Part shown: positions 1 to 64,000 of the stretch, piece by piece | Layout: each line of letters begins with the position of its first letter | Numbering within the stretch: position 1 is the first letter of the stretch | NCBI GenBank assembly: GCA_045118075.1 | Contig: JBGUOI010000202.1 | Span: 7,741-71,740 of the forward strand | From: Porcincola sp. | GTDB taxonomy: Bacteria; Bacillota; Clostridia; Lachnospirales; Lachnospiraceae | DNA: 64,000 nt | Direction: 5' to 3' | The notes under the pieces: generated by a model | What the model saw: the letters and a program-made list of their open reading frames with translations, nothing else | What the model was told of the DNA's origin: nothing | The model's database searches: none | Made by a program: the position numbers and the translations under genes

Positions 1-391
1 AATACAGGATATAAACATTCATATCCGCCGGAACCTTCCCGTGGATCAGTTTGGGAATGAATGGCGTGATCGCCAGCCCGACCACGCAGATCACCAGTCC
101 GATGACCCGGTAATAGAGCCGGTACAGACGCATCAGTGCGTTAACGCGTTCCACGTCGTTTTCCGCGATGGGCCTGTACATGGAAAAGACCATCGCGCTC
201 CCCACGCCCAGCTCAGCGAGGTTGAGCACCCGCAGGACAGAAATGAACAGGCTGTTCAATCCCAGATACTGTACGCCGATCGTCTGCACCATAACGGTGC
301 GGAATATGAACGGCACCAGGATCTCGTACAGCTTCATTAACGTCCCGAAAAATACATTTCGTGTCGCGTTTTTGGTTTTGTTGAGCTTCAT
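1..391 (-). CDS. wzx: Wzx-type oligosaccharide flippase (MOP superfamily), N-terminal ~130 codons only; continues past the left edge
   Basis: Absent from the ORF track because there is no stop in the window. The reverse strand from ATG 391-389 reads MKLNKTKNATRNVFFGTLMKLYEILVPFIFRTVMVQTIGVQYLGLNSLFISVLRVLNLAELGVGSAMVFSMYRPIAEND..., a typical N-terminus of polysaccharide-repeat flippases. It starts 17 nt after the stop of the upstream gene. Confidence 0.6.
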   Translation of the reverse strand, partial: MKLNKTKNATRNVFFGTLMKLYEILVPFIFRTVMVQTIGVQYLGLNSLFISVLRVLNLAELGVGSAMVFSMYRPIAENDVERVNALMRLYRLYYRVIGLVICVVGLAITPFIPKLIHGKVPADMNVYILY

Positions 392-408
392 CAGATGTAT
401 AAGTCCCT

Positions 409-1545
409 TTATTCCCGGATCGCTTTTTCCAGACGGGCTTTTGAAACGGCCGCCAGTTCCCGTCTCCTGCGGGTGACGGGCTCATAGTCGATCTTGTTTT
501 CTGTGTCAGCTTCTTTCAGCTTTTCAGCCGGAATGTGGCGCTCTTCCAGGCAGAGCGCTTCGAGCAGGTTCATGATCCTGGCATCGTCTCTTCGTTTCCC
601 GCCGGGAGTCATGTCATTTACCGCATAAAATTCTTTCTCAAAGACTGCCGAGATCGCTGTCCCGTGGAATGAATCCGTGACCACATACTCAGCGTTCGCC
701 AGCAGGCTTACAAAGCCGCGCGGGCCCGCATCTCCGGGCGCGAGCCGGATGCTTTTTCGGCAGCGCAGCAGGTCCATGGTCCCCTCCCGGGACACACAGG
801 TATAAACAGGAAGGCCGGTCTTTTCGGAAAATTCCCGTACAGCGCGAAGGGCGCTTTTATTCAGTCTCACCGAATAGAAAAAGATATACGGCTCCTTCAC
901 CGCCCGCGGTGCCAGGATCTTTTGAAAGTCTTCTTTTTCGACCAGCAGCGTGGGATCGGGGTCCGTAAAGACGCTCCTTTCATCTCCCAAAAGCGCGCGA
1001 ACCGCCTCCGCTCCGGTCTTTTCCCGCATGGAAAGATAAGAAAAATCCCGCAGGCATAAGCGGATATAATCACGGTCCTTCGCTTTTTCGAAGGTGCTCT
1101 TTCCGACGCTTACCGCGTAGGAGATCTTTTTGACGTTGTGCACTTCCCCCAGCAGGAACGTAACGTCAAAATCCCTCGCCATGGGATTCCAGATCTGGTC
1201 GCTTCCGCAGACCATCACATCCTTGTCTTCCGTAAAGGTGCTGATGTTGTCGCCGGAGCGGTACCTTTTCTTTCCCAGCGGCAGCTGCTCTTTGCGGAAC
1301 CTGTCAAAGTCGCGGTTCCGGCGCAGATAATAGGGCAGAAGGATCGTGTGCAGAAGATCCGTCGAGATAAAGTTCTTTTTTACAGGCGGATAAAACAGGG
1401 AATACATCTCCCTGTAATGATTCGGTTCATAGTCAATGATCTCCGGGCGTGCCCCCATCTGAGAAAGGATATGAGCCAGCGCCCACGCCTGCAGCGCGGA
1501 ACCGTAATTGATCGATCTGTGAAAAGTGATGATCCCCGTCTTCAC
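409..1545 (-). CDS. polysaccharide pyruvyl transferase family protein (CsaB/WcaK-like)
   Basis: 378 aa. MKTGIITFHRSINYGSALQAWAL at the N-terminus and VVTDSFHGTAISAVF near the C-terminus are hallmark motifs of the family. The GTG start abuts the stop of the GT2 gene. Confidence 0.8.
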   Translation of the reverse strand: MKTGIITFHRSINYGSALQAWALAHILSQMGARPEIIDYEPNHYREMYSLFYPPVKKNFISTDLLHTILLPYYLRRNRDFDRFRKEQLPLGKKRYRSGDNISTFTEDKDVMVCGSDQIWNPMARDFDVTFLLGEVHNVKKISYAVSVGKSTFEKAKDRDYIRLCLRDFSYLSMREKTGAEAVRALLGDERSVFTDPDPTLLVEKEDFQKILAPRAVKEPYIFFYSVRLNKSALRAVREFSEKTGLPVYTCVSREGTMDLLRCRKSIRLAPGDAGPRGFVSLLANAEYVVTDSFHGTAISAVFEKEFYAVNDMTPGGKRRDDARIMNLLEALCLEERHIPAEKLKEADTENKIDYEPVTRRRRELAAVSKARLEKAIRE

Positions 1546-2553
1546 TTACCTATACACCCCCGTCAGGTACACCGGCAGCGCTTGTCCGGTCCCGAGGACC
1601 ACACTGCGCGCTATATTCCTCTTGCTCGGTCTTGATCGCAGGTAGCTGACCATGTATCTTCTCCGCTCGTCTTTCAAAAAACCTTTTATATAACCGATCT
1701 TTTCCTTTCTGCCCAGGCGGCAGGTCGGAAAATCGATCTTTTTCATGCACATCAGCGATGTCTTTCCCTCATTGATCTCCAGGATCTCCCGGCATTCCTC
1801 ATACTCGCCGTAATGTTCATACAGGCCGGTCATGGCCGCGTACATCCTTTTTCTTCTCTCCAGTTCATTGGGATAGAACTTTCCCACCAGCGTATCGGTA
1901 CCCCTGACCATGTACCGATAATAAGGGCTCTGAACGATCCTGACCTTCGCAGAGCATTTAAAAGCTTTCGTGTTAAAGACAAAATCCTCGCCGAGCCGCA
2001 GGTCCTCATCAAATTCCAGGGCATTTTCCCTGACAAGCTGTGTCCGGATCATCCGGTTCCAGATATAACTGAAGAAAACATCCCGCCGGCTGTCCCTGGC
2101 CACTTCCCTTAAAAACAGCTTCATCTCATCCGCCGAGCGGATATCCTTATCCGGAAGCGCCAATGTATCTCTCTTGATTAACCGGCCGGCATCATCGAAG
2201 ACTTCCCTGACCCGGCCGAAGATGACCAGGTCGAAACCTTCCCCCGCTGCTGCCAGCTCCTTAAAGGCGTCCGGGTGAAGCTGGTCGTCTGAATCCATAA
2301 AGTAGAGCCACTCGCCTCCGGCATGGGCGATCCCGGTATTCCTGGCTTTGGACGGTCCCCCGTTCTCCTGCCTGACCAGCCGGATGCGCGGATCTGAGGA
2401 GGCGTACTTTGAAATGATCTCTGCCGATTCATCGGTCGATCCGTCATCGACGGCGATCAGTTCAAAATCGCCGCAGGACTGTTCCTGCAGCGAGCGGATC
2501 GTTTCGGGCAGAAACCCGGCTGCATTGTAGACCGGCATAATTACACTGATCAA
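1546..2553 (-). CDS. family 2 (GT-A) glycosyltransferase
   Basis: 335 aa. VIMPVYNAAGFLPETIRSLQEQSCGDFELIAVDDGSTDES plus a DSDD (DxD) motif. The TTG start lies 6 nt after a GGAGG. Confidence 0.85.
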   Translation of the reverse strand: MISVIMPVYNAAGFLPETIRSLQEQSCGDFELIAVDDGSTDESAEIISKYASSDPRIRLVRQENGGPSKARNTGIAHAGGEWLYFMDSDDQLHPDAFKELAAAGEGFDLVIFGRVREVFDDAGRLIKRDTLALPDKDIRSADEMKLFLREVARDSRRDVFFSYIWNRMIRTQLVRENALEFDEDLRLGEDFVFNTKAFKCSAKVRIVQSPYYRYMVRGTDTLVGKFYPNELERRKRMYAAMTGLYEHYGEYEECREILEINEGKTSLMCMKKIDFPTCRLGRKEKIGYIKGFLKDERRRYMVSYLRSRPSKRNIARSVVLGTGQALPVYLTGVYR

Positions 2554-2564
2554 AAGCTGCCTCC

Positions 2565-3641
2565 TTATCCCTTTGTTATCTTCTCAAGATAGTCCAGTCC
2601 CCGGCGGCGAAGTCTTCCGGCTGTTTCCTTAAGAGCTTCCGCATCGGCCTTGTCGGTCACCAGACCGGTACTTCCAATCCTTACCGCCCTGTCCGGAACG
2701 CCGCATTCCTCCAGCAGTTCCTCTATCCTCCAGGGGGATGTTTTATTCGAAACAAACGTGTTGAAAGACTTCCCGAAAATGACCGAAAACGCGGATCCGT
2801 GGAAAGAATTGGTCACCACATAGGACGCGTTCGCGATCAGCGATAAAAATTCGCGCGGTCCCGCATTTTTCACGACCTCATCCACCTTCCGCCGCGGCCT
2901 CAGGGTCCTGGTTATGAGGACGGTCTTTAAGCCGTATTTTTTTGCCGCCAGAGCGGCGATATCGTAAAGGATATCCATCTCATACAGTGAGTAGATCAGG
3001 ACATATTTCTCCTTATTGTCTTCTTTTATATTAAGCAGCTTTTTCCACTCTTCCCCGCTGTGCAGAAAGACCGGATCGGGAACCACTTCGGCGTTCACGC
3101 CGCACATCTTTTCAAGCTGCCTTGCCGCGTACTCTTCCCTCACCGACACATGGTCAAAAGAGGAAAGCAGTCCGGCGGCCGTATCCGCATCCTCCGGTCC
3201 GAGCGTACCCGCGCCGGCCGCAAACGAGGCTTTTTTACCTTTGGTGACAAAATCAAGGTAATAGGCGGTATCGAAGCCGGTCAGTTTCAGGTTGAACACC
3301 TGGTCACTGCCGGTGATAAACAGATCTTCTTTCCCGTCCAGCTGCGCAATGGTCTTTTTCGTGTATGGACCGACCTGCCGCATTCGTTTTATAAAATTCC
3401 GATAACGGAGCCTTCTGGGAAGAAAGACGGTATTGTAGAAGATATTGTAGACCCTGGCTTTAAGAGGCGTCCCCGCTTTAAAGACCGGTCTGGGCGCATG
3501 CATCGCTTCGATCGCCGGGCAGCGGTAATCGATCAGCGCCGCCTCATGCCCCGCCTCCTCAAGGGCGGAATACAGCGAAAAAGCCTGAAGGACAGCGCCG
3601 GGGTTAAGTGCGTTTGAGAATGTAAGAATGCCCGCTTTCAC
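2565..3641 (-). CDS. polysaccharide pyruvyl transferase family protein, second copy
   Basis: 358 aa. MKAGILTFSNALNPGAVLQAFSL ... VVTNSFHGSAFSVIF. Paralogue of 409-1545. Confidence 0.8.
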   Translation of the reverse strand: MKAGILTFSNALNPGAVLQAFSLYSALEEAGHEAALIDYRCPAIEAMHAPRPVFKAGTPLKARVYNIFYNTVFLPRRLRYRNFIKRMRQVGPYTKKTIAQLDGKEDLFITGSDQVFNLKLTGFDTAYYLDFVTKGKKASFAAGAGTLGPEDADTAAGLLSSFDHVSVREEYAARQLEKMCGVNAEVVPDPVFLHSGEEWKKLLNIKEDNKEKYVLIYSLYEMDILYDIAALAAKKYGLKTVLITRTLRPRRKVDEVVKNAGPREFLSLIANASYVVTNSFHGSAFSVIFGKSFNTFVSNKTSPWRIEELLEECGVPDRAVRIGSTGLVTDKADAEALKETAGRLRRRGLDYLEKITKG

Positions 3642-4938
3642 GTGCCTTGCTCTCCTTTGCTTCCGGAACGGTCAGCGTCAGGAGCACTCCGATAAAGTAG
3701 CTGACCACGAAATTATAGTCATAGAGGGGGTTGCCGCTCATGCAGTACGCCAGAAAAAAGACCTGGAGAAAAATGCCTGCGCCGGTGATGACGCGCTCCT
3801 CTGAATCCGGGTCCGTCAGGACAAGTTTCCGATACCGGTAAGAAGCGGCAAGCAGTATATTCCCCACTGCTGCCAGAAACGCGGCAAGTCCGGCGGCCCC
3901 GGTCTCGCACAGCAGCTGAATATAAACGTTATGGGTCGCGTAGGTATAATCGCTCGTTCCTCCGAATACACCGATCGAGTGCTGGCGGTAGCATCCCCAT
4001 CCGATTCCCGTCAGCCGGTGGCCCTTAAACAGCCTAAACGCCAGCGTATACAGCTGCTGTCGTCCGTTGAGCGTACTTAAGGTTGCGTCTTCCCCGGAAA
4101 AACGGCCCGCCAGCGCGTCGACCGAACTGTGGACCAGCGGAATGAACCGGTAAAGTACGTAAAAACCGATAAGCGCCGCCCCAATGAGAATGACCGTCCA
4201 GATCATCCGGCTGACGTTGATCCTGGCCGCTTTCTCTTTTCGGAATCCGAGAAGCATCAGAAACAGGATGCCTGCCACAAAATCCAGCAAAAATCCGCGC
4301 TTCTGGATGAGCACCGCCGACAGGGCGAAGAGTCCGATCACGCTCCAGCTCAGGATCCAGTTCTTTTCCTTCTTCATCAGGATGATCGCCGCGAAAGCTG
4401 CCAGTCCGTTAAAGATATAATTTCCCGCCGTACCGGTAAAGAGCACCAGGCCGGCCGTGCCGTCCATCTGTCTTTTCAAGGCGACGACTCCGGGCCGGTA
4501 AAGCCCGAAAAAGCCGCTGCGGCAGACGCCGGTCACCTTATCCGCGATCACGGACACGACAATGACAAGACCGCACCACATAAGGCAGCGCAGTATCATT
4601 TTCTTGTTGATCTTTCCGACTGCCATTGACATGCAGATGAGCACGCAGCAGACCATGACCGGGAAATCGTTCTTAAACTGGTCTGTCATCCTCCGGGCAT
4701 TTTCAGCCAGTATAACGATCAGGAATACGATCCAGAAGCCGAAAATACCGAAGGAGAATCTCGGATGCGCAATAAGGCACAGCGCGGTAAGAGCAAACAG
4801 CAGAATGCTCGTCATCGGCAGTCCGTGAAAAAACACGGGTACCCGGAATACCCCCCAGCAGCCCCACAAAAAAGGCCAGAAGGCAAACGCCCATATCAGT
4901 ATATCGTTCAGCCTGATCTTCAATCGCTCATCAGTCAT
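3604..4938 (-). CDS. wzy: Wzy-type repeat-unit polymerase / O-antigen ligase family membrane protein
   Basis: 444 aa multi-spanning membrane protein carrying the Wzy_C-type motif YATHNVYIQLLCETGAAGL. Overlaps the next gene by 38 nt. Confidence 0.75.
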   Translation of the reverse strand: MTDERLKIRLNDILIWAFAFWPFLWGCWGVFRVPVFFHGLPMTSILLFALTALCLIAHPRFSFGIFGFWIVFLIVILAENARRMTDQFKNDFPVMVCCVLICMSMAVGKINKKMILRCLMWCGLVIVVSVIADKVTGVCRSGFFGLYRPGVVALKRQMDGTAGLVLFTGTAGNYIFNGLAAFAAIILMKKEKNWILSWSVIGLFALSAVLIQKRGFLLDFVAGILFLMLLGFRKEKAARINVSRMIWTVILIGAALIGFYVLYRFIPLVHSSVDALAGRFSGEDATLSTLNGRQQLYTLAFRLFKGHRLTGIGWGCYRQHSIGVFGGTSDYTYATHNVYIQLLCETGAAGLAAFLAAVGNILLAASYRYRKLVLTDPDSEERVITGAGIFLQVFFLAYCMSGNPLYDYNFVVSYFIGVLLTLTVPEAKESKARESGHSYILKRT

Positions 4939-4955
4939 TAATGTCCGCCTGTCAG

Positions 4956-6089
4956 TTAAAGCAGCCCGCGGTAGACCACGAGCATTTTCTCACAGTATAC
5001 TTTTTCGGAAAAATGGCTGCCGGCGTAGCGGCAGATCCATTCGGGATCGTACTTATCGTACGTCTCCGTCATTTTTATAAGAGCTTCCTTAAGCTGCCGG
5101 GGGGAGCGGTGGTCCACCGCCATCCCCAGGCGCTCATCGGGGTTGTCCGTGACCACCGTGGTCGTATCGCTCACGATCACCGGTTTTCCGCAGGCCCATG
5201 ATTCTACGACCGGCACGCAGAAAGTCTCCAGAGCGGAAAATCCGACAAACGCGTCGGAAGATCCAATCAGCGCCGCCATTTTCTCATGCGGCACCAGCCC
5301 CGGCAGGAATACCTGCCTTCCGGCATTCCTCTGTTTCACGATTCCGGCGATCCTTCCCATCTCCGGACCGTTTCCCGCTATGGTGAGTGTTACGTCCGGC
5401 CGGTCCTTAAATGCGTCCAGAAAAGCCTCAACCAGAAGATGGTATTGTTTGATGCTGACCATGCGGCCGATGGCAAGGAACCGAAATCCCTCGTGCTGCT
5501 CCTTCGCCGGTTTGAAGTCGCCGTACAGCACATTGGGAACGACAGGCATCTCCCTGTCTGTCCCGGTCATCTCGCGGATGGACTTAACGAGCGCCGATCC
5601 GACGCAGCAAAAAACATCCGCCTTTTCCACATACTCCTTTAAGTTCTCCAGGATCCAGCCGCCGATGGATTTATCCTGCACCCGGCTCCAGTGCTCGGTC
5701 GCGGCGATTTTGACCCCTTTACGCTGATACGGCTCCAGAATGCGGTAAAGAAACGATGACGGGTAGTGCACATGGATGATGTCCGGCAATCCACCCTTTC
5801 GGGCAAGATACCTCATCAGCCGCATAAACATCCTGCGTCTGACTGAAGTAATGTACCTTGACGGAACCAGTCCGCCGGCCGGCCAGGATACGGTCGCTAC
5901 CGACACGCCGTCCTCATTTTTCTCGGAGCAGCCGAATCTGCGCCGCCTTCTGACGGATCTCGGATCCGCGACGAGGTAGGTCACCTCAAGCCCGGCCCGC
6001 GCCAGAGTCTTTGCCTGCTCCAGCTCGAAGGAGCCGAGCCTGTTGTTTTCCGCGCGCGGGTAATCCCGGCCGATGATCCAGACTTTCAT
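4956..6089 (-). CDS. GT-B fold glycosyltransferase (family 4-like)
   Basis: 377 aa. C-terminal FSALETFCVPVVESWACGKPVIVSD matches the GT4 E-x7-E region. Sits in the polysaccharide operon. Confidence 0.8.
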   Translation of the reverse strand: MKVWIIGRDYPRAENNRLGSFELEQAKTLARAGLEVTYLVADPRSVRRRRRFGCSEKNEDGVSVATVSWPAGGLVPSRYITSVRRRMFMRLMRYLARKGGLPDIIHVHYPSSFLYRILEPYQRKGVKIAATEHWSRVQDKSIGGWILENLKEYVEKADVFCCVGSALVKSIREMTGTDREMPVVPNVLYGDFKPAKEQHEGFRFLAIGRMVSIKQYHLLVEAFLDAFKDRPDVTLTIAGNGPEMGRIAGIVKQRNAGRQVFLPGLVPHEKMAALIGSSDAFVGFSALETFCVPVVESWACGKPVIVSDTTTVVTDNPDERLGMAVDHRSPRQLKEALIKMTETYDKYDPEWICRYAGSHFSEKVYCEKMLVVYRGLL

Positions 6090-6102
6090 CCCGTCTCCTT
6101 TA

Positions 6103-6324
6103 TTATTTCTCCATCAGGGCAACGATGTCGCCGACTGTCTCGAAACCGCGGATAATGTCAGCGGTAAGCTTCACGTCGAACTCATCTTCCATCAGAACGA
6201 TCAGGGACAGTTTTGCCATTGAATCGTACTCATCGATATCATCAAGGATCGTCTCGACCGTCAGGTCTCCCTCGTCCAGTTCCAGCATATCCTCGAGCAG
6301 CGCCAGTTTTTCGCGTTCAGTCAT
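6103..6324 (-). CDS. acyl carrier protein-like phosphopantetheine carrier
   Basis: 73 aa, acidic. DEYDSMAKLSLIVLMEDEF contains the D-S-(L/M) phosphopantetheine-attachment serine context. Confidence 0.75.
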   Translation of the reverse strand: MTEREKLALLEDMLELDEGDLTVETILDDIDEYDSMAKLSLIVLMEDEFDVKLTADIIRGFETVGDIVALMEK

Positions 6325-6399
6325 TTTCAGTTTTCCTCCTTAAATGTTGATCTATCTCCCAACCCCTGCTGTGCGGGGGATCGGTCCGTTAATTACTTT

Positions 6400-7476
6400 T
6401 TATTCCTCGTCTTCCGGAAGGTCATCCGGATATCCGTCGTCATAAGTATCGTGTCCGATCGTGAGCGGCAGGATGTCCTTTGCGTTGATCCTGAAATCCA
6501 CCACGCCCCAGGAAAGGCCGATGCCGAACCCGCTGGCGATCAGGAACAGTTCCCTGTCCTCATCGCTTTCTCCGAATCGGTCGACCAAAGAGAGCGGAGC
6601 GGAAGCGCCGCTGGTATTGCCGAAGCGGTCCAGGCAGACCGGAACTTTTTCCATGGGCATGCCCGTGCGCTTGGCGACATTTTTGATGATCATCATATTC
6701 GCCTGATGCAGGGCCATGGCATCATAATCCTCGATCGAAGTGCCGGCCTTTTCGGTAAAGTTTTTGATCAGCTCCGGCACTTCCCGGATGGTGAAGTTGA
6801 AGACGGCAATGTCGTCCCCGGGGATGCTTCCCGGTCCGACCGGATGCTTCCAGCCGTTATAGGGGCTGGCAAGGGCTTTATGGCCGCTGCCGTCGCTCAT
6901 CAGCGCGGTGCGAACGCGCCAGCCCGGCGCTTTCTCGAGCAGAGTCGCGCTGCAGGCATCACCAAAAAGGAGCGCCGTATTGGAAGACCGCTTCTGGTTG
7001 GGGAAACGTCTCTTTCTGGCAAGGGTATCTCCCACGGTCACCAGCGCTTTCGACGCATTGGATGTCTGCAGCAGGGAAGCGGCTAAACTCACGCCGTACA
7101 CAAAGCCGGAGCAGCCCAGGTTGATGTCAAAAGCCAGGCAGTCGTTCGACAGGCCAAGCCTTTTGTGGAGCGCCAGGGCCGTGGACGGTGTCCGGTAGTC
7201 CGGAGTCTGCGTGATATTGATCAGCACGCCGATCTCATCGGGGGTGTATTTCCCGGCCGCTTCGATCTGTTTGGCGGCGGTGTAGGAAAAGTCGGACGCT
7301 GTCTGCGCCATAGTCGATTTTCTTATCTGGGTGATACCGGTATTGCGGATAAAATTCTTGATAAATTTCGGATCTTCCTCGGGATCATCCATTTTCGCCC
7401 GGATGTCGATAACCTGTTCGGGGACGGATGCGGCGATGGCACTGATCCGGATTCCTTCATTCTCAGCATAGATCAT
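6400..7476 (-). CDS. 3-oxoacyl-ACP synthase III (FabH/KAS III)-like enzyme
   Basis: 358 aa. The Cys-His-Asn triad contexts are present: NLGCSGFVYG, ALHQANMMII, LDRFGNTSGASAPL. Confidence 0.8.
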   Translation of the reverse strand: MIYAENEGIRISAIAASVPEQVIDIRAKMDDPEEDPKFIKNFIRNTGITQIRKSTMAQTASDFSYTAAKQIEAAGKYTPDEIGVLINITQTPDYRTPSTALALHKRLGLSNDCLAFDINLGCSGFVYGVSLAASLLQTSNASKALVTVGDTLARKRRFPNQKRSSNTALLFGDACSATLLEKAPGWRVRTALMSDGSGHKALASPYNGWKHPVGPGSIPGDDIAVFNFTIREVPELIKNFTEKAGTSIEDYDAMALHQANMMIIKNVAKRTGMPMEKVPVCLDRFGNTSGASAPLSLVDRFGESDEDRELFLIASGFGIGLSWGVVDFRINAKDILPLTIGHDTYDDGYPDDLPEDEE

Positions 7477-7502
7477 GTGATGTATTCTCCTTTTCTTCTT
7501 TA

Positions 7503-8270
7503 TCAGCAGGACATATATCCGCCGTCGACCGGCAGCTCCACGCCCGTGATCTGGCGTGCGGCCGGTGAGAGGAGGAAGATGATCGCGTTTGCCACATCTT
7601 CCGGTTCGTTCATGCCCAGATAGTTTCTTCCGGCTGTTTTCGGTGCCAGACTCTCCCCACGCATCTCTCCTTTAAGAGCCAGGTATTCCTGATACATTTC
7701 CGTATTAGTCCCTGCCGGGAGAACGTTGTTGAGCCGGATGCCCTTTTCGGCCAGTTCTCTTGCCATGCACCTCATGGCGCCGTTCATGGCAGCTTTCGAG
7801 GCTCCGTAGGCGGCCTGCGCCGAAGCGCCGACATAAGCGGAGATCGAGGAGACTCCCACGATGCTCATGCCTTCATTAAAGCGGCCTTTTTTGCTTAAGA
7901 CCCGCACCATCTCGAAATAGGAGGAGAAATTGGTGCGCATGATCTGATCGAGCCTGGCGGGGGTGTAATTCTTCAGCGGGAGATTGTTCACCGTGCCCGC
8001 GCTGTGCACGTAGCCGTCGAACTTCCCGTGCCGCGAGACCATTTCCTTTACCCGGCCTTCGAGCTCGTCCAGCATGGAGACGTCCAGCACATGCATGCTG
8101 TGGCCTTCCCCCTCCATGGCCGCAAGCGTTTCTTTCAGTCTTTCTTCTCTCCTGCCGGCAATCGCCACCCTGGCGCCCTGCCGGCTTAAAAGGATCGCCG
8201 TACTTTTGCCGATACCGGAGGTGGCGCCGGTGACCAGGATGTGTTTATCTTTCATCTGTAAAAAGTCCAC
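7503..8270 (-). CDS. short-chain dehydrogenase/reductase (FabG-like ketoreductase)
   Basis: 255 aa. LVTGATSGIGKSTA (TGxxxGxG), a catalytic S...YxxxK context (YGASKAAMNG) and NNVLPGT-like NVLPAGTNT. Confidence 0.85.
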   Translation of the reverse strand: MDFLQMKDKHILVTGATSGIGKSTAILLSRQGARVAIAGRREERLKETLAAMEGEGHSMHVLDVSMLDELEGRVKEMVSRHGKFDGYVHSAGTVNNLPLKNYTPARLDQIMRTNFSSYFEMVRVLSKKGRFNEGMSIVGVSSISAYVGASAQAAYGASKAAMNGAMRCMARELAEKGIRLNNVLPAGTNTEMYQEYLALKGEMRGESLAPKTAGRNYLGMNEPEDVANAIIFLLSPAARQITGVELPVDGGYMSC

Positions 8271-8283
8271 TCTGTCACCTCCG

Positions 8284-9375
8284 TTACATCAGCATTTCGG
8301 GAGTGATCTTTCCCTCCCGGTACCAGTCTTTTGTCCGGATCACCGGAAACAGTTTTTCCGTATTGATCTTCGCCGAGGTCACGCCCCAGGAAAGACCTAT
8401 TCCAAAGCCCGCCATCAGGGTGTTCTTCACGCCTTCGTCCGTCCCGCCGAAACGGTGGCAGAGCGTGAGCGGAATGGAGATCCCGCCGCTGTTGCCGTAG
8501 CGGTCCAGGCTGATGGGCACTTTTTCCGCCGAGATCTTCAGCTTTTTAGAAAGCTGCTTGATAATGAAGCGGTTGGCCTGATGGAAAACAAACAGATCAT
8601 AATCATCCGTGCCCGTCTTTGTCCGTTCCAGGAATTCCAGAATGGTCTTCGGAACATCCGAGATCGAAAACGAGAACACGCTTGTCCCCTCCATATAGAT
8701 GTCATATAATGTCCGCTCGATCCCGTCATTGCACAGGAAGCGTTCACGGGGCGGATCCATGTCCCTGAAGCCGCCGGCCGGCAGAATGATGTTCCTGAAC
8801 CGGCTTCCGTCCGTCTTAAGAAGCGCAGGCGTTTTTGCGGTCTCATCGTGCTTAAGCAGGACCGCCGCTCCGGCATCGCCGTACATCATCACAACGGATT
8901 TATCCAGCGGATCGACGACCTTGGAAGCCGTTTCGCCCAACAGCAGGAGGCAGTATTCCATATCCGAGTGTTCCATCAGGCTCATGGCTGTCTGCAGGCC
9001 GTACACGAACCCGGAACATCCCAGCCCAATATCCATGGCCATGCAGTCCATGGGCAGTTCCAGCCGGTGCTGAAGCACGCAGGCTGAAGCAGGCCGCCGG
9101 TAATCCGGTGACTGGGTGATGAAGATCAGTCCCCCGATTTTTTCCCTCCCGATATTCATTTTCTCCAACAGGTGGGAGGCTGCCGCATAGGCCAGATCTG
9201 AGGCCGTCTGCTCGGGAAGCGCCTTGAATGAGCATCTTATGCCCGTTAATTCAGCAAACTTCTCCGGAATGACCGGACCGAAAACCTCATAAAAGCTTTC
9301 TACGGGCACTTCATTATCCGGAACGGCGCAGGCGATTCCCGCGATCCCGATTCCGCTGCTTAAAAGGAAAGCCAC
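8284..9375 (-). CDS. second KAS III (FabH)-like enzyme
   Basis: 363 aa. GLGCSGFVYG, VFHQANRFII and LDRYGNSGGISIPL show an intact Cys-His-Asn triad. Diverged paralogue of 6400-7476. Confidence 0.8.
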   Translation of the reverse strand: MAFLLSSGIGIAGIACAVPDNEVPVESFYEVFGPVIPEKFAELTGIRCSFKALPEQTASDLAYAAASHLLEKMNIGREKIGGLIFITQSPDYRRPASACVLQHRLELPMDCMAMDIGLGCSGFVYGLQTAMSLMEHSDMEYCLLLLGETASKVVDPLDKSVVMMYGDAGAAVLLKHDETAKTPALLKTDGSRFRNIILPAGGFRDMDPPRERFLCNDGIERTLYDIYMEGTSVFSFSISDVPKTILEFLERTKTGTDDYDLFVFHQANRFIIKQLSKKLKISAEKVPISLDRYGNSGGISIPLTLCHRFGGTDEGVKNTLMAGFGIGLSWGVTSAKINTEKLFPVIRTKDWYREGKITPEMLM

Positions 9376-9402
9376 TTGGTATTCCCCTTTCTTCTTTGTA
9401 TT

Positions 9403-11151
9403 TCAACTGTATCTTGATACCGGGTGCTCAGCGAAAAAGCCGCGAATCACGTCCGCCATACGGTCCATATCTTCCGGGCCGTAACGCTGGTCGCAAACCA
9501 GGGAAAGTTCCCGTCCGCGGATCCCTTCCGAGGCGCCCATACGCTCTGCCCAGTGTACGTGACAGAAGATCCCTGCTTCCGACAAGGCTTCGGCAAGCTC
9601 GTTTCTCAAGTTGGCACCCACCAGTACGGGCACCGCCAGAGGACAGTTGTCCTCAATGCTCTCTCGGGTGATCATGAAGGTGAGCCCTTTTGTCTGGTCA
9701 AGACGGCTCATAAGCCTTCGGGCATTCTCTTTTCTCTTTATGATGATTCCGCCGGTATCCTGCTGCTCGAGCAGCTTCACGGACAGGCTGTCCATCTTTG
9801 TCATGCAGTCCGAAAGGACCAGCCATGTCTCAAAACCCTCCGCCTCGATCAGGCAGCTTCGTTTGTCATCCGTCTTTCCGGTCAGGTAATCTTCCTTCTC
9901 CCGCATGGCTTTTGTGACCTGCTGCGTCTTTTCATCTCCCGAAAGGAACGGGCGGATGCTGAGCTTTCCTCTCGTCTTGCCAAGCCAGCCGCCCGAAGGC
10001 AGCGCGAACCATTTGCGCAGGCTTGCCGTATAGTAGTCCGCCGTCTCACTTCCCGGGCGTTTTCCCAGCAATGTGTGGGTCACGTCCTCTATGACGGCGA
10101 TTCCCCTCTTGTGCAGGCGCCTGATCCACTCATCCGTGTAATCCCTGCCGGTGCCGAACCAGGCGCTGACCAGCACCACGTCCGGGCGTTTTTCCGTGTC
10201 GATCTTATATTCAAAGTACTCCCCGTTCCAGGTGACCTCGTAGAATTCATACCGGATGCCCCGCTCGATGAACGGCTGGAGCATACCGAACGAACAGTAG
10301 GACGGCACAAGCGCCTTCTTCACCTTCCGCCCGGAGGCGAGGTCGGCGATCGCCAGTTCAATGGCACATCGGCCGGAGATCGAAAAGACCTGGTCGGACA
10401 CTTTCGGAAGCCAGAGCATCGGATCTGTTTTCGCTCCTTCTTTTCTCACCCGCGGCAGGGAAAATCCGCCGCCAATCTCGGGCCTTCTTCCGTTTTCTCC
10501 CACCGGCAGAACGGTGCCTTCCGTCTCCAGGCGCCGGTAAGCGTTGTATGATAGCAGGTCATTGGTTCCCGGTATGGTTACCTCGCCTTTTTTGAAGACT
10601 TTCATCAGCGTTCCGAGAATCAGCTTAACGTCATACCCGAAAGAGACTTTATCGACATATTCCAGGTCATACTCGTACCGGCTGTTCCAGTCGAGCGCAT
10701 TGCGGCCGTTGATCTGGGCAAGTCCCGAAAGGCCGGGGCGGACGGCAAACCGTTTCCTGAAGCGGTCCGGATAAGCAGGCAGTGTATTCTTGGCCAGCGG
10801 CCTGGGGCCGATGACGCTCATATCGCCCTTCAGGATATTGAACAGCTCCGGCAGTTCGTCGAGGCTCGCCGCACGCATGATCTTTCCAAGACCCGTGACC
10901 CGGTCTTTTTCCGGAAGCAGGATACCGTTCTCGTCTTTAGCGTTCGACATGGTTCTGAACTTGTAGAGATGGAAGATCTTCTCGTCCTTCCCGGGACGGG
11001 TCGGCGAAAAGATGACCGGACTGCCGTGCATGATCCTGACCAGCACGAAAAGGATCAGGAGGACGGGGCTTAATACGATGACCGCCGCGCCGGCACAGAT
11101 CAAATCAAAGATCCGCTTGCCGCGGTCACGGTAAAATGTGTGTTCCGGCAT
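9403..11151 (-). CDS. fusion protein: PglC/WbaP-type phosphoglycosyl transferase (N-terminal ~195 aa) plus a fold-type-I PLP-dependent aminotransferase-like domain (C-terminal ~380 aa)
   Basis: 582 aa. The N-terminus, KRIFDLICAGAAVIVLSPVLL...YKFRTM...DELPELFNILKGDMSVIGPRP...RPGLSGLAQINGR, is the bacterial sugar transferase signature. The C-terminal part has AVIEDVTHTLLG and ASLRKWFALPSGGW, an aspartate and a lysine context typical of DegT/class V-like PLP enzymes. Confidence 0.75.
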   Translation of the reverse strand: MPEHTFYRDRGKRIFDLICAGAAVIVLSPVLLILFVLVRIMHGSPVIFSPTRPGKDEKIFHLYKFRTMSNAKDENGILLPEKDRVTGLGKIMRAASLDELPELFNILKGDMSVIGPRPLAKNTLPAYPDRFRKRFAVRPGLSGLAQINGRNALDWNSRYEYDLEYVDKVSFGYDVKLILGTLMKVFKKGEVTIPGTNDLLSYNAYRRLETEGTVLPVGENGRRPEIGGGFSLPRVRKEGAKTDPMLWLPKVSDQVFSISGRCAIELAIADLASGRKVKKALVPSYCSFGMLQPFIERGIRYEFYEVTWNGEYFEYKIDTEKRPDVVLVSAWFGTGRDYTDEWIRRLHKRGIAVIEDVTHTLLGKRPGSETADYYTASLRKWFALPSGGWLGKTRGKLSIRPFLSGDEKTQQVTKAMREKEDYLTGKTDDKRSCLIEAEGFETWLVLSDCMTKMDSLSVKLLEQQDTGGIIIKRKENARRLMSRLDQTKGLTFMITRESIEDNCPLAVPVLVGANLRNELAEALSEAGIFCHVHWAERMGASEGIRGRELSLVCDQRYGPEDMDRMADVIRGFFAEHPVSRYS

Positions 11152-11163
11152 GATCTCTCCTCC

Positions 11164-12300
11164 TTACAGCAGTTTCTCAAGCGGCGCTTTAAGCTGTTCT
11201 TTGAATGAGCTGATCGAAAAATGAGACTCATAGTAGTCGAATATCCGGTCATGGGAAAGGACCTTTGGGATATCCTTCATCCATTCTCCGTCCGGATCGA
11301 TGTTGACGCCGATCCGGTCCTGCCTTACCATCCGGGCGGTATCTCCGCGGACCGAATTGATCAGAGGCAGTCCCATGGACAGATAATCGATGCTCTTGAT
11401 GGAGAGCCCTACCTCCAGCTTATCCAGGATCATATTGAACCCATAGTCGCAGGGGGCGAGAATCTCGATCTTTTTATTCTCGTCAAAGGTCTTTCCGTGG
11501 AAAGTCACCTCGCAGCCTGTCTTCTTAACTTCCGACAAAAATTCTTCGCTCCGCTCGCCGCCGCCGATCACCTGCATCGAGGTTTCGTATCCCTCTTCCC
11601 TGAAACGGGAGAGTACGCCGCAAATCCCGGCGATGTCGACCAGGTAGTTGATGCTTCCGACGAAGGCAAACCGCACTTTTTTCTCATCACCCGGCTTTCG
11701 CTGCGCAATGACTTTGCGGATTTTTTCTTTCTCCTGCGGGCTTCTCTCCTTGTAGAGCCACAGCGGGCTGATCTTCGATCCGTCCGTCACTTTCGCGAGG
11801 GTGTCCTTATAAAGTCCGCACTCGGTAAAAACATGGTCCGCCGCCTGAATGCTTTTCGTTCTCCAGTTTCTCCAGACGTTCGCCGGCAGGGAATTTGACA
11901 GTCCCCGAAGAGGCATCGATTCGGGCCACATATCGATCACATCGTTGATGTAGATCATCTCCGGGTGCCTTTTTTTATACGAGGCGCAGTAAGATGCTGC
12001 CCTGTTGGGCGGGATCAGCGCATAGATCAGGTCAGGCTTCGCTTTCCTGATGTATCCTTTCACCTTTCCCGAAAAGACCAGGTGGGATAAGATCCGCTGC
12101 GGCGAGAGGTTCTTTTTGTAAGGCGGAACATGGAGATAGGTGCACTCCTCAAGCCGCACTTTGACCGGCGCTTTCACTTCGTGCAGAAAGTCGCTTAAAA
12201 GGACCGTTACCTCAAAGCCCTCCTCCGCAAGAACTTCCCTGACCGTTTTAAGCCGGTTCTGATACCAGCCGAAGCAGCTGACCAGCAGCGCTTTTTTCAT
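11164..12300 (-). CDS. probable GT-B type glycosyltransferase
   Basis: The ORF-track start at 12339 is trimmed to ATG 12300 (MKKALLVSCFGWY). The C-terminal half resembles the GT-B nucleotide-sugar domain (VGSINYLVD..., IDYLSMGLPLINSVRGD). Assignment relies mainly on context. Confidence 0.55.
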   Translation of the reverse strand: MKKALLVSCFGWYQNRLKTVREVLAEEGFEVTVLLSDFLHEVKAPVKVRLEECTYLHVPPYKKNLSPQRILSHLVFSGKVKGYIRKAKPDLIYALIPPNRAASYCASYKKRHPEMIYINDVIDMWPESMPLRGLSNSLPANVWRNWRTKSIQAADHVFTECGLYKDTLAKVTDGSKISPLWLYKERSPQEKEKIRKVIAQRKPGDEKKVRFAFVGSINYLVDIAGICGVLSRFREEGYETSMQVIGGGERSEEFLSEVKKTGCEVTFHGKTFDENKKIEILAPCDYGFNMILDKLEVGLSIKSIDYLSMGLPLINSVRGDTARMVRQDRIGVNIDPDGEWMKDIPKVLSHDRIFDYYESHFSISSFKEQLKAPLEKLL

Positions 12301-12335
12301 CTTCCCGTTCCTTCCCCGGCTCTGTTTTCCGGTGA

Positions 12336-13646
12336 TCACTCAAAGCAGCGGCGGATGATCTGAATGATCCTGTCCTGCTCTTCTATTGTCATCTTGTTGT
12401 CGGACGGCAGGCACAGGCCTCTTCGGAAAATATCCTCTCCGACATCAAAGTTCTCTCCTTCTATATACGCATTTGTCTGCCCGCGTCCGTTTCCGTGCGC
12501 GGTCACAAATGCATTCATCCGGTAGATCGGCTGCAGGTGCATGGGCTTCCAGATGGGTCTCCCCTCGGCATTGAAAGCGCGGAGCGCATCCAGGATCTCA
12601 TCCGGGGAGCTTTTCCCCTTCTCGCTGCGGTACAGGTACTCCCTGTCGCCGCGGACATTCGGAGCCATTGCCTCCTCATTGACGGTCATGCAGCTTAACC
12701 AGAAATTGGGCCGGCTGTTTTGCCTGTCCCAGGGGTTCATCTTTACGGGCAGTCCCTCAAACCCTTTTTCGTACCGCTCCCAGATGGCTTTTTTCCGGGC
12801 GATATGCTCTTTAAGATACGGGAGCTGTCCCCTTACGGTGCCGGCGATCAGGTTGCTCATCCTGTAGTTGTAGCCTACTTCTTCGTGCTGGTACCAGCTG
12901 GCCGCTTCACGGCTCTGTGTGGACCACTTGCGCACTTTATCGGCATCTTCCTTCGAGCCGGTCAGGAACATTCCGCCCGAACTTCCGGTGATGATCTTGT
13001 TTCCGTTGAACGATATGCAGCCGAAATCTCCGGCCGCGCCGGTCTCGACCCATTTCCCGTCAAGCAGGCACTGCGCGCCGAGGCTTTCCGCCGCATCCTC
13101 TACGATCAGGGCATCGTGCCTGGCGCAGATATCCTTGATCTCCTGCATTCTTGCGGGCGTCCCGTACACATGGGCCATAACGACAAGACGCACTCCGGGG
13201 TACTGCTCGAAAGCCCTCCTCAGTGCGTCAGGACACATATTCCATGTTCCGGGTTCAGTATCAATGAATACGGCTTCTCCGTCCTCGTAAGCGATCGGAT
13301 TGACGGTCGCATCAAACGTCATATCCGAGCAGAAGACTTTCTGTCCCGCCAAAGTCCCTTCACTCGGCCGTGCCCGGCCGAAAAGCTTCTCCCCGGCCAG
13401 TTTTATTGCCAGGTGCAGGGAAGCCGTTCCCGAGGAGAGCGCCACCGCATACTTTACACCGGTGAGGGCACACACTTCCTGCTCAACAGCATCAATATTC
13501 TCTCCAAGGGTAGTGACCCAGTTCGATCGGATGGCTTCGCTGATCCAGTGAAGTTCTTCTCCATGCATGGTCGGCGATGCGAGCCAGATCTTCTTCTCGA
13601 AAGGTTCGATCCCGGCAAAGCGCGGATCATTTCTCAGTTCATGCAT
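12336..13646 (-). CDS. DegT/DnrJ/EryC1/StrS family sugar aminotransferase (PglE/WecE-like)
   Basis: 436 aa. ALSSGTASLHLAIKLAG, LIVEDAAESLGA and the PLP-lysine context ISFNGNKIITGSSGGMFLT. Confidence 0.85.
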   Translation of the reverse strand: MHELRNDPRFAGIEPFEKKIWLASPTMHGEELHWISEAIRSNWVTTLGENIDAVEQEVCALTGVKYAVALSSGTASLHLAIKLAGEKLFGRARPSEGTLAGQKVFCSDMTFDATVNPIAYEDGEAVFIDTEPGTWNMCPDALRRAFEQYPGVRLVVMAHVYGTPARMQEIKDICARHDALIVEDAAESLGAQCLLDGKWVETGAAGDFGCISFNGNKIITGSSGGMFLTGSKEDADKVRKWSTQSREAASWYQHEEVGYNYRMSNLIAGTVRGQLPYLKEHIARKKAIWERYEKGFEGLPVKMNPWDRQNSRPNFWLSCMTVNEEAMAPNVRGDREYLYRSEKGKSSPDEILDALRAFNAEGRPIWKPMHLQPIYRMNAFVTAHGNGRGQTNAYIEGENFDVGEDIFRRGLCLPSDNKMTIEEQDRIIQIIRRCFE

Positions 13647-13648
13647 TT

Positions 13649-15700
13649 TCAGTGCCCTCCCGACCGGGGAACATACTTCTCCTCCGGTGTATACGTAGTG
13701 ACGACTTCCGCTACTTTTTGTCTTATGTCAGGGTCGTTCCGGTACGCAGCATTCATCAGGTCACCCAGCTGTGTCAGGAAAACATCGATGTCAAACGGGA
13801 TAGGCTTCCCGATATGGATCAGTTTGTTTTTCGTCTTGGCCAGTCCTTCCTCGGCCATCAGTTTTTCTTCGTACAGTTTCTCGCCGGGACGCAGACCGGT
13901 ATATTCGATCTTGATATCCACATCCGGTTTAAAGCCGGACAGCCTTATAAGATTCCTGGCCAGATCGGCGATCTTTACGGGGCTTCCCATATCCAGGACG
14001 AAGATCTCTCCGCCTCTCGCGTATGTTCCCGCGGTCAGCACCAGGCTCACCGCCTCCGGGATGGTCATGAAATACCGGATGATATCCGGATGGGTGACCG
14101 TCACCGGGCCGCCCTGTTCGATCTGCTTCCTGAAGACCGGGATGACTGAGCCGTTGCTGCCGAGTACGTTGCCGAAACGAACCGCCACGAACTCTGTGCG
14201 GGCTCTGCGGAACACGCTGCCTGTGCCGTCCTTGTCGGCATTCTCCACACCCATATGCGTGAACAGCTGCGGTATTTCGCCGGCCCTCCCGCGCTTGATC
14301 ATATAATCAAAGCTCTGGATGATCATCTCGCACAGACGCTTGGAAGCGCCCATGATATTAGTAGGCCGCACAGCCTTGTCGGTTGAGATCAGGACGAAGC
14401 GCTCACAGCCGTTCACCATGGCCGCATAAGCGGTCTTGTAAGTTCCCATGGCATTGTTCTTGACGGCTTCGCACGGAGAATCCTCCATCAGCGGCACATG
14501 CTTGTGCGCTGCGGCGTGGTAGACGATCTGAGGCCGGTATTCCTCGAATACCTGGAAGATCTTGCGGCTGTCTCTGACAGATCCGATCAGCACCACAAGG
14601 TCCAGATCAGGATATTTTTCCTTCAGTTCAAGCTGAATATCATAAGCGCTGTTTTCATAGATGTCGAAAATGATCAGCTGTTTTGGAGAATGCCCCGCGA
14701 TCTGGCGGCAGAGCTCGCTTCCGATCGAGCCGCCTCCGCCCGTGACCAGGACGACCTTCCCGTTGATCATAGCAAACACTTCTGACAGATCAGCCCGGAT
14801 AGGTTCTCTCCCGAGCAGGTCTTCCACGGAGACATCCTTCATGTCCTTGATGGAGACCTCTCCGCTGATCATCTGGTACATGCCCGGCAGCTGCTTGATC
14901 TCGCAGCGCGTCCGGCTGGCGATATTCAGGATATCTTTTCTGTCCTCGGCGCTGATGCTGGGGATGGCCAGATAGATCTTATCCACGCGATGGGTCTTTG
15001 CCTCATCCGGGATGCGCGTGCGGCCTCCCGCCACACGGATGCCGTCCACATATTTCCCGCGTTTGGCCGGGTCGTCGTCGATCAGGCACACGACTCTCTC
15101 ATGGATCTCCTGTGCATGGGTGATATCGCGAAGAATCATGCGTCCGGCTTCTCCGGCACCGACGATCATGACTCTCTTGACCGGATGGGAACGCATCTTC
15201 CATGAGTCCTTCAAAAGAAGGACAATACGGTAGGAAAAGCGCACCGCCGTGATGGCAAAAAACTGGAGAAGTGCCCCGAATACATAGTAGGTCAGAGGCA
15301 TTCTTGCAAAGAAGATCGTGATCAGGACCGCGTGGGCGACCGCTGTGATGAACGAGGAGATGATGATCCTCGAAAGCTCCGCGTAGCTGGCAAAGCGCCA
15401 GATGCTCCTGTACAGCCGCATCAGGATGAAGACCGCCAGGCAGATGACGGTATAGTACGGAGTGAAGCCGCGCCAGGAGTTGATGTACACCCGGCGGATC
15501 CACTTAAAATGACAGTCAAAGCGCAGCCAGAGCGCAAGAATATACGCCGCGTTCACTACGACCATGTCGTAGACCACCAACAGCGGGGTGGTAATGAACG
15601 TGGGGGGCAGTCTCTTCTTATTCTTTGCGCTTCCGGCTGCGCTTCTTCCCGTTCTTTTTACGGGTCTTTTTGCAGCTGTCTTTTTATCTTTTCCGGACAC
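13649..15700 (-). CDS. membrane-anchored CapD/PglF/WbpM-type NDP-HexNAc 4,6-dehydratase
   Basis: 683 aa. Lys/Arg-rich N-terminus, hydrophobic helices, then two Rossmann signatures (VMIVGAGEAGRM, VLVTGGGGSIGSEL) and a typical polysaccharide biosynthesis protein C-terminal domain. Confidence 0.85.
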   Translation of the reverse strand: MSGKDKKTAAKRPVKRTGRSAAGSAKNKKRLPPTFITTPLLVVYDMVVVNAAYILALWLRFDCHFKWIRRVYINSWRGFTPYYTVICLAVFILMRLYRSIWRFASYAELSRIIISSFITAVAHAVLITIFFARMPLTYYVFGALLQFFAITAVRFSYRIVLLLKDSWKMRSHPVKRVMIVGAGEAGRMILRDITHAQEIHERVVCLIDDDPAKRGKYVDGIRVAGGRTRIPDEAKTHRVDKIYLAIPSISAEDRKDILNIASRTRCEIKQLPGMYQMISGEVSIKDMKDVSVEDLLGREPIRADLSEVFAMINGKVVLVTGGGGSIGSELCRQIAGHSPKQLIIFDIYENSAYDIQLELKEKYPDLDLVVLIGSVRDSRKIFQVFEEYRPQIVYHAAAHKHVPLMEDSPCEAVKNNAMGTYKTAYAAMVNGCERFVLISTDKAVRPTNIMGASKRLCEMIIQSFDYMIKRGRAGEIPQLFTHMGVENADKDGTGSVFRRARTEFVAVRFGNVLGSNGSVIPVFRKQIEQGGPVTVTHPDIIRYFMTIPEAVSLVLTAGTYARGGEIFVLDMGSPVKIADLARNLIRLSGFKPDVDIKIEYTGLRPGEKLYEEKLMAEEGLAKTKNKLIHIGKPIPFDIDVFLTQLGDLMNAAYRNDPDIRQKVAEVVTTYTPEEKYVPRSGGH

Positions 15701-15735
15701 CTTTCAAGGCCTCCTCATAAACTGCAGCGGAATTC

Positions 15736-16824
15736 TTATTGCGGAACGAACGGATCGTCCGCATAGAGGAAATCCTTCATTGCTTTACTGTTTGCTTCCA
15801 GATCAACAATATGCCCTTTTGCACCGGCTACGGTGTCGAGCGGTTCCTTTGCCTCAAGCGGAAAAACTTTTGTCTCCATCTGGTCAAGAATATTGGCGCC
15901 CTGTCTTGAAGCCAGGTATGAAACTCTTGCCAGGGCCAGCGTGATGCTGACGATATCCTCCTCCGGGAGGTTATTGTAGGTCATGTCAAAGATCGGGCTG
16001 ATGGCCTGACGAAGGAACGCAATATCCTCCTCGGTGATCTCATCCAGATTGATCACGCGCCGCCCGTCGTCGATATCGGGCTTTCCGTTGGAGTCATTGG
16101 TGTAGAACACCACCTCATCGTGAAGCTGATTGCCAACCTGCTTGAAAAGATTTCCAACGACTGCCATCTCGCGTTCACAGCAGTTGTATACAGAGTCATA
16201 CTGGAGCCATCCGTAGGCTACGGCCTGAAGTCCGTTCATTTTCGTATCCGGTCCGAAATCGATCAGGTAATACTCCTTTGCCAGCAGTTCGACCATGATC
16301 TGGTCGAGCAGATTGGAATCTTTCAGGGCCTGGATATCTTCTTTCTTGGCGGATACCATACTGTTGAGTGCATTGCGCTCTGCACGGGTCAAGTCAACGG
16401 TCACGCCTCCGTACGCGTCGATCAGGGAAGCCAGGTTCAGGAAGTTCAGCGACATGAACAGGTCGATCCCGATATCGAAGTTAGCCTTGAAAACCTTCAG
16501 GCTCTCTTCGGGACCCCGGTTCCGGTAAGCCATGTCCAGCCGCTGCGGGTAATCATATCCCTCATAGTTGACGAACGTGTCCCAGGTCGGCATCATCATG
16601 CGGATCGTCCCGGTGCGCTGGTTCATCGCGATCACCATCATGGTATTTCCCGAGTTTCCTCCCTCGTTGCTCATGCCCTCGTTGCACATCAGGTAGAAGT
16701 TGACCCAGTCATCCTGCTTTGAAGCATCCCCGGCAAAACCCGGCACGGTCATTGAAATCGCCATTGCAAACGCGAGCAGGCAGGCGGATGCGGACTTTCC
16801 GATACGTCTCAGTCCTTTCTTCAT
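15736..16824 (-). CDS. LytR-CpsA-Psr (LCP) family glycopolymer ligase
   Basis: 362 aa with a signal/anchor sequence. The core NTMMVIAMNQRTGTIRMMMPTWDTFV...LDMAYRNRGPE...NFLNLASLIDAYGGVTVDL is typical of LCP proteins. Confidence 0.8.
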   Translation of the reverse strand: MKKGLRRIGKSASACLLAFAMAISMTVPGFAGDASKQDDWVNFYLMCNEGMSNEGGNSGNTMMVIAMNQRTGTIRMMMPTWDTFVNYEGYDYPQRLDMAYRNRGPEESLKVFKANFDIGIDLFMSLNFLNLASLIDAYGGVTVDLTRAERNALNSMVSAKKEDIQALKDSNLLDQIMVELLAKEYYLIDFGPDTKMNGLQAVAYGWLQYDSVYNCCEREMAVVGNLFKQVGNQLHDEVVFYTNDSNGKPDIDDGRRVINLDEITEEDIAFLRQAISPIFDMTYNNLPEEDIVSITLALARVSYLASRQGANILDQMETKVFPLEAKEPLDTVAGAKGHIVDLEANSKAMKDFLYADDPFVPQ

Positions 16825-16857
16825 CGCAGCTGATCACCTCCTTCCGAAATTGTCGTT

Positions 16858-19800
16858 TTAATCTACGGGTTTGCGGTCCTGGTCATATCGGTTGTCGATC
16901 ACCAGCTCACCGCTGCTGTTGTAATGACCGTTCCAGCCGGCCACCCCGTCTACATTGTTGGTCAGATTGTAGAAGCGGTCCAGATAGCGCTCCGAGACGA
17001 GCCTTCCGTCCTCATCGAAATCGCGCTCGATGCTGGCGTAGCCTTCTTTGCAGTTGGTCTGGACATGGTCCTCGTCGTAGTAGCCTTCCCAGGTCACCAC
17101 TCCGGCTTCGTTCGTCTCATATTCATAGATCGCGTAACCGTCCGTGGTACTGACGGGATTGCCGTCCTGATCAATGTATGTGACCTCATGAATGAGTGTC
17201 AAAGGATAGTAGAGAATACTCTTTCCCCAGGCTCCGTTGGCCGCCTCGACCGGCTGCCCCTCCGTATCCATGTAGTAGGAATAGTACAGTTCTTCCTTCT
17301 CCTGATCACTCAGCTCATACTCATATTTTACGGAAGCGTAACCCTCGGAATTCATTGCAGGATTTCCTTCCGCGTCGAGCCAGACCTCCTGCTCCAGGTT
17401 TCCGTAGCCGTTGTACTCGCTCTCCACCCCGAAAACGCCGTCCACCTCGGTCGGGTTTCCGTCCGCGTCATAGTAGTGGATCTCTGAGATGTTGCCGGTG
17501 GTCGTGTATCCGTACTCCACCATGCTGCAGCCTTCCGGTCCCACAGCGGCCGATCCGTCCTCATTAAAATACTTCTGGCGGATAATGCGGTCATATTTAT
17601 CGAAGTCAGCGATGGAGTAAGCCACTCCCTGCTCTTCGGTGGGAACGCTCTTTTCAAGCCGCATCTCATATGCGCCGTATTGAGGTTTCTCCGTGATCAG
17701 TTCTCTTTTGGTATAACCGTCTGCCGACATGTACGGTCCGCCTGCGGCAGTCCGGTAGTACTCCTCCGCAATGCGTCCGCTGTCCGTGTACCGAATGTGG
17801 TGTTCGGAATAGCCTTTTTTGTTGTTTATGCGTTCATCCGCCTCGCTGAAGTATTCCTCATCGGTCAGGCGGCCTTCTTCGTCGTAAACGATCAGGGAGT
17901 GGGAGTATCCCGTCTCTGCGGACGTGGCGCCCAGCTGCCGGCTGTTGTAGTATTCCTCGGAAGTCTGGTTGCCCAGATCGTCGTAGGTATAGGCCGCCAT
18001 GGCATATCCCATGGTCGTATCGGTCAGCTGTTCGTTGGCATCGTAATACGACTCTTCAACGACATCTCCCAGGTCGTTGTATTTGGTCTTCATGATGGCG
18101 TATCCGCGCTGGCAGACACACAGCTGGCCCGCACGGTCATAATAGCTCTCACTTGTCTGGCGCCCGGCCAGATCATAGGTATAGCGTGCGGAAGCATACT
18201 CACCGTTGTAGAGGACCGGCTGTCCGGAAATATCGAAATAGCTGACAGAGAGAACATGGCCGTCCATGTCCACTGTCCTGGTCAGCCAGGAATACAGTGT
18301 CTTGTTGTTGACAGCCGGTTTCCCGTCAATATTGAGCAGATGTTCCTCGATACAGAAATTACGTTCATCATACGAGTAGGTAATGATGCTGTAACCGTTG
18401 CTGCACCAGGTCTGCTCGCCCTCACGGTTAAAGAAAGCCTCACGGATAAGATTGTCGTTGTTGTCATAGCCGGAGGTAAGCGCTGCGTATCCCTTGCTGA
18501 GAATGATGGGACGCCCCTCTTCATCGAGGTATTCCTTCTTTATATTCCTCCGACGCTCATCAAAAGTATTGCGGACCATAGCATAGCCGGCGCCGCACAG
18601 AATAGGCTGGTCCTTGACATCCAGGTATGTCTCGAGAAGGATGTCTCCGTTCTTATCGACCTGACGCGTCATAGCTGCATAACCGTAGCTTGTGTACGTT
18701 CTCTCCAGCTTGTCGTCATAATAGGTCAGGCGCGTCACATACTGGTTCTCATCGCGCTCGTATTCCACCGCAGCATATCCGGCTTTGGAAATGACCAGGT
18801 CACCGGAACCGTCCACATAGGAGCGGCGCCAGATCAGGCCGCTGTTGTCGCGTTCATATTGAATACCGGCATATCCGGCGGAGATCGTCACAGGCAGGCC
18901 GTTCTTATCCAGATAAGTCTCGCTGATCCTGCGGTTGTCGCCGTCGTAGGCATAGACAACGGATGAGAAGCCAAGCGCCGTCTCTGACGGCTGCAGCGCT
19001 GCCGACAGGTAGTCCTCGCGCAGGATATTCCCGCGCGCATCATATGAAGTATGCGTAACGAAAATACGGTCTGTCAGTGAGGATATTCTCTCCTGTTCAT
19101 CCAGATACTGCTCCATCACGATATGGCCCTTCTGGTCATACTCGCGCTGGTGAACGGAGAAGCCCTCCGGAAGTCGAATCAGGCTGTCATCCACATCCAG
19201 GTAACGTTCCTGCAGCGTCCGGTCCGCATAGTCGTAAATATATGCGATCGCAGAGAAACCCTTCGCGTTGATCACGCGCTTCATTCCGGTATCCAGATAG
19301 TTTTCCTGCGAAACACGTCCGCGCTTGTCATAATCATAGGCGATCGCGGCGTATCCGCCCTCTGTCATAACGATCTCCCCGCCTTTATAATAGACGGAGC
19401 GGGTCAGGTTGTCATCGCCGTCGTACTCATGGCTTATCAGATCATATCCGTCCGGGAGCACGGCTGCCTTGCCTTCACCTGCGTAGTAGGCTTCTTCAAT
19501 GCAGTTGCCGTGTTTGTCGCGGGCATAAGTGACATAGTTATATCCGCCGTCCTGTATGGCGGGTTCGCCGTTGGAATCGTAATATCCTTCGCTGGTCAGG
19601 AAGCCCTGTGAATTCCAGGTCTGCACCAGTTTGGCATAGCCGTCCCGGGTGACCATCATATCACCGTTCTTATCGAAGAACGTCTTCGTCAGCAGATGGC
19701 CGGTTCCGTTATAGGTGCATACCATCTTCGCGTAGCCGGCGGTGGAGACAACGTAATTATTGTCAGCATCGAAGTACTCTTCCGTGAGGATGTTGCCGTA

Positions 19801-22758
19801 GGGATCGTAGGTAAATCTGCGGGAGGCATAATCCCCACGGACCATGTAAGGCTGCTTGCTCTCATCGTAAAAGTTCTCGGTAAGCAGGCGGTTCTGATCA
19901 TCGTACGTTCTTCTCACGATGGCGGCGCCGGCCTTGACGGATGTGATCCCGCCGTCCGCACCGTAATAGACCTCTCTGGTCAGATTGCCCCGAAGATCAT
20001 ATTCACGGACAAATGTGGCGTATCCCTTCGGGCAGACGGCACGATTGCCTTCCGCGTCATAGTAAGACTCCCGGGTCTGGTGTCCGTCCGCATCCCAGCG
20101 GAATGTGGCTTTCTGGTACCCGTCACGAATCGTGACAGGTTCTTTATTCTCATCATAATAGGCGACCGATGTCCGGTTCCCCATGGAATCGTAGGTCACT
20201 TTCTCCAGGGCATAGCCCTTGAGGATCTTTACCGGCTTTCTGTCCGCATCCAGGAATGCGGTCGCTGTGCGGACACCGTCAGCGTTGAATGACTGGAGCA
20301 GGACAGCATAGTTTTCGCGGTTGGTGATCAGTTTGCCGTCCGCGTCATAATAAGCCTCCTCAAGCACATTGCCGTACTTATCGCATTTGCGGGTAAGTCT
20401 GGCATAATCTTCGGAGGAGGGAACGATCAGCTGCCCATTCTCATCATAGAATGACTTTTCAAGGAGTTCCCCGTTCCGGTCATAGGTCTGGGTAAAGGAT
20501 GCATAACCCTTATGGATCCGGGTCGGCTTCTCATCCACATCCAGATAATCCGTCCTGCTCACCATTCCCGTGAGTTCGTCATAGGTATGGAAAACGGCAT
20601 GATACCCTTCCGGCAGCAGGGTCGGCTCAAGGTCGGATCCGTAATAGCGCTCCCAGATCTTATTATGGTGGTCATCGTAAATATACACCGTTCTTGCCCG
20701 TCCGTTGGATACGACCGGCTCGTCCTGTGCATTGTAATAGGTGACCACGGCCAGATTGCCGGCCAGGTCCCAGTGGGTGACGACCGTCGCATAGCCCTGC
20801 GGCTGGGTCAGCACTTCACCGTCCGCCGAGAAATAGCGCAGACCGGTGCGGAATTTACCATAAGGATAAGAGCGCACTGCAGCGGCATACTGTCCGCCTG
20901 CGGACACAAGATGGCCATCGGCATCGAGCAGCGCTTCCCACAGAGGATACCCGTTCTTGTTATACTCATAGAGGAGAGCCCAATAGCCCAGCTGAGTATT
21001 GCATGGTTTGCCGCTCTCATCATAATAGCGGGCTGATGACTGAATACCGTCGTGAGTGTAATTGAACACGGCATGGTGGGCTCCCGTGGAGATGGCGGTG
21101 TCCGGATTGCCGTCCTTATCGAAATACTTCTCTTCAAACAGCAGTTTCTTATCCGGTCCGCCGTACCTCATGGACCGGGCGTAATAGCCTTCCTTCTTTT
21201 CGCACGGTTCTCCTTCTTTATCATAATAAGATTCATAGACCGGCGGCGCGTCGATCTCATCGGAATCATACTGATACTGAATAGAGGCATACTGGAACTC
21301 ATCGTTTCGGGTGGGTTTCCACTCATGATCATAGTAAGTCGTGGAAATGACCTGACCATTCTCGTTGCGTTCGTTGATATAGCCGGCTATGCCGGCTTTG
21401 ATCTCGATCAGCTCAAGATCCGTACCGAAGTATCTCTCCCGGCGGATCTGGTCGAGCGCGGTCTTTATACGCGGCGTCTCGTGCCATTTAAATTTCGGAG
21501 TATCGGCAAACAGGAACTCAATCCGGCAGAAGCCGTTGTTGCCCATGGTATACTGGCCTACCGTATCGTAATATGTGTACCGGTAATCATAATCCGGACC
21601 GTTGTATTCATATTCCACGACGGAGTAGCCGTTCCGGGTCATGGTCGGCTGGTCGTCTGCTCCGAAGAACCGCTCATAGTGCTTGGTTCTGGACTTACCG
21701 TAGTATTCGAAAGTAATCTTCGCCTGGCCGGATTCGGATTTGATCAGATTCTGGTCCTCGCCCAGATATTTCGTTTCGATCACACGCTGCAGATCATCAT
21801 AGGTATAAACGACACTGGCATATCCTTCATCGGCCTGGATATACTCTCCCTCCGTATCGAAATAATCGGTCCGGGTAAGGTGTCCGTATTCATTGTACTG
21901 GTTGACCTGGCGGTGATAATGATCCGATCCGAGCACCTGCTTTCCGTCGGAGTTATAGATCTCCTCCTCGAGCAGCCGGTATACGCTGTACGCGTCCGCA
22001 CCCTTGCTGGTATCGGGAATCGGGACTTCCACGAATCTGGCGACCTTTTCTGTGGGGATCTCTTCCTTATCATAGTACTGCGCAACATACTCGGATACGA
22101 TGATCGCCCCGCCTTCGGGTCCGTTCAGGAGAGCGCCGTCCTCATCCAGATAGGTCTTCTTTATCGTCAGTTCTTCCTGCCCGTTATATTTATGTTCGTA
22201 AAGAATCTGGGCATATCCGCCTACCGGGCGGGTCAGTTTTCCGTCCGCCCCGAAGTATTCCGTAGACTTAAGCGTAGCGCCTTCCCAGGTGTCTCTCCGG
22301 TAGCTGTAGCTTCCCGGAATATCCGCGCGGTTCCCCTGCGCGTCAAAGCGGTCTTCTGTTACGGGATAGGAATTGCCTTCCTCATCGGTATACCAGGTAT
22401 ACTCCGCCCGGGCATAACCCAGGTCGGTTACCACCAATTCTCCCGACAGGCCGTAAAAAGCTTCGGTCAGCAGATTGTCATACTCATCATAGGTATATTC
22501 AGCGCGGTTAAATCCCCTGGCGTTGACTGCCGGAGCCCCATCGAGAGTGTGTGCTTTCTCGGCGATCAGGTTTCCGTGTTCGTCCCATTCACAGTCAGTT
22601 TCCGTAAATTCAGGCAGCTTCAGAGAATCAAGAATAGAAGCATCGTCGCCCTGATCGAGCAGGATGCTCCTGTTTGATGCTGCCTGCAGTGAAGCTGGCA
22701 TCAGCGCGCATATAAAACTTATTGATAAAACAGCGCAGCCTTTCCAGACTTTTTTCAT
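16858..22758 (-). CDS. giant secreted repeat protein (1966 aa), YD-like 32-33-residue tandem units, function unknown
   Basis: AGGAG RBS, and signal peptide MKKVWKGCAVLSISFICALMPASLQAAS. The rest is tens of units of the form GYA-x5-YD-x2-GN-x3-E-x-Y-x-D-x2-G-x-P. No anchor, enzymatic or toxin domain was recognised. Confidence 0.85.
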   Translation of the reverse strand: MKKVWKGCAVLSISFICALMPASLQAASNRSILLDQGDDASILDSLKLPEFTETDCEWDEHGNLIAEKAHTLDGAPAVNARGFNRAEYTYDEYDNLLTEAFYGLSGELVVTDLGYARAEYTWYTDEEGNSYPVTEDRFDAQGNRADIPGSYSYRRDTWEGATLKSTEYFGADGKLTRPVGGYAQILYEHKYNGQEELTIKKTYLDEDGALLNGPEGGAIIVSEYVAQYYDKEEIPTEKVARFVEVPIPDTSKGADAYSVYRLLEEEIYNSDGKQVLGSDHYHRQVNQYNEYGHLTRTDYFDTEGEYIQADEGYASVVYTYDDLQRVIETKYLGEDQNLIKSESGQAKITFEYYGKSRTKHYERFFGADDQPTMTRNGYSVVEYEYNGPDYDYRYTYYDTVGQYTMGNNGFCRIEFLFADTPKFKWHETPRIKTALDQIRRERYFGTDLELIEIKAGIAGYINERNENGQVISTTYYDHEWKPTRNDEFQYASIQYQYDSDEIDAPPVYESYYDKEGEPCEKKEGYYARSMRYGGPDKKLLFEEKYFDKDGNPDTAISTGAHHAVFNYTHDGIQSSARYYDESGKPCNTQLGYWALLYEYNKNGYPLWEALLDADGHLVSAGGQYAAAVRSYPYGKFRTGLRYFSADGEVLTQPQGYATVVTHWDLAGNLAVVTYYNAQDEPVVSNGRARTVYIYDDHHNKIWERYYGSDLEPTLLPEGYHAVFHTYDELTGMVSRTDYLDVDEKPTRIHKGYASFTQTYDRNGELLEKSFYDENGQLIVPSSEDYARLTRKCDKYGNVLEEAYYDADGKLITNRENYAVLLQSFNADGVRTATAFLDADRKPVKILKGYALEKVTYDSMGNRTSVAYYDENKEPVTIRDGYQKATFRWDADGHQTRESYYDAEGNRAVCPKGYATFVREYDLRGNLTREVYYGADGGITSVKAGAAIVRRTYDDQNRLLTENFYDESKQPYMVRGDYASRRFTYDPYGNILTEEYFDADNNYVVSTAGYAKMVCTYNGTGHLLTKTFFDKNGDMMVTRDGYAKLVQTWNSQGFLTSEGYYDSNGEPAIQDGGYNYVTYARDKHGNCIEEAYYAGEGKAAVLPDGYDLISHEYDGDDNLTRSVYYKGGEIVMTEGGYAAIAYDYDKRGRVSQENYLDTGMKRVINAKGFSAIAYIYDYADRTLQERYLDVDDSLIRLPEGFSVHQREYDQKGHIVMEQYLDEQERISSLTDRIFVTHTSYDARGNILREDYLSAALQPSETALGFSSVVYAYDGDNRRISETYLDKNGLPVTISAGYAGIQYERDNSGLIWRRSYVDGSGDLVISKAGYAAVEYERDENQYVTRLTYYDDKLERTYTSYGYAAMTRQVDKNGDILLETYLDVKDQPILCGAGYAMVRNTFDERRRNIKKEYLDEEGRPIILSKGYAALTSGYDNNDNLIREAFFNREGEQTWCSNGYSIITYSYDERNFCIEEHLLNIDGKPAVNNKTLYSWLTRTVDMDGHVLSVSYFDISGQPVLYNGEYASARYTYDLAGRQTSESYYDRAGQLCVCQRGYAIMKTKYNDLGDVVEESYYDANEQLTDTTMGYAMAAYTYDDLGNQTSEEYYNSRQLGATSAETGYSHSLIVYDEEGRLTDEEYFSEADERINNKKGYSEHHIRYTDSGRIAEEYYRTAAGGPYMSADGYTKRELITEKPQYGAYEMRLEKSVPTEEQGVAYSIADFDKYDRIIRQKYFNEDGSAAVGPEGCSMVEYGYTTTGNISEIHYYDADGNPTEVDGVFGVESEYNGYGNLEQEVWLDAEGNPAMNSEGYASVKYEYELSDQEKEELYYSYYMDTEGQPVEAANGAWGKSILYYPLTLIHEVTYIDQDGNPVSTTDGYAIYEYETNEAGVVTWEGYYDEDHVQTNCKEGYASIERDFDEDGRLVSERYLDRFYNLTNNVDGVAGWNGHYNSSGELVIDNRYDQDRKPVD

Positions 22759-22776
22759 AGTTGCTCCTAAATAAAT

Positions 22777-24237
22777 CTATCTCTTCTTTCGGCGAATATT
22801 CTGTCCGCCCTTTTCCGCCCGCCCGGTCGTTTCCGCCCGCTGGTCGGTTTTCCCGTAATATTTCTTATAATAATATCGTTTCCGGTAATATCCGCCTTCC
22901 TCGAGCTTTTCCCCGTAAAAGACAAAGCCCATGACATTCATTCCGGTCAGTTCGGCTGCATTCAGCGCTTTCTTAAGATCCCGGTGATCGGAGAAGTTCT
23001 GTCTGGTGACAAACAAACATCCGGCAACCTGCGAAGACAGTACCAGCGGATCGGTCACGATATTGACCGGCGGCATATCAAGCAGCACCAGTTCATATTC
23101 TTTCCCCATCTCGTCCAGGATTCGGGTCATGTGTTCCGACCCGAGCAGTTCCGCAGGGTTTGGCGGGAACTTGCCTGAAGGAAGAAGATCCAGCGACTCA
23201 TGGATATTCCTGATCACGGCATCCTGCCAGCGGCAGTCTCCCAGCAAAGCCTCGGACAGGCCGTTCTTAGCCTTCTCATAGTTAAAGATATCCCGCTGGC
23301 AGCCCCTGCGCAGATCCGCATCGACCAGCAGTACTTTTTTCCTGCTCAGCGCACAGGAGATCGCAAGGTTCGCCGCAATGGTGGATTTACCTTCACCCGA
23401 AACAGCGCTGGTAACGACCACCATATTCGACGGTTTATCCACCAGGGTATAGAGCAGATTCATTCGGAGCCTTGCATAGCTCTCCATCTGTTCCATGGGA
23501 CTCTTTTTGGTCAGCACAAAATCGCCTGCATCGGAATCATCCCCTTTGATGCGTCTTATGGAGGAGAGAACCGGAGGCTCATAATTCTCGGTAAGGTCCT
23601 TTTCATCTGTGATCCTGCGGTTAAACAGGAAGATCAGGAAGATCACGCCCAAACCGAGTATCGTACCGGCCATGGCACCGATCACGCCTCTGCGCATCGG
23701 CCTGCGGTTGTCCGCGTGTTCCGGCACGGAGGCATAGTCTATCACTTCAACGCTTCCGGCGCCGACAACGCGGATGATCTCCGCAGGTGCCACGTCAAGC
23801 ACGGTATTGCATATGTCAGCGGAGAGCTGCGGCTCCCCGGTTATGGAGCTGACCCTCACCACACCGGTATCCGCAATGGAATTCATGCCGAGCGATCCGG
23901 AGATAAACGCGGGCTCGATGCCCGGATAATCACGGGACAGCCGTTCAGCCACCACATCCATGACCTTTTTGCTCCGGACGACGATCATGTAAGTATCGAT
24001 CAGTTTAACGGCGGAGTCAAGATCCGTGGTGCTGGCATACTGGTAATTGACCAGATTCGGATTGCCGTTGAAGACATACATTGTCCCGGATGCCGTGTAG
24101 GTATTGGGAAGCCGGAAAGTGGTATGCCAGTAGCGATAGCCGAAGCCAAGGACAGCCAGCGCGATGGGAATCCATATCCATTTGACAATATACTTCACCA
24201 GTTTGGATAAATCAATAATAATTTCATTATCATTCAT
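22777..24237 (-). CDS. fused Wzz-type co-polymerase / BY-kinase (CpsC-CpsD in one polypeptide)
   Basis: 486 aa with two TM segments flanking a Wzz-like loop. It has Walker A SAVSGEGKSTIAANLA, Walker A' VLLVDADLRR, Walker B LVLLDMPPV, and a C-terminal tyrosine cluster GGYYRKRYYYKKYYGK. Confidence 0.85.
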   Translation of the reverse strand: MNDNEIIIDLSKLVKYIVKWIWIPIALAVLGFGYRYWHTTFRLPNTYTASGTMYVFNGNPNLVNYQYASTTDLDSAVKLIDTYMIVVRSKKVMDVVAERLSRDYPGIEPAFISGSLGMNSIADTGVVRVSSITGEPQLSADICNTVLDVAPAEIIRVVGAGSVEVIDYASVPEHADNRRPMRRGVIGAMAGTILGLGVIFLIFLFNRRITDEKDLTENYEPPVLSSIRRIKGDDSDAGDFVLTKKSPMEQMESYARLRMNLLYTLVDKPSNMVVVTSAVSGEGKSTIAANLAISCALSRKKVLLVDADLRRGCQRDIFNYEKAKNGLSEALLGDCRWQDAVIRNIHESLDLLPSGKFPPNPAELLGSEHMTRILDEMGKEYELVLLDMPPVNIVTDPLVLSSQVAGCLFVTRQNFSDHRDLKKALNAAELTGMNVMGFVFYGEKLEEGGYYRKRYYYKKYYGKTDQRAETTGRAEKGGQNIRRKKR

Positions 24238-24261
24238 TGCCGGTTTTTTCCTCTTTTCCGA

Positions 24262-25413
24262 TTACTCGGAGATGACCAGGTGCCTCTGCTTAAGGTTGAC
24301 GTTCAACGCGCCTGACAGGAATTCCTCGATCGTATCGGCATGCTGCGCCAGATTCAGGTCATAGTCCTTGTTCATTCCCTGGATCCTCAGCACCAGCTCG
24401 CTGCCTGCATTCTCAGCGACCACATCGAAGGCTTCCTCGTCCAGTTCGATCAGGGTGACTTCCTTGCTGGTCATTCCATCGACGGATCCTTCCTGCCATC
24501 CCTTTTCGAGGTTTGCCACCGCATATCCGTGGCGGAGGATGGCTCCCTGGACATAGGGACGTCTCGATCCCGAAGAACTGACTTCGATGACCGGTCTTAC
24601 CGCAACGATATTCTTTTCACTGCGGCGGACATCCACGTACATTTTCACATCAATGGTCATCCGGTCGACTGCCCGTCCTTCTTCTACGATCTGACCCAGC
24701 ACAATGCCTTCTCTGGTCAGATCGATCCGGCCGGTTCCCTCGAAGGTGTCGTAGGTAAAGACCCACTTGGTGTCCAGGAAATTGCGAAGTGTTTCGATAT
24801 CTTCCACATCGTTCACGATCGCCCTGAACTTATCCTCCACGCGGACCACCGGCGGATAGGCCACATTCAGCGTTTCCGCCTTCACGGTATTCGGATCCGC
24901 TTCGCGAAGGGCTTCAAACCAGCAGGAAGCATCGACGACACCGGTCTGCGCCAGCCCCTGCGATTTCTGGAATTCTTTCACCGCGCCTTCCGTGCCGGGG
25001 CCGAAAGCTCCGTCCACTCCGCCTTCGAGATACTTCAGGTCATTTAATGCCTGCTGCAGCGTACTGACACGATCTCCGGAAGAACCGGACCTCAGATCCT
25101 CCCATTCAGTCAAAGACGGGAGGGCGTCAAGGTCGAGAGCCGGGATCGACGCCGCTATCTCTTCAAGAGGTACGTATCCTGTCTTCCCGCGTCCGTAGGA
25201 GATCGCAAGATAATTCTCGTTCACAACGCCGAGCGCATCCAGCGAGTCCAGCGACGGATGAAGGGACACCGCGTCCTCATCAAGGTCTTTTAATACCGTC
25301 AGAGAACATTTTTCTTTGCCTGAAAACACCACTTCCTGTGCCAAAACGGCGCCTGACATGCAGCCAGACAGGACCGCGCCTGCCAGAAACAGGCCCAACA
25401 TTCTTTTTCTCAT
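24262..25413 (-). CDS. lipoprotein with a peptidoglycan-binding (PG_binding_1-like) domain
   Basis: 383 aa. Lipobox LSGC at residues 15-18. VSTLQQALNDLKYLEGGVDGAFGPGTEGAVKEFQKSQGLAQTGVVD matches the PGBD helix bundle. The C-terminal ~200 aa are unassigned. Confidence 0.7.
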   Translation of the reverse strand: MRKRMLGLFLAGAVLSGCMSGAVLAQEVVFSGKEKCSLTVLKDLDEDAVSLHPSLDSLDALGVVNENYLAISYGRGKTGYVPLEEIAASIPALDLDALPSLTEWEDLRSGSSGDRVSTLQQALNDLKYLEGGVDGAFGPGTEGAVKEFQKSQGLAQTGVVDASCWFEALREADPNTVKAETLNVAYPPVVRVEDKFRAIVNDVEDIETLRNFLDTKWVFTYDTFEGTGRIDLTREGIVLGQIVEEGRAVDRMTIDVKMYVDVRRSEKNIVAVRPVIEVSSSGSRRPYVQGAILRHGYAVANLEKGWQEGSVDGMTSKEVTLIELDEEAFDVVAENAGSELVLRIQGMNKDYDLNLAQHADTIEEFLSGALNVNLKQRHLVISE

Positions 25414-25415
25414 GA

Positions 25416-28400
25416 CTACTTCTCCTCTACCTTGACTACGTTGCCGTACACATCCTTATATTCTTTGGTTACTTTTCCGTCTTCCGAATAATGATAATCG
25501 ACCCGGACATATTTTTTGGATCCGACCGGAGCCGGTACCCCGCCGGCATTATAATATGCCGTCCCGATATGTTTGCCGGCATCGTTGTAAGTCGTTTCGT
25601 ACCTCGAATAGCCGGATTTCGTCTGCACTTCGTTTCCGTATGCGTCATAATAGGTGATCAGCACGGTGTTTTTGTCCGGATATTCTGTCGTCGTCTGGGC
25701 GTATCCCGATTTGCACGCCGTAAGGTTTCCTTCAGCATCCAGGAATTTCCTTCGGATCTCTTTTCCTTCATCGTTATATTCCATGGCGATTCCGGCATAT
25801 CCCGCATCCACCGTGATCGGGTCATCGTAGAAGCCGTAGTACCTTTCGAGCACGACATTGTCATCGCTGTCGTATTCGCGTTTGACCACGTGGTACCATT
25901 TATCGACGGGCATCACCTGGAAACCTTCCTTAGTATAATAGGCTTCATAGGTCTTGTTGCCCCGTTCGTCATATTCATTGACCACTACCGCGTAGCCGTC
26001 TTCGTTGTCCACCCGCTGGTCATTGAGATCAACAAAGGTGCTTCTGACCGGTTTTCTCTGCTCGTTGTATTCCTTGATGGTCGCCGCATAAGGCTTATCC
26101 TTGCGGTTGATCTGGTTTCCCTGCGTGTCATACCACTTTTCAAAGATCACATTGCCGGCTTCATCAAACTCACTGGTGGTCATGGCATAACCGGCTTCGA
26201 GCATGACCGGTTCACCGTCGGTCCCCAGATATTCCGTTTTTACGACCTTTCCGTCATCGGAAGACTCGCGGCGGATGGAGCTGTATCCCTTCGGAAGGAC
26301 CGCCGCCTGACCGTCCGCATCGAAATAGGAAACCATCACGACCTGCCCTTCGTCGTTGTAGATACGCTGCACAGTAGCATACCCGCCGATATTCATGGGT
26401 TTGCCGGCCGCATCCATGTATGTCTCCCGGGTGACCTTTTCGTCTTCATTGTATTCCTTCTCTGTCCAGGCACATCCCTTCGACTCAAGAATAAGCAGTC
26501 CGCCTGCATTGAATTTCTTCTTGGACGTCTCGTTGCCGGCCGCATCAAAGGTACGCAGCGTCGTTGCCGCGCCGTTCACTTCCACGGGAAGCCTCCGGTC
26601 ATCGTAATAGCGGGTAGCGATCTCATTGCCGGCCGCATCATAGTCATGGTAGGCAAGGGCATACCCTTTGGCTTTATTCACCGCCAGTGCGTCGTACATG
26701 TTCAGGTAAGCTTCCATGACCCGCTTCCCGTTGCTGTAGGCAGCCTTGTAACCGCTGTAGCCTCCCATGTCACGGCGTTCATTCATCCGGTTGAAGTATT
26801 CAGCCTTGATCAAATGATCTTCATCATCATATACGTAAGTGGCCCTCGCATATCCCCGCTCATACGGATAAACAGGATAACCATTTGCGTTATAATAGGC
26901 TTCCTCCGTTTTATTGCCGTTTGCATCATACAGACGAACCACGATCGCGTAGCCTGAAGCGGTCATGCAGTATTCTTCATCCGTCCCCACATAAGCTTCC
27001 CGGATAATGTTTCCGCCCTTATCATAGGTCCGGTTGACTCCGGCATAACCTTTCCGGGTCAGCATCAGTTCCCCGTTTTTATTGTAATAGCGCTCGGTCA
27101 CTTTGTTGCCGAGGTTATCGTAGGTAAAGCCGATCTGGTAGTAGCCGTCTCCCATGGGCGTCGGTTCGCCCAAAGCGTTGAAGTAACTCTCCTTTGCCAG
27201 ATTGCCGTCATGGTCGTATTCACGCTTCACATTGGCATAGCCTCTGGCTGAGATAAGTTCTTCATGCTCGTCAAAGAAAGAGACACTCACGACATTGCCG
27301 GCTTTATCCACTTCGCGCACGACATGGGCGTAACCCTTCTTTGTGTTGACGACTGGCTTGTCCTCATCATCCAGGTACTTCTCATCGAGCTTTGTGTTCT
27401 TATCGAGATAGACCGCGTCATACCCGCTGATTCCGGTTGAAAGAGTGATCCTCCGTCCGTCCGGCCCGAAGTACCGCTCGGAGCTGACCAGTCCCTGGTC
27501 GTCATAGGTGTATTTAACTGCGGCATAACCGGCTGACTTTGACATCACGCTGCTGCCGTCCGTACCCAGATATCTTTCTTCGGTCTTCTGGCGCAGAACG
27601 TTATATTCACGTTCGACCACGGCATAACCGTTCTTTACGGCGACAGGCTCATCGTTCTCATCATAATAGGAAACGCGGATCACATCTCCCATGCCGTCAA
27701 CATCGCGTACCACGCTGGCATAGCCAAGGTCTGCATTCATGACCGGTCTGCCGCTGCGGTCGAGCCACATTTCTTCGAGCTTCGTACCGTTATTATGGTA
27801 GACGCAGCGGTAACCGCTCACGCCGCTGGGCAGGACGATCGGTCTGCCGTCCATCCAGAAATACCGCTCACCGCTTACGCGGCCTTTCTTATCGTACTCA
27901 TACTTGACCTTGGCATAACCCAGGCCGGCAACCACCATGCCCTGTCCTTCCTCATCAAGATAGCTCTCGGAGGTTTTCTGGTGGCGGCTGTTGTATTTCA
28001 TGTTGACTACCGAGTAGCCTTCGTTCACCATCACCGGCTGGTAATTCTCATCGAAGTAGGAGACGCGGATAACATTGCCCAGTCCGTCGACCTGGCGGAC
28101 GATGTGGGCATATCCCGCTTCCCTGTTCATCACCGGCTGGTCATCTTCGTCCAGCCACATCTCGTCAAGTTTGATCTTCTCGTTCAGGTTGAGGCACTTG
28201 TAACCGCTCACTCCGTTCTCAAGGACGATCCTTCCGCCGCCCGTGCTGAAATAGCGCTCGCAGCAGACCATTCCCTGAACATCATATTCGTATGTGATCG
28301 ATGCGTAACCGCCGGAACGCAGAAGTACCGGCATGCCGTAGCCATCGAAATAACTTTCACGGGTCTTGCGTCCTGCTGCATCGTACTCTCTTGTCAGCAT

Positions 28401-31400
28401 CGCGTAACCTTCACGCTGAGCCTCCAGCCTGTCATTCTCATCGTAGAACGTGACCTTCACGATATTTCCGTGCTGGTCGGTCTCACGTTCGACCCTGGCA
28501 TAGCCTTTTTCAATATTGAACGCAGGATTTCCGTCCTCGTCCAGCCACTGTTCTTTCAGCCGGTTCTTCTCATCCAGATTTACGATATCGCATCCGGCCA
28601 CACCGGAGGCAAGCGTAATGGGCCTTCCGTTCGTTCCGAAATAGCGCTCGCTTGAGACAAGGCCCTGCCTGTCATACGTATATTCCACGCTGGCATAGCC
28701 GGCACCGGGCTTGAGGATCGCCTGGCCGGTACGGCCGAAGTAGCTCTCCTTTGTCATCTGCTGCACGTCATTGAACTCACGTTCCACGGAAGCAAAGCCT
28801 TCCTTGACCGTGATCGGATGATCCTGCTGGTCAAAGAATGAGATGCGCGTGATGTTCCCCTCCGCATCCGCCTCACGCTTTACATGAGCGTAGCCGACGT
28901 CCTTGTTGATCACGGGCTGATCCTTCACGCCTATGAACTGCTGTTCAAGCTTGACCGATTTGTTCAGGTTGACACAGGTAAAGCCGCTGATATCGTTGCC
29001 CAGCGCGATCCGCCTGCCGTCATCGCCGTAATAGCGTTCCGCACTGACCAGTCCCATCTCGTCATATTCGTAGGAGATCGCCGCATACCCTTTGGACGGC
29101 AGCTTGATCAGTTCATTGTCCTCGTCGTAATAGCTTTCTTTGATCTTTTTGCCGTTTTCGTCATATTCCCTGGCGACAGCGGCATATCCGTCACTCAGGC
29201 GGATGGGATCGTCAAACTCGTCAAAGTAGGCCACGTGGTAGACCAGTCCCGATTCATCCGCATCGCGGATGATATGAGCACAGCCTTTCTTGAGGTTGAT
29301 GATCGGCTCGTCATTTTCGTCGATCCACATTTCCTCGAGCTTGACGTTGTCGTTAAGGTAGTTCACGCGGTATCCGCTTGAACCGTCAGAGAGTGTGATC
29401 CGCTTTCCGTTAATGCCGAAATAGCGCTCGCAGCACACATATCCGCGCTCATCATATTCGAAAGTTACGGCCGCATAGCCTCCTGACGGCAGAAGAATTG
29501 CCTTGCCGTTTTCGCCGAAGTAGCTTTCGCGTACTACCTGCCTCTCATCATTGTATTTCCGAACGATGGTCGCATAACCTTCGTCAATGGTGACAGGCTT
29601 ATCCGATGCATCGTAATAGGACTCTCTTAAGATATTTCCGTTTTCGTCGAGCTCCCTCTGGACCCTGGCATATCCCAGCTTCAGGTTCATGGCCGGCGTC
29701 TCGTCAACATCGAGCCACAGTTCTTCGAGTTTAGTGGTCTTGTTGTGGTTGACGGCTTTGTAGCCGCTCACACCGTTGCTTAAGCGCGTGCGGCTGCCGT
29801 CCGGGCCGAAATAGCGCTCTGCGCTGACCAGACCCTGGTCATCATACTCGTAAGTAACGGCAGCGTAGCCGGCACTGGGCAGGATCGTCAGGTTTCCGTC
29901 CACGTCGAAGTAGCTCTCCATGATGACTTTTCCGTTTTCATTATAGTCTCTGGAGACAAACGCATAACCCTGCTCGACCTCGATCGGGTCAAGGTTCTCG
30001 TCGTAGTAAGCCACATAATAGATCAGGCCGTCCTCATCAACATCGCGGACCACATAAGCGAAACCGGTCCTTGAGTTCATCACGGGCTGGTCGTTCTCGT
30101 CCACGAACATCTCTTCGAGCTTGATCTTCTCATTCAGGTTGATGGTGCTGTAACCGCTGATCCCGTTCGAGAGCGTGATCCGGTTTCCGTCTTTTCCGTA
30201 GTAACGCTCGAAGTTCACCAGCCCCATCGAGTCGTATTCATAAGTGATGGATGAGTAGCCGGCTCCCGGCAGGATGGAGGGATCTCCGAACTTGTCGAAA
30301 TAGCTCTCCCTTGTGACCTGTCCCCACTCATCGTATTCCCACGCGATCGAAGCATATCCGTCCGTGGAGACTGCCGGATTTCCGTCCGTCCCCAGATAAG
30401 TCTCACGGGTCTCGTTGCCGTCATCGTCATACTCAAATACGATACCGGCATAACCGGCACCGGGAAGGATCCTCGGTTCCCCGTTCTGGTTAAAATAGCT
30501 TTCCTTCACGATGCGGCGTTCGTCATCATATTCACGCCTGACCGTGGCATAGCCGCCTACCTGGATGATCTCTCCGTTCTCTCCGTAGTAGGTCTCGGCT
30601 GTAATGTTTCCGTCATCGTCGTACTCATAGCCGATGCCCGCATAGCCGGATCCGGGCAGACGGACAGGATTGCCGTCTCCGCCAAGATAGCTTTCTTTGA
30701 TCTTCCGGCTCTCGTCGTCATACTCCCTGAGTACCACGGCGTAGCCTTTTTTCTGAACGGCCAGGTCCCCGTTCTCATCGTAGAATGACACGCTTGTGAT
30801 ATTGCCTTTATCATCCTTTTCACGCTTAACGCGCGCAAAACCTGCTTCCTCATTGAACACGGGCTCATCGTTGACCCCGATCCATATCTGTTCGAGTTTT
30901 AATGACTTGTTCAGGTTAACGGCGGTGTATCCGCTCGTGCCGTTCTCAACAAGGGTCCTTTCCCCGTCCTCTCCGTAATAACGTTCGGCACTGACAAGTC
31001 CGTCCTCGTCATATTCATATTCAACAGTCGCATAACCGGTCGAAGGAATCGCGACAAGGTTTCCTTCCTCATCGAGATATCTTTCCAGCGTCTTATGCTG
31101 ATGATCGTCGTATTCCCGCTCCACCGCGGCGTAACCCGACTTCTGGGTGAGCGGCTTATCGTTTTCATCGTAGAATGAAACCCGGACGATATTCCCGGAT
31201 CCATCCTTTTCCCTCACAACATGCGCAAAGCCGGCATCTTCATTCAAGGCCGGCTCATCATTTTCGTCAAGCCAAAGCAGCTCAAGCTTTGTATCCTCGG
31301 ACAGGTTGACCGCGTCATACCCGCTGACCCCGTTTTCGAGCGCCATGCGCTCCCCGTCCGGACCAAAATAACGCTCTTTACAGACTAGTCCCTGGTCGTC

Positions 31401-31712
31401 GTACTCGAAAGTGACACCGGCATAACCGAAGCCGGGAAGGATGACGCTCTGGCCGTCCGTGTCATAGAACCACCGTGAGAGCACAAAGCCCTCCGCATTT
31501 GTCTCCGTTCGTTCGAGCCATTCGGATTCTCCGTCTCCGACTATTTCTCCGTCAGAATCGACGTAGTGTTCCTCTACCGATGTAAGATCTTCTGCCGGAA
31601 CCTCGGTGCTTAACGTCTCAGGCTCCACACTTTCCTGTGCGGCAGCCTGGGCTGTCATCATCAGCAGGAAGCCCAGAGTCACCAGGCTTTTCCGGATCAT
31701 CTTCTTTCTCAT
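25416..31712 (-). CDS. giant secreted repeat protein (2098 aa), same YD-like unit organised in 130-aa super-repeats, function unknown
   Basis: GGAG RBS, and signal peptide MRKKMIRKSLVTLGFLLMMTAQAAAQE. Tandem repeats fill the whole length. Paralogue of 16858-22758. Confidence 0.85.
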   Translation of the reverse strand: MRKKMIRKSLVTLGFLLMMTAQAAAQESVEPETLSTEVPAEDLTSVEEHYVDSDGEIVGDGESEWLERTETNAEGFVLSRWFYDTDGQSVILPGFGYAGVTFEYDDQGLVCKERYFGPDGERMALENGVSGYDAVNLSEDTKLELLWLDENDEPALNEDAGFAHVVREKDGSGNIVRVSFYDENDKPLTQKSGYAAVEREYDDHQHKTLERYLDEEGNLVAIPSTGYATVEYEYDEDGLVSAERYYGEDGERTLVENGTSGYTAVNLNKSLKLEQIWIGVNDEPVFNEEAGFARVKREKDDKGNITSVSFYDENGDLAVQKKGYAVVLREYDDESRKIKESYLGGDGNPVRLPGSGYAGIGYEYDDDGNITAETYYGENGEIIQVGGYATVRREYDDERRIVKESYFNQNGEPRILPGAGYAGIVFEYDDDGNETRETYLGTDGNPAVSTDGYASIAWEYDEWGQVTRESYFDKFGDPSILPGAGYSSITYEYDSMGLVNFERYYGKDGNRITLSNGISGYSTINLNEKIKLEEMFVDENDQPVMNSRTGFAYVVRDVDEDGLIYYVAYYDENLDPIEVEQGYAFVSRDYNENGKVIMESYFDVDGNLTILPSAGYAAVTYEYDDQGLVSAERYFGPDGSRTRLSNGVSGYKAVNHNKTTKLEELWLDVDETPAMNLKLGYARVQRELDENGNILRESYYDASDKPVTIDEGYATIVRKYNDERQVVRESYFGENGKAILLPSGGYAAVTFEYDERGYVCCERYFGINGKRITLSDGSSGYRVNYLNDNVKLEEMWIDENDEPIINLKKGCAHIIRDADESGLVYHVAYFDEFDDPIRLSDGYAAVAREYDENGKKIKESYYDEDNELIKLPSKGYAAISYEYDEMGLVSAERYYGDDGRRIALGNDISGFTCVNLNKSVKLEQQFIGVKDQPVINKDVGYAHVKREADAEGNITRISFFDQQDHPITVKEGFASVEREFNDVQQMTKESYFGRTGQAILKPGAGYASVEYTYDRQGLVSSERYFGTNGRPITLASGVAGCDIVNLDEKNRLKEQWLDEDGNPAFNIEKGYARVERETDQHGNIVKVTFYDENDRLEAQREGYAMLTREYDAAGRKTRESYFDGYGMPVLLRSGGYASITYEYDVQGMVCCERYFSTGGGRIVLENGVSGYKCLNLNEKIKLDEMWLDEDDQPVMNREAGYAHIVRQVDGLGNVIRVSYFDENYQPVMVNEGYSVVNMKYNSRHQKTSESYLDEEGQGMVVAGLGYAKVKYEYDKKGRVSGERYFWMDGRPIVLPSGVSGYRCVYHNNGTKLEEMWLDRSGRPVMNADLGYASVVRDVDGMGDVIRVSYYDENDEPVAVKNGYAVVEREYNVLRQKTEERYLGTDGSSVMSKSAGYAAVKYTYDDQGLVSSERYFGPDGRRITLSTGISGYDAVYLDKNTKLDEKYLDDEDKPVVNTKKGYAHVVREVDKAGNVVSVSFFDEHEELISARGYANVKREYDHDGNLAKESYFNALGEPTPMGDGYYQIGFTYDNLGNKVTERYYNKNGELMLTRKGYAGVNRTYDKGGNIIREAYVGTDEEYCMTASGYAIVVRLYDANGNKTEEAYYNANGYPVYPYERGYARATYVYDDEDHLIKAEYFNRMNERRDMGGYSGYKAAYSNGKRVMEAYLNMYDALAVNKAKGYALAYHDYDAAGNEIATRYYDDRRLPVEVNGAATTLRTFDAAGNETSKKKFNAGGLLILESKGCAWTEKEYNEDEKVTRETYMDAAGKPMNIGGYATVQRIYNDEGQVVMVSYFDADGQAAVLPKGYSSIRRESSDDGKVVKTEYLGTDGEPVMLEAGYAMTTSEFDEAGNVIFEKWYDTQGNQINRKDKPYAATIKEYNEQRKPVRSTFVDLNDQRVDNEDGYAVVVNEYDERGNKTYEAYYTKEGFQVMPVDKWYHVVKREYDSDDNVVLERYYGFYDDPITVDAGYAGIAMEYNDEGKEIRRKFLDAEGNLTACKSGYAQTTTEYPDKNTVLITYYDAYGNEVQTKSGYSRYETTYNDAGKHIGTAYYNAGGVPAPVGSKKYVRVDYHYSEDGKVTKEYKDVYGNVVKVEEK
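27400..31430 (-). repeat. in-frame diverged tandem super-repeat, period 390 nt (130 codons), about 10 copies, inside the 2098-aa gene
   Basis: The codons for E-R-Y-(F/Y) appear on the plus strand as gaaatagcgctc or close (1-3 base) variants. They sit at 27468, 27858, 28248, 28638, 29028, 29418, 29808 and 30198, exactly 390 nt apart. Confidence 0.85.
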
Positions 31713-31732
31713 CGCCGTTCTCCTAAAAACAA

Positions 31733-31778
31733 GTCTGGCCGGAGCCCGTCAAAGACGGGCCTTCCGGCTGATGGGTCC
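31733..31778 (-). terminator. intrinsic terminator-like / attenuator hairpin between the 244-aa and 2098-aa repeat-protein genes
   Basis: The minus strand reads GCCGGAA-G-GCCCGTC-TTT-GACGGGC-TCCGGC followed by CAGACTTGTTTTTAGGAG. A 13-bp GC-rich stem and a T-run lie immediately before the RBS of the giant gene. Confidence 0.45.
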
Positions 31779-31822
31779 CTTTCGGGAAATATCTGTTTCT
31801 GTAATATTACCTGATCGGATGA

Positions 31823-32554
31823 TCACTCTGTGATCTCGCTTCCGTCCGGAGCGTAATTGGTGGTCACCTTGCTGCCGTCCTCGTTATACACGGTGACGAA
31901 ACCGGCAAGATCTTTGCCGGGAAGCGCAATGGGCTCTTCGTCAGCGCCGAAGTAAGCTTCCTGAGTCTTGCGGCCTTCCTCATCGTAAGCTCTTGCGACT
32001 ATGGCATAGCCGGAGGGAGTCACGACAAGATTGTCATCAGCGTCGAAGAAGCTGACCAGGACAACATTGCCTTTTTCATCCGTGCCGCGTGTTACGTGAG
32101 CATAACCAGCCTCAGTGTTCATGACCGGCTCGTCATTCTCATCCAGCCATACCAGATCCAGCGGGAATCTTCCGCCGGAAGACTTAAATCCGCTCACACC
32201 GTTCTCAAGCGTGATACGATTGCCGTCAGCGCCGAAATAACGCTCGGCTGTGACATCGCCGTTCTCGTTATATTCATACATGACACAGGCATATCCTTTA
32301 GCCGGCAGTACGGCAAGTTTTTCGTCCATATCGCTGTAGCTGACTGCTACGACCTGTCCGTCTTCACTTAAAGCGGTGGTTTCGATAAAAGCAGCACCTG
32401 CTTCGTCGGTGACTTCTCCGGCCTCATCCAGATAAACGACCTGCTGATCTTCCGCCTCAGCGGGCATCTCGGTCTCTGCCGCGAATGCTGCTGCGCTCAT
32501 CATCAGGATCATGCTGCCTGCGAGCAGTCCGTTCCAGAACATTTTTCTCTTCAT
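31823..32554 (-). CDS. small secreted repeat protein (243 aa) corresponding to one 130-aa super-repeat of the giant paralogue
   Basis: The ORF-track start at 32710 is trimmed to ATG 32554, which follows AGGAGGACAGCA. Signal peptide MKRKMFWNGLLAGSMILMMSAAAFAAE, then GYACVMYEYNENGDVTAERYFGADGNRITLENGVSGF...GYAHVTRGTDEKGNVVLVSFFDADDN...GYAIVARAYDEEGRKTQEAYFG. Confidence 0.75.
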   Translation of the reverse strand: MKRKMFWNGLLAGSMILMMSAAAFAAETEMPAEAEDQQVVYLDEAGEVTDEAGAAFIETTALSEDGQVVAVSYSDMDEKLAVLPAKGYACVMYEYNENGDVTAERYFGADGNRITLENGVSGFKSSGGRFPLDLVWLDENDEPVMNTEAGYAHVTRGTDEKGNVVLVSFFDADDNLVVTPSGYAIVARAYDEEGRKTQEAYFGADEEPIALPGKDLAGFVTVYNEDGSKVTTNYAPDGSEITE

Positions 32555-32884
32555 TGCTGTCCTCCTACTTTGAAAAAATTTTATTAAGGTTATCGGATTT
32601 ATAATCCTCCCAAAATAATATAATAACATACTTTGGGGGCTATTGCGTATAAGTTTGCGAAAAAAACTCAATTTAGCCGAGGCTTTTCCTAAATCGTTTT
32701 CATGCGTCAAATCCTACACCTGCAATATAGATAAGTTATAACACGGAATTCCTGATCATGTCTATATTTTTAGGGATTTACACGAATTCTTCACACTTCT
32801 TTTTCCGCCACTTTTTATCCCTGCGTTTTTGCGTTTTCTCCCCGGACTCACCGATTTTCACGAAACGTTTTCGCTCAAGGCGCA
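32555..32884 (-). promoter_or_regulatory. AT-rich leader/promoter region of the polysaccharide operon
   Basis: This is the only long AT-rich non-coding stretch upstream of 32.5 kb of same-strand genes. The candidate sigma-A promoter on the minus strand is TAGACA (32764-32759), an 18-nt spacer, and TATAAC (32740-32735). It is not verified. Confidence 0.35.
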
Positions 32885-32920
32885 GAAAAACTCCGGCAGG
32901 AGGCACGCCGGAGCTTTTCT
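32885..32920. terminator. bidirectional intrinsic terminator closing the GH3/ABC operon
   Basis: CTCCGGC (32891-32897) and GCCGGAG (32907-32913) form a stem. It is flanked by AAAAA upstream and CTTTTCT downstream, so on the minus strand the hairpin is followed by TTTTTCTG. It lies 74 nt after the GH3 stop. Confidence 0.55.
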
Positions 32921-32986
32921 GAAGGAATTTAGCTATGAAAAAGCTGTTATTTATGTTGTGTCTTTTTTATCTTTTTACTTTCCGCT

Positions 32987-35104
32987 TCAATCGGCTTTTA
33001 CGGTGATCGCGAGCGGTGTCTTTCCCGTAAGTTCGCAGCTTCGCTCATCCGGCTGTGAAGTGCCCGCATAGAGCACAGCCTCTCCGCTGCAGGTTTCCCT
33101 TTCGCCCTTATCGTTGATCACGGTGAAGGTATAGGGATCGAGCTCGACGGCGACCTGTTTTTCTTCGCCGCCTTTCAGGCGCACCCTCTTAAATCCGCAC
33201 AGCCTGGGATTTTTCGGAGCGTCGCCGGATTCCAGGGAGACATAGACCTGGAGCACATCGCCGGTGTCTTTGTCCGACTCGTTTACGCAGGTAAGTTTTA
33301 CGGTGCCCGCCCCGCCTTCGGTATTCTCGAACTTTGCTTCCTTCACCAGCACATTGCCGTAAGTCAGCCCGTAACCGAACGGGTAAAGAGGCGGTGTTTC
33401 CAGATAGCGGTAGGTCCGCCCTTTCATGGAATAATCCTCGAAATCGGGCAGCGGATCATCATCGTGATAGAAGGTGACGCACAGTTTTCCGGACGGGGAG
33501 ACTTCCCCGAACAGGATCTTCGCCAGCGCTTCCCCGCCTCTTGCGCCCGGATACCAGCACTGGAGCACCGCGTCAAAATTATCCTGCGCAAAGCCAAGGT
33601 CCATGGCGCTTCCTGCGATCAGGCAGCAGATCACGGGTTTTCCGCTCTGCGCGAGCGCATTCATCAGTGTCCGCTGGGAAGCCGGCAGCAGAAGGTCGAT
33701 CTTGTCTCCGGAAGCATAGCTGTTGCCGGTATCGCCCTCTTCGCCTTCGAGGGTCTCGTTGAGGCCGAGCACCAGCACGACCGCGTCTGAATTCTCCGCT
33801 ACGATCAATGCCTCGGAGATGCGATCATTTTCAAATGCCAGGTGTTCGATCCGGTCCTGCGTGATATCGCAGCCGTCCGAGTAGAGGACGCGGATCTTCT
33901 CCCCGTTTTCTCCGGCCTTTTCCTGCGCATAGTGCAGGATGCCGTCAAGCGGAGTGATATATTCGGTCGCGGTACCGTGGTAGTTGCCCACCAGCGCCGC
34001 GCGGCTGTTCGCATTCGGGCCGATCACGCCGATCGTCTTTATGCCGGCGCCGAGCGGCAGGATGCCGTTGTTCTTCAAAAGAACGATGCTCTCCTCGGAC
34101 GCTCTCTCCGCCACCTTAAGATGTTCATCGCACTCCACCACGCTGTAGGGGATGTCGTCGAACTCAGTCTCATCGAACAGCCCCAGCAGATAACGGGTCG
34201 TAAACAGCCGCTCGGCGGCCTCGGTGATCCGCTCCTCGCTGATCAGACCCTGCTCATAGGCTTCCATCAAGTGAAGGAAGGTATTGCCGCAGTTGAGGTC
34301 ACATCCGGTATTTATGGCCAGGGCAGCGGATTCAGCTGCCGTCTTTGTCACATGGTGATTCTCATGGAAGTCACGTATTGCCCAGCAGTCAGAGACGAAA
34401 TGACCTTCAAATCCCCATTTCCCGCGCAGGGTCTCCTCCATAAGCGGTTTGTTGGCGCAGCACGGTTCGCCGTTCGTCCGGTTGTAGGCGCCCATCACGG
34501 ACTCTACTCCCGCTTCGCAGACCAGCTGCTCGAAGGCCGGAAGGTAAGTTTCATTCAGGTCCTTCGGTGAAGCTATGGCATCGAAAGAGTGGCGCACGGC
34601 CTCCGGTCCGGAATGCACCGCAAAGTGCTTGGCGCAGGCGGCGGCTTTCATGTATTCGCCGTCCCCCTGAAGCCCTCTGACGAAGGCCTTTCCGAGCTGC
34701 CCGGTAAGGTACGGATCCTCTCCGTACGTCTCCTGGCCTCTGCCCCAGCGCGGATCCCTGAAGATATTGATGTTGGGCGACCAGAAAGTCAGGCCTTTAT
34801 AAATGTCCCTGTCTCCTTCGCCCGAATAGGCGTTGTACTTGGCACGGCCTTCCTCCGCGATCACGCCGGCGATCTCTCCGAGAAGCTGTTCGTCGAAGGT
34901 CGCCGCCATGCCCACCGCCTGCGGAAAGCCGGTGGCGGAGCCGGCTCTGGCTACGCCGTGCAGAGCCTCGCCCCACCAGTTGTAAGCCGGGATGCCGAGC
35001 CTGTCGATCGCCGGAGCGTCATATCTTAACTGTGACATCTTCTCTTCCAGTGTCATCTTTGCGACCAGCTTGGCCGCCCGTTCTCTCGCTTCCCGGCGAT
35101 CCAT
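32987..35104 (-). CDS. glycoside hydrolase family 3 (beta-glucosidase / beta-xylosidase type)
   Basis: 705 aa. KMSQLRYDAPAIDRLGIPAYNWWGEALHGVA, the nucleophile context KWGFEGHFVSDCWAI, and a C-terminal fibronectin-like domain region. Confidence 0.9.
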   Translation of the reverse strand: MDRREARERAAKLVAKMTLEEKMSQLRYDAPAIDRLGIPAYNWWGEALHGVARAGSATGFPQAVGMAATFDEQLLGEIAGVIAEEGRAKYNAYSGEGDRDIYKGLTFWSPNINIFRDPRWGRGQETYGEDPYLTGQLGKAFVRGLQGDGEYMKAAACAKHFAVHSGPEAVRHSFDAIASPKDLNETYLPAFEQLVCEAGVESVMGAYNRTNGEPCCANKPLMEETLRGKWGFEGHFVSDCWAIRDFHENHHVTKTAAESAALAINTGCDLNCGNTFLHLMEAYEQGLISEERITEAAERLFTTRYLLGLFDETEFDDIPYSVVECDEHLKVAERASEESIVLLKNNGILPLGAGIKTIGVIGPNANSRAALVGNYHGTATEYITPLDGILHYAQEKAGENGEKIRVLYSDGCDITQDRIEHLAFENDRISEALIVAENSDAVVLVLGLNETLEGEEGDTGNSYASGDKIDLLLPASQRTLMNALAQSGKPVICCLIAGSAMDLGFAQDNFDAVLQCWYPGARGGEALAKILFGEVSPSGKLCVTFYHDDDPLPDFEDYSMKGRTYRYLETPPLYPFGYGLTYGNVLVKEAKFENTEGGAGTVKLTCVNESDKDTGDVLQVYVSLESGDAPKNPRLCGFKRVRLKGGEEKQVAVELDPYTFTVINDKGERETCSGEAVLYAGTSQPDERSCELTGKTPLAITVKAD

Positions 35105-35179
35105 GGCTCCCTCCCGTTCTTATGGTTTTTCTTTTCTGTTTCCTTTTGTTAACGAATTTCTGTTATTCCGCGTGAGGCA

Positions 35180-36019
35180 TCAGCCCTTCACGGCGCCCGT
35201 TGTCAGGCCGTCGACGATCTGGTTGCTGAACAGGCAGTACACGATGATCGTCGGAATGATGGCGATCATGATCGCCGGAAACATCTTGTCGTAGTTGGTC
35301 TGGTACGGTGTCACGAACTTTGTCAGTGCTACCGGCAGCGTCTTCTTCATATCATCGGAGATAAAGACCAGGGCCAGCAGCAGCTCATTCCAGTTGTTGA
35401 TGAAGGTCATCAGGCCGGTGACGAACAGACCTGTTCTCGACAGCGGCAGACAGATGGAAAAGAAGATCTTGTAGATAGAGCATCCGTCAATACAGGCCGA
35501 CTCGAGCAGTTCGTTCGGAATGCTGCGGAAGAATCCGGTCATGATAAACACACAGGTCGGCAGCGAGAATGTCAGGTATGGCAGGATGAGTCCCCACAGG
35601 TTGTTGCTCAGGCCGATCTTGGCAAAACGCACGAACAGCGGAATGAGTACGCAGTGGACCGGGATCATCATACCGATCATAATGTAGATCATCGCAGCGC
35701 CGGAGAGTTTCCAGCGAAGGCGCCCGATCGCGAATGCCGCCATGGAGCCGAGCAGCATGCACAATACCAGGGTGATCACGCAAACGAACAGCGAGTTGAG
35801 CATCGCAACGCCCAGCTTACCGGCCTTCCATGCGACACCGTAGTTCTCCCAGTGGAAGCTTTCGGGCCATCCGAAAGGACTCTTGTAGATCTCAGCTCTC
35901 GTCTTTAATGACGTCATGCCGATCCAGCATAAGGGCGCGAGGTAGATCACCATCATAAAAACGAAGAAGATGTAGATCAGAACGGTTGAAGCCTTGATTT
36001 TTTGCTTGTTTTTCTGCAT
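35180..36019 (-). CDS. carbohydrate ABC transporter permease (MalG-like)
   Basis: 279 aa, six hydrophobic segments, and the EAA-loop ESACIDGCSIYKIFFSICLPLSRTG. Confidence 0.9.
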   Translation of the reverse strand: MQKNKQKIKASTVLIYIFFVFMMVIYLAPLCWIGMTSLKTRAEIYKSPFGWPESFHWENYGVAWKAGKLGVAMLNSLFVCVITLVLCMLLGSMAAFAIGRLRWKLSGAAMIYIMIGMMIPVHCVLIPLFVRFAKIGLSNNLWGLILPYLTFSLPTCVFIMTGFFRSIPNELLESACIDGCSIYKIFFSICLPLSRTGLFVTGLMTFINNWNELLLALVFISDDMKKTLPVALTKFVTPYQTNYDKMFPAIMIAIIPTIIVYCLFSNQIVDGLTTGAVKG

Positions 36020-36032
36020 TTTTCAACCCTCC

Positions 36033-36935
36033 TTACATCTCGTAGCTTTCCGTCTTGAAGATCTTGTTGATGATCCCCGTGGCGATCAGGCAAAGCGCTA
36101 CCAGAACAACGCCGATCGCACTGGCTTTGCCGTAATGGTTCCCGCCTTTGCTGGAGAAACCGGTACGATACAGGTAGGTTGCTAAAACGTCCATCTTCAG
36201 GTTCTCCGTCTTATCACCCAGCATTGAGTAGATCAGATCGAAGAACTTCAGCGAGCCGATGGCATTCAGGCTCATGGCGGTGCCGATCATCGGTTTGACC
36301 AACGGAAGGGTAATGTGGAAAAACGCCTGGGGTTTTGTGGCCCCGTCAATGTAGCTTGCCTCGTAAAGAGACTTGTTGATGCCGGAGATCTGGGCCATGT
36401 AGAGCATCATCGACTGGCCGACATACTGCCATAAGGCGACAAACGCGATGACCCACATGGGCAGCGTGATAAATCCTTTTGTATCGTACAGCCAGCCGGG
36501 TCCTTTAATACCCCAGAGCGACATCAGCAGGTTGTTGATACCGACCTTGGCGTGGAACAGGAATGCCCACAAAAGACCCAGGGCAGCAGACGAAAGAACG
36601 CAGGGAAGATAGATCACGTTCTTGAACAGGTTTCTCCCCTTGTTAATATTCGTCAGAAGACCTGCCAGCAAAAGGCCCATGATCAGCTGAGATATGCATG
36701 AAAACACGAGGAAAAAGAGCGAATTCTTCAGCGCGATGAACATGGTCGGATCTTTCAGAAGGTTCCTGAAATTTTTCAGTCCGACAAAGGTGTAGCTTCT
36801 TGTCACTTTGCTGTAATCGCACAGCGCGTAATAAAATGAGGTCACGATCGGGATAAACAACACCGCGGTAAACAGGATCAGCGCAGGCGCCACAAATAAC
36901 ACGACCGCCACTTTATTTCTCAACAGTTTATCCAT
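36033..36935 (-). CDS. carbohydrate ABC transporter permease (MalF-like)
   Basis: 300 aa with the EAA-loop EASYIDGATKPQAFFHITLPLVKP. Confidence 0.9.
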   Translation of the reverse strand: MDKLLRNKVAVVLFVAPALILFTAVLFIPIVTSFYYALCDYSKVTRSYTFVGLKNFRNLLKDPTMFIALKNSLFFLVFSCISQLIMGLLLAGLLTNINKGRNLFKNVIYLPCVLSSAALGLLWAFLFHAKVGINNLLMSLWGIKGPGWLYDTKGFITLPMWVIAFVALWQYVGQSMMLYMAQISGINKSLYEASYIDGATKPQAFFHITLPLVKPMIGTAMSLNAIGSLKFFDLIYSMLGDKTENLKMDVLATYLYRTGFSSKGGNHYGKASAIGVVLVALCLIATGIINKIFKTESYEM

Positions 36936-37044
36936 AAGCTTTTCCCCTGTAAGAAATTTCTTATTTCTCTTTTCTTGGTTTATTGTGGAAAGGTTCTCGT
37001 TTTAGTGAATTGTCTGAACGGATGAAAATAGTAAAAATAAAGTT

Positions 37045-37083
37045 TTAGAAAAACGGCGGGACTGCCGCAATGACAGTCCCGCC
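37045..37083 (-). terminator. hairpin/partial terminator after the solute-binding protein gene
   Basis: A perfect 10-bp stem, GGCGGGACTG (37055-37064) with CAGTCCCGCC (37074-37083). On the minus strand it is followed by GTTTTTCT. This is the classic SBP-transcript stabiliser position. Confidence 0.5.
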
Positions 37084-37106
37084 AATTGGCCAGTTGCAAT
37101 ATTGTC

Positions 37107-38417
37107 TTATTCTGTGGTAGCTTCAGCAGCACCCTCTCTGTAGCCATTCTCAACATACCAGTCTTCAACAGCCTGGAAAGCTTCTTCCGGAGTCTTCTCC
37201 TGCTGGAAGATAGCAACCATCTGATTGTCGAAGTAAGAACCGGCATCGGAGGATACCAGGGACTCGTTGTAGAAACCGAAGGTTCCGGTAGCATTTCCGA
37301 AGATCTCCATAACGTCTGCCAGCTGTGCCGGAGCAACAGAAGCATCGTACTCAACCTTGGTAACCGGGATCTTGCCGCCGACTTCAGCGGTGTACTTCTG
37401 AGCGGTGTCGTCTGTGAAGTATTTCATCAGAGCAACGCAGGCTTCCGGATACTGAGTGGTGGAGCTCATAGCCAGAGAGTCGGATTTAGCAATGACTCTG
37501 TTGGGATCGTTTCCGCCTTCGATTGCCGGGAACTGGAACACGCCGCACTTCTCTTCGAAGTCGGGGTTAGCACCGTTCATCTGGCCGATTGCCCAGGAAC
37601 CCTGGATCAGGATAGCAGCCTCTTCGAAATACAGAGCTGCGGTAGCATCATCGTTGGAGTCGCCTGCAGCGGTCTCCTGGAAGTACTGGCTAAGCTCAAG
37701 AAGTTTCTCGCCTGCGGCGATGGTCTTGTCCTGTACCCAGCTCTCTTCGCCGGCATTGATTGCTGCAAGGTCTACGCCTTCTCTGTCGCAGAGGTAACCA
37801 GCCAGCATGGACAGGCACCATGCGGTACCGGCGCTGATGGTGATGGGGGTGTAACCGGCTTCTTTGATCTTTGCGCAAACTTCAAGGAGCTCATCATAAG
37901 TAGTGGGAACTTCAACACCCGCTTCTTCGAAGATCTCTTTGTTGTAGAATACGCAGGCAGCTGCGATATTCAGCGGAATTGCATAGATCTGTCCATCATA
38001 GGTCTGCTGTGCGAAAACAGCATCGCTGGAGAAGGTATCTTTCCAGCCGTCAGCCAGATACTCATCAAGCGGAGCAGCAACGCCGGGGGCAACATAGTCG
38101 GTCAGGTTCGGGCCCGGGCTGACGATGAACACGTCCGGAGTCTGGTCGGCATCAACCAGAGCGTTCAGCTGTGTATAATACTCTTCAAGTGTGGTGGTGA
38201 TCGGGGTTACGTGATACTGACCTTCATAATCAGCATTGAAGCGGTCAACAACCTCTTTAAAGCCTTTGGTAATGTTGTCTTCGGAAGCATCCAGGTCATC
38301 CCAGAACATCCAGGTGATCTCCTGTACTTCGTCCTCAGCATAAGCCGGAACGGCAGCCAGCAGAGAGGTTGCAACCATGGCGGTAGCCAGAACTGCAGAT
38401 AACACTCTTCTCTTCAT
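37107..38417 (-). CDS. extracellular sugar-binding protein of the ABC transporter
   Basis: 436 aa. Signal peptide MKRRVLSAVLATAMVATSLLAAVPAYA, then a family-1 solute-binding protein-like sequence (ITWMFWDD..., DVFIVSPGPN...). Confidence 0.9.
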   Translation of the reverse strand: MKRRVLSAVLATAMVATSLLAAVPAYAEDEVQEITWMFWDDLDASEDNITKGFKEVVDRFNADYEGQYHVTPITTTLEEYYTQLNALVDADQTPDVFIVSPGPNLTDYVAPGVAAPLDEYLADGWKDTFSSDAVFAQQTYDGQIYAIPLNIAAACVFYNKEIFEEAGVEVPTTYDELLEVCAKIKEAGYTPITISAGTAWCLSMLAGYLCDREGVDLAAINAGEESWVQDKTIAAGEKLLELSQYFQETAAGDSNDDATAALYFEEAAILIQGSWAIGQMNGANPDFEEKCGVFQFPAIEGGNDPNRVIAKSDSLAMSSTTQYPEACVALMKYFTDDTAQKYTAEVGGKIPVTKVEYDASVAPAQLADVMEIFGNATGTFGFYNESLVSSDAGSYFDNQMVAIFQQEKTPEEAFQAVEDWYVENGYREGAAEATTE

Positions 38418-38851
38418 TCGTTAAGTCCTCCTTAAAATTGAATAACGATTTGTTACTTCACATGCAAACGCATATGCGGTCGGTGCCGGCAGGCACCCGT
38501 CCGATTTACCATGATTTTACTTTAGCTGACATGTCAGTGCATTACATTCGAATTCTTGCTAATTAATTATTAATTATTGCTGTTAGTTTTTTGGCCCGCT
38601 TCGTCATTTGGTCAGTTTCTACAGGATTTATGTTCGGATTTTGGTAAAAATGCCCTGTTTTGTTTGCCAATGTCGCTCAATTGGCGGACTATTGGTCCGC
38701 TTTTCAAATGTTTTCAATTTTCTTTTTGACAAATAACAGCAATTATTATACCCTATAGATATTCCAACTTTCGACTTTATCATATCAATTTTTGACAGAA
38801 CACATTTGGCAGAAGGCAACAGAAGGTACAAGAAAGCAAAGAGGGATTTTT

Positions 38852-39706
38852 ATGATTGCTAATCTGAACGGCGTCTATGAGACCGTCGAATACCGGGACG
38901 ATTCTTCCCTTCAGCTCTATGACAATACGGATTATGAAGCTTACCCCCGGCACTGGCACACCTGCATAGAGATCATCATGCCGTCGCACAACCCGTACTC
39001 CATCGAGTACGACGGACAGAAGTGCACGCTGCAGGAAGGCGAGATCCTTTTCATCTGCCCGGGCGCTCTCCACTCGCTGGAAGCCTGCAAAGGACAGCGC
39101 TGGATCTTCCAGGCGGAGATGTCCGCCGTCACGCAGCTTTCCGATGTGGAAGCCTACCTGACCATTCTCTATCCGGCCCTTGTCATCTCACCGTCCCGTT
39201 CACCCGAGATCTACGATGATGTGCACCGGCTGTTTTCGGAGATCGTGCGCGAGTACTGTCAGGAAGATGTCTTCTACGAGGCTTCTATCTACAGCAAACT
39301 CATGGAGATGATGGTGCTCATCCGCCGCAACCACGCAGCGAACACAAACCCGCTCGGCGCCAGCGGCAGCAAGCAGCGTGAATACATGGATAAGTTCATG
39401 GATGTCTGCAACTTCATCAACGAGCACTGCACCGAAGATCTCTCCCTTGACATGGTCGCTGACCGCGCCGGCTTTTCAAAGTATCATTTCAGCCGGCTCT
39501 TCAAGCAGTTCACCAACATCAGCTTCTACAAATACCTGAACCAGAAAAGGATCGAAAACGCAGAAAAGCTTCTGATCCGGCCCGAAATGTCCGTCACAGA
39601 AGCCTCACTTGCTTCAGGCTTTACCAGCCTCTCCTCCTTCATCCGCATGTTCAAGCTGATAAAAGGCTGTACGCCCTCCGAGTACAGAGCGATGTATAAC
39701 CTGTAA
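38852..39706 (+). CDS. AraC family transcriptional regulator (cupin sensor plus HTH)
   Basis: Start trimmed to ATG 38852 after AGAGGGA. The C-terminal HTH pair is LSLDMVADRAGFSKYHFSRLFKQF and EASLASGFTSLSSFIRMFKLIKGCTPSEYR. Divergent from the ABC/GH3 operon. Confidence 0.85.
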   Translation: MIANLNGVYETVEYRDDSSLQLYDNTDYEAYPRHWHTCIEIIMPSHNPYSIEYDGQKCTLQEGEILFICPGALHSLEACKGQRWIFQAEMSAVTQLSDVEAYLTILYPALVISPSRSPEIYDDVHRLFSEIVREYCQEDVFYEASIYSKLMEMMVLIRRNHAANTNPLGASGSKQREYMDKFMDVCNFINEHCTEDLSLDMVADRAGFSKYHFSRLFKQFTNISFYKYLNQKRIENAEKLLIRPEMSVTEASLASGFTSLSSFIRMFKLIKGCTPSEYRAMYNL

Positions 39707-39774
39707 GAAGTGCATCTTACAAAATGTATCAAACAAAGTATATAACCCCAAAAACATATAACAAATAGACATAT

Positions 39775-39833
39775 AAAAAGAGCGGTTCCACAACCCACGA
39801 TGTGAGACAGAGGGTGTGGAACCGCCTTTTTAT
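39775..39833. terminator. bidirectional intrinsic terminator between convergent genes
   Basis: A perfect 11-bp stem, GCGGTTCCACA (39782-39792) with TGTGGAACCGC (39815-39825). It is preceded by AAAAAGA and followed by CTTTTTA. Confidence 0.65.
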
Positions 39834-39884
39834 GCATGTTTACGACAGCTTTAGCGCGTTAATTTGCAAAAGGGGCCTGACCCC

Positions 39885-40922
39885 TCAGAATGTGAATTTG
39901 GCCAGCTGGGCCAGGGCGTAGTTGGAGACGAGGATCTCGCCGCCGCTGCCGAGGTCCCGAACGCTTACCTGGGAGGGGCCGCCGCCTTCTTCGACGGTGG
40001 TCTCTGATGCCAGGGTCATCCGGCCGTCCGCATCGGTCGTGAAGGTGCGGATAGTCAGTTCGCGCAGGCCTTCGCGGCTTCCTGAGACGAGGATCATCTT
40101 TCCGGCGAACATGCCGCCCCACAGGACGTGGCCCAGTTTCAGGGGATATTCGAGAGCTCTTTCAAATTCGCCCTCTCCCCATTTCTTAAAGATGGTCAGT
40201 TTGTCGCCGTGGAACTGTTCGACGATGGCCAGTTCGCGTTCTCCGTCTCCGTCAAGATCTTCAAAGACGATCTCGCTGGTGGGAACATCAAGAAGGCGGG
40301 TGATCTTCCACTCGCCGTTCTCACGAACAGCGCTGTAAGCACCTTCGGTGCCGCCGAAATAAAGGATGTCTCCTTCAGGGCGGCGTTCGGTCAGCATGGC
40401 ATGATGTTTGAAAAGGCCTTCGTGGACGGTCTCCCTTCCGGTGACCTGCTCGCCGTCATAAGCAAGCATTTCAAGTGTACCGCCCCTTGACCAGTCATCC
40501 GTGAAATCTTTCCCGGTGGTCAGCTTGCCGGCTGCCAGATACCATCCGTCGCTTTCTTTGATAACGGCGAGCCGGTGCAGGTAAGGCACCTCGGCCAGCT
40601 CTTTGCGGGAGGCAGTGCACCACTTGCCGTCCCTGTTCTCCAGAGCGATCTCCACGATCCTGGAGTGGGGAGCGTCGAAGCCGGGATAAAATTCCTCGAT
40701 GGAGAGCAGGCGGTCTTCTTTCACGGAATTCATGATGCCCATGACGCCGCCTTTGCCGCCCTCGATCCAGTGTACCTCGTCCGTGGCGCAGTTAACGACG
40801 GCCACCAGGCCGTTCTTCTGTTCGGACGCGGCTGCGTAGTATGGTTCTCCGCCCAGTGTCACGGTCGCGACCGCGTACAGGCCGGGCATATCATTGATCA
40901 AAATCTTTTTGGATGCTGCCAT
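39885..40922 (-). CDS. cytoplasmic hypothetical protein, FG-GAP/VCBS-like beta-propeller candidate
   Basis: Start trimmed to ATG 40922 after AAAGGAGAAG (MAASKKILIND...). No signal peptide. It has the calcium-loop-like motif FEDLDGDGERELAIVE. The fold call is tentative. Confidence 0.5.
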   Translation of the reverse strand: MAASKKILINDMPGLYAVATVTLGGEPYYAAASEQKNGLVAVVNCATDEVHWIEGGKGGVMGIMNSVKEDRLLSIEEFYPGFDAPHSRIVEIALENRDGKWCTASRKELAEVPYLHRLAVIKESDGWYLAAGKLTTGKDFTDDWSRGGTLEMLAYDGEQVTGRETVHEGLFKHHAMLTERRPEGDILYFGGTEGAYSAVRENGEWKITRLLDVPTSEIVFEDLDGDGERELAIVEQFHGDKLTIFKKWGEGEFERALEYPLKLGHVLWGGMFAGKMILVSGSREGLRELTIRTFTTDADGRMTLASETTVEEGGGPSQVSVRDLGSGGEILVSNYALAQLAKFTF

Positions 40923-40974
40923 GACGTCTTCTCCTTTAATCAACGGGGATGTCATTCGAGTACATGATTCGATT

Positions 40975-41931
40975 TCACAGCTGGTTGTACGGTTTTTCCC
41001 CTTTGAGGACCGCCGTCACGCCGTCAAGCGCCTCGTGGAGCAGTCTGACGCGCTCGGAAGTTAAATTCGTGCAGGCATGCGGGGTGACAACGATGTTGTC
41101 AAGCGCCGCCACTTCCGGAGAAAGATCGGGCTCGAATTCGTGCACATCCAGCGCCGCTCCTTTAATGCGGTGATTCTTCAGCGCATCGACCAGCGCCTTC
41201 TCCTCCACGATCGGCCCGCGGGCCGCGTTGATCAGATAGGCGGTCGGCTTCATCAGCGCCAGTTTTTCAGCGTTGATCAGGTGATGCGTCGACGGCATCA
41301 TCGGCATATGGATGGTCACCACATCGGCCGTGGCCAGAAGGTCCTCCATGCTCATGCGCACCGCGCCGCCAAGCGCCTCGGCGCGCTCCGGAGCCAGATC
41401 AAACATATCGGTGTAGATGATCTTCATTCCCAGTGCATGCGCCTTCTGCGCGACCACATAGCCGATCCGGCCCATGCCGATCACGCCCAGGGTCTTATCA
41501 TAAAGCGTCATATCGCCGTCAAAGTAGAGGCACTTTTCCATATGGAGCGTGCGGCGAAGGTCACGGTCGTAGCGCACGACGCCGCGGCAGGCCGCCATCA
41601 TGATGGCGATGGTCATCTCACTGGTCGCATCGATCACAGAGCGAGGCGCGTTGCATACGGCAATGCCTTTTTCCTTGGCATAGGCCACGTCGATATTGTC
41701 GGTGCCGGAACCCTGGTTGGCGATCACCTTCAGGTTCGGAGCCAGATCGATCAGCTCTTTGTCCATGCGGAATTCCATGATCGTGATCATGACATCTGCA
41801 TCCGGGAGAAGTTCCCTGATCTCTTCACGCGTAAAGCACGTGAGCGGCTCCTTCGGTTTGAACACAGTCATGCCCTGCGTATACGAAAGGTAATATTCCT
41901 CAGGGATGTTATGGCTGAATATGATTTTCAT
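40975..41931 (-). CDS. D-isomer-specific 2-hydroxyacid dehydrogenase (glyoxylate/hydroxypyruvate/2-ketoacid reductase type)
   Basis: 318 aa. GVIGMGRIGYVVAQKA (GxGxxG), LINAARGPIVEE, AALDVHEFEP and VTPHAC contexts. Confidence 0.85.
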   Translation of the reverse strand: MKIIFSHNIPEEYYLSYTQGMTVFKPKEPLTCFTREEIRELLPDADVMITIMEFRMDKELIDLAPNLKVIANQGSGTDNIDVAYAKEKGIAVCNAPRSVIDATSEMTIAIMMAACRGVVRYDRDLRRTLHMEKCLYFDGDMTLYDKTLGVIGMGRIGYVVAQKAHALGMKIIYTDMFDLAPERAEALGGAVRMSMEDLLATADVVTIHMPMMPSTHHLINAEKLALMKPTAYLINAARGPIVEEKALVDALKNHRIKGAALDVHEFEPDLSPEVAALDNIVVTPHACTNLTSERVRLLHEALDGVTAVLKGEKPYNQL

Positions 41932-43418
41932 TACGTCGTCATTCCTTTCCGGCGCTTAAAATACCCGCGGATGCCCTTGATCAGCGGCCACAGGATAGCA
42001 GCTGTGCCGAGGATGATGAAGGCTGCGCAGATCGGCCTGGTGAAGAAGATCTTGTAGCTGCCCTGGCTCATGACCAGGCTGCGGCGGAAGTTGCCCTCAC
42101 ACATCTGGCCCAGGATCAGCGCCAGTACGATCGGCGAAAGCGGGAACCCGCCCTTGGTCAGGAAGTATCCGACCACACCGGCGATGAACATTACGAGCAC
42201 ATCGTAGAAGTTATTGTTGATCGAATAGGATCCGATCGCACACATGACCATGATCACGGGGACCAGGATGCGCTTCGGGATGGAAACGATCTTGACGAAC
42301 ATGTTCTGGCCAAGCAGACCCAGAGTCAGGACGAAGACGTTCGCCAGCATAAATCCCGCAAAGATCGTGTGGACATCGGTCAGCCTTGTCAAAAAAAGCG
42401 CAGGGCCGGGCGTCATGTTGTGCATCTGCAGTGCGCCGAGCATGATAGCCGTATTCGCATCGCCCGGGATGCCCAGTGTCAGCAGCGGGATCAAGGCGCC
42501 GCCAGTGGTTCCGTTGTTGGAGGACTCCGGTGCTGCAATACCCTCGGGAAGGCCGGTTCCGAACAGCTCGGGATGCTTGGAGAAACGGCGCTCCATATCG
42601 TAGGAGATGAAAGCGCTGATATCGCCGCCGGCGCCGGGGATGATCCCGATGAAGGTGCCGGTGATGCCGCCGCGGAGAATGGTCGGAATGATGATCCGGA
42701 GGTCTTTCTTGTTCGGGATGGGGTTCCTTGTCTTCTTCGCCCGCGGGCGCTCAATATACAGTTCCTCGCAGGTGAGGAAGCACTGGCTGAGCGCAAACAG
42801 GCCAACCAGTACGGGAATGAAGGAGAGGCCCTTCATCAGGAAAACCGAACCGAAATTGAACCGCGAGAACGCGGTGATGTTGTCAATACCGATCATGGAA
42901 AGCAGAATGCCCATGCAGCCGGCCATCAGGCCCTTCACCAGGTTCTTGCCGCTGATGGAGGCGATGATGGAAAGACCGAAGAACGCCAGCGCAAAAGTCT
43001 CCGGAGCGGAAAAGCTTAAGGAGATCATCGCCAGGCGATGAGCGATGAGGATCATGATGATGCCGGAGATGATACCGCCGCCGAAGGACGATACCGTCGA
43101 AATACCCAAGGCGCGTCCGGCTTCACCTTTAAGTGTCATCGGGTAGCCGTCAAGGACGGTCGCCGCCGCGCTGGGCGTACCGGGCGTATTGATCAGACAG
43201 GCCGTGATGGACCCGCCATAGAGAGCGCCGCAGAAAATGCCGATCAGCATCAGCATGCCCGGCGCCGCATCCATACCGAAAGTCAGGGGCATCAGCAGGC
43301 ACACGCCCATCGTGGAGGTCAGTCCGGGCATCGCCCCGAAAGCGATTCCCATGACCACGCCGGCGAGTGTACTGAGGATGACGATCGGCTGGAACAGATT
43401 TTGTAAGATCGCTAACAT
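41931..43418 (-). CDS. tctA: tripartite tricarboxylate transporter large permease
   Basis: 495 aa polytopic protein with duplicated G-x-x-PG-x-G loops (FGAMPGLTSTMG, IGIIPGAGGDISAF) typical of TctA. Confidence 0.85.
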   Translation of the reverse strand: MLAILQNLFQPIVILSTLAGVVMGIAFGAMPGLTSTMGVCLLMPLTFGMDAAPGMLMLIGIFCGALYGGSITACLINTPGTPSAAATVLDGYPMTLKGEAGRALGISTVSSFGGGIISGIIMILIAHRLAMISLSFSAPETFALAFFGLSIIASISGKNLVKGLMAGCMGILLSMIGIDNITAFSRFNFGSVFLMKGLSFIPVLVGLFALSQCFLTCEELYIERPRAKKTRNPIPNKKDLRIIIPTILRGGITGTFIGIIPGAGGDISAFISYDMERRFSKHPELFGTGLPEGIAAPESSNNGTTGGALIPLLTLGIPGDANTAIMLGALQMHNMTPGPALFLTRLTDVHTIFAGFMLANVFVLTLGLLGQNMFVKIVSIPKRILVPVIMVMCAIGSYSINNNFYDVLVMFIAGVVGYFLTKGGFPLSPIVLALILGQMCEGNFRRSLVMSQGSYKIFFTRPICAAFIILGTAAILWPLIKGIRGYFKRRKGMTT

Positions 43419-43455
43419 AGCTGTTCATCCTTTCTCTGCCGATAGCAGGTCTTTG

Positions 43456-43941
43456 TCAGATCAGGAATCCGGACGGCAGGACCACATGAAGCAGGTTCGT
43501 GAACACGTAGTACAGGACGCCCGTCACCGCAAAGGGAATGATGAACGCTGCCGGTTTATTGATCTCAGGAACTTTGTAATACAGATTCATCACGAGCATA
43601 TAAATGATGGAGCTGACGACAAAGCCGACATACTGGATGCCCATCATGTACAGGAAGGTCGCGGCGATCGTCACCCAGACAATAGTATTCTCCTTTGAGA
43701 GTAGTCCAAGCGCGATACTGTTGTCTTTCTTTTTCTCCTCCTCGCTCTTCGACGCAAACTCAATATTGGTCGTGATCAGGTTGATCACGGAGAGCAGGAT
43801 GATGATCACGCACATGATGCGCGGAAACCATCCGGGACCGGTGGCTCCGTTCGTGCCTTCCGGGAACGACCCGGCGATCACGAAGAATGTCACGGCGATC
43901 GCGATAAAGATGATTGAGATGACATCAGAAATTCTTTTCAT
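43456..43941 (-). CDS. tctB: tripartite tricarboxylate transporter small membrane subunit
   Basis: Start trimmed to ATG 43941 (MKRISDVISIIFIAIAV...). About 160 aa with four hydrophobic segments, located between tctC and tctA. Confidence 0.65.
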   Translation of the reverse strand: MKRISDVISIIFIAIAVTFFVIAGSFPEGTNGATGPGWFPRIMCVIIILLSVINLITTNIEFASKSEEEKKKDNSIALGLLSKENTIVWVTIAATFLYMMGIQYVGFVVSSIIYMLVMNLYYKVPEINKPAAFIIPFAVTGVLYYVFTNLLHVVLPSGFLI

Positions 43942-44035
43942 AACTTTTCTCCAGTTTGAAGATACAGGAGGGACTGGCTTCAGTCCCTCCTGCATTGATC
44001 CGATTCGCAACCGGTACTAGTTATTTACAGGCGGA

Positions 44036-45010
44036 TCAGCTAAGTCCCAGATTCTCGCACTGTTCAGAGATGACTTTATCCATGTCATCAAGCATCTTGA
44101 GGAAATCCTCAGCGTTCATATAATTGTTGGTGAACATGCTCGTCGCCATAACCTCCTGAATTTCAGGATCGGCCAGTGCATAACGGGTGGCAGCATCAAC
44201 AGCATCGATGGCTTCCTGAGGCATTCCTTTCGGTCCGAGGAAGCCGCGGAACACGACAACGTCGGCACCGACATACCCCTTCTCCTGAGAGGTGGGAACA
44301 TCCGGATAGCCCTCCAGTCTCTCGGGACTGAAGGTAAGGAGCATCTTAAGAAGGCCAGAATCAACGAAAGTCTTAACCTCCGCATCGGAAACGTTGACCG
44401 CTTCCACATTGCCGCCTGCGCAGGCAGTTGCAGCCGGGCCGCCGCCATCGCACGGAACGTGAACGATCTCAGCGCCGATATCCTCAGCAAACTCTGCAGC
44501 CAGGATGTGCCACGGGCCGCCGATACCGGAATTGGCAAAGCGGACGCCCGGATTCTCCTGCATGTAAGCTACGAAATCTTCGATCGTGTCATACGGCGCA
44601 TCCTTCGGTACGCAGATGGTGCCGTAGCAGGAGTTGAAGTTGCAGATCGGCTCGAAATCATGATAGGTGTACTCAAAGCTCGTGGTATACGGAAGACCCA
44701 GGAGCTCTGCCACGCCCGCGGTGATGCAGGATCCGTCGTTGGGATCCTCAGCGCCTGCCGCAAAGCCGATGGCGCAGCCGCCGCCGGATTTGTTCACGAC
44801 CGTAACTGGAACACCTAAATATTCCTGCATTTTCGGTGCCAGTGCACGAATCAGAGTATCAGTGCCGCCGCCCGCTGAAGGGGGAACAGTGATCTGCAGG
44901 GATTTTGCCGGATAGTTGTCAATGGGAGTCAGCTCCTCTTCTGCCATAACGCTTGTAGCCATCATGGAGATCGCTGCTGCCGCAACTAACAGTAACAGTC
45001 TTTTCTTCAT
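44036..45010 (-). CDS. tctC: tripartite tricarboxylate transporter substrate-binding protein (Bug family)
   Basis: 324 aa with a signal peptide. YPAKSLQITVPPSAGGGTDTLIRALAP...VVNKSGGGCAIG is the TctC signature region. Confidence 0.85.
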   Translation of the reverse strand: MKKRLLLLVAAAAISMMATSVMAEEELTPIDNYPAKSLQITVPPSAGGGTDTLIRALAPKMQEYLGVPVTVVNKSGGGCAIGFAAGAEDPNDGSCITAGVAELLGLPYTTSFEYTYHDFEPICNFNSCYGTICVPKDAPYDTIEDFVAYMQENPGVRFANSGIGGPWHILAAEFAEDIGAEIVHVPCDGGGPAATACAGGNVEAVNVSDAEVKTFVDSGLLKMLLTFSPERLEGYPDVPTSQEKGYVGADVVVFRGFLGPKGMPQEAIDAVDAATRYALADPEIQEVMATSMFTNNYMNAEDFLKMLDDMDKVISEQCENLGLS

Positions 45011-45108
45011 TCTTTTTTCCTCCGTTTCTGTCTCACAGTTACCTTGCCAACAGTTTCCTTGTCTTGTGGGTCTATAGTTACGCAGGCATTCGCCTGAAAT
45101 TCACTTTT

Positions 45109-46053
45109 TCAGAGCCCCGCTCTCTCAGCCGCCGCATTGAAGGCGCTCACGCATTTTTCGTACATGGCGCGGATGCTCGTTTCCGGGTTCACGCCCGGGT
45201 ACGGCTTCACCTCGAGTGAGATGCTCGCCCGCTCTTTCCCGCGTCCGATAAATCCGCAGCGGATCATCTGCTCGAACTGGTCCTCAAAATCCTTCTGGGT
45301 AAACAGGGCACCTCTCACCTCAAGAGGCGGATGGGTGTGTCCGTAGAATACATTATCCTCTTCCAGCACCGCATCTCCCATATGGACGTGTTCAAATCCG
45401 ATCTCTGCGCTGTCGGCGATCGACTGTTCCACGGTCTCGCACATCAGCGGAAGGTGGGCGATATCCATCATCAGGCCGCTGTTTTCGGCGCCTTCCGAGC
45501 GCATCTTGCGGATAAAGTCCGCGCACTCCGCAGTAGGGCCTAAGATCAGTTCCTTAAAGCGATGGCGCTCGATCGGCTCGAGCAGCACACGGATAGGAAA
45601 CTGCTTTGCCTCTTCGCACAGTCTCAAGAAGAACTCGCTGTAGCGCTTCATCAGCTCCGGTCTCTTCTCCTCGCCGGCATCATGGCAGCCGGTAACGACG
45701 ATGATCGGGCTTTCGGCCTCAGCCGCATTGAAAAGATGACGCCGCATGACCTGGTATGCGCTCTCCCGAACATCCTTATCGTCGCTGCAGGTATTATAGG
45801 GGCCGTCCACCTGGAAATAACCCGGGGTGTTGTAGTTGAGCACCTTATGCGTATCACGGAGCATCTTCAGGATCTGTCCCTTCAACCCCTCATCAAAAGG
45901 CAGGAAGCTCTCCATGGCCTCGAACTCATAAAGTGGTGTACACCGGCTGTATGCATCAAGCAGCGCGATGTCATCATCAAACCCTTCCGGGAACAACATG
46001 GTCGGGCTCATGCCAAACCGAACAACCTCACTGAACTGCACCATATTACTCAC
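45109..46053 (-). CDS. xylose isomerase-like TIM-barrel protein (sugar phosphate isomerase/epimerase family)
   Basis: 314 aa. Metal-ligand-like contexts LLEPIERH, MMDIAHL and HVHMGD are spaced as in the AP_endonuc_2 fold. First gene of the tct operon. Confidence 0.55.
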   Translation of the reverse strand: MSNMVQFSEVVRFGMSPTMLFPEGFDDDIALLDAYSRCTPLYEFEAMESFLPFDEGLKGQILKMLRDTHKVLNYNTPGYFQVDGPYNTCSDDKDVRESAYQVMRRHLFNAAEAESPIIVVTGCHDAGEEKRPELMKRYSEFFLRLCEEAKQFPIRVLLEPIERHRFKELILGPTAECADFIRKMRSEGAENSGLMMDIAHLPLMCETVEQSIADSAEIGFEHVHMGDAVLEEDNVFYGHTHPPLEVRGALFTQKDFEDQFEQMIRCGFIGRGKERASISLEVKPYPGVNPETSIRAMYEKCVSAFNAAAERAGL

Positions 46054-46112
46054 CTCCGGCCTCCCGGCCTGTGTTCAAGCGGTCTCCCGGCTCCTCGACA
46101 GTTTCCGTTGTG

Positions 46113-46122
46113 TTGTATACAA
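46113..46122. promoter_or_regulatory. GntR/FadR-type operator candidate, perfect palindrome TTGTATACAA
   Basis: The 10-bp perfect palindrome fits the T-x-GT-x(n)-AC-x-A consensus. It lies 60 nt upstream of the tct operon start codon, and an identical copy is at 46275-46284. Confidence 0.4.
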
Positions 46123-46138
46123 TGTTTATCACCTCAGA

Positions 46139-46158
46139 TTTGTTGACGTACCAACAAA
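46139..46158. promoter_or_regulatory. inverted repeat TTTGTTG-N6-CAACAAA
   Basis: Two 7-bp arms are separated by ACGTAC. The repeat overlaps a plus-strand TTGTTG-17 nt-TATAAT (46163-46168) promoter-like element. Confidence 0.3.
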
Positions 46159-46274
46159 CGGCTATAATCATTGATAATATAAATGTATATGATGTATGCA
46201 ACAAAGTCAATCAGCAATTAGAAACGAAATGGGGCAGTGTTTTTTATGCAGAATGACTAAAGCAGGGCGGTTGT

Positions 46275-46284
46275 TTGTATACAA
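46275..46284. promoter_or_regulatory. second copy of TTGTATACAA palindrome
   Basis: Identical to 46113-46122. Followed 4 nt later by a G9 homopolymer (46289-46297). Confidence 0.35.
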
Positions 46285-46318
46285 GAGCGGGGGGGGGAAA
46301 AAGGGTGATTAAGATGAT

Positions 46319-46507
46319 AATACAAGCCCGGTAAAGGGATCATGAGCACGTCGCTGACTTGAAAAGACTGCGCCGCCTATTTGGATGCTTTCTACGCAAC
46401 TCGCGCTCTTGCGAGCGCTCAGACAAGCTTCGAAAGCATCCGCTAGGCGCAGCCTTTTCCGGCGTCAGCTTCCTACCGCTCATGACCCTCTTTGCCGGGC
46501 TTGTATT
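46319..46507. repeat. 189-nt imperfect palindrome (rod-like hairpin) in non-coding DNA
   Basis: The arms pair segment by segment: AATACAAGCCCGG with CCGGGCTTGTATT, TCATGAGC with GCTCATGA, GCTGAC with GTCAGC, CTGCGCC with GGCGCAG, and GGATGCTTTC with GAAAGCATCC. The apex is GCGCTC-TTGC-GAGCGC at 46403-46418. Confidence 0.6.
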
Positions 46508-46651
46508 TTACAGTAACCATTCCTTACCCTCATCGCGTGTCCGGACCGCCCTGCGTCATCTGCAGATGACACCGGGAGGGCTGGCAAGACTGATTTACTA
46601 AAACCCACCGCCTATAGAGGCGTGAGTTTCAATGAATCGACAAGATGAAAA

Positions 46652-46822
46652 ATCACCCGCTGTGCAGAAAGTAAAAAACGGTAGGGTTGCGGCTTGAGTT
46701 TGCAAGTTCTTTGCCCGTCCGGAGCGGGACAACGCTTCTATCGTCCCCGTAGGACGGGCAGATAAGAACGCTGCAAACGAAACAAAGCAAGCCGTGTTTT
46801 TTACTTCTGTACAGCGGGTGAT
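46652..46822. repeat. 171-nt imperfect palindrome (second rod-like hairpin), 6 nt downstream of the GntR stop
   Basis: The outer arms are ATCACCCGCTGTGCAGAAAGTAAAAAAC (46652-46679) and GTTTTTTACTTCTGTACAGCGGGTGAT (46796-46822). Inner pairs are CGGCTTG with CAAGCCG and TGCCCGTCC (46712-46720) with GGACGGGCA (46752-46760). Confidence 0.6.
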
Positions 46823-46828
46823 ATTTAA

Positions 46829-47524
46829 TTATTTAAAAAGCTGTCCGGTGTCCTCCACCGATGACGCACTCGTCCGGATATGCTCCAATGCCACCATACA
46901 GCATATCCGCAGGTGCTTCTCGAGCAGGTCGGCCGCCACCGACGGCGGCTCCTGGCGGATCAGGCTGTTGAGGATCTGGATGTGCTCCTCGTTGGCGTCG
47001 TGCACCAGGTTGTTGTCCTGCTTGCTTGCGATGGTGATGCGCAGGTTGTCGTTGAGGGCGCGGTTCATCATCTCTATGATGTATTTGTTTCCGCACTGGT
47101 CCACGAAATAGTGGTGCATCTCCATGTCGATGTAATAGTGGGACAGGTAGTCGAGATGCCCGGAATTCATGTATTTGTGCTTTAAGTCGATGAGCCTGGC
47201 CACGTCGAGCCTGGGCGCCGCCATCTTCAGCGCCAGCGGTTCGAGGGCGATCCTGCACTGGAAGACCTGGAGCGCATCGTCGATGGTCACATCGTTGACA
47301 TAGATGCCCTTTTTGGGCACTACCCTGAGATATCCCTGGGATTCAAGCCGGTTTACCGCTTCGCGGATGGGGGTCCGGCTCACGTTGTATTCTTCTGCAA
47401 GCTGCACCTCGTTCAGCTGCGATCCCGGCTCATACTCACATGAGATAAGCTTGTCAAGCATCTGCAGATAGACGGAGGACCGAAGTCCCGTGGCAAGTCT
47501 GTCGGATTGTCTGTCCATCATCAT
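46829..47524 (-). CDS. GntR family transcriptional regulator with FCD (FadR C-terminal) domain
   Basis: 231 aa. Winged HTH LNEVQLAEEYNVSRTPIREAVNRLESQGYLRVVPKKGIYV, followed by a helical, His-rich ligand domain. Confidence 0.85.
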   Translation of the reverse strand: MMMDRQSDRLATGLRSSVYLQMLDKLISCEYEPGSQLNEVQLAEEYNVSRTPIREAVNRLESQGYLRVVPKKGIYVNDVTIDDALQVFQCRIALEPLALKMAAPRLDVARLIDLKHKYMNSGHLDYLSHYYIDMEMHHYFVDQCGNKYIIEMMNRALNDNLRITIASKQDNNLVHDANEEHIQILNSLIRQEPPSVAADLLEKHLRICCMVALEHIRTSASSVEDTGQLFK

Positions 47525-47619
47525 GGCCTCCCTTGTATGAGCGGTTTTCTGTTAATCCCAGTATAGTGTATCAGGGGCACCTGCGCAAGAAGATTCGGCC
47601 TGTTGTATGCAACAGCCGG

Positions 47620-48099
47620 TCAATGGACCTGCTCGTCGAATTTGACCAGTTCGTCGTATTCCTTGCCGACGATGGCCGCCATCTCGGGATCCATATCCTC
47701 CATGTGGTTCATCTCCAGCCAGGCGTCGGTCATGACGCGGCCCATCTCGTGGCCGATCAGGAAGCCGCCCATGCAAAGGACGTTGGTGTTGTTGACCTGT
47801 TTGGCGCGGCGTGCCTGGTATACACTCTCGACCAGCGCGGCGTACACGCCTTTATGTTTGTTGCAGATGATGCTGACGCCCATGCCGGTCCCGCACAGGG
47901 CGATGCCTCTGTCGAACCCGCCGCTCTGGATGCCCTCGGAGACGCGGCAGGCCGCATCCTGGTAAAGCATCGGTGCATCCGGATTGACGTCCGTAACATC
48001 GTAGCCCTGTTTTCTCAAATGATCCCTGATGGCATTTTTAAGGTCAAAGCCGTAGCGGTCAGCCGCCATGATGATCTTTTTGACATTCTCGTTTCGCAT
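47620..48099 (-). CDS. rpiB: RpiB/LacA/LacB family sugar-phosphate isomerase
   Basis: 159 aa. MAADRYGFDLKNAIRDHLRKQGYDV and GIALCGTGMGVSIICNKHKGVYAA match the RpiB active-site region. Confidence 0.85.
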   Translation of the reverse strand: MRNENVKKIIMAADRYGFDLKNAIRDHLRKQGYDVTDVNPDAPMLYQDAACRVSEGIQSGGFDRGIALCGTGMGVSIICNKHKGVYAALVESVYQARRAKQVNNTNVLCMGGFLIGHEMGRVMTDAWLEMNHMEDMDPEMAAIVGKEYDELVKFDEQVH

Positions 48100-48120
48100 G
48101 AACTGTTACCTCTCCTTCTT

Positions 48121-49119
48121 TTATTTTCTCAGGTCAGCAAAGACCATGTCCAGGATGGCTGCGTTTCGAAGCGTCTCCTCCCGGCTCACCAGCGGCTCTT
48201 CCTGCCCGGTGATCACCCGGCCGAACTGCTCGATCTCGAGCATATAGTTCTGCGGACACATCACGCTGTAGACTGTCTCCACTTCGTCGAGCACTTCCAC
48301 GTTGTCGGTATGGCCTCCGGTCTTTACGCTGAACCTGGCTTCGTTGCGGCAGTTGAAGTTGCAGGGAACTTCAATGCGTCCCTTCTCTCCTACCACGCAG
48401 TAATATCCTCTTGCATAAGAATCCAGGGATGCGTAGGCAGTGGCCAGCGTTCCGTCCGCATATTCGAGGGCGAAGACCGCCGCGGTATCGACACCGCGCT
48501 CCGGATCCATCTTGGCAAGAGCTTTTGCCTTAACGGGTTCGGCCCCGATCAGGTAGCTGATGACGCTGATGTCATAGCAGGCCATGTCGTAGAGGGCCCC
48601 GCCGCCGAGGTTTTGCTGCATGCGGATATTTCCCATGTCTTCGAGCAGGTCGGTGAGGTGGGCTTCCAGGTATTTGATCTTTCCGATCGTTCCGGCATCG
48701 AGGATCTCCTTCACCTTCTGTACGAGCGGCGCCTGCCTGTAGGCGAATGCTTCCATCAGGTAAACGCCTTTTTCGCGGCAGTAGTCGAACATCTCGGCAG
48801 CTTCTTTGGCGTCGAGCGCCATCGGTTTTTCGCAGAGGATGTGTTTGCCGGCATCGGCCGCCTTCTTCACCCACTCGCAGTGCATGGAGTTGGGAAGCGG
48901 AATATAGACTGCCTGCACCATCTCATCGGCAAGCAGCTGCTCGTAGCTGCCGTAGGCTTTTTCGGCCCCGAAGGCTTCTTTAAATGCCTGCGCCTTTTCC
49001 GTGCCGCGGCTGGCCACTGCATAGAGCTGCGCGTTGGAAGAGGCCAGGAGGCCCGGTATCGTTCTTACTTTCGCTATGGCCGCGCATCCGAGCACGCCCC
49101 ATCTGATCTTTTCTGACAT
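48121..49119 (-). CDS. Gfo/Idh/MocA family NAD(P)-dependent oxidoreductase
   Basis: 332 aa. N-terminal Rossmann IRWGVLGCAAIA and the EKP motif HILCEKPMAL. Confidence 0.85.
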   Translation of the reverse strand: MSEKIRWGVLGCAAIAKVRTIPGLLASSNAQLYAVASRGTEKAQAFKEAFGAEKAYGSYEQLLADEMVQAVYIPLPNSMHCEWVKKAADAGKHILCEKPMALDAKEAAEMFDYCREKGVYLMEAFAYRQAPLVQKVKEILDAGTIGKIKYLEAHLTDLLEDMGNIRMQQNLGGGALYDMACYDISVISYLIGAEPVKAKALAKMDPERGVDTAAVFALEYADGTLATAYASLDSYARGYYCVVGEKGRIEVPCNFNCRNEARFSVKTGGHTDNVEVLDEVETVYSVMCPQNYMLEIEQFGRVITGQEEPLVSREETLRNAAILDMVFADLRK

Positions 49120-49138
49120 AGTATTACTCCTGTAAAGC

Positions 49139-50899
49139 TTAAAACGTCTGCATCTTGTCTTCCACGAATTCTCTCATTCCCTGGAAGATCAGGTAGACAC
49201 TGGTCGCACCGGCATCCTGGTGGCCGATCGCGCGCTCCATCAGGGATTTCGCGCGGCCGAATTTCGCCACATACTTCTTGGTGTTCTCCATTCCCTGGCG
49301 CGCGCCTTCCTCGGCCGCTTTCAGGATGGTGAGCAGGTCTTCGCCGCGGTGCGCTTCCATCGCCTCAAGGGCAGGTACGAGCGCATCGACCATGGTCTTG
49401 TCGCCGACCTGGGCTTTGCCGCGCTCCTGGATGGCCGCAAGGCTCTTCTTCTCCATATCGATCAGGTGATCGCCGGTGATGACCTTTTCGGAGTCCATTC
49501 CCTTTGCGCCTGCCAGATAGAGGCTGCCGAAGATCACGCCCGATGCGCCGCCCATGGACATGAGCATGGCTTTGCCGGCTTCTTCGAACATCTGGTATAC
49601 ATCGCTCTCATCGGCCATCTTGAGCAGTTTTTTCTTTGCTTTCTGCATGCCGCCGGCCATGCCGATGCCGTGGTCGCCGTCGCCGATGGCGCTGTCCACT
49701 TCGGTCAGGTAGGGCTTGTTGGCGATGATCTTGTCGGCGATGTAGAGCAGCATGTTGCGGGTATCTTCCGCGCTGAGCTCATCGAGGACGCCCTCTTTGC
49801 TCCTGGTGATCACAGCTGCCTCAACATCGTTCTCGTCGAACTCGGGCTCTTCTTCCTCCTCGGTATCCTCCGCGGAAGCCGTCTCGACTCCGACGCTTCC
49901 CTTTGCATAGTAGGGTGAATAGCACGGAGCATCCAGGTATTTCTTCAGCTCGTCATCAAGACGAAGGATCGTGATCGAGAAGCCGCCCATCTCCATGCAG
50001 GTGCAGTAGGCTTTAACTTCGGCATCGTAGACTTTCAGGCCGTCTTTGTGAAGAAGCTTCGCCAGCTCATAGTAGACAAGGTTCAGCTCGAGAAGCGGTG
50101 TGGAGCCGAGGCCGTTGATCATGACCGCGATCTCCTCGCCTTCCTTAAGCTCCATCTCTTTCTGGAGCTCGCTGTACATTCTCGCGACGATCTCATTGCA
50201 CGGAGCCATCTTGGTGCGCTCGATGCCGGGTTCGCCGTGCAGGCCCATGCCGTACTCAAGCTCATCATCGGCCAGCTCAAAGGTAGGCTTGTCATTGCCG
50301 GGAAGGGTTCCGGGAGCTGTCGCCACACCGATGGAACGGATATTGTCGCGCGCCTTTTCGGCGATCCTCACGACTTCGTCAAACTCAAGGCCTGCGTCGC
50401 AGGCGGCGCCTGCGCACTTGATCACATACACGTCGCCGGCGATGCCGCGCCTGTCGGTGATCCTCTCTTTCGGAGCGGAGACGCAGTCATCCCATACTCT
50501 CACATGGGCGGTCTTCATGCCGTCCGCCTGGCAGATCTCCTCAGCCATATCGAAGTTCAGATTGTCGCCCGCATAGCAGCCGTAGATGAACAGGACGCCC
50601 TTGCCCTGGTCAACAGACTTGGCAGCCTCGGCGATCAGTTCGGGATTGGGGGATGCGCAGATGTTGCCGCACGCTACCGCATCCGCCAGGCCGGCTCCGC
50701 AAAAGCCCGAGAAAAGGGGTTCATGGCCGCTGCCGCCGCCGATCACGAGGGCTACTTTGTCCTTGCGGGACTGGCGGTATTTGATGGCGTTGTACTCGCC
50801 GACTTTTTTATAATATTTCCGATACGCCGAAAGGAAGCCCGAGAGCATCTCTTCAACAACATTTGACGTATCTGCGTTCAGAATCTTTTTTACGGACAT
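49139..50899 (-). CDS. fused two-domain (DhaK-DhaL) ATP-dependent dihydroxyacetone kinase family ketose kinase
   Basis: 586 aa. Dak1 motifs are VIGGGSGHEPLFSGF and GNICASPNP. An acidic linker EDTEEEEEPEFDEND follows. The Dak2 motif is DSAIGDGDHGIGM. Confidence 0.85.
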   Translation of the reverse strand: MSVKKILNADTSNVVEEMLSGFLSAYRKYYKKVGEYNAIKYRQSRKDKVALVIGGGSGHEPLFSGFCGAGLADAVACGNICASPNPELIAEAAKSVDQGKGVLFIYGCYAGDNLNFDMAEEICQADGMKTAHVRVWDDCVSAPKERITDRRGIAGDVYVIKCAGAACDAGLEFDEVVRIAEKARDNIRSIGVATAPGTLPGNDKPTFELADDELEYGMGLHGEPGIERTKMAPCNEIVARMYSELQKEMELKEGEEIAVMINGLGSTPLLELNLVYYELAKLLHKDGLKVYDAEVKAYCTCMEMGGFSITILRLDDELKKYLDAPCYSPYYAKGSVGVETASAEDTEEEEEPEFDENDVEAAVITRSKEGVLDELSAEDTRNMLLYIADKIIANKPYLTEVDSAIGDGDHGIGMAGGMQKAKKKLLKMADESDVYQMFEEAGKAMLMSMGGASGVIFGSLYLAGAKGMDSEKVITGDHLIDMEKKSLAAIQERGKAQVGDKTMVDALVPALEAMEAHRGEDLLTILKAAEEGARQGMENTKKYVAKFGRAKSLMERAIGHQDAGATSVYLIFQGMREFVEDKMQTF

Positions 50900-50928
50900 G
50901 GTTTAATTCCTCCTTTACTGCTTGATGA

Positions 50929-51924
50929 TCAGCCGACCTTGATCTTCCTGGCCCTGCGTTCGGCAAGGATCGCAGAGATGGAACTGAAGGAGATGGCGAT
51001 GACGACGACAAATCCGCTGACGGCGGACTGCCAGTAAACATTGACGCCCAGAAGCACGATCATGTTCTGGATGATGCTGATGATGGCCGCACCGATCAGG
51101 GCGCCGGCCGGATTTCCGATGCCGCCCGTTAAGGCGATGCCGCCGATAACGGAGGAAGCGATGGAGTTCATGGGCCAGTTCTCACCGATGGCTGACTGCG
51201 AGGATCCGAGCCTTGCCACGTACAGGATGCCGGCCAGGGCGGAGATCAGACCTACCACCGAATAGAGCATCACACGGATCTTGTCCACGTTGATGCCGAG
51301 GATCTTCGCCGCCTCACGGCTGTTGCCGATGGCGTAGATATAGCGGCCGGTCTTTGTCTTCTTGACCAGGAACAGGACGACGATCAAAACGCCGATGCAG
51401 AAGATGAACGGCATCGGGATGGGACCGAGGTTGCCTTTGCCCAGGAAGTAGATCTCTTCCGGGATACCCGTGATGGCTTTACCTTTGGTCAGTACCAGGT
51501 TGATGCCGCCGTACACGCCCTGCATACCGATGGTCGCGACCATGGAGTTCAGGCGCAGCTTCGTGATGATCAGGCCGTTGATCGCGCCGAAGATCAGTCC
51601 GCAGATCAGAGCGATGGCCAGGGCTACCCACGGATTGATGTGATAATACACCATCATCATACCGGAAAGGATGCCGCACAGGGAGGCGATCTTACCGACG
51701 GAAAGATCGAGCTCGCCGATCAGCAGCAGCAGGGACTGGGCAATACCGATCATGCCGACGAAAGCCAGGTCGCGGATGACTGACTGCAGGTTGTACATAT
51801 CCAGGAAATACGGCGAGGAAATACAGGCGATGATGATCATGATCACCAGGACAGCGCCGATCGCCGTCATGTTGCTCTTTTTAAGCGCCGCTATAATAGG
51901 ATTGGTTTTTTTATTCTCGTTCAT
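50929..51924 (-). CDS. monosaccharide ABC transporter permease (RbsC/AraH type)
   Basis: 331 aa polytopic protein of the BPD_transp_2 type (GELDLSVGKIASL, IGGIALTGGIGNPAGALIGA). Confidence 0.85.
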   Translation of the reverse strand: MNENKKTNPIIAALKKSNMTAIGAVLVIMIIIACISSPYFLDMYNLQSVIRDLAFVGMIGIAQSLLLLIGELDLSVGKIASLCGILSGMMMVYYHINPWVALAIALICGLIFGAINGLIITKLRLNSMVATIGMQGVYGGINLVLTKGKAITGIPEEIYFLGKGNLGPIPMPFIFCIGVLIVVLFLVKKTKTGRYIYAIGNSREAAKILGINVDKIRVMLYSVVGLISALAGILYVARLGSSQSAIGENWPMNSIASSVIGGIALTGGIGNPAGALIGAAIISIIQNMIVLLGVNVYWQSAVSGFVVVIAISFSSISAILAERRARKIKVG

Positions 51925-51954
51925 AACAAAGCACCTCTCTTCACGTATGGATTA

Positions 51955-53439
51955 TTAAGCGACACCGATGATCGCGCTCAGGATGTCTTCCTTGTCGGCC
52001 GTAGCCGGGAATTCGGCCACCTTCCGGCCGTCGTAGAGAGCGATGATGCGGTTGGCGCACTTGCGGATCTCATCCATCTCGGAAGAGATCAGAATGATGC
52101 CGATACCTTTTTCCTCTGCCAGTTCTTTCATCAGGCGGTAGATCTCCGCCTTTGTCCCTACGTCAATACCCTTTGTGGGCTCGTCGAAGACAAGGACTTT
52201 GGGATTGCAGCACATGGCTCTTCCGATGATCACCTTCTGCTGGTTGCCGCCGGAAAGGAACTGGATCTCTTTTTCGGCGTCCGGCGTCTTGATATCATAG
52301 GTGTTGATCACGCTTTGAGCCAGTTCCTCTTCTTTTTTCCTGGAGATTCCGGTGGGGGTCTTCAAATCGTCGAGGACCGCCATGGATATGTTCTCCCTGA
52401 TCGAGAGCACCGGCAGGATGCCTTGTTTTTTACGCTCCTCCGGCAGGTAGATATAACCATGCTGCACGGAGAAGGTGGGATCTCCCAGTTTCCAGTTTTC
52501 GCCGTCGATCCGTACCGATCCCTTGTAAACCGGCAGGTATCCGAAGATCGCCTGCATCAGTTCGCTGCGGCCGGCGCCGACAAGTCCCGAAAAGCCCAGG
52601 ATCTCGCCTCTTTTGAGGTTGAAGCTGACGTCTGTAAACATCTCGCCTGTCAGGCCTTCGACTTCCATCAGCACTTCGTCGGAGACTTTCTCGGAACAGA
52701 ACACCTGGTTCTGATCCACTTCACGGCCGGTCATCTGGCGGATGACCCACGGAATGTCGATCCCTTCCAGTTCGTGGTAGGCGACTTTCTTTCCGTTTCT
52801 GAAGACCGTGATCACGTCACCCAGGGCAAAGATCTCTTCCAGTTTGTGGGAGATAAAGATGACTGCTTTGTTCTGCGCTTTGATCTGCCTGACGATGTCA
52901 AACAGGATCTGTGTATCTTTCGTTGTTAAAGAGGTGGTCGGCTCGTCCAGCATCAGCACCTCATAATCTTCATGCACGGTAGCTCTGGCGATCTGCAGCA
53001 GCTGCTGTGAGGATATCGAGATATCCTTGACCAGATCGTCGGGCTTGACAGGGATCTGGAATTTCTCAAGCAGCGGACGGGCTGCCTCCTCCAGAGCCTT
53101 CTGGTTGACCAATCCTTTGAATCCTGATTTTTCGTAAGGAATAAACAGATTCTCGGCTACCGACATGTAGCCGAACAGGTCGATCTCCTGCGGCACATAG
53201 GCCACTTTATCAAAAAGTTCTTTATTCTTCAGGGCATCCTGGCCATCGATCATGACCGAGCCCTCTTCCGGCGAATACACACCGGTCAGACACTTGATCA
53301 GCGTACTTTTTCCGGCACCATTTTCCCCGATGATGCAGTGGATCTGTCCCGGCTCAAAGGAAACATCTACGGAATCCAACGCAACAACGCCGGGGAATAC
53401 CTTCGTGATCCCGGTTGCCTCCAATACTTTCATGAGCAT
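51955..53439 (-). CDS. monosaccharide ABC transporter ATPase with two intact nucleotide-binding domains (RbsA type)
   Basis: 494 aa. NBD1 has GENGAGKST and VLMLDEPT. NBD2 has GLVGAGRSE, LSGGNQQK and VLVFDEPT. Confidence 0.9.
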   Translation of the reverse strand: MLMKVLEATGITKVFPGVVALDSVDVSFEPGQIHCIIGENGAGKSTLIKCLTGVYSPEEGSVMIDGQDALKNKELFDKVAYVPQEIDLFGYMSVAENLFIPYEKSGFKGLVNQKALEEAARPLLEKFQIPVKPDDLVKDISISSQQLLQIARATVHEDYEVLMLDEPTTSLTTKDTQILFDIVRQIKAQNKAVIFISHKLEEIFALGDVITVFRNGKKVAYHELEGIDIPWVIRQMTGREVDQNQVFCSEKVSDEVLMEVEGLTGEMFTDVSFNLKRGEILGFSGLVGAGRSELMQAIFGYLPVYKGSVRIDGENWKLGDPTFSVQHGYIYLPEERKKQGILPVLSIRENISMAVLDDLKTPTGISRKKEEELAQSVINTYDIKTPDAEKEIQFLSGGNQQKVIIGRAMCCNPKVLVFDEPTKGIDVGTKAEIYRLMKELAEEKGIGIILISSEMDEIRKCANRIIALYDGRKVAEFPATADKEDILSAIIGVA

Positions 53440-53584
53440 TACTCCTGTCCTGATTTTGATACGACATTAATTGTCATAAACGGAAAATCCGGAGACGCAT
53501 GACCCGAATTCTTCGGTCACGCGCCCCCGGATCCTCAAATCACTTTATGGTTGGTCTTTTGTGATATCCAGGTATTGATCTGAA

Positions 53585-54532
53585 TTATTCGCTGACCAGA
53601 GCGATCCACTCGTCGATGTTGGTCTCGTCGATGTAAGCGATACCGGTATCAACTTTAGCCGGGATCTCAACGCCCAGAGAAGCCTGCCACATCATCAGAA
53701 CAGCCATGGAACCCTGCATCTGCGGGATGGTGGAAGAAGTAGCCGTGATGGTGCCGCTCTTTACATACTCAAGGATCTCGATCAGGTTGTCCATGGAGAC
53801 GAATTTGACCTGTCCTGCCTTGCCGGCTTCTTCGATGGCTGCTGCCACACCGGAACCGCAAGCGTCGCAGTTCAGATATCCGGCCAGATCCGGATTAGCT
53901 GCCAGAACAGCTGCTGCCTGCTGCTGAGCTGTCTCGATGTTGTCGTTGTCGATACCGCCTTCGATGACCTCGATGTCCGGATAAGCTTCCAGAGCTTTCA
54001 GATGAGCTTCATATCTCTCGGCATGGTTCGGAGCGGACGGGAAGCCCTGCATAACGGCAACTTTGCCTTTTCCGCCAAGGATCTCGGCAAGTTTGTCAGC
54101 GGCCAGCTTAGCCTGCTCGGAGAAGTCATTTCCTACGCTGGTCAGGCCTGAGCCTTCGGGGCTGGGAGCATCGAACAGGATTACGGGAATGCCCTGTGCC
54201 TGGATCTCTTCGATAACAGCCTTGCTGCCTTCATAGTCAACGGGGTCAAGAGCGATGCCGTCGGGATGAGTGGCTGCTGCCTGCTCCAGTGTGGAGTTCT
54301 GCTCAACAACGTCTGCGGTCTGCGGTGCACGATAGTCGATCTTTACATCAACACCGAGCTGCTCGGAAAGAACCTCAGCCTGCTTAACAGCACCTTTGTT
54401 TACCTCATCGAACCATGCATGCACGCATTTGGGAACGATAACGAAGGTCATGTCTTCCGCAGCCTGTGCGCTGACAGCGCCGCCGATCATCGTTGCAGCA
54501 ACTACAGCGATAGCCAACAGTCTTTTCTTCAT
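53585..54532 (-). CDS. periplasmic-binding-protein type I sugar-binding lipoprotein/secreted protein (RbsB type)
   Basis: Start trimmed to ATG 54532 after AAAGGAGGATG (MKKRLLAIAVVAATMIGGAVSAQA). The sequence looks like PBP type 1. Confidence 0.85.
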   Translation of the reverse strand: MKKRLLAIAVVAATMIGGAVSAQAAEDMTFVIVPKCVHAWFDEVNKGAVKQAEVLSEQLGVDVKIDYRAPQTADVVEQNSTLEQAAATHPDGIALDPVDYEGSKAVIEEIQAQGIPVILFDAPSPEGSGLTSVGNDFSEQAKLAADKLAEILGGKGKVAVMQGFPSAPNHAERYEAHLKALEAYPDIEVIEGGIDNDNIETAQQQAAAVLAANPDLAGYLNCDACGSGVAAAIEEAGKAGQVKFVSMDNLIEILEYVKSGTITATSSTIPQMQGSMAVLMMWQASLGVEIPAKVDTGIAYIDETNIDEWIALVSE

Positions 54533-54599
54533 AGTAACATCCTCCTTTTTTTGTATGACGGGACCGGCCGCACCGGTCCGCACCCATAATGGTAATTAA

Positions 54600-54628
54600 A
54601 TTATAAGGTGCCTGCACGCCGGTTCCAA
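54600..54628 (-). promoter_or_regulatory. sigma-A type promoter candidate for the rbsB-like operon
   Basis: On the minus strand: TTGGAA (54628-54623), a 17-nt spacer, and a perfect TATAAT (54605-54600). It sits about 68 nt upstream of the start codon and directly downstream of the two-component system genes. Confidence 0.4.
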
Positions 54629-54660
54629 GGTGAGCCAATTAAGAAAAAGGGGGAGAATCT

Positions 54661-56103
54661 TTAGAAGCGTATGATCTCGTCCGAAATGTCCTCCATGTAT
54701 TCATCCCGGGCCCGAAGTACGATGACGGCCGTGCCGGAGCTGGCAAAACGCAGGATATAGGACCGGACCATGGAGACGCCGTACAGGTCGCAGCGCTCGA
54801 ACGGATCCATCATGACCAGCACCTTCGGATTATACAAAAGCCACCGCTCCATCATCACGGCAATGCGGTCGTTTACATCCCTCCGCGCCATCAGGCCGTT
54901 CTGCTCTTCGGGAAGCGTCGGCGACGCATCCACGGCGTTGATGAGGCTGCCGGCCTCCAGCAGGTAATCGGCCCCCGAGATCTTCCCAAGGGACGGCAAA
55001 ATCAGATTTTCCGAGACACTCATGTTCCCGAACAGTTCGTCGCGGCTTCCCAGTTTCATAACGGACACTACCTTCTCGCGCACAAACTGCTCATATTCTC
55101 CTCTCCCGAGGCGGCGCTCGCCGATCACGCAGTAGACATCTTCATCCGGGTCCCGCCCGGAGATATTATTGAACAGGCGGGTGCGCTTTTCTTCATTGAT
55201 CACCAGCAAAGTCGTAATGGTGCCCGGGGAAAAATTCAGATCGACCGTCTTGGCTTCTCCCGAATCGGACAGCACGCCGATCCCTCTTACGCGATAAGCC
55301 GGCTGCCGGTACTCATCCCCGGGGGCCGTCTCATTCTGCCCGCGGATATATTCCTCGAGGCTTTTTTGCGCATCGCTCTTTGTCCCCAGCAGGTAGCGTT
55401 CCATCTCAGCGCGGCCGGTCAGCGCCGAGGCGCGGCATTTGCGGATGATGCGCCCGTCGCGGAAAAAGACCAGCTGGTCGCAGAGCAGCCGGATGACTTC
55501 GTTTGAATGGGAATTGACGATCACGGTGAAATGATACTTTCCGGCCGCCTCGCGCATACGCTCTGCAAAGGAATGCTGTTCCCGGGCTGTCAGGTCCTCA
55601 AGATCATCCTCGATGACCAGCACACCTGCGCCTTTAAGGCAGGTCTTGGCCAGGTCCGCCATCCGCTTTTCGTATGCAGACAGGTTCTGGAGCGGGGTTT
55701 CCGCCTGGAGATCCGGGCAGATCTTATCCAGCAGTTCCTGCACTTCCCTGTGCATTTTGCGCCGGTTTCTTCCCATCAGGAGCCATCCCGCCTGTACGAG
55801 TGCGATATACTCGGCCACGGTCCAGTCCCTGACCCGGAAGTTGTCCGGATGCATCCGGCAGACCATCTCCGTAAGCTTTCTCGCGCTGCGGATCCTCTCC
55901 CCGCGGATGGTCAGCTTCATCTCCTCAAAGTCGGGTGTTTCCCGTCCCGTCAGGAGCCGCACCAGGTGATCTTTTCCCGATGAAGACAATCCTAAAAAGC
56001 CGGTGCACTCCCCCTCTGAAAGGATCAGGCTGATCCTCCGGAGGCGCATCCCGGACTGGTCGGTCCCTGTATAATCATTGATGCGGAGGGCTTCTTTTCT
56101 CAT
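54661..56103 (-). CDS. RbsA-like double ABC ATPase paralogue with degenerate catalytic motifs (pseudo-ATPase)
   Basis: 480 aa. NBD1 has GLSSSGKD instead of GxxGxGK[ST], LSAYE instead of LSGGQ, and VLVIEDD. NBD2 has no glycine-rich P-loop (LLVINEEKRT), no signature motif, and VLVMMDPF with no catalytic Glu. Confidence 0.75.
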   Translation of the reverse strand: MRKEALRINDYTGTDQSGMRLRRISLILSEGECTGFLGLSSSGKDHLVRLLTGRETPDFEEMKLTIRGERIRSARKLTEMVCRMHPDNFRVRDWTVAEYIALVQAGWLLMGRNRRKMHREVQELLDKICPDLQAETPLQNLSAYEKRMADLAKTCLKGAGVLVIEDDLEDLTAREQHSFAERMREAAGKYHFTVIVNSHSNEVIRLLCDQLVFFRDGRIIRKCRASALTGRAEMERYLLGTKSDAQKSLEEYIRGQNETAPGDEYRQPAYRVRGIGVLSDSGEAKTVDLNFSPGTITTLLVINEEKRTRLFNNISGRDPDEDVYCVIGERRLGRGEYEQFVREKVVSVMKLGSRDELFGNMSVSENLILPSLGKISGADYLLEAGSLINAVDASPTLPEEQNGLMARRDVNDRIAVMMERWLLYNPKVLVMMDPFERCDLYGVSMVRSYILRFASSGTAVIVLRARDEYMEDISDEIIRF

Positions 56104-56109
56104 CGCTTC

Positions 56110-57126
56110 CTACTCGTCTTCGCTGCGCTTGTGGTCAGCCGGGATCATGATCTCGACATCCGTTCCCTGGCCGAGCGTACTGTAGACGTTCACTCCGTAC
56201 TCGTCCCCGAACAGCAGCTGGATACGCCGGTTTATGTTGGGCAGCGCGATTCCCGTCCGGTGTGTGCCTCCCGCCGGCTCGTCCAGATTCCGGTCACGGG
56301 AGTGGATCCGCTCATTAAGTGCTTCCAGTTCATCCTCCGGGATGCCTATGCCGTTGTCCGATATCATCAGGATCAGGTTCTTATCCGTCACCATCACTTC
56401 AATAGTCACCACGCCGCCTTCATCCAGATCCTCCATGCCGTGGAAGATGGCATTCTCCACCACCGGTTGGATGATCAACCGCGGAATCAGGTAGTCGTAG
56501 GCTTCCTCATCCGCCTCATCGACGATGATCTCGAGCGAGAACCGGTTGTTGAACCGGTATTGCTGGATAAGCATGTAATTGCGGATGTTGTCCAGTTCTT
56601 CGCGCAGCGTTACCAGATTTCCCTTGCGGCTGATGCTGTAGCGGAAGAATGCGCCGAGCGCCTCCGTCATGACGGCGATCTGCTCGTTGCCGTCGATCAG
56701 GGCCTGCCCGCGGATGGTCTCGAGCGTGTTGTACAGAAAATGCGGGTTGATCTGGCTCTGCAGCGCGGTCAGCTCGGTCTGTTTATCGAAAATCTCTGCC
56801 GTTGTCTGCCTTGTCAGCTCATCCGCATACAGGCGGACGACCCTCTCGAGAGGCTCCAGATATGGTTCCTCCCTGACGGCTTCCTCGAGTTTCTCTTCGC
56901 TTGGATTCTCATCGATGGCGAGCTGCGACGCGATCTGTTCCATCCGCCTTAAGGGGCGGACTGCAAAAAAATAAGCGGCTGCCAGAAGTACTGCCTCTCC
57001 CAGGGCAAGGATAACAGCCCCGGCTATATGCCGGGGCAGATTCCCGTTTTGCAGCAGGAAAACGCTCAGCAGGCAGACCGCGATCTGCGCGGTGATCAGT
57101 ATTTTCACCCGGTCCGATAATCTCAT
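56110..57126 (-). CDS. YesM/LytS-type sensor histidine kinase lacking an extracytoplasmic domain
   Basis: 338 aa. Two N-terminal TM helices are joined by an 8-residue loop (QNGNLPRH). His_kinase H-box LQSQINPHFLYNTLETI and HATPase N-box IIQPVVENAIFHG. Confidence 0.85.
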   Translation of the reverse strand: MRLSDRVKILITAQIAVCLLSVFLLQNGNLPRHIAGAVILALGEAVLLAAAYFFAVRPLRRMEQIASQLAIDENPSEEKLEEAVREEPYLEPLERVVRLYADELTRQTTAEIFDKQTELTALQSQINPHFLYNTLETIRGQALIDGNEQIAVMTEALGAFFRYSISRKGNLVTLREELDNIRNYMLIQQYRFNNRFSLEIIVDEADEEAYDYLIPRLIIQPVVENAIFHGMEDLDEGGVVTIEVMVTDKNLILMISDNGIGIPEDELEALNERIHSRDRNLDEPAGGTHRTGIALPNINRRIQLLFGDEYGVNVYSTLGQGTDVEIMIPADHKRSEDE

Positions 57127-57142
57127 GACTGGCTCCTTAAGG

Positions 57143-58753
57143 TCACGAATGCATCCTGCGGTACAGCGCGGGTTTAATGCCCACGACCTTTGTAAAAGTC
57201 TGGCTGAAGTACCGGCTGTCCTTGTATCCCACCTGTTCGCCGATGGCCGCCACGGTCTCGTTCGTGCCCCGCAGCAGCTCCTTCGCTTTCTCCATGCGCA
57301 CCCAGATCAGGTACTGGCTGAAGTTCATGTCCGTCTCTTTCTTGAAAAGGACGCTGAAATAGACGGCATTCAGTCCAACGATATCCGCCAGGTCCTCCAG
57401 CACGATCTTTTCGGCATAGTGTTCATCCACAAAAGCTTTGGCCAGTCTCACCGGCCTTGCCGATTCGCTCTCTGCAGCCTCGCGGCTCATCTCCAGGTAA
57501 CGCCTCAGTTCGCCGGTCAGGTATTTTTTCAGCCTGGTCAGTGAATTGCAGTTCCGGCAGTGACGGATGACTTTTTTCCGGTGCCTTCCCAGTTCATCTT
57601 CCTCACCGCCGACACAGTCAAAGAACAGTTCGACGATCTCCGATGCGATCTCATAGATCCCGCCCTGGTCCGCTGTCTCCAGCGAGGCATAGTCGTCAAA
57701 GAGTTTCCCGATCAGGGCATTCATCTGGTCAGCGCTGTAACTTTCAATATAGCCGGTCAGTTCCTCCGCCGCTCCTTTTACCGGGCTCACATAGGGCGTC
57801 AGTTCACCCAGCGAATCCCGGTAGATCAATCGGCCGGTCCCCATCCGGATCCTGTACATCGCTGCCTGGTAAGCCTCGCGGATGGAGAAACGGATCTGGC
57901 CGAATTCCGTCTTTTCCCCGCCGATCCCGATCGTGACTTCATAATCTTCGTACCGCATCAGGTAAGATGTGATCTCGGAGAGGATCGTCCCGATGCATCC
58001 CCGGATCTCCCTGGAGACGGAAGCCTCATAGTTGAACAGGCAGTAGATGTTCAGCCATTCCTTCTCACAGCAAAGCACTTCCTCCGCGAAATTGCCCAGG
58101 CTCTGTTCGACGATCGCGGATATCTTCTCGACGATCGCCAGCTCCCTCCGGCGGCTCGAATTTTCGGGGTCAGAGCAGTCGAGCTTGATGTCGATACCCC
58201 TGAAGCATCCGCCTGTCAGTTCCACCGGAGCGTCATCGGCCGCGATGGCCGCGTCCGGATCGTCTCCTTCCTGTTCGATAATGTTCAAAAGAAAATCCCG
58301 CTTGATCAGCTTCCGGCCCTGGTCCGCCACCTGGCGCATCTTCTGACGCTCAAGCCGGTCAAGTTCTCCCTTTTTCAGCGTCCCGACAACTTTATGCAGC
58401 GTCTCGTTGAGTTCTTCCTCATTGATGGGCTTGAGCAGATAGCCCTCCACCTCATACTGAAGGGCGCGGTGCGCATACTCGAATTCCTTGTAGCCGCTGA
58501 GCACGATAAAGCGGATGTCCGGAAAGAGCTTCCTGGACATCTCGATCAGGTCCAGCCCGCTGATCTTGGGCATGCGTATATCCGTGATCACAATATCGGG
58601 CTTATCCGTGCAGATCGTGTCATAGGCGATCTGTCCGTTGAGGGCAACCCCCTGGCATTCGAGTCCGAGCTCGTCCCAGTGGATCAGTTTCCTGATCAGC
58701 TCGCCTATTCTCGCCTCATCTTCCACGATCAGCAGTCGATGCTTTTTTTCCAT
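57143..58753 (-). CDS. YesN-type response regulator (REC plus AraC-type HTH)
   Basis: 536 aa. REC domain LLIVEDE...PDIVITDIRMPKISGLDLI. C-terminal HTH regions VLEDLADIVGLNAVYFSVLFKK and AIGEQVGYKDSRYFSQTFTKVVG. Confidence 0.9.
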   Translation of the reverse strand: MEKKHRLLIVEDEARIGELIRKLIHWDELGLECQGVALNGQIAYDTICTDKPDIVITDIRMPKISGLDLIEMSRKLFPDIRFIVLSGYKEFEYAHRALQYEVEGYLLKPINEEELNETLHKVVGTLKKGELDRLERQKMRQVADQGRKLIKRDFLLNIIEQEGDDPDAAIAADDAPVELTGGCFRGIDIKLDCSDPENSSRRRELAIVEKISAIVEQSLGNFAEEVLCCEKEWLNIYCLFNYEASVSREIRGCIGTILSEITSYLMRYEDYEVTIGIGGEKTEFGQIRFSIREAYQAAMYRIRMGTGRLIYRDSLGELTPYVSPVKGAAEELTGYIESYSADQMNALIGKLFDDYASLETADQGGIYEIASEIVELFFDCVGGEEDELGRHRKKVIRHCRNCNSLTRLKKYLTGELRRYLEMSREAAESESARPVRLAKAFVDEHYAEKIVLEDLADIVGLNAVYFSVLFKKETDMNFSQYLIWVRMEKAKELLRGTNETVAAIGEQVGYKDSRYFSQTFTKVVGIKPALYRRMHS

Positions 58754-58759
58754 TTAAGT

Positions 58760-60109
58760 TTACTCCTGTTGAACATCGTCCACTTTCATATTCTTAAGTT
58801 CCGACGCCGCCATGGGCACCGTCAGCGCGAATGCGCACACATCCGCCGCGGCCTGCGTGATCTCGACTCCGAAAAGCCCGAACAGCCTCGGCAGTATCAA
58901 AATCAGCGGAATAAAGAAGATTCCGTTCCTGGCCGCCGAAGTAATGCTCGCTTTCACCCCTTTGCCGATGGACTGCAGCATCATGTTGGAGGGAACCGTA
59001 GTCCCCATCAGCGGCAGCGCCGCCGCCTGCCAGCGAAGTGCCGTCGTTCCCACCGCAATGACGTCCGGATCTTTCCTGAAAAGCCCGATCAGCTGCGGCG
59101 CAAAAACCATGCACAGCGCACATACCGCGGTCAGTACAATGGTCCCGTACTTCACGCAGAAGAAATACCCTTCTCTCACCCGCCTTTTCAGGCCGGCGCC
59201 GTAATTGTACGAGCACATGGGCTGATACCCCTGCCCGAACCCGATCAGGGCGGAAACGGTCATCATCAGGATGCGCGTCACGATGGACATGCCCGCGATC
59301 GCCGCATCGCCTCCCAGGCTTCCCGCCGCCGTATTGAGCAGCAGGGTCGCGACCGCCGCCATCCCCTGTCGGAACAGCGAAGGCGCGCCGCCGTTTAAGA
59401 TTCCCAGAAGGTATGTCCGGTTAAACCGCACGTTCTTTATATTCAGACGGATATTCTCGCCTCTGGAGCTGCCGATTAGCAGCACGATAAAGCTGGTGAT
59501 CTGCCCCATGACAGTGGCGACCGCCGCGCCGGCCACGCCCATGTGAAGCCCCAGAATCAGCAGCGGGTCGAGGAAAAGGTTCATGACCGCCCCGCACATC
59601 AGGCCGACCATCGCGTAGATGGCGCTGCCCTGGAAACGCAGCTGGTTGTTCACTACAAACTGGCCGCACATGAACGGAGCTCCAACCAGGATGATCCGCA
59701 TGTAAGTCATCGTGTCCTCAAGCGTGGTCGGTGTTGCTCCCACCCACAGCGCGATCCGCCTCAGGTTAAGGATGCCTCCGACCGTCAGGCAAAGCCCGAT
59801 CAGCAGCGCGACCGCAAATCCCGTGGAGGCCATCTCATTCGCTTCCTTCTCCTTCCCCGCGCCGAGCGCCCTGGAAAGAAAGTTTCCCGAACCGTGGCCG
59901 CAGAAGAACCCGAAAGCCTGGATGATCGCCATCACCGAAAACACCAGGCCTACCGCCGCGGTCGCCTGGGTCGAGATGCGTCCGACAAAAAAAGTGTCCG
60001 CCGTATTGTAGATACCGGTCACGAGCATGCTGATGATCGTCGGGATCGCCAGATGAATGATCAGCTCCGGAACCGGAGTCTGCGTCATGAGTTCATGTCT
60101 GTTTTTCAT
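58760..60109 (-). CDS. MATE family efflux transporter
   Basis: Start trimmed to ATG 60109 (MKNRHELMTQTPVPELIIHLAIPTIISMLVTGIYNTADTFFVG). Twelve-TM MatE-type sequence. Confidence 0.85.
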   Translation of the reverse strand: MKNRHELMTQTPVPELIIHLAIPTIISMLVTGIYNTADTFFVGRISTQATAAVGLVFSVMAIIQAFGFFCGHGSGNFLSRALGAGKEKEANEMASTGFAVALLIGLCLTVGGILNLRRIALWVGATPTTLEDTMTYMRIILVGAPFMCGQFVVNNQLRFQGSAIYAMVGLMCGAVMNLFLDPLLILGLHMGVAGAAVATVMGQITSFIVLLIGSSRGENIRLNIKNVRFNRTYLLGILNGGAPSLFRQGMAAVATLLLNTAAGSLGGDAAIAGMSIVTRILMMTVSALIGFGQGYQPMCSYNYGAGLKRRVREGYFFCVKYGTIVLTAVCALCMVFAPQLIGLFRKDPDVIAVGTTALRWQAAALPLMGTTVPSNMMLQSIGKGVKASITSAARNGIFFIPLILILPRLFGLFGVEITQAAADVCAFALTVPMAASELKNMKVDDVQQE

Positions 60110-60358
60110 AATGCTCCCACAATCCTTTATTCTACAAAGTATTGTAGCATATCCGGGAGGGAAATGCACCGGCCGGCGGTTTCCCACTTTTGCCTTTTCA
60201 TGCGTACCTAGGACCAGAACAAACTTGCTTTCCCTACGCCCGTTTCCCGTTTTCGTCCCCGCAGGCGGGCGTAGAGATAAGATGAAAAGGGACGATCCTA
60301 TGTCATTCTATGATGACCGGACCGTCCGAAGTCATGTGCAGCTTGAAAAACATAAATG

Positions 60359-60434
60359 ACAAATACAAAAGGATCTTAAGCCTATGCCGCAGCGTTTTCA
60401 AAAGCGGCAAATAGCTTAAGATCCTTGTATTTGT
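60359..60434. terminator. 76-nt hairpin downstream of the S41-like gene, possible terminator
   Basis: The arms are ACAAATACAAAAGGATCTTAAGC (60359-60381) and GCTTAAGATCCTTGTATTTGT (60414-60434), with an inner GCCGC/GCGGC pair. T-rich tracts follow on both strands but are not immediately adjacent. Confidence 0.35.
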
Positions 60435-60482
60435 TTTATGTGTTTATGTCAAAATGACTCTAACGGCCGTCCCCTCTCATCT

Positions 60483-62266
60483 TCAGGCCGCGTTCTCCAT
60501 CTCCTCTTCTCCCGCAAACCAGCTGTTCATCATTTCATCGAGAGCGGCCTCATCGAAGTAGGCTGAGAAGGAAGGAAGATCCGCATCCATGCCGGCCAGG
60601 TTTGAAAGCAGATTTCCGATCGAGTTTTCCTTCGGCTCGATCGGCATATCGACGGCGCAGCCGCCTTCTACATCAACTCCCTGTGAATCGATCAGCTGCC
60701 ATTGAGCGGAGGACATCACATAGGATAATCCGAGCGCGTCGCTTCCCATCTGGATGCAGCATGAACCGCCGGTGGTCGGCTCACCGATGACTGCTGCGCC
60801 GCCTTCCCGGGCGACGATCGGGAACAGGTTGCCGCAGGAGAAAGCATGACGCGTCGTCAGGATACCGTAATTGAAATCATAACGGGCTTCTTTGTCCTTT
60901 TCGTCAAATACGCCGTTGAAATCCGAATCCGTCTCAAAAATGACCGTCATCTTCTGTCCCGTCACTTTGTTGATACCGTACAGCCGGTCCTGGCCGGTGG
61001 TCAGGGCGAGTATCGCCATCAGCACGTCGGAACTTCCGCCGGCGTTGCAGCTTAAGTCGAAGATCACATTTTTGATCCTGGGGTTTTCCGAAGCCTTTTT
61101 TAATCCGGCAGCCACAATGCCCACGCAGTCCGAAGGCAGGTCGCCTCCGTTCTCATAGTACTGCTTCCAGGCTTCTTCATCCGGCATAAATCCATCCAGT
61201 CGGATGATTGCCGTGCTGCCGCTTTCAATGTAATCTTTGCTTCCCCATTTCAGCGTACGCTGTATTTTAATACCCTCGTACAGCGTCATCTTTAAATCGA
61301 CATTGCTTTCAAGCAGGCTGCTTGTATATGCCGGTGTCAGTTCGCCGATCAATGCTGTCCCCTCACCGAGTGCAGCCGGATAGGACGCCATCGTTCCGGC
61401 ACTGGTAAATACGGTATGACCGTCGCCCAGGTAGACCATGAACAATCTCATCATAGCCTTTAAGTAATCCGCCAGTCTCGGGGACAGCAGTCCTTCTTTG
61501 ATGGCTTCTCCTTCTGTTCCAAGACCGGTGATCGCCGCATCAAGGCCCTTTTCAAGCAGGGCTTCATCCAGTTTAGCCACGCCTGGATGCCCGAAGAAAT
61601 GATCAAAATTGAAGCAGAGCCCGCCATAGCTGTATCGGATGACGTCTTCCGGTCTGTCTCCTCCGGTCAGGAGGTTCTGAAACAGTTCCGACATGTAAAA
61701 GCCTTCTATAGGTGCCATCTGAAGGTCTACCCTCTGTGAATAAAGGTTTTCGCCGTTATAGACCATATAGGCGGTCGAAATATCTGTCATCATATTTGAC
61801 ATGATAAAAACCGGCAGGTAGATGTCCTCCGAATCCGCATAGACTTTGATGCCGCATCCCCTTCGATGGGTGTCTGCGGATAAGCAAAAGCGATCCAGTC
61901 CGGCACCGTGATCACGCCCGATTCGGGATCGCAAAGAAGCTGAGCGCCGACTTCATTTTCAAGCGCGAAGGTTCCGTCTTCATTTTCATGAAGAGTCAGT
62001 GTCTGATTCTTCATGAACCGGCAGTATTCCTTCATCCCGATATACGGGACATTCGGCGCTTCCTCATAGAAGCGCAGCGCAAGCTCACCGGCCTTTTCTC
62101 CTTCTGAAAAGACGGTTGTCATCTTTTCCGTACAGCCGGTCTGCGCAGATTCGATCTGCGTTTCCGCAGCACCGGTTTCTGTTTCTGTTACCGTCTCCGC
62201 TGCTGCAGGCACGGCAAGCATGCAAACAACGGCTGCTGCGGCTGTCAGTTTCTTTAAGTTCATCAT
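60483..62266 (-). pseudogene. S41-like (C-terminal processing type) peptidase with signal peptide, split by a frameshift
   Basis: ORFs 61790-62299 (signal peptide MMNLKKLTAAAAVVCMLAVPAAA) and 60483-61934 (VIFDLSCNAGGSSDVLMAIL, VIGEPTTGGS) overlap in different frames. They join if one base is added to the C4 run at 61858-61861. Confidence 0.55.
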
Positions 62267-62310
62267 AAATGTGTCTCTTTCTCCTTTAATAATCAGCAAC
62301 GGAGTCTGTC

Positions 62311-63165
62311 TTACGGTTCCACAAAAACTTCCAGTCCCAGCAGGCCCGGCCCGGTATTATTGGCCAGCGTCGCCGTGATCTGTTTGGTAAAGAGCACCTG
62401 TGCATTCGGCAGTTTTTCTTTCACCAGTGCTTCCAGCTTCAGCGCTTCCTCATGTGCGGCTCCTTCTCCGACTATGATCCAGCACTTCTTATTTCCGGCC
62501 ACATTCAGCGCTTCTTCGATCAGACGGCTTTTGCCGTTTCGGCTGCCGCGGATCTTGGCCACGGTGTAGTAAATGCCCTCCGGATTGCACGAAATGATCG
62601 GCTTGATGTGCAGCATTTCTCCGACGAACGATGCTACCAGGCCGATCCGGCCGCCGTGACGCAGATATTTGAGCGTGTCCATGTAAAAGAAGATGCGTGA
62701 ATCCTGGTTCTTCTTTTCAAGGCCTTCGACCAGCTGTTCATATGTCCAGCCTTCCGCACGCTTTCTTGCTGCCCACAGCGCGAAGATCCCGCTTCCGAAC
62801 GAAATGTTCCTGGTGTTATATACATACACGTTCAAATCCTCAAAATCCTTCGCTGCCATGGCAATCGTATTGCCTGTACTGCTCAGATGCGAGGAGATCG
62901 CGATCGCGATCACATTTTCATATCCCTTATCCTTCAGCGACTGAAGCAAGTCATGAACCTCACCCAGTGAGGGCGTCGAAGTAGATGGAATCTCTCCCGG
63001 AAAGCGGTTGTAGATCATCATCGGATCGATATCGATCCCGTCATAATAATCATTCTCCGGATAGATCACATGCAGCGGAAGAAACTCAATGCCTTCCTTC
63101 TCGCACAGTTCGAACGGCAGGTCTCCGCCGGAATCCATAACGATTGCAGTCTTGTATTTATTCAT
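62311..63165 (-). CDS. DegV family fatty-acid-binding protein
   Basis: Start trimmed to ATG 63165 (MNKYKTAIVMDSGGDLPFELCEKEGIEFLPLHVIY). Typical DegV N-terminus and length (~284 aa). Confidence 0.85.
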   Translation of the reverse strand: MNKYKTAIVMDSGGDLPFELCEKEGIEFLPLHVIYPENDYYDGIDIDPMMIYNRFPGEIPSTSTPSLGEVHDLLQSLKDKGYENVIAIAISSHLSSTGNTIAMAAKDFEDLNVYVYNTRNISFGSGIFALWAARKRAEGWTYEQLVEGLEKKNQDSRIFFYMDTLKYLRHGGRIGLVASFVGEMLHIKPIISCNPEGIYYTVAKIRGSRNGKSRLIEEALNVAGNKKCWIIVGEGAAHEEALKLEALVKEKLPNAQVLFTKQITATLANNTGPGLLGLEVFVEP

Positions 63166-63255
63166 GATCATCACTCCTGCAGTTTGAAACACGACTTCAC
63201 GTCGTTTATTATACCACATGCTTATATTGAATGGTATATTTTCGCCGTTTAAGAA

Positions 63256-63289
63256 GGGCTGCCGCAGTGAACGTACACTGCGGCAGCCC
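63256..63289 (-). terminator. strong hairpin between the carrier-protein gene and degV
   Basis: A perfect 14-bp stem, GGGCTGCCGCAGTG (63256-63269) with CACTGCGGCAGCCC (63276-63289). The T-tract is weak on the minus strand (TTCTTA) and stronger on the plus strand. Confidence 0.45.
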
Positions 63290-63314
63290 CTTGTCAGCGG
63301 TTTTTTTCTGTTTC

Positions 63315-63539
63315 TCAGCCTTTGAGTCTCTGGATCATGTTCCACATCCGCTGCGCGGAGTTGAAGTTATCGGGAATGATCTCCGCGGGGGAGAGGGTGA
63401 TCCCGAACTCATCGCTGATCTCGGCGATGATGGAGATGATCTCGAAGGAGGACAGCAGTTTGTCGTCCACGAGTGCTTCCTCGTTTTCGAAGTCGACATC
63501 GGGGCAGATCTCTTCCAGAATGTTCATCAGTTCTTCCAT
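63315..63539 (-). CDS. DltC-type (D-alanyl) carrier protein
   Basis: 74 aa. DDKLLSSFEIISIIAEISDEFGITLSPAEIIPDNFNSAQRMWNMI parallels the DltC LLDSFGTVELLLAIE...W pattern, including the phosphopantetheine serine. Confidence 0.75.
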   Translation of the reverse strand: MEELMNILEEICPDVDFENEEALVDDKLLSSFEIISIIAEISDEFGITLSPAEIIPDNFNSAQRMWNMIQRLKG

Positions 63540-63540
63540 C

Positions 63541-64000
63541 TTATAACGTCTCCTTTAATTTTTTGCGGTCGATCTTGCCGTTCTTGGTGATAGGCAGTTC
63601 CTCCAGGTTCACAAAGCGGTTCGGGACCATAAAGTCCGGAATGATCTTCTTCAGTTCCGACGCGATCGTCTTTTTGTCACCTTCTCCCTGGTAGAAGCAG
63701 ACGATCTTGTTTTTCCTGTCGTCAAACAGGACGCAGCTTCTTCTGACGGCATCCACCTTTTCAAGCGCGGATTCGATCTCGCCAAGCTCGATGCGGTGTC
63801 CCATGTGCTTGATCTGGAAATCCTTGCGGGAGGTAAAGCACATCTCGCCCCTCTCGTTGAAGTAACCCAGGTCGCCGGTCCGGTAGATCAGCTCCAGATA
63901 CGCATCGTTTAAGGGGTTCTGGACAAAGGCTTTGTCGGTCTGCTCCTTATTCCGGTAATATCCAAGGGCCAGCGCCGTCCCGCTTACGCAGATCTCTCCC
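63541..64000 (-). CDS. DltA-like adenylation enzyme (AMP-binding family), C-terminal ~150 codons; start lies beyond the right edge
   Basis: The frame is open to position 64000. It reads ...GEICVSGTALALGYYRNKEQTDKAFVQNPL...YRTGDLGYFNERGEMCFTSRKDFQIKHMGHRIELGEIE...ELPITKNGKIDRKKL, which covers the adenylation core motifs A5 to A10. Confidence 0.8.
   Translation of the reverse strand, partial: GEICVSGTALALGYYRNKEQTDKAFVQNPLNDAYLELIYRTGDLGYFNERGEMCFTSRKDFQIKHMGHRIELGEIESALEKVDAVRRSCVLFDDRKNKIVCFYQGEGDKKTIASELKKIIPDFMVPNRFVNLEELPITKNGKIDRKKLKETL

Follow-up and report, generated by a model that had tools for sequence, protein, structure and literature searches.

A probable hydroxyacyl-type ACP cassette without its usual attaching transferase in a Clostridia glycan locus

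What would a group of fatty-acid-synthase-like genes supply to a glycan operon, and how would their product reach a sugar if the enzyme that usually attaches it is missing? In the 64-kb stretch of DNA analysed here (hereafter, the window), a cassette at 6103-9375, within one glycan operon on the minus strand, encodes a 73-aa acyl carrier protein (ACP), two KAS III enzymes and a short-chain dehydrogenase (SDR), as the first-pass annotation had described. All other window genes named below lie on the same strand at the coordinates given. Intergenic gaps in the cassette are 13-75 nt, an operon-like spacing. Most likely this is a hydroxyacyl module, a kind for which there are inferred examples from fish and plant pathogens, in a copy devoid of the usual attaching transferase. 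Our preferred reading, to which we assign an even chance, is that the four genes build a short hydroxylated acyl chain on their own ACP for decoration of the first amino sugar of the repeat unit, with attachment by a transferase encoded in trans.

The first cassette gene encodes KASB (8284..9375, 363 aa, Pfam and NCBIfam matches, motifs GCSGF / HQAN / GNSG). It is followed by a FabG-like SDR (7503..8270; adh_short_C2, E 6e-51; KR domain, E 8e-18), which matches FabG models at 1e-41 to 1e-42, under their cut-off, and is predicted to be a 3-oxoacyl-ACP reductase. KASA comes next (6400..7476, 358 aa, ACP_syn_III and ACP_syn_III_C, motifs GCSGF / HQAN / GNTS), scoring under the FabH equivalog cut-offs. 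The ACP (6103..6324; Pfam PP-binding, E 1e-5; NCBIfam ACP models) carries its serine in a DSM motif (DEYDSMAKLSL) and is of the ACP-I type; in every related locus, ACP-I closes the cassette core.

KASA and KASB share about 37% identity, and both hold the Cys112/His244/Asn274 triad, which is invariant across 29 homologues (numbering from E. coli FabH, the reference sequence having been checked as identical to PDB 1HN9). Known KAS III-like acyltransferases such as CerJ, ChlB3 and AfcL instead display a Cys/His/Asp triad (PMC9573744, PMC12186527); retention of the condensing Cys-His-Asn triad thus suggests that both proteins condense, and that neither is likely to be a transferase. Among PDB matches at E<=1e-10, the nearest neighbours were uncharacterised KAS III structures, followed by true FabHs, and none was named CerJ, ChlB3, AfcL or DpsC. 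Neither KASA nor KASB has the residues W32 and R151, with which E. coli FabH grips the adenine of CoA, so the identity of the primer donor is uncertain.

Upstream of the cassette are the genes expected to make and load an amino sugar, with the domains originally assigned to them. The sugar genes are headed by a LytR-CpsA-Psr (LCP) glycopolymer-to-wall ligase (15736..16824; LytR_cpsA_psr, E 4e-13), kept upstream in the related loci L001 and L005. There follow a CapD/PglF-type membrane-anchored UDP-HexNAc 4,6-dehydratase (13649..15700; Polysacc_synt_2, E 1e-114; CoA_binding_3; PseB-like and FnlA-like NCBIfam models) and a DegT/PglE-type sugar 4-aminotransferase (12336..13646; DegT_DnrJ_EryC1, E 3e-70; LegC-like and PseC-like NCBIfam models). 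DegT orthologues 62-79% identical are present in L002, L003, L004, L007 and L024. Between the aminotransferase and the phosphoglycosyl transferase (PGT) lies a GT4-like protein, GT4b (11164..12339), with weak Glyco_trans_1_4 and Glyco_transf_4 matches. Its family comprises 77 proteins, some of which bear the name glycosyltransferase, and a homologue comes after the minimal cassette of L021 (PGT-LbH-ACP-KAS III-SDR) and, in L023, after a PGT/ATP-grasp pair; GT4b probably attaches the second sugar to the lipid-linked amino sugar.

The PGT gene (9403-11151), first annotated simply as PglC-like, does encode a PglC-type small PGT domain (residues 1-195, 10567..11151; Bac_transf, residues 12-187 only, E 3.5e-56), with 50-62% identity to the PGTs that precede the cassette in L002-L007, but the protein is a 582-aa fusion. 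Its C-terminal domain (9403..10566) has no Pfam match; a profile search found WecE at E 0.003, and an AlphaFold2 model (pLDDT 89.6, pTM 0.90) gave, as its best 35 Foldseek matches, sugar aminotransferases/dehydratases only (E about 1e-12). As modelled, this previously unannotated domain is a divergent DegT-like nucleotide-sugar aminotransferase fold, with an invariant Asp in 'IEDxTH' and Lys in 'SLRKW'.

Directly downstream of the ACP in the same operon is a GT4 glycosyltransferase (4956..6089; Glycos_transf_1, E 4e-23), orthologues of which come after the cassette in L001, L002, L007 and L024; a GT4 gene also follows it in L009. The rest of the repeat-unit genes (409..4938) encode a Wzy polymerase (3604-4938, Wzy_C), two pyruvyl transferases (2565-3641 and 409-1545, both PS_pyruv_trans) and a GT2 (1546-2553, Glycos_transf_2). 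The 4 kb past the left end of the window, read from the identical contig L015, encode two FrhB/Fer4 proteins and a 509-aa protein with no Pfam match, presumed to be a Wzx-type flippase; the corresponding protein of L001 looks like a multi-pass membrane protein.

Comparison of 15 loci, 13 of which entered the orthogroup tree (L024 and L025 lie outside it), places the window within a family of related cassettes. KASB is present in all 15, always first, and is the most conserved member (4460 homologues at E<=1e-20; copies from gut Clostridia 65-77% identical). In every locus the cassette is bordered by PGT/amino-sugar genes on one side and by GT, Wzy or flippase genes on the other. The full type, found in 12 of the 15 (L002-L009, L012, L016, L018 and L025, from gut and rumen Clostridia), combines KASB with a NeuD/PglB/VioB-type hexapeptide transferase (LbH), a FabD-like MCAT and an MBL hydrolase; in L009, the LbH scores 172 bits against TIGR03570 (cut-off 160.8) and the MCAT 280.5 bits against fabD (cut-off 260.9). 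These three genes stand in that order immediately upstream of KASB, save in L003 and L018, where a PGT and a flippase, respectively, intervene between LbH and MCAT. In the 11 full-type loci with enough downstream sequence, ACP-I is followed by a second ACP of 80 aa; the L025 sequence stops at ACP-I, and any second ACP there would lie past its end.

Full-type loci carry one or two LbH genes; most have KASA and SDR-A orthologues, and many add further KAS III/SDR pairs, the KAS III:SDR ratios observed being 2:1, 2:2 and 3:3. The KAS III proteins fall into three orthogroups, as do the SDRs. KASA occurs in 11 of the 13 tree loci, as well as in L024 and L025, and SDR-A, to which the SDR of the window belongs, is also present in 10 of those 11, i.e., the two are paired evolutionarily, as is KASC with SDR-C. 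SDR-B has a single position, immediately behind KASB (six of the 13 tree loci); a second SDR, not placed in the SDR tree, directly follows KASB in L025, and a 38-aa SDR remnant does so in L016. Inheritance of KASB with an adjacent SDR as a pair implies that KASB makes a 3-oxoacyl product. L021, whose minimal cassette includes an LbH, has one KAS III only, and its nearest orthogroup is KASB.

The window, L001 and L024 represent a reduced variant, which lacks LbH, MCAT, MBL and the second ACP, half of the usual eight components. Between the window and L001, dN/dS values are 0.078 for KASB, 0.071 for the SDR, 0.050 for KASA and 0.069 for the ACP (96% identical), among the lowest in the locus (DegT, at 0.073, falls within their range), with no stop codons; the three enzymes have dS values of 0.65-0.75, the ACP one of 0.26. 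In L024, the genes are intact and 71-85% identical to those of the window. The reduced cassette is under strong purifying selection and, by these sequence measures, functional.

As first annotated, the locus held no hexapeptide acetyltransferase, and this stands: none was detected by Pfam scans of the principal ORFs up to 58753, by tblastn against the window with relatives' LbH, MCAT and MBL proteins (zero matches), or by HMMs built from 18 LbH, 11 MCAT and 11 MBL sequences against the six-frame translation of the 64 kb (nothing better than E about 1). Neither LbH, GNAT nor any other O- or N-acyltransferase is present in the locus, and no acyltransferase lies in the 4 kb beyond the left end on L015. 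Since LbH, the dedicated FabD, MBL and the second ACP have been lost from the locus, the chain-attaching transferase is most likely encoded elsewhere in the genome, an assumption made from a search that covered 64 kb plus 4 kb. The L001 locus has no PGT at all, which shows that this clade does supply functions in trans.

By analogy with known systems and from its context, the cassette most likely makes a short β-hydroxyacyl-ACP for the 4-amino-4,6-dideoxy-HexNAc of the neighbouring CapD and DegT. In this dedicated, type-II-fatty-acid-synthase-like module, housekeeping FabD would place malonyl on the 73-aa ACP, a dedicated FabD-like gene being absent here. One KAS III would then join acetyl-CoA to malonyl-ACP, giving acetoacetyl-ACP, which the SDR would reduce to 3-hydroxybutyryl-ACP. 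The other KAS III would add a second C2 unit to yield 5-hydroxy-3-oxohexanoyl-ACP, and the same SDR would probably reduce this to 3,5-dihydroxyhexanoyl-ACP. With two C2-adding steps, primer condensation and then the second unit, both KAS III proteins would be condensing enzymes, and their motifs and pairing suggest that they probably do both condense to give a C6 hydroxyacyl-ACP. CapD and DegT would meanwhile turn UDP-HexNAc into UDP-4-amino-4,6-dideoxy-HexNAc, the 4-amino group of which would receive the chain; in relatives, this transfer would fall to the adjacent hexapeptide transferase, the gene for which has been lost here. The PglC-type PGT would move the acylated sugar to undecaprenyl phosphate, prior to extension, pyruvylation, polymerisation and LCP-mediated wall attachment. 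Two caveats apply: the joint loss of four accessory genes in three lineages could mean that the pathway is rewired rather than complemented, and a lone SDR may leave the second keto group as it is, the precedent for one reductase in Flavobacterium psychrophilum resting on gene annotation as opposed to enzymology.

Another reading, which we consider unlikely, is that the 4-amine stays free, as in an AATGal-type zwitterionic polymer with pyruvate ketals as the negative charge, and that the hydroxyacyl chain goes to another acceptor, e.g., as an O-acyl ester or onto a second amino group generated by the PGT-fused aminotransferase-like domain. The two pyruvyl transferases, the lack of an N-acetyltransferase in the locus, and the conserved Lys of that sugar-aminotransferase fold are all consistent with this. 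Bacteroides fragilis PSA and the pneumococcal type 1 polysaccharide likewise combine PglF/PglE-like genes with a free 4-amine. However, the DegT, CapD and PGT proteins have orthologues (50-84% identity) in loci with a PglD-type transferase beside the cassette, an alternative O- or N-acyltransferase is just as absent, and both chemically solved precedents bear their chain on the 4-amine.

Slightly less likely still, in our estimation, is the mechanism proposed in the first-pass annotation, taken here as KASA and the SDR making 3-hydroxybutyryl-ACP and a non-condensing KASB passing the acyl group via its cysteine to the UDP-sugar 4-amine, replacing PglD. One KAS III and one SDR would exactly fit a C4 product; the locus is without any acyltransferase, even as strong purifying selection acts on the cassette in three LbH-less lineages; and KASB, universal and always first, has an invariant Arg at the position of FabH Phe87, in the acyl pocket. 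However, KASB orthologues occur alongside a PglD-type LbH in 12 of the 15 loci, and the SDR directly downstream of KASB in seven loci (SDR-B in six, that of L025 being unclassified) implies a 3-oxo product; 2:2 and 3:3 loci would hold one surplus reductase if KASB did not condense. His244 and Asn274 are kept, and at columns that are otherwise invariant, Y248F and L281I are all that sets KASB of LbH-less loci apart from KASB of loci with an LbH, with no sign of new function. In F. psychrophilum, two KAS III proteins and one reductase correspond to a C6 chain, and a PglD homologue is present as well. What survives of the original proposal, on analogy and context, is thus a hydroxyacyl-ACP-derived decoration of an amino sugar, but neither transfer by a KAS III nor a C4 chain from one condensation. 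It is highly improbable that the product is a free lipid or small polyketide with no link to the glycan, or that the cassette is a remnant decaying after transferase loss: four usual components are missing and the window holds no gene able to release or transfer the product, but the genes are among the most constrained of the locus (dN/dS 0.05-0.08), intact in a third lineage, closely spaced, and flanked by sugar genes in 15 of 15 loci.

Among known systems, the Vibrio cholerae O1 rfbK-O genes provide an ACP-dependent N-acyl side chain (tetronate) for the amino sugar perosamine. They share ACP-dependent amino-sugar acylation with our preferred reading, but use acyl-CoA-ligase-like, alcohol dehydrogenase and LuxC/LuxE-like enzymes and are not known to include a KAS III. 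CerJ, ChlB3 and AfcL resemble the KAS III proteins of the window in their thiolase / KAS III fold and active-site cysteine, accept acyl groups from carrier proteins (PMC9573744, PMC12186527) and, for AfcL, form an amide bond, the chemistry originally proposed; aside from their differing triad, none acts on a nucleotide sugar amine. The viosamine island of Pseudomonas syringae (vioA-vioS-vioB-vioR-acp; orfA-E in P. aeruginosa PAK) places an ACP, a KAS III and a 3-oxoacyl-ACP reductase beside a sugar 4-aminotransferase, as in the window, and its vioR, vioB and vioA mutants lose the N-(3-hydroxybutanoyl)viosamine residue (PMC3927599). There, however, one KAS III makes a C4 chain, and an LbH transferase, VioB, is both encoded and required; dTDP carries the sugar, and an O-linkage joins the glycan to flagellin.

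The closest precedent, the F. psychrophilum O-polysaccharide locus, encodes WfpB (PglC-like), WfpC (KAS III, 333 aa), WfpD (ACP), WfpE (KAS III, 350 aa, 33% identical to WfpC), WfpF (FabG-like), WfpG (PglD-like), PglE and PglF (PMC6519341, Table S1). Its sugar, chemically established as D-Qui2NAc4N(3,5-dihydroxyhexanoyl) (MacLean et al. 2001, as cited by Cisar et al. 2019, PMC6519341), is the N-acyl bacillosamine also found in V. cholerae O100 (PMC12024518). The likeness, at the level of gene content and annotation, extends to the PglC-type PGT, the dedicated ACP (73-76 aa), the two diverged KAS III proteins (33% identical there, 37% here), the one FabG-like reductase and the pglE/pglF-like genes. 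The genes are arranged in another order, however, in a Gram-negative host of the Bacteroidota whose polymer is an LPS O-chain, and WfpG, predicted to transfer the chain from ACP to UDP-sugar, is without a counterpart in the window. The full-type Clostridia cassettes, which none of the retrieved papers describes, differ in adding the LbH, MCAT, MBL hydrolase and 80-aa second ACP, but share with the window an orthologous KASB, ACP-I, the amino-sugar and PGT genes, and a placement between PGT and GT/Wzy genes.

On the reverse strand, positions 409-16824 of the window form a single tightly packed operon, in which an LCP ligase gene (15736-16824) is first in transcription order, followed by those for a CapD/PglF-type 4,6-dehydratase (13649-15700; Polysacc_synt_2, E 1e-114), a PglE-type DegT aminotransferase (12336-13646; DegT, E 3e-70), a weak GT4-like glycosyltransferase termed GT4b (11164-12339), and a 582-aa phosphoglycosyl transferase (PGT; 9403-11151; Bac_transf, E 3.5e-56). 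With intergenic gaps of 13-75 nt, the four-gene cassette then encodes the KAS III enzyme KASB (8284-9375), a FabG-like short-chain dehydrogenase (SDR; 7503-8270; adh_short_C2, E 6e-51), a second KAS III, KASA (6400-7476), and a 73-aa ACP (6103-6324; PP-binding, E 1e-5). After the ACP, Pfam identifies, in order, a GT4 glycosyltransferase, Wzy, a pyruvyl transferase, a GT2 and a second pyruvyl transferase. ORF coordinates and domain searches agree in every particular with the description of the cassette and its neighbours in the first-pass annotation. For GT4b, the listed GTG start yields 391 aa; a 98%-identical database protein (P0121) begins 13 codons later, at MKKALLVS (378 aa), and translation probably begins there. 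The CapD/PglF gene of another sample of this species (L019, 6716-8652) is split in the gene calls between two ORFs (167 and 480 aa), reflecting a frameshift variant or else faulty assembly.

That annotation had also reported the locus to be devoid of a hexapeptide acetyltransferase, an absence that holds across the 64-kb window. HMMs were built from proteins of related loci, representing hexapeptide acyltransferases of the NeuD/PglB/VioB (PglD) type (LbH; 18 sequences), FabD-like proteins (MCAT; 11) and the MBL hydrolase (11), and were searched against all 64 kb translated in six frames; no LbH was detected (best E 1.3), nor by tblastn or Pfam, and neither MCAT nor MBL had a match. Pfam revealed no hexapeptide acyltransferase among the principal ORFs up to 58753, those at 35-58 kb being only sugar/tricarboxylate transporters, regulators and dehydrogenases; an acyltransferase elsewhere in the window was rejected on these Pfam scans and the six-frame LbH, MCAT and MBL searches. 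An acetyltransferase encoded just outside the window, named in the first-pass annotation as fatal to its own interpretation, is likewise missing from the adjoining 4 kb to the left, where a contig with identical proteins (L015) encodes only a 509-aa protein and two FrhB/Fer4 proteins. The former has no Pfam match, its counterpart in the related locus L001 reads as a multi-pass membrane protein, and it is presumed to be a Wzx-type flippase. The transferase gap in the window locus is real.

Several further features of the region were recorded. The operon's two pyruvyl transferases, of the polysaccharide type, lie at 409-1545 and 2565-3641, and the FrhB/Fer4 (F420-hydrogenase-beta-like) gene pair lies just beyond the left end of the window (L015, 3887-6241); in L009, a comparison locus, both domain types are joined in one 757-aa protein. 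Two very large secreted proteins with signal peptides (1966 aa, 16858-22758; 2098 aa, 25416-31712; both reverse strand) flank a Wzz/tyrosine-kinase-like gene; the two are rich in Tyr, Asp, Glu and Gly and contain YD/RHS-like repeats, Pfam RHS_repeat being reached only by the 2098-aa protein, and homologues of the 1966-aa protein are likewise found, with an LCP gene, upstream of the cassette in L001 and L005. Pfam assigns the products of the window's right half to transport, regulation and sugar catabolism. Positions 32987-64000 have no relation to the glycan locus and comprise genes for a GH3 glycosidase, a sugar ABC transporter, an AraC regulator, TctABC with a 2-hydroxyacid dehydrogenase, dihydroxyacetone kinase, RpiB, a second sugar ABC system and a histidine kinase/AraC-type response regulator pair; a 356-aa ORF at 39885-40955 has no Pfam match.

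Two operon products were considered as the missing transferase. The PGT has its Bac_transf catalytic domain at residues 12-187, as in PglC-type small PGTs, and runs ~390 aa beyond this into a DegT-fold domain; it is therefore a PglC-type fusion variant. The ~350-aa C-terminal domain (9403-10566, reverse strand) is recognized by fold, with no Pfam match: residues ~230-582 score 11.5 bits against PF01041 (E 0.17), under the cut-off of 19.8. Its family comprises 31 proteins (18 PGT fusions and 13 free-standing). The PLP-type cofactor residues, Asp in "IEDxTH" and Lys in "SLRKW", are invariant; a profile search reached WecE at E 0.003. An AlphaFold (AF2) model from 26 sequences (pLDDT 89.6, pTM 0.90) was compared with the PDB using Foldseek, and the top 35 matches, among them 7N63, 3BCX, 2OGA, 2FNU and 4ZTC, are all DegT-family nucleotide-sugar aminotransferases/dehydratases (E ~1e-12, TM ~0.6). 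The domain is thus predicted from the model to have the fold type I sugar-aminotransferase fold, as a second aminotransferase-like domain in the locus. Besides having this fold, it coexists with LbH pairs in L004, L007, L012 and L025 and is absent from L001, and was therefore rejected as the missing transferase. GT4b was rejected as a disguised acyltransferase, its family consisting of GT-B-type glycosyltransferases that follow small PGTs in varied loci.

The cassette has many relatives: a search with KASB yields 4460 homologues (E<=1e-20), of which many are 65-77% identical and come from gut and rumen Clostridia. Fifteen loci were compared (the window, L001-L009, L012, L016, L018, L024 and L025), 12 of which share a full-type order of one or two LbH genes, a FabD-like gene, MBL, KASB, a variable set of SDR and KAS III genes, one or two copies of the ACP family of the window (ACP-I), and a second, 80-aa carrier protein (ACP-II). 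LbH directly precedes the FabD-like gene in 10 of these 12, with a PGT (L003) or flippase (L018) intervening in the others. ACP-II, with its WDSV and WDSVAHLSLISELED motifs, follows ACP-I in all 11 full-type loci that reach far enough downstream (L009, 13629-13871; L012, 15960-16202; equivalents in L002-L008, L016 and L018), L025 ending at ACP-I and so standing outside this count. In L009, the LbH scores 172 bits against TIGR03570 (NeuD/PglB/VioB; cut-off 160.8) and the FabD-like protein 280.5 bits against TIGR00128 (fabD; cut-off 260.9), both above threshold.

Neighbour-joining trees of 13 loci, to which L024 and L025 were assigned in addition, resolve three KAS III orthogroups (KASA, KASB, KASC) and three SDR orthogroups (SDR-A, SDR-B, SDR-C). 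KASB is present in all 15 loci, KASA in 11 of the 13 tree loci plus L024 and L025, and KASC in five of the 13 plus L025. Each has a characteristic partner: KASA is accompanied by SDR-A and KASC by SDR-C, and SDR-B (six of 13 tree loci) occurs only immediately after KASB; L025 has a second SDR gene directly after KASB that lies outside the SDR tree. KAS III and SDR genes stand at 3:3 in L004, L005, L012 and L025 (e.g., L012, 10001-16202; L025, 7992-13834), 2:2 in L002, L003 and L007, and 2:1 in the window, L001, L006, L008, L009, L016, L018 and L024. In L016, a 38-aa adh_short_C2 fragment (4761-4877) between KASB and the next SDR appears to be an SDR-B remnant, left as a 2:2 cassette recently turned into a 2:1 one. 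A minimal cassette, L021, consists of a PGT, a PglD-type LbH, an ACP, one KAS III, an SDR and a GT4b homologue; this KAS III is nearest to KASB and, as the only one in its cassette, must be the condensing enzyme.

A reductase for each KAS III is what would be expected if every KAS III performed one decarboxylative condensation, leaving a 3-oxo group. The 2:2 and 3:3 loci suggest one condensation per KAS III, with chains extending to C8 (perhaps trihydroxyoctanoyl), and the gene numbers fit C4, C6 and C8 chains. Possibly, one, two or three pairs, each acting once, place C4, C6 or C8 poly-hydroxyacyl groups on commensal surface glycans; no C8 (trihydroxyoctanoyl-like) decorations from such loci were described in the literature retrieved. 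What the comparison shows is a predicted side-chain module that is widespread in gut and rumen Clostridia and modular, with one to three KAS III/reductase pairs.

For the window, the explanation we favour, and to which we assign an even chance, is that KASA and KASB act successively in two condensations to give a C6 hydroxyacyl-ACP. The product would be 3,5-dihydroxyhexanoyl, or its 3-oxo form if the lone SDR acts once; an N-acyltransferase from a gene outside the locus would attach it to the 4-amine of the sugar made by CapD and DegT, and FabD, too, would be supplied in trans. The length of the chain, the order in which the enzymes act, the acceptor and the transferase are inferred; seen directly were gene content, motifs, orthogroups, co-occurrence, gene loss and selection. 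One may also propose that the 4-amino group stays unacylated and that the hydroxyacyl chain goes elsewhere; we hold this to be unlikely.

The first-pass annotation had proposed a chain of C4 or longer, made by one KAS III and transferred to the sugar by the second; we considered this with a C4 chain and KASB as the transferase. Its interpretation is supported in part, the acyl side-chain module having its match in wfpC-F of the Flavobacterium psychrophilum O-polysaccharide locus, and its observation that the Cys-His-Asn triad is intact in both enzymes holds: Cys112, His244 and Asn274 (numbered after an E. coli FabH sequence that proved the same as PDB 1HN9) do not vary across the 29 aligned sequences (13 KASB, 11 KASA, 5 KASC). 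KASA and KASB are ~37% identical, and both contain the motifs GCSGF, HQAN and GN(T/S) and, like housekeeping FabH, the GFG-x-G oxyanion loop ("GFGIGLSWG"). The triad itself, the KAS III/SDR pairing and the coexistence of KASB with LbH all speak against KASB as N-acyltransferase; in that role it would leave one surplus reductase in each 2:2 and 3:3 locus and an adjacent PglD-type enzyme without a role. The KAS III-like acyltransferases CerJ, ChlB3 and AfcL instead have a Cys/His/Asp triad (PMC9573744, PMC12186527). The nearest PDB relatives of KASA and KASB are 4EFI and 3GWA (uncharacterised KAS III) and then true FabHs (E 1e-30 to 1e-39), with no molecule named CerJ, DpsC or ChlB3 among the matches at E<=1e-10; by this ranking, both enzymes are closer to FabH than to those acyltransferases. 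In this form the proposal is improbable, kept alive by a transferase gap that is real.

KASA and KASB nevertheless differ from housekeeping FabH: both score below the cut-offs of the FabH models NF006829 (196.7 and 203.1, respectively; cut-off 249) and TIGR00747 (157.8 and 168; cut-off 292.1). Trp32, Arg151 and Arg249 of E. coli FabH, which we take to be the CoA-adenine clamp (Trp32/Arg151) and an ACP-docking residue (Arg249), are replaced by K/K/F in KASB and N/S/M in KASA, and the clamp is missing from all three orthogroups. The Phe87 position is Arg in KASB, Thr in KASA and Ile/Lys/Leu in KASC; that of Leu142 is Ala, Leu and Ser, respectively. These differences would fit, short of proof, with distinct, hydroxylated and possibly ACP-borne primers. 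A more general form of the transferase proposal is that a KAS III with a canonical triad, most plausibly KASB, delivers the hydroxyacyl group from ACP to the 4-amine of a nucleotide- or lipid-linked sugar in LbH-less loci, and perhaps in all of them. We regard this as a long shot; were it true, it would constitute the first thiolase-fold N-acyltransferase in glycan biosynthesis, where we know of none, and would make the PglD-type enzyme dispensable.

Three loci, namely the window, L001 (Lachnospiraceae bacterium UBA4348) and L024, are reduced, with LbH, MCAT, MBL and ACP-II all missing; the joint loss of ACP-II with the LbH, FabD-like and MBL genes hints that the four act together. KASB of L001 is 90% identical to that of the window, and L024 shows identities of 71% for KASB, 76% for KASA, 80% for the SDR, 85% for the ACP and 68% for the PGT fusion. 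Between the window and L001, dN/dS is 0.050 for KASA, 0.069 for the ACP, 0.071 for the SDR and 0.078 for KASB (dS 0.65-0.75 for KASB, SDR and KASA, and 0.26 for the ACP), among the lowest values of the locus; DegT (0.073) falls in the same range, and the glycosyltransferases and Wzy lie at 0.14-0.25. That the cassette is a relic, or makes an unrelated lipid, is very improbable given this purifying selection and the conserved context, pseudogenisation being rejected on dN/dS of 0.05-0.08 and the intact L024 locus. At columns invariant in full-type loci, the reduced type differs only by Y248F and L281I in KASB and by V255A, L313I and T314A in KASA, none at the active site; these columns give no sign of a new activity in either enzyme after transferase loss, and neofunctionalisation of KASB in LbH-less loci was rejected on its just two conservative lineage-specific changes. 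In L001, GT4b abuts KASB directly (8816-11092) and the locus has no PGT gene; its initiating transferase must therefore be encoded elsewhere, such that supply from elsewhere in the genome is a fact in this clade. A metagenome scan with GT4b found no further reduced loci.

The N-acyl groups of bacillosamine-type sugars are dominant antigenic determinants. Dihydroxyhexanoyl has been studied as part of the key epitope of Vibrio cholerae O100 (PMC12024518), and in F. psychrophilum it belongs to the O-polysaccharide repeat on which the serotypes of that species are based. At least one lineage has kept its synthetic core strongly constrained in the absence of four customary companions: the transferase, the malonyl transferase, the hydrolase and the second carrier protein. 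The system thus offers a tractable test of how a hydroxylated intermediate is handed over between discrete KAS III enzymes and by what route the finished chain reaches the amino sugar. Should the chain be attached without an LbH enzyme, this would be new enzymology; should it not, the locus would be an ordinary member of its family with a transferase elsewhere in the genome. Earlier literature already foresees the general function; enzymological study is merited by the strongly conserved LbH-less form and by the one-KAS-one-reductase modularity in commensal Clostridia.

In F. psychrophilum, the O-polysaccharide locus encodes WfpB (PglC-like), WfpC (KAS III, 333 aa), WfpD (ACP, 76 aa), WfpE (KAS III, 350 aa, 33% identical to WfpC), WfpF (FabG-like), WfpG (a PglD homologue), PglE and PglF (PMC6519341, Table S1). 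The polysaccharide repeat includes D-Qui2NAc4N bearing a 3,5-dihydroxyhexanoyl acyl group, whose synthesis the authors attribute to wfpC-F and whose transfer they attribute to WfpG (PMC6519341); V. cholerae O100 has the same N-acyl bacillosamine (PMC12024518). The viosamine island of Pseudomonas syringae, with one KAS III (vioS), a reductase (vioR), an ACP and an LbH (vioB), yields N-(3-hydroxybutanoyl)viosamine, and the sugar is lost in vioR and vioB mutants (PMC3927599). Through these precedents, this kind of system is known as gene assignment plus product chemistry; our literature search for a biochemical study of such cassettes retrieved only annotation-level papers. Unlike the wfp locus, in which wfpG is present, the window has no PglD-homologous acyltransferase beside its cassette. 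It nonetheless shares with wfp (i) two diverged KAS III enzymes with condensing triads (37% identical in the window; 33% for WfpC/WfpE), (ii) a dedicated small ACP and a FabG-like 3-oxoacyl-ACP reductase in the operon, and (iii) an adjoining PglC-type PGT with PglE/PglF-type aminotransferase and dehydratase. The window cassette is a side-chain module of the wfpC-F kind from which the neighbouring transferase and loading genes have been lost.

Follow-up and report, generated by a model that had tools for sequence, protein, structure and literature searches.

Secreted YD-repeat proteins in a surface-polysaccharide operon of a Lachnospiraceae bacterium, with one giant conserved between BY-kinase and LCP ligase genes

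In a gut or rumen Lachnospiraceae bacterium, a surface-polysaccharide operon encodes three secreted YD-repeat proteins, here designated A, B and C (Table 1), which were analysed within a 64,000-nucleotide stretch of DNA referred to as the window. The gene for A is situated between those of a fused PCP/BY-kinase and an LCP glycopolymer ligase, and this trio lies in the conserved "machinery" 5' part of the capsule locus in a Lachnospiraceae clade, standing where streptococci have cpsA-D. The strict kinase-A-LCP synteny, as read from gene order, points to an undescribed protein component of Gram-positive capsule assembly. It is considered somewhat probable that A, B and C are structural extracytoplasmic proteins of Wzx/Wzy-dependent polysaccharide assembly, which would act as scaffolds handling or binding the polymer.

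The three open reading frames proposed by the first-pass annotation were recovered with their boundaries unchanged, all on the minus strand, and together they do occupy 12.9 kb of a locus of about 32.5 kb, the share originally put forward. For C, the longest reading frame begins at a TTG at 32710, and the ATG at 32554 is preceded at 6 nt by AGGAGG; two metagenome contigs that are 99% identical (L008 and L009) carry C as an annotated gene of 243 aa. Each protein begins, as had been claimed, with a signal peptide, the basic n-region, hydrophobic core and AxA-type cleavage site being readable from the sequence (predicted cleavage between LQA and AS in A, AQA and AA in B, and AFA and AE in C). The neighbouring genes were likewise as described, Pfam searches returning PG_binding_1 (E 3.5e-18) for the lipoprotein, PF03816 (E 3.9e-13) for the ligase, and a P-loop BY-kinase domain for the fused protein, which has two TM segments and whose C-terminal tyrosine cluster is YYRKRYYYKKYY; its orthologues in L002 and L007 bear PF02706 Wzz. 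With PCP/BY-kinase, LCP, PF02397, PF04932, GT1, GT2 and GT4 genes on one strand and separated by short gaps, the operon has the composition of a Wzx/Wzy-type locus; Wzx was not seen in the window operon, which may extend past base 1 of the window.

Table 1. Features of the polysaccharide operon and its boundary (positions in the window)
Feature	Position	Strand	Description
Gene A	16858..22758	minus	1966 aa, secreted, 54 YD-type beta-hairpin units; conserved core giant
Gene B	25416..31712	minus	2098 aa, secreted, 61 YD-type units
Gene C	31823..32554	minus	243 aa, secreted; operon's first gene
RNA hairpin in 110-nt C-B spacer	31738..31768	minus	stable; 8 nt later a UUGUUUUU run
Hairpin and T-run after upstream GH3 gene	32886..32913	minus	CTCCGGC-9 nt-GCCGGAG TTTTT, read from sequence
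PG_binding_1 lipoprotein	24262..25413	minus	lipobox LSGC; C-terminal domain without annotation; partner of B-type giants
Fused PCP (Wzz-like, 2 TM) and BY-kinase	22777..24237	minus	P-loop, C-terminal tyrosine cluster
LCP (LytR-CpsA-Psr) glycopolymer ligase	15736..16824	minus	PF03816
First (reducing-end) sugar and initiation genes	9403..15700	minus	Pfam
Polysacc_synt_2 dehydratase	13649-15700	minus	
DegT aminotransferase	12336-13646	minus	
GT4	11164-12339	minus	
Bac_transf phosphoglycosyl transferase (PF02397)	9403-11151	minus	
Variable part of glycan operon	409..9375	minus	
KASIII	8284-9375	minus	
SDR	7503-8270	minus	
KASIII	6400-7476	minus	
GT1	4956-6089	minus	
Wzy_C polymerase (PF04932)	3604-4938	minus	
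Pyruvyl transferase	2565-3641	minus	
GT2	1546-2553	minus	
Pyruvyl transferase	409-1545	minus	

Gaps of 2-35 nt had been reported around the giant genes, which holds for five of them (2, 24, 18, 33 and 35 nt) but not for the C-B spacer, which measures 110 nt. The fold of this spacer reaches -39.5 kcal/mol over a 131-nt region (z -2.5), and its hairpin, which was not flagged in the terminator scan, may terminate transcription in part or else stabilise the transcript. The hairpin and T-run after the upstream GH3 gene, missing from the scan list because its loop measures 9 nt, is likely a terminator setting the 5' boundary of the operon. Inside the operon, the promoter/terminator scan gave matches no commoner than in shuffled sequences, none of them convincing; together with the short gaps, this suggests that the giant genes are continuous in one operon with the assembly genes.

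After the signal peptide, each protein consists end to end of tandem units of 32-33 residues, a description that was borne out for A, B and C; a unit HMM with the consensus GYASVEYEYDEDGNVTRESYYDEDGEPVV yields the counts given in Table 1 for A and B, and 7 units in C. Identity autocorrelation reaches its maximum at lag 32 in A (0.187) and at lag 130 in B (0.304), where lags 65, 33 and 32 are raised too. B is built from a 130-residue super-repeat of four units, of which one is degenerate, present in about 11 copies, and C from a signal peptide and exactly one super-repeat of the B type. No tandem repeats at the DNA level were detected by Tandem Repeats Finder, and the units are therefore old and diverged. 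A has a net charge of -145 and a tyrosine content of 10.6%, and B a net charge of -143. All three proteins are secreted through Sec, strongly acidic, rich in tyrosine and all-beta, and they are built solely of a long-period (32-33-residue) variant of the Rhs/YD repeat.

The assignment of the units to the YD type was upheld, positions 7-16 reading Y-x-Y-D-x-x-G-[NR]-[LVI]-[TLI], the canonical Rhs core. Across the 54 units of A, the successive core residues occur as Y in 37%, Y in 56%, D in 63% and G in 61% (with x between), followed by N/R in 49%, L/V/I in 58% and T/L/I in 66%. Structure prediction, which had been proposed as a check, was run with AlphaFold (AF2) on both halves of A (pLDDT 88.4 and 89.7; pTM 0.73 for the N-terminal and 0.46 for the C-terminal half), and the models display uninterrupted hairpin units through to the C-terminus. 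In Foldseek searches of the PDB, every one of the top 47-48 matches to the two halves is an Rhs, teneurin, TcB/TcC or SGS1 structure, with probability 1.00 and E from 1e-10 to 6e-36. Against YD shells the N-terminal half has TM-scores of 0.14-0.29 and the C-terminal half of 0.26-0.40 (rmsd 15-34 Å), so low that neither half model can be superimposed on a closed Rhs cocoon; the overall shape may be a ribbon, a spiral or a closed shell. At the level of these models, a YD-type local fold is established, namely a predicted continuous antiparallel hairpin sheet resembling solved YD shells. Profile searches, also proposed earlier, gave a divided result: Pfam RHS_repeat (PF05593) reaches B weakly as a sum (36 bits against a cut-off of 22, with no single stretch passing) and C at E 0.1, A has no match to it at E up to 1, and TIGR01643 YD_repeat_2x matches none of the three.

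Rhs/YD shell proteins (T6SS Rhs 7q97, 8qja-d and 8cp6; Tc 4o9x and 4igl; B. subtilis WapA) share with A the YxYDxxG[RN]L[IT] hairpin and the continuous antiparallel hairpin sheet, and they are its sole significant Foldseek matches; their period is about 21 residues, whereas that of A, B and C is 32-33. Because all significant structural matches are Rhs, Tc or teneurin shells and B gives a weak RHS_repeat signal, the proteins could be read as Rhs-type polymorphic toxins or empty relics, in which a YD shell once enclosed a C-terminal toxin, but this is scarcely credible. The motif DPxG[LWIVF], core of the aspartyl autoprotease, is found nowhere in A, B or C; hairpin units reach the last residues of A, leaving no additional C-terminal domain, and this C-terminus is conserved among 17 orthologues rather than polymorphic. 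In agreement with the first-pass annotation, Pfam finds no enzymatic or toxin domain in the three proteins. No immunity-like small reading frame follows, the next gene being that of the LCP for A and of the PG-binding lipoprotein for B, and the operon contains no PAAR, VgrG, LXG or Tc-A partner gene, nor does Pfam detect such domains. Unlike Rhs shells, A has no N-terminal plug, superposition of its models on closed cocoons fails (TM no higher than 0.40), and its genomic partners are BY-kinase and LCP, not secretion-system genes. An identity as an Rhs polymorphic toxin is contradicted by the missing core motif, toxin tip, delivery partner and immunity gene.

Teneurins and teneurin-like shells (6fb3, 8r54 and 9ifo; Foldseek E 1e-19 to 3e-28) also resemble A and illustrate the use of a YD-type fold as an extracellular, non-toxic structural or adhesive scaffold, although A lacks the NHL propeller, FN-plug, EGF and Tox-GHH parts and the TM-score is at most 0.29. 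The YD repeats of teneurins have been reported to bind heparin.

The survey of homologous neighbourhoods that had been suggested was carried out, and A proved to be consistently linked to LCP and Wzz/BY-kinase genes. Orthologues of A were found at 21 loci, representing at least 10 lineages below 60% identity; the positional orthologues, which NCBI names "hypothetical protein", are 46-85% identical and about 1915-2011 aa long, with conserved register and a conserved net charge of -104 to -166. The fused Wzz/BY-kinase lies directly upstream in all 19 readable upstream flanks, and the LCP ligase directly downstream in all 16 readable downstream flanks. The genes upstream of the kinase vary (sigma factor, two-component system, radical-SAM cluster, AAA ATPase), as do those downstream of the LCP: a CapD/DegT/Bac_transf set like that of the window comes after the triad in L011, L021, L023 and L028, and sugar genes after it are missing in three (L007, L016 and L026) of the roughly 12 loci whose downstream sequence is long enough to tell. 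The earlier statement that the repeat genes are not inserted cargo is thus sustained for A, which is strictly inherited together with the BY-kinase and LCP genes across ten or more lineages, while the outer flanks change.

In the 5' region of streptococcal Wzy-dependent cps loci, cpsA encodes an LCP, cpsB a phosphatase, cpsC a PCP and cpsD a BY-kinase, and in the current view these four activities make up the whole of the conserved cps "machinery". The present locus resembles such Gram-positive regions in carrying LCP and PCP/BY-kinase genes at its head and variable glycosyltransferase and polymerase genes downstream; it differs in that one protein combines PCP and kinase, a CpsB-type phosphatase is not seen in the locus, and a secreted YD-repeat protein of about 2000 aa is conserved between kinase and ligase. 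To our knowledge, no cps 5' region with a giant YD-repeat protein in this position has been described, and a literature search likewise found no description of the arrangement, which the first-pass annotation had not recognised as a described system.

The invariable position of the LCP gene immediately after A also admits the reading that A is the acceptor substrate of this enzyme, the glycan being moved from its undecaprenyl-pyrophosphate carrier onto A to form a protein-glycan conjugate. A precedent exists in Actinomyces oris, where LcpA is an LCP enzyme that glycosylates the surface protein GspA (PMC6381275), so that here too an LCP enzyme may be paired with a specific secreted protein, a pairing suggested in the present case by gene order; A moreover lacks a wall anchor of its own, and the triad can occur alone with no sugar genes nearby. 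GspA, however, is small and sortase-anchored and has no homology to A, which lacks LPXTG; neither a glycosylation sequon nor an acceptor region rich in Ser/Thr can be seen in A, and an LCP gene beside the PCP/kinase is in any case normal in the conserved cps 5' region. The acceptor role is distinctly unlikely, and the present computations do not separate an acceptor from a binder.

The absence of anchors held for all three proteins: the last 120 residues of A, B and C contain no LPXTG-like motif, Pfam gives no match to non-covalent wall anchors (SLH, CWB2, choline-binding or CW_binding, GW, LysM, WxL), and no TM segments occur beyond the signal peptide. PG_binding_1 is carried by the separate lipoprotein rather than by the giants. 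In the first-pass annotation the giants and the glycan genes formed a single protein-plus-glycan module; A is indeed a core partner of the kinase and ligase, but the three giants are not one unit. Judged from gene distribution, C, B and the PG-binding lipoprotein form a lineage-specific accessory module, which is missing from 17 of 17 metagenome A-loci. Orthologues of B with 61-99% identity occur in L001 and L008-L011, and the B-lipoprotein pair recurs in L032 and L033 without polysaccharide genes, the giant there (P0004) being 27% identical and the lipoprotein homologue after it 28% identical over 283 aa (E 1e-22).

Beyond these orthologues, the repeats belong to a family that exceeds 1000 clusters at an E cut-off of 1e-30 and that Pfam and NCBIfam do not detect. 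Eight of ten sampled members adjoin glycan genes. P0028 comprises a Wzx flippase (Polysacc_synt, E 4e-27), a polytopic domain and repeats, and adjoins GT2 and GlmS genes; P0050 is flanked on both sides by CapD-type genes within a Wzy/Wzx/Glyphos_transf locus, and P0014 adjoins Wzx, GT10, acyltransferase and MBOAT genes. A family of Wzy-like polytopic domains of about 750 aa is always fused ahead of repeats, one such fusion lying within a pyruvylT-Wzx-GT2-Rml...Bac_transf locus with no other Wzy and another at the end of a nonulosonic-acid cluster. The proposed cps linkage of homologues is therefore supported by neighbourhoods and fusions of the family, but not by P0031, which has no glycan neighbours. 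In fusions to TIR, Ser/Thr-kinase and nSTAND domains, a TM segment was detected in 27 of 31, between the cytoplasmic domain and the repeats, which therefore lie outside the cell; the repeats are shown to be extracytoplasmic throughout the family.

These data also bear on whether the giants might be no more than common adhesins or proteins of the biofilm matrix, which share their regulation with the exopolysaccharide but play no physical part in assembling or retaining it. Like many matrix adhesins they are large, secreted, repetitive and acidic, and P0006, which adjoins a GGDEF response regulator, would fit this explanation, as would P0031 and the B-lipoprotein pairs without cps genes. It is nevertheless improbable on the whole, since co-regulation cannot explain the exact slot of A between kinase and LCP amid changing flanks, and it leaves unexplained both the conserved length and register of A and the occurrence of the repeats in one polypeptide with a Wzx flippase or with a Wzy-like membrane domain. 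The copy number of adhesin repeats is usually variable; A is of fixed size (about 60 hairpins), and its sequence is conserved position by position.

Under the favoured scaffold role, A would dock near the ectodomains of the co-polymerase and ligase and bind the chain there as it grows or just after its ligation, keeping the polymer in place or in order both within the wall and above it. B would be tethered to the membrane and peptidoglycan by the lipoprotein, which is proposed as the reason why B has no anchor of its own, and C, as a single super-repeat, could cap or extend the edge of the B sheet. A bolder version, with a small but real chance of being correct, makes A an integral extracellular part of the capsule machine in this Lachnospiraceae clade, in the form of a beta-sheet track, ruler or conduit of fixed size. 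A would then sit on the ectodomain of the PCP/BY-kinase, convey the nascent chain across the thick wall as far as the LCP ligase and determine how long or how layered the polymer becomes. In function it would correspond, for Gram-positive cells, to the trans-envelope complex Wzc-Wza, and the fusions of Wzx, Wzy-like and YD-repeat parts would represent a single-polypeptide version in related bacteria.

How long surface polysaccharides are guided and organised across the thick Gram-positive wall is poorly understood. If the scaffold role is correct, A would join the four cps components as a new, fifth one, a very large extracellular protein under strict co-inheritance that helps to build or retain the capsule in a bacterial family dominant in gut and rumen, and would provide the first clear use of the YD-shell fold that is neither toxin-related nor eukaryotic. 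The fusions of repeats to Wzx and the Wzy-like membrane domain make the idea of a capsule role directly testable.

Repeats that bind wall polymers are known from SLH domains with pyruvylated SCWP, CWB2 with C. difficile PSII, and choline-binding modules with teichoic acid. Such proteins are held without a covalent anchor by glycopolymer-binding repeats, often near polymer genes, and offer a functional analogy only; the window operon has two pyruvyl transferases. In those proteins the repeats are the anchoring module, whereas in the giants they are the whole protein. Since a pyruvylated polymer is anionic, it would carry negative charge just as A does, and binding between them would need cations or neutral epitopes.

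Genes A, B and C of the window encode secreted proteins composed solely of hairpins of the YD type, the beta-hairpin repeat of Rhs toxins, Tc toxin B/C components and teneurins, and they are real, conserved genes. The three open reading frames proposed in the first-pass annotation are present with the coordinates and lengths reported there, all within one long minus-strand operon. The start of C is most likely the ATG at 32554, which is preceded by AGGAGG, and two metagenome contigs, nearly identical to the window, have C annotated as a gene of 243 aa. As read from the sequence, each N-terminus carries a typical Sec signal peptide with a terminal AxA site; neither an LPXTG nor a DPxG[LW] motif was found in the three proteins, nor any transmembrane (TM) segment beyond the signal peptide. 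Both A and B are very acidic (net charge -145 and -143) and rich in tyrosine (10.6% and 9.1%, respectively).

The periodicity of A is demonstrated by an identity autocorrelation maximum at lag 32 (0.187), far over background, and that of B by a maximum at lag 130 (0.304) and further elevation at lags 65, 33 and 32. A unit HMM trained on these same proteins, with the consensus GYASVEYEYDEDGNVTRESYYDEDGEPVV, finds its unit 54 times in A, 61 times in B and 7 times in C. Four units, one of them degenerate, form a super-repeat of 130 residues, about 11 of which follow in series in B, and C consists of exactly one after its signal peptide. Tandem Repeats Finder detected no tandem arrays at the DNA level, indicating that the arrays are ancient.

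Coordinates of the features discussed
Feature	Sequence	Position	Strand	Length
A	window	16858-22758	minus	1966 aa
B	window	25416-31712	minus	2098 aa
C	window	31823-32554	minus	243 aa
LCP ligase	window	15736-16824	minus	
PCP/BY-kinase	window	22777-24237	minus	
PG_binding_1 lipoprotein	window	24262-25413	minus	
Stable GC-rich hairpin, C-B spacer	window	31738-31768	minus	
KASIII/SDR/KASIII set	window	6400-9375	minus	
Bac_transf initiating transferase	window	9403-11151	minus	
Sugar-uptake unit	window	32987-39706		
Conserved ORF 5' of kinase	L002	5897-7354	minus	486 aa
Conserved ORF 5' of kinase	L020	822-2327		502 aa
Lipoprotein gene with gap	L008	9323-10349		
Radical-SAM/PqqD/ScmC site	L007	5829-8072		
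Radical-SAM/PqqD/ScmC sites	L029	4915-8381, 19552-25404		
Radical-SAM/PqqD/ScmC site	L030	15900-23774		
Radical-SAM/PqqD/ScmC site	L016	14277-15425		
Radical-SAM/PqqD/ScmC site	L024	16396-17538		
Radical-SAM/PqqD/ScmC site	L035	3002-3988		
Polytopic domain	P0028	residues ~480-1225		
Polytopic domain	P0022, P0046, P0051, P0054, P0061, P0079, P0086, P0087, P0104, P0107, P0119	N-terminal		~750 aa

Profile searches, as proposed in the first-pass annotation, barely recognized the repeats: B reaches the whole-protein Pfam threshold of RHS_repeat solely through the addition of weak stretches, and A has no match in Pfam or NCBIfam. NCBIfam yielded nothing for B and a chance-level match alone for C (E 0.045, 13 bits against a cut-off of 234), and the PDB, searched with the sequence of B and a profile built on the 130-aa super-repeat, gave chance matches only (E >= 0.18), with no YD, Rhs or other repeat protein among them. 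The YD-type reading itself is borne out by the canonical Rhs core Y-x-Y-D-x-x-G-[NR]-[LVI]-[TLI], present in the unit, and by Foldseek matches to YD-shell proteins. AlphaFold2 models of A, covering residues 28-1101 (pLDDT 88.4, pTM 0.73, 35-sequence alignment) and 870-1966 (pLDDT 89.7, pTM 0.46), predict each unit as a hairpin of two 6-7-residue strands with a 13-residue connector; hairpin units continue unbroken up to the C-terminus, and the models contain no plug, enzyme or toxin domain. The top 47-48 Foldseek matches in the PDB are exclusively Rhs effectors, Tc toxin B/C components, teneurins and SGS1 (probability 1.00, E 1e-10 to 6e-36), yet the TM-scores stay low, between 0.14 and 0.29 with the N-terminal half and at most 0.40 with the C-terminal one, and the models do not superpose on a closed cocoon. 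The modelled architecture of A is thus YD-type locally, and the whole may form a ribbon, a spiral or a shell. By fold and motif, A, B and C belong to the YD/Rhs repeat superfamily, which could suggest Rhs-type toxins or toxin relics; however, they fail every defining feature of Rhs toxins, and with motif, C-terminus and neighboring genes all against it, this reading is ruled out for practical purposes.

Pfam also confirms the polysaccharide-gene neighbors claimed in the first-pass annotation. Read 5' to 3' on the minus strand, the operon comprises C, B, the PG_binding_1 lipoprotein (lipobox LSGC), a fused PCP/BY-kinase (two TM segments, a PCP ectodomain at residues of about 40-185, Walker A and the C-terminal cluster YYRKRYYYKKYY), A, and the LCP ligase, followed by Polysacc_synt_2, DegT, GT4, Bac_transf, KASIII, SDR, KASIII, GT1, Wzy_C, pyruvyl transferase, GT2 and a second pyruvyl transferase. 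This organization corresponds to a Wzy-dependent Gram-positive capsule or exopolysaccharide (EPS) locus, with a fused PCP-kinase and an LCP protein, and differs from it in the extra conserved giant within the conserved region and in the lack of a CpsB-type phosphatase. The gaps of 2-35 nt previously described hold for the operon genes but not for the C-B spacer of 110 nt, in which a stable hairpin is followed by UUGUUUUU; this hairpin may permit higher expression of the small C than of B. Upstream of C, a hairpin with a T-run follows the GH3 gene, and then about 330 nt are non-coding. A promoter and terminator scan of 15000-33500 gave the same counts as in shuffles and therefore neither supports nor breaks the operon, and an Rfam scan of 15000-33200, in which a c-di-GMP riboswitch was sought, revealed no riboswitch and just two chance matches.

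Directly 5' of the operon, genes on the same strand for a GH3 glycosidase, a solute-binding protein and two sugar permeases of the ABC type, with a divergent AraC regulator, form a sugar-uptake unit, which the terminator-like hairpin apparently cuts off from the operon. Within the glycan operon, an SDR reductase lies between two KASIII-type condensing enzymes, a set that suggests that a sugar is decorated with an acyl or hydroxyacyl group. Additionally, the Bac_transf initiating transferase bears a C-terminal extension of about 390 aa without annotation.

A, the PCP/BY-kinase and the LCP ligase are inherited together. In a genome-collection scan, which brought up no cultured host, the sole species-representative genome with A was that of Lachnospiraceae bacterium UBA4348 (85% identity), and orthologues of 46-85% identity occur at L001, L002, L007 and L011 and in 17 metagenome contigs; the 17 A sequences of alignment A2 include at least 10 lineages with mutual identity below 60%. 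Among representative proteins, true orthologues form about a dozen clusters, mostly fragments, and the named ones are all labelled 'hypothetical protein'. The neighborhood survey suggested in the first-pass annotation placed A invariably between the two partners, with the kinase directly upstream in 19 of 19 loci and LCP directly downstream in 16 of 16 loci with a readable flank. The 5' side of this triad is variable, containing ECF-type sigma factors, a two-component system, an AAA ATPase, a radical-SAM/PqqD/ScmC cluster or a Cys-rich ORF of no known family. On the 3' side, CapD, DegT, Bac_transf, pyruvyl-transferase or NusG-like genes follow in approximately three quarters of the loci, while L007, L016 and L026 have ABC/GH35, NTP_transf_5 with a transposase-like gene, or VanZ/MscS instead. 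Since the flanks differ beyond it, the triad behaves as a selected unit, and it is located at the conserved 'machinery' end of the locus.

Just 5' of the kinase in two diverged A-loci (L002 and L020), a conserved ORF with CxxC pairs and an acidic middle, lacking a Pfam match and a signal peptide, may encode a regulator.

Functional coupling of A to capsule assembly is very probable, and a glycan-handling scaffold formed by A, B and C is a somewhat favored form of it, in which the arrays would bind or guide polysaccharide at the outer face of the membrane and A would act beside the co-polymerase and the ligase. Difficulties for the scaffold include that A and the pyruvylated polymer are both anionic and that one quarter of the triads have no adjacent sugar genes. 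A role of A as glycan acceptor of LCP, for which LcpA-GspA (PMC6381275) offers a precedent, is unlikely. A similarly low probability applies to the giants being adhesins or matrix proteins linked to the locus by co-regulation only; A orthologues measure 1915-2011 aa with the register kept position by position and a net charge of -104 to -166 in all, and such constancy of length and of individual positions is more in keeping with a defined assembly than with an adhesin of variable length. As a scaffold, the proteins would resemble the wall-polymer-binding SLH, CWB2 and choline-binding repeats by functional analogy only.

B, C and the lipoprotein are confined to close relatives of the window (L001 and L008-L011, 61-99% identity), and none of them occurs in the 17 metagenome A-loci. 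The gene after that of P0004, a secreted giant of 2121 aa with just 27% identity to B, encodes a homologue of the lipoprotein (28% identity over 283 aa, E 1e-22, unannotated C-terminal domain included) in a locus without polysaccharide genes, which indicates that giant plus PG-binding lipoprotein constitutes a second, separable module. The single protein-plus-glycan surface module of the first-pass annotation is thus retained in its linkage to polysaccharide assembly and otherwise refined into two modules, the A triad and the B/C/lipoprotein set. The lipoprotein is a plausible tether for the anchorless B-type giant; in the scaffold model it would hold B on the wall, and C would serve as a cap or extension of one super-repeat. 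In a 99%-identical metagenome strain (L008), the lipoprotein gene matches residues 1-117 and 192-383 only, the PG_binding_1 domain being missing, which may reflect a deletion in this strain or faulty assembly.

Throughout the wider repeat family the repeats lie outside the cytoplasm, and both gene neighborhood and fusion link the family time and again to components of the Wzx/Wzy pathway. With half of A as query against 1.84 billion representative proteins, phmmer retrieved 4036 clusters at E <= 1e-3 and 1100 at E <= 1e-30. The 120 best relatives of B exhibit four architectures, in which the repeats are preceded by a signal peptide, by a short cytoplasmic tail and TM segments, by an 11-14-TM domain of about 750 aa, or by a TIR, Ser/Thr kinase or nSTAND NTPase domain and a TM segment (detected in 27 of 31), so that the repeats are always extracytoplasmic. 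The polytopic domains constitute one family, always N-terminal to YD-type repeats, and in P0028 and P0072 they are also preceded by a fused bona fide Wzx flippase (Polysacc_synt, E 4e-27). They may represent a new family of Wzy/ligase-like polymerases; Pfam and NCBIfam gave nothing but sub-threshold Wzy_C in 2 of 11 proteins, and hhalign against two Wzy sequences gave probabilities of 28% (local) and 72% (global), which leaves the 'Wzy-like' label unproven.

Eight of the ten non-orthologous members with a readable neighborhood lie beside or inside glycan loci, the exceptions being P0031 and P0004. P0028 neighbors GT2 and GlmS; P0050 is flanked by CapD-type genes in a Wzy/Wzx/Glyphos_transf locus; acyltransferases and CapD are found near P0008; a NeuB/CMP-sugar cluster of Butyrivibrio sp. 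XPD2002 ends with P0061; P0104 belongs to a pyruvylT-Wzx-GT2-Rml...Bac_transf locus with no other Wzy; P0014 adjoins Wzx, GT10, an acyltransferase and MBOAT; P0006 has a kinase-A pair 6 kb away; and P0003 is syntenic with the window. No description of YD/Rhs giants in capsule or EPS loci was found in literature of incomplete coverage, nor in the M. gnavus capsule paper or the lipocone paper, which does not prove its absence; what appears new is the probable use of a long-period YD-repeat family outside the cell, for polysaccharide assembly and not as a toxin.

In P0009, P0017, P0023, P0040, P0048 and similar proteins, a single membrane pass separates the repeats, on the extracellular side, from a TIR domain, a Ser/Thr kinase or an nSTAND NTPase with PDZ domains in the cytoplasm; two nSTAND-type matches are named Planctomycetota and Hydrogenedentes, and one TIR match Lachnospiraceae. 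These fusions indicate, on domain order, that the repeat array also serves as a sensor ectodomain. Radical-SAM, PqqD and ScmC (PF27840) genes recur near family members, together with short ORFs and frequently an ABC exporter, in sets that look like RiPP maturation sets, one of which lies directly 5' of a kinase-A-LCP triad.

Follow-up and report, generated by a model that had tools for sequence, protein, structure and literature searches.

Results

The spacer between the GntR gene and the tct operon

The locus lies in a 64,000-nucleotide stretch of Porcincola sp. DNA (contig JBGUOI010000202.1, positions 7,741 to 71,740), referred to throughout as the window, and consists of the gap at 46054-46828 together with the two minus-strand genes that bound it. 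An initial annotation, made from the sequence alone, had described this gap as having no convincing open reading frame, and the longest one found there (46359-46601, plus strand) encodes only 80 aa and falls inside the repeats. The features of the locus are as follows.

45109-46053, minus strand: xylose-isomerase-like TIM-barrel gene, the first gene of the tct operon; its start bounds the gap
46054-46284, minus strand: 5' control region belonging to the tct operon; ancestral and not repeat-derived
46285-46318, unstranded: junction segment with a G9 run at 46289-46297; the block without a sister-species counterpart starts here
46319-46507, plus strand: H1, a palindromic repeat (subfamily A) that forms a rod, with its conserved core at 46351-46459
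46541-46584, unstranded: doublet of the short REP-like family (family consensus GATGACAGGGGACGGTCC / GGACCGTCCCCTGTCATC), a 2 x 22-nt inverted repeat
46585-46649, plus strand: M fragment, the 65-nt 3' end of a fourth repeat, M (~240 nt)
46645-46829, unstranded: H2, a second rod-forming palindromic repeat, directly abutting the GntR stop codon
46829-47524, minus strand: GntR/FCD regulator gene; its stop bounds the gap on the other side
46845-46868, minus strand: REP-like piece within the 3' end of the GntR gene, an inverted repeat complementary to 46552-46575

The control region has no second copy elsewhere in the genome. On the minus strand it carries a -35 TTGACT (46210-46205) and a -10 TACATT (46187-46182), as well as two TTGTATACAA palindromes (46113-46122 and 46275-46284). 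This promoter-like TTGACT-17-TACATT element had been noted initially and was recovered by our scan, and the stretch containing it is identical at 32 of 35 positions in the sister species, whose genome we designate G003; from TTGTATACAA to the tct start codon the two species share 87% identity, and homology judged by eye extends to ~46285. The plus-strand TTGTTG-17-TATAAT element (46140-46168) that had been noted alongside it is visible in the sequence, but it sits within 46123-46179, the sole part of the control region without an alignment to G003. The junction segment (46285-46318) has no further genomic copy.

At the opposite end of the gap, the orthologue of the GntR-family regulator in G003 aligns over residues 1-220 of 231 only, and the final 13 codons are unlike those of the sister species (a tail of ...RTSASSVEDTGQLFK here, as compared to ...RTTNMTET). 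The repeats appear to have rewritten the last codons of the gene. On the minus strand, the REP-like piece at this end folds into a terminator-like hairpin at 46861-46845, after which comes ACAGCTTTTT, and the M fragment, also read on the minus strand, contains a small terminator-like hairpin (46622-46609) plus GTGGGTTTTA. A terminator scan of the gap returned three such small hairpins with a T-run, all on the minus strand.

Palindromic repeats in the spacer

The rod noted initially at 46319-46507, our H1, has a minimum free energy of -101.3 kcal/mol (z -12.1) when folded as the plus strand and of -113.6 kcal/mol (z -10.0) when folded as the minus strand, and none of 200 shuffles folded as well. 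A covariance model built on the H1 core, designated R1, matches the window copy at full length on the plus strand with 116.5 bits (C202:54091-54199, C-numbers denoting contigs, which corresponds to window 46351-46459). The genome contains 19 core copies, falling into two subfamilies (A and B), and G003 has at least 28 copies; these are 80-92% identical, are spread over many contigs beside unrelated genes, and commonly occur as inverted pairs. One and the same core is found within two different outer-arm sets.

Arm pairing points to constraint on the hairpin. In the two species, arms pair over 95-100% within their own copy as compared to 78-86% with arms taken from other copies, and of 10000 permutations the observed value was reached by 0 (P1), 0 (P2) and 19 (P3). 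Stem cells are paired in 95.5% of cases as opposed to 89.0% in shuffles, and pairs with double changes number 11 as against 4.0 in shuffles (0 of 500 shuffles as high).

The second rod, initially placed at 46652-46822, is borne out as H2 at 46645-46829, with outer arms of 33 nt (46645-46677 / 46797-46829) that are 82% complementary and a minimum free energy of -96.5 on the plus strand (z -10.3) and -91.1 on the minus strand (z -10.6). It has three further copies in the genome, at C165:21001-21176 (92-92.7% identity), C132:7232-7388 (89%) and, truncated, C240:23024-23083, and at least one in G003. Compensated double changes are present at 10 of 62 pairs among four copies, and of the sites compared with G003 one is common to both species and another is absent from G003.

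Between the two rods, the perfect 16-bp palindrome GTCATCTGCAGATGAC at 46555-46570 is present as had been reported, and lies within the 2 x 22-nt doublet as a member of the short repeat GACAGGGGACNGTCC. Comparable doublets occur elsewhere (e.g. C170:26259-26305, C15:2366-2412 and C238:35957-36003). An exact 15-mer of this REP-like repeat has 14 occurrences in the genome and 21 in G003, as compared to at most one (0-1) in each of 39 relatives and none for the reversed control, and GACAGGGGACGGTCCT has 107 matches with at most 3 mismatches, where our own estimate of the chance expectation is ~26. The repeat thus shares with REPINs a short REP palindrome, arrangement in inverted doublets, many copies and intergenic location. 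The adjoining M fragment has three other genomic copies at 80-85% identity; elsewhere, repeat M terminates in an RBS plus ATG immediately 5' of three unrelated genes, and scanning it against Rfam gave no match. All four repeats are multi-copy, and their full-length copies are intergenic; no overlap with an ORF of at least 150 aa was seen in any of 23 copies.

The H1 family across the Lachnospiraceae

R1 gave full-length, multi-copy matches in 16 of 300 other Lachnospiraceae genera (17 of 301 including its own) and none in ~386 other Clostridia outside this family. The elements are hairpin rods of ~220-240 bp, in which double changes occur at 26 of 31 pairs and 93% of cells pair as compared to 61% in shuffles. 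Their loops, CTGCGCCGC.TA, AACTC, GCTCA(G/A)ACA and GCTATGCTCGC, are conserved, and both this conservation and the stem covariation hold over GC contents of 36-70%.

The core usually lies ~55-65 nt 3' of a stop codon, with the rod beginning a few nucleotides after the stop and in many instances directly following TAA. In other genera, 30 of 34 copies with an upstream gene no more than 150 nt from the core are co-oriented with that gene (30:4), as are 33 of 45 when all copies are considered; in our genome and G003 together the figure is ~29 of 38 (~29:9). A bias of this strength towards the strand of the upstream gene would be expected of an RNA element acting in cis. The initial annotation had considered that the hairpins might simply be multi-copy repeats with no positional preference; multi-copy they are, but the preference in both position and orientation is strong. 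The window copy is an exception to it: it is oriented against the genes on either side, and the nearest stop is 320 nt away.

The genes beside copies in other genera, judged by reading their sequences, are of the ordinary housekeeping kind, and no transposase recurs among them. A phage or plasmid origin was rejected, with 0 matches in viral contigs, phage records or plasmid records; the exact core pattern was found only in 2 metagenome contigs and in 3 contigs of one other species, Lachnospiraceae bacterium UBA4348. Eight loci from other genera gave no Rfam match at E up to 1, and a description of interspersed palindromic repeats of Lachnospiraceae was not found in the searchable literature or Rfam. 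Judged by these searches, the H1 family is a previously undescribed one, Lachnospiraceae-wide and patchily distributed.

Comparison with the sister species

The block from ~46285 to 46880 has no counterpart in the G003 sequence assembled at the orthologous locus, where there is an assembly gap: the locus is split over two contigs (the end of C140 and the start of C67) whose ends are reverse-complementary over 25 nt. A repeat may possibly have gone unassembled there, and because of this gap the orthologous site cannot be called empty. Elsewhere the two species differ in both directions. Elements are confined to G003 at the sites orthologous to our C168, C227, C169, C240, C192 and C210, and to our genome at C190, C46, C238:35577 and C132, while orthologous copies are common to both at C155, C202:91513, C238:33046 and C165. 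Filled and 'empty' sites often differ by the presence of another palindromic element rather than a clean empty site. One B element lies between direct repeats, 18-20 bp long, of a REP half-site (ATGACATAGGRCACTCCT); no consistent target-site duplication was seen at the other species-polymorphic sites compared with G003. In keeping with nesting, short forms consisting of the outer arms alone are found for A (C227), B (C157, C43 and window 60284-60478) and H2 (G003 C102).

Stem substitutions and transcription signals

Selection on an RNA helix is expected to tolerate G-U on the transcribed strand only. Among 1300 stem cells in 47 copies, 1152 are Watson-Crick, 22 are G-U and 29 are A-C; G-U makes up 4 of 554 stem cells in the two species and 3 of 318 across the family. 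That G-U is as rare as A-C argues for a DNA hairpin and not an RNA. A strand call based on a crude whole-arm count (G-U 101 versus A-C 61) was discarded, as that count is confounded by shared ancestry and loops; stem-only wobble counts show no bias. Template-switch repair is another route to compensatory changes in palindromes, and one that needs no selection.

We considered H1-type rods as intrinsic terminators and ruled them out, since no T-run follows the rods: the 10 nt after them contain a mean of 2.7-2.9 T, and tails with at least 5 T were found in 8 of 46, 1 of 15 and 2 of 27 cases in three sets. The terminator or insulator once suggested for this spacer is therefore plausible only as a by-product, to which the three small minus-strand hairpins may contribute. 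A scan of window 45500-47400 against Rfam 15, including 6S, ROOL, GOLLD, raiA and OLE, returned nothing credible with E values of up to 10 allowed.

Discussion

We consider it probable that several interspersed palindromic DNA repeats, stacked together, make up the long spacer, and, on balance, that the segment between the GntR 3' end and the tct promoter/operator region is a hot spot for at least four families of such repeats, namely H1, H2, the short REP-like palindrome and the M fragment. The initial annotation had listed ERIC-like repeats or a novel repeat family among its options, and this option has fared best: every hairpin in the gap is multi-copy, the presence of copies differs between the two species, and the H1 family is absent from Rfam. 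The elements appear to be a variant of the REPIN/MITE/ERIC type.

The resemblance to each of these systems is partial. Like REP, REPIN and BIME sequences of Proteobacteria, the elements are multi-copy intergenic palindromes stacked as mosaics in one spacer, with a short unit of ~21-27 bp that is single or in inverted hairpin-forming doublets, lineage-specific persistence, and substitutions that preserve the hairpin; however, the rods here greatly exceed them in length (220-240 bp), carry internal loops that are asymmetric and conserved, belong to a Gram-positive Lachnospiraceae host and are strongly biased in orientation to the upstream gene. ERIC/IRU elements of Enterobacteria (~127 bp) are likewise long imperfect palindromes of transcribed intergenic regions that vary in copy number among related species and in size via internal insertions and deletions, yet their sequence is unrelated and their taxon is another, whereas the present family spans 17 genera, covaries completely in its stems and is tied in position to stop codons. 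With MITEs (Correia of Neisseria, RUP/BOX of Streptococcus, bcr1 of the Bacillus cereus group) the elements share small size (<600 bp), a non-coding and foldable sequence, multiple copies, insertion polymorphism, and frequent location at gene ends where transcripts can be affected. Unlike in MITEs, the hairpin takes up the whole element, in place of an unrelated interior bounded by terminal inverted repeats; no parent IS with matching ends was found in our own genome, and no clear target-site duplication at the sites compared. A further parallel is offered by the attC sites of integrons, imperfect palindromes in which structure is conserved more than the sequence of the stems. They covary by Watson-Crick pairs only, have conserved unpaired bases that distinguish the strands, and lie directly after an ORF in fixed orientation. 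In contrast to attC, the copies here are dispersed singly or as inverted pairs after housekeeping genes and not in arrays beside an integrase, the element alone is polymorphic rather than gene plus element, and the length is about twice as great; no GTTRRRY box of attC was seen by eye in the elements.

The enzyme that would move such elements was sought among known candidates. Neither RAYT nor IS200 is tenable as a mobiliser: Y1 (IS200-type) genes are present irrespective of the repeats (14 of 19 genomes of the genus, the repeats being in only 2), no REP-like motif lies within 1.5-2.5 kb of any of 5 Y1 genes, and a RAYT-like protein is encoded in 5 of 18 element carriers and 2 of 20 non-carriers. 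As such, the REPIN-RAYT arrangement differs from that found here, where no RAYT is repeat-flanked and no RAYT-like gene co-occurs. A blastn-short search of our own genome for a parent IS with H1-A, H1-B or H2 termini returned just short elements. An IS1182-family IS at C238:7737-9508, with its transposase split over two frames, has a half of the short REP-like palindrome on either side, the two halves being inverted. IS1272, of the same family, inserts into inverted repeats in a hairpin-targeting manner (PMC5678879), and the arrangement at C238 fits insertion of that kind, but the ends of this IS (GAGACCACTG...) match neither the H1 nor the H2 rods.

It is reasonable to postulate that the elements are non-autonomous mobile DNA, active as folded single-stranded DNA, whose conserved unpaired loops would be read by a putative trans-acting enzyme. 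They would land in or beside existing palindromes at gene 3' ends, which would account for hairpins being nested within hairpins. In the spacer studied here the repeats would have no dedicated RNA product; they would lengthen the spacer and probably do no more than hinder, incidentally, transcription running on into the tct operon. A more specific proposal, which we put forward tentatively and think somewhat doubtful, is that the H1 rod represents a new Lachnospiraceae-specific class of folded-single-strand mobile DNA, in which a recombinase or nuclease of neither RAYT nor IS200 type recognises the asymmetric loops and directs oriented integration into post-stop hairpins, with nesting as the outcome. 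An alternative form of this idea is a host-domesticated version at gene 3' ends.

The most serious competing view, although we regard it as unlikely, is that H1-type rods are cis-acting 3' UTR RNA structures (mRNA stabilisers, processing sites or unconventional terminators) read by an RNA-binding protein, which spread as repeats and were kept for their function, the window copies being decayed or misplaced. The bias towards the strand of the upstream gene, the regular distance of the core from the stop codon with many rods straight after TAA, and the conserved loops and covarying stems over a wide range of GC content are all what this view would predict. It is difficult to reconcile with G-U pairs that are no commoner than A-C (22 and 29 of 1300 stem cells), with the missing T-run (mean 2.9 in 10 nt; 8 of 46 tails with at least 5 T), with the frequency of inverted pairs, and with a window copy that is antisense to both of its neighbours. 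The initial annotation had listed RNA in a different form among its options, and on such a reading the gap would encode one ~650-nt trans-acting non-coding RNA, or two rod-shaped (6S-like) ones, transcribed from the plus-strand promoter at 46140-46168. That promoter-like element is present and the folding energies are very low, but we find this account hardly credible: the element is not conserved in the sister species, Rfam holds no match, G-U is not in excess, the assembled G003 sequence holds no match to the block at this locus, and the hairpins are dispersed repeats that fold equally well on either strand.

Two further readings were considered. The hairpins might be immobile terminators that owe their likeness to common ancestry, local duplication or gene conversion, with the differences between species being deletions only. 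Long palindromes do tend to suffer internal deletion, and the outer-arm-only short forms resemble plain post-gene hairpins; nonetheless, 80-92% identical copies beside unrelated neighbours on many contigs, the same core in two outer-arm sets, copies specific to either species, the patchy distribution (17 of 301 genera) and rods lacking a T-run make this improbable. That the spacer is an artefact, a chimeric join made through repeats in a 292-contig assembly, is suggested by contigs that end within the repeats (C279, C280, C150 and C240) and by the break at the same locus in the sister genome. We give it very little credence, as the window lies on a single 96-kb contig and the flanking genes are adjacent in the sister species too (the C140 end and C67 start, with their complementary 25-nt termini).

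The reading we prefer, of interspersed palindromic DNA repeats, has practical and biological consequences. Such repeats break short-read assemblies, contigs ending inside them in both species; they alter gene 3' ends, as in the GntR tail, and may pass for non-coding RNA genes. R1 serves as a specific detector of the H1 family, given its 0 matches in the non-Lachnospiraceae Clostridia. In abundance, the Lachnospiraceae rank with the foremost bacteria of the gut and rumen. With its conserved loops, its fully covarying Watson-Crick stems, a set position behind stop codons and no partner enzyme that could be recognised, the H1 family is a good entry to the movement and persistence of non-autonomous hairpin elements beyond the Proteobacteria.

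A stack of dispersed repeats upstream of the tct operon

The gap at 46054-46828 lies on a contig of 96 kb in a draft genome of 3.47 Mb (292 contigs, 52% GC). Minus-strand genes bound it on both sides, and it thus contains the 3' flank of the first gene and the promoter of the second. The long hairpins described in the initial annotation are borne out: a first palindromic repeat, H1 (46319-46507), and a second, H2 (46645-46829), each form an almost unbroken rod whichever strand is folded, with energies 10 to 12 standard deviations below those of dinucleotide shuffles, and the 16-bp perfect palindrome is present within a 2 x 22-nt inverted repeat. The suggestion of a known structured RNA found no support, as the gap matches no Rfam family at E up to 10, and the proposed plus-strand promoter falls within 46123-46179, a stretch without alignment to the sister species, and is not conserved. 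Of the readings offered there, the palindromic repeat family is the one that a copy search bears out, as every hairpin in the gap is a dispersed repeat; the finding is real, but it is not a single-copy structured RNA. Relative to the rest of the genome, 46054-46318 is the sole unique stretch of the gap.

Features of the locus, in minus-strand order
46829-47524, minus strand: GntR/FCD regulator gene, upstream of the gap
46861-46845, minus strand: GntR stop with a REP-like hairpin (short dispersed palindrome family) and T-run
46645-46829: H2, then TGATTTTTCA
46585-46649: fragment of a fourth repeat, M, with a small hairpin and GTGGGTTTTA
next: REP-like doublet
46319-46507: H1, reverse orientation
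next: C9 run
next: TTGTATACAA operator-like palindrome
next: conserved promoter
45109-46053, minus strand: xylose-isomerase-like TIM-barrel gene, downstream of the gap and followed by TctC

The sister species, a member of the same genus (G003), carries flanking genes that are 80-95% identical. At its orthologous locus the minus-strand promoter TTGACT-17-TACATT is matched at 32 of 35 positions, and the stretch from TTGTATACAA to the start codon is 87% identical; by eye, homology upstream reaches a second TTGTATACAA (~46285) and then ends. A G9 run (46289-46297) lies exactly at this border between sister-shared sequence and repeat block, and probably belongs to the junction rather than to the operator. 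On the other side, alignment of the GntR proteins stops at residue 220 of 231, the tails reading SASSVEDTGQLFK here and TNMTET in the sister species. A REP-like piece at 46845-46868, complementary to 46552-46575, encodes our tail, and the last 13 codons and stop of the gene (46829-46880) are REP-like in origin, unlike those of the sister species; repeat insertion thus rewrote the 3' end of the gene. Since homology ends on both sides, ~46285-46880 is without counterpart in the assembled sister genome. That assembly splits at the orthologous spacer, where, over 25 nt (GTCAGAATCTGTCATACTTTCATGT), the end of contig C140 is the reverse complement of the start of C67, a pattern typical of an unresolved palindrome, and given this break the sister spacer may also hold some palindromic element. 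Judging from structure, the stacked repeats probably make it harder for transcription of the regulator gene to run on into the tct operon, an effect that would be a by-product of repeat accumulation and not a designed insulator. In itself, the locus is an ordinary pile-up of repeats.

Repeat families in the genome

The ~100-nt core of H1 occurs in 19 copies in the genome (nhmmer), and as four of these lie at contig ends the real number is higher. Five copies (subfamily A) have the outer arms of the window copy and are ~85% identical, while 14 (subfamily B) have different outer arms, with inverted halves of the short palindrome on their flanks. The sister species has at least 28 copies of H1 type, and BLAST found none in the other 17 genomes of the genus; the exact core pattern occurs in only one other species, "Lachnospiraceae bacterium UBA4348". 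H2 has two full copies and one truncated copy elsewhere. The 16-bp palindrome belongs to a short family with consensus GATGACAGGGGAC-G-GTCCCCTGTCATC, matched 107 times at up to 3 mismatches against ~26 expected by our own estimate; exact 15-mers number 14 here, 21 in the sister species and 0-1 in 39 other relatives, with none for the reversed control.

The fragment at 46585-46649 is the final 65 nt of the ~240-nt repeat M (C155:6575-6850, C15:5200-5448 and C157:17120-17365), which matches no Rfam family and elsewhere terminates in a ribosome-binding site and ATG directly 5' of three unrelated genes. Every copy ends in GGAGTGACAAGATGAA, the source of both signals. From our reading of the translations, we take two of the downstream genes, both full length, to be pseudouridine-synthase-like and CobK-like; the ORF at the third site has just 11 codons.

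Short forms consisting of outer arms only were found for subfamily A (C227), subfamily B (C157, C43 and window 60284-60478) and H2 (sister species). The form at 60284-60478 lacks the core and has REP-like inverted halves on its flanks (GAAAAGGGACGATCCT ... reverse complement of GAGAGGGGACGGCCGT). Some H1-type cores (G003 L046:1509-1639; genomes G328 and G044; locus L079) hold a further nested palindromic insert, which in one case is ~40 nt long and separates the TAT loop from stem P2, and in another is ~30 nt long and lies in the apical loop. The overall picture is one of hairpins nested within hairpins, an architecture that may arise from insertion into hairpin apices or from internal deletion. 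A third long palindromic repeat, 'C' (ACCCTGTTCCACGGGGA.CG.TC.CGCTCTTACCTCGCGCAGCGGTAC ... and its complement), often adjoins subfamily B copies (C190:21040-21190, C238:35790-35930, C152, C291, C77, C280, C43); it is also frequent in the sister species, where its chance inclusion in flank queries returned more than 30 matches.

Pairing in the hairpin is constrained: across 42 copies drawn from both species, arms on average pair better within their own copy than with arms taken from other copies.

Pairing of core-stem arms with their own and with other-copy arms
P1: 10 arm-pair variants; own 96.7%, other-copy 79.8%; 0 of 10000 permutations reach the observed value
P2: 19 arm-pair variants; own 94.7%, other-copy 78.4%; 0 of 10000
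P3: 6 arm-pair variants; own 100%, other-copy 85.7%; 19 of 10000

In 18 H1 copies, 95.5% of cells were paired against 89.0% in shuffles, with 11 doubly changed pairs against 4.0, and slid controls fell far below the observed score. For H2, just four copies supplied 10 compensated pairs.

A family across the Lachnospiraceae

A covariance model of the H1 core (R1; 108 positions, 31 pairs) found full-length matches in 16 further genera among 300 Lachnospiraceae genera sampled. In a class-wide sample the matches were confined to this family (3 of 13), with none in ~386 other Clostridia, a result that doubles as a specificity control. Genomes with matches carry several copies, for example G242 at least 12 and G275, a closed genome, at least 5, counts that are lower bounds as 12 candidates per genome were scored. 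From other genera, of 36-70% GC, 47 copies were retrieved, and Rfam scans of eight loci from these genera gave no match at E up to 1. The unpaired segments are conserved (CTGCGCCGC.TA, (A)AACTC, GCTCA(G/A)ACA and GCTATGCTCGC); the stems differ completely yet still pair. In the first 11 copies, both sides had changed in 26 of 31 pairs, 93.1% of cells were paired against 60.7% in shuffles, and the covariation score was 0.79, compared with 0.20 for shuffles and no more than 0.14 with slid partners, in an alignment that was fitted to the model and so favours structure somewhat. Folded with 70-75 nt flanks, the complete element forms a rod, spanning a median of 224-243 nt.

Signs of mobility and the search for a partner enzyme

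Loci of the sister species were compared with our genome. At six sites (own contigs C168, C227, C169, C240, C192 and C210) the sister species has one or two H1-type copies where ours has 25-120 nt, often merely a short REP-like palindrome. Copies found only in our genome are those of H1 at C190, C46 and C238:35577 and of H2 at C132, and orthologous copies common to both lie at C155, C202:91513, C238:33046 and C165. Cleanly empty sites are rare, the same spacer tending to hold differing palindromic elements in each species, and for this reason no consistent target-site duplication was definable.

IS200-type Y1 genes are common in the genus with or without the repeats, which flank none of these genes. 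The RAYT-like protein encoded in single copy at C243:16954-17595 was rejected as a partner: of 18 carriers only 5 have an orthologue, compared with 2 of 20 genomes lacking the element. No insertion sequence with H1 or H2 termini was found in our genome, and collections of phages, plasmids and viral contigs have no match to the repeats. An element of the IS1182 family outside the window (C238:7737-9508) has inverted halves of the short palindrome (GACAGGGGACGGTYC) on its two sides, as if inserted at the centre of the 21-bp palindrome with a 9-bp duplication of GGACNGTCC. It encodes DUF772, DDE_Tnp_1 and DDE_Tnp_1_6 domains, its transposase is split over two frames, and a third GACAGGGGACGGTYC-type end lies at C238:15886. 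The arrangement recalls the inverted-repeat targeting reported for IS1272 (PMC5678879), although nothing links this element to the long rods.

DNA or RNA

Position and stem pairing point in opposite directions as to whether the H1-type element acts as RNA or as DNA. In other genera, 34 copies have an upstream gene no more than 150 nt from the core, and 30 of them share the orientation of that gene (two-sided binomial ~6e-6, our own estimate), and in our genome and the sister species the ratio of co-oriented to opposed copies is ~29 to 9, several of the exceptions probably being miscalled ORFs. The core lies 55-65 nt past the stop codon, so that the rod starts within a few nucleotides of it, and many rods directly follow TAA. 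Such placement would suit a transcribed element; however, a selected RNA helix is expected to show G-U pairs well above A-C mismatches on the transcribed strand, and 1300 stem cells hold 22 of the former and 29 of the latter. No T-run follows the rods, which are therefore not standard intrinsic terminators, inverted copy pairs are common, and the window copy is opposed to both neighbouring genes.

Given stems that are Watson-Crick only, the missing T-run, the inverted pairs and the orientation of the window copy, we favour a DNA hairpin, as a folded single strand or a cruciform, whose asymmetric loops a protein would recognise, much as in REP/RAYT systems, at IS200/IS605 ends or at attC sites. 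The orientation bias could then arise because elements integrate in one orientation into hairpins that follow genes, or because the opposite orientation is selected against. To judge by Rfam and the literature that could be searched, the H1 family is new, and, with no known mobilising enzyme, it is unusual in its pattern of conservation and in its position after stop codons.
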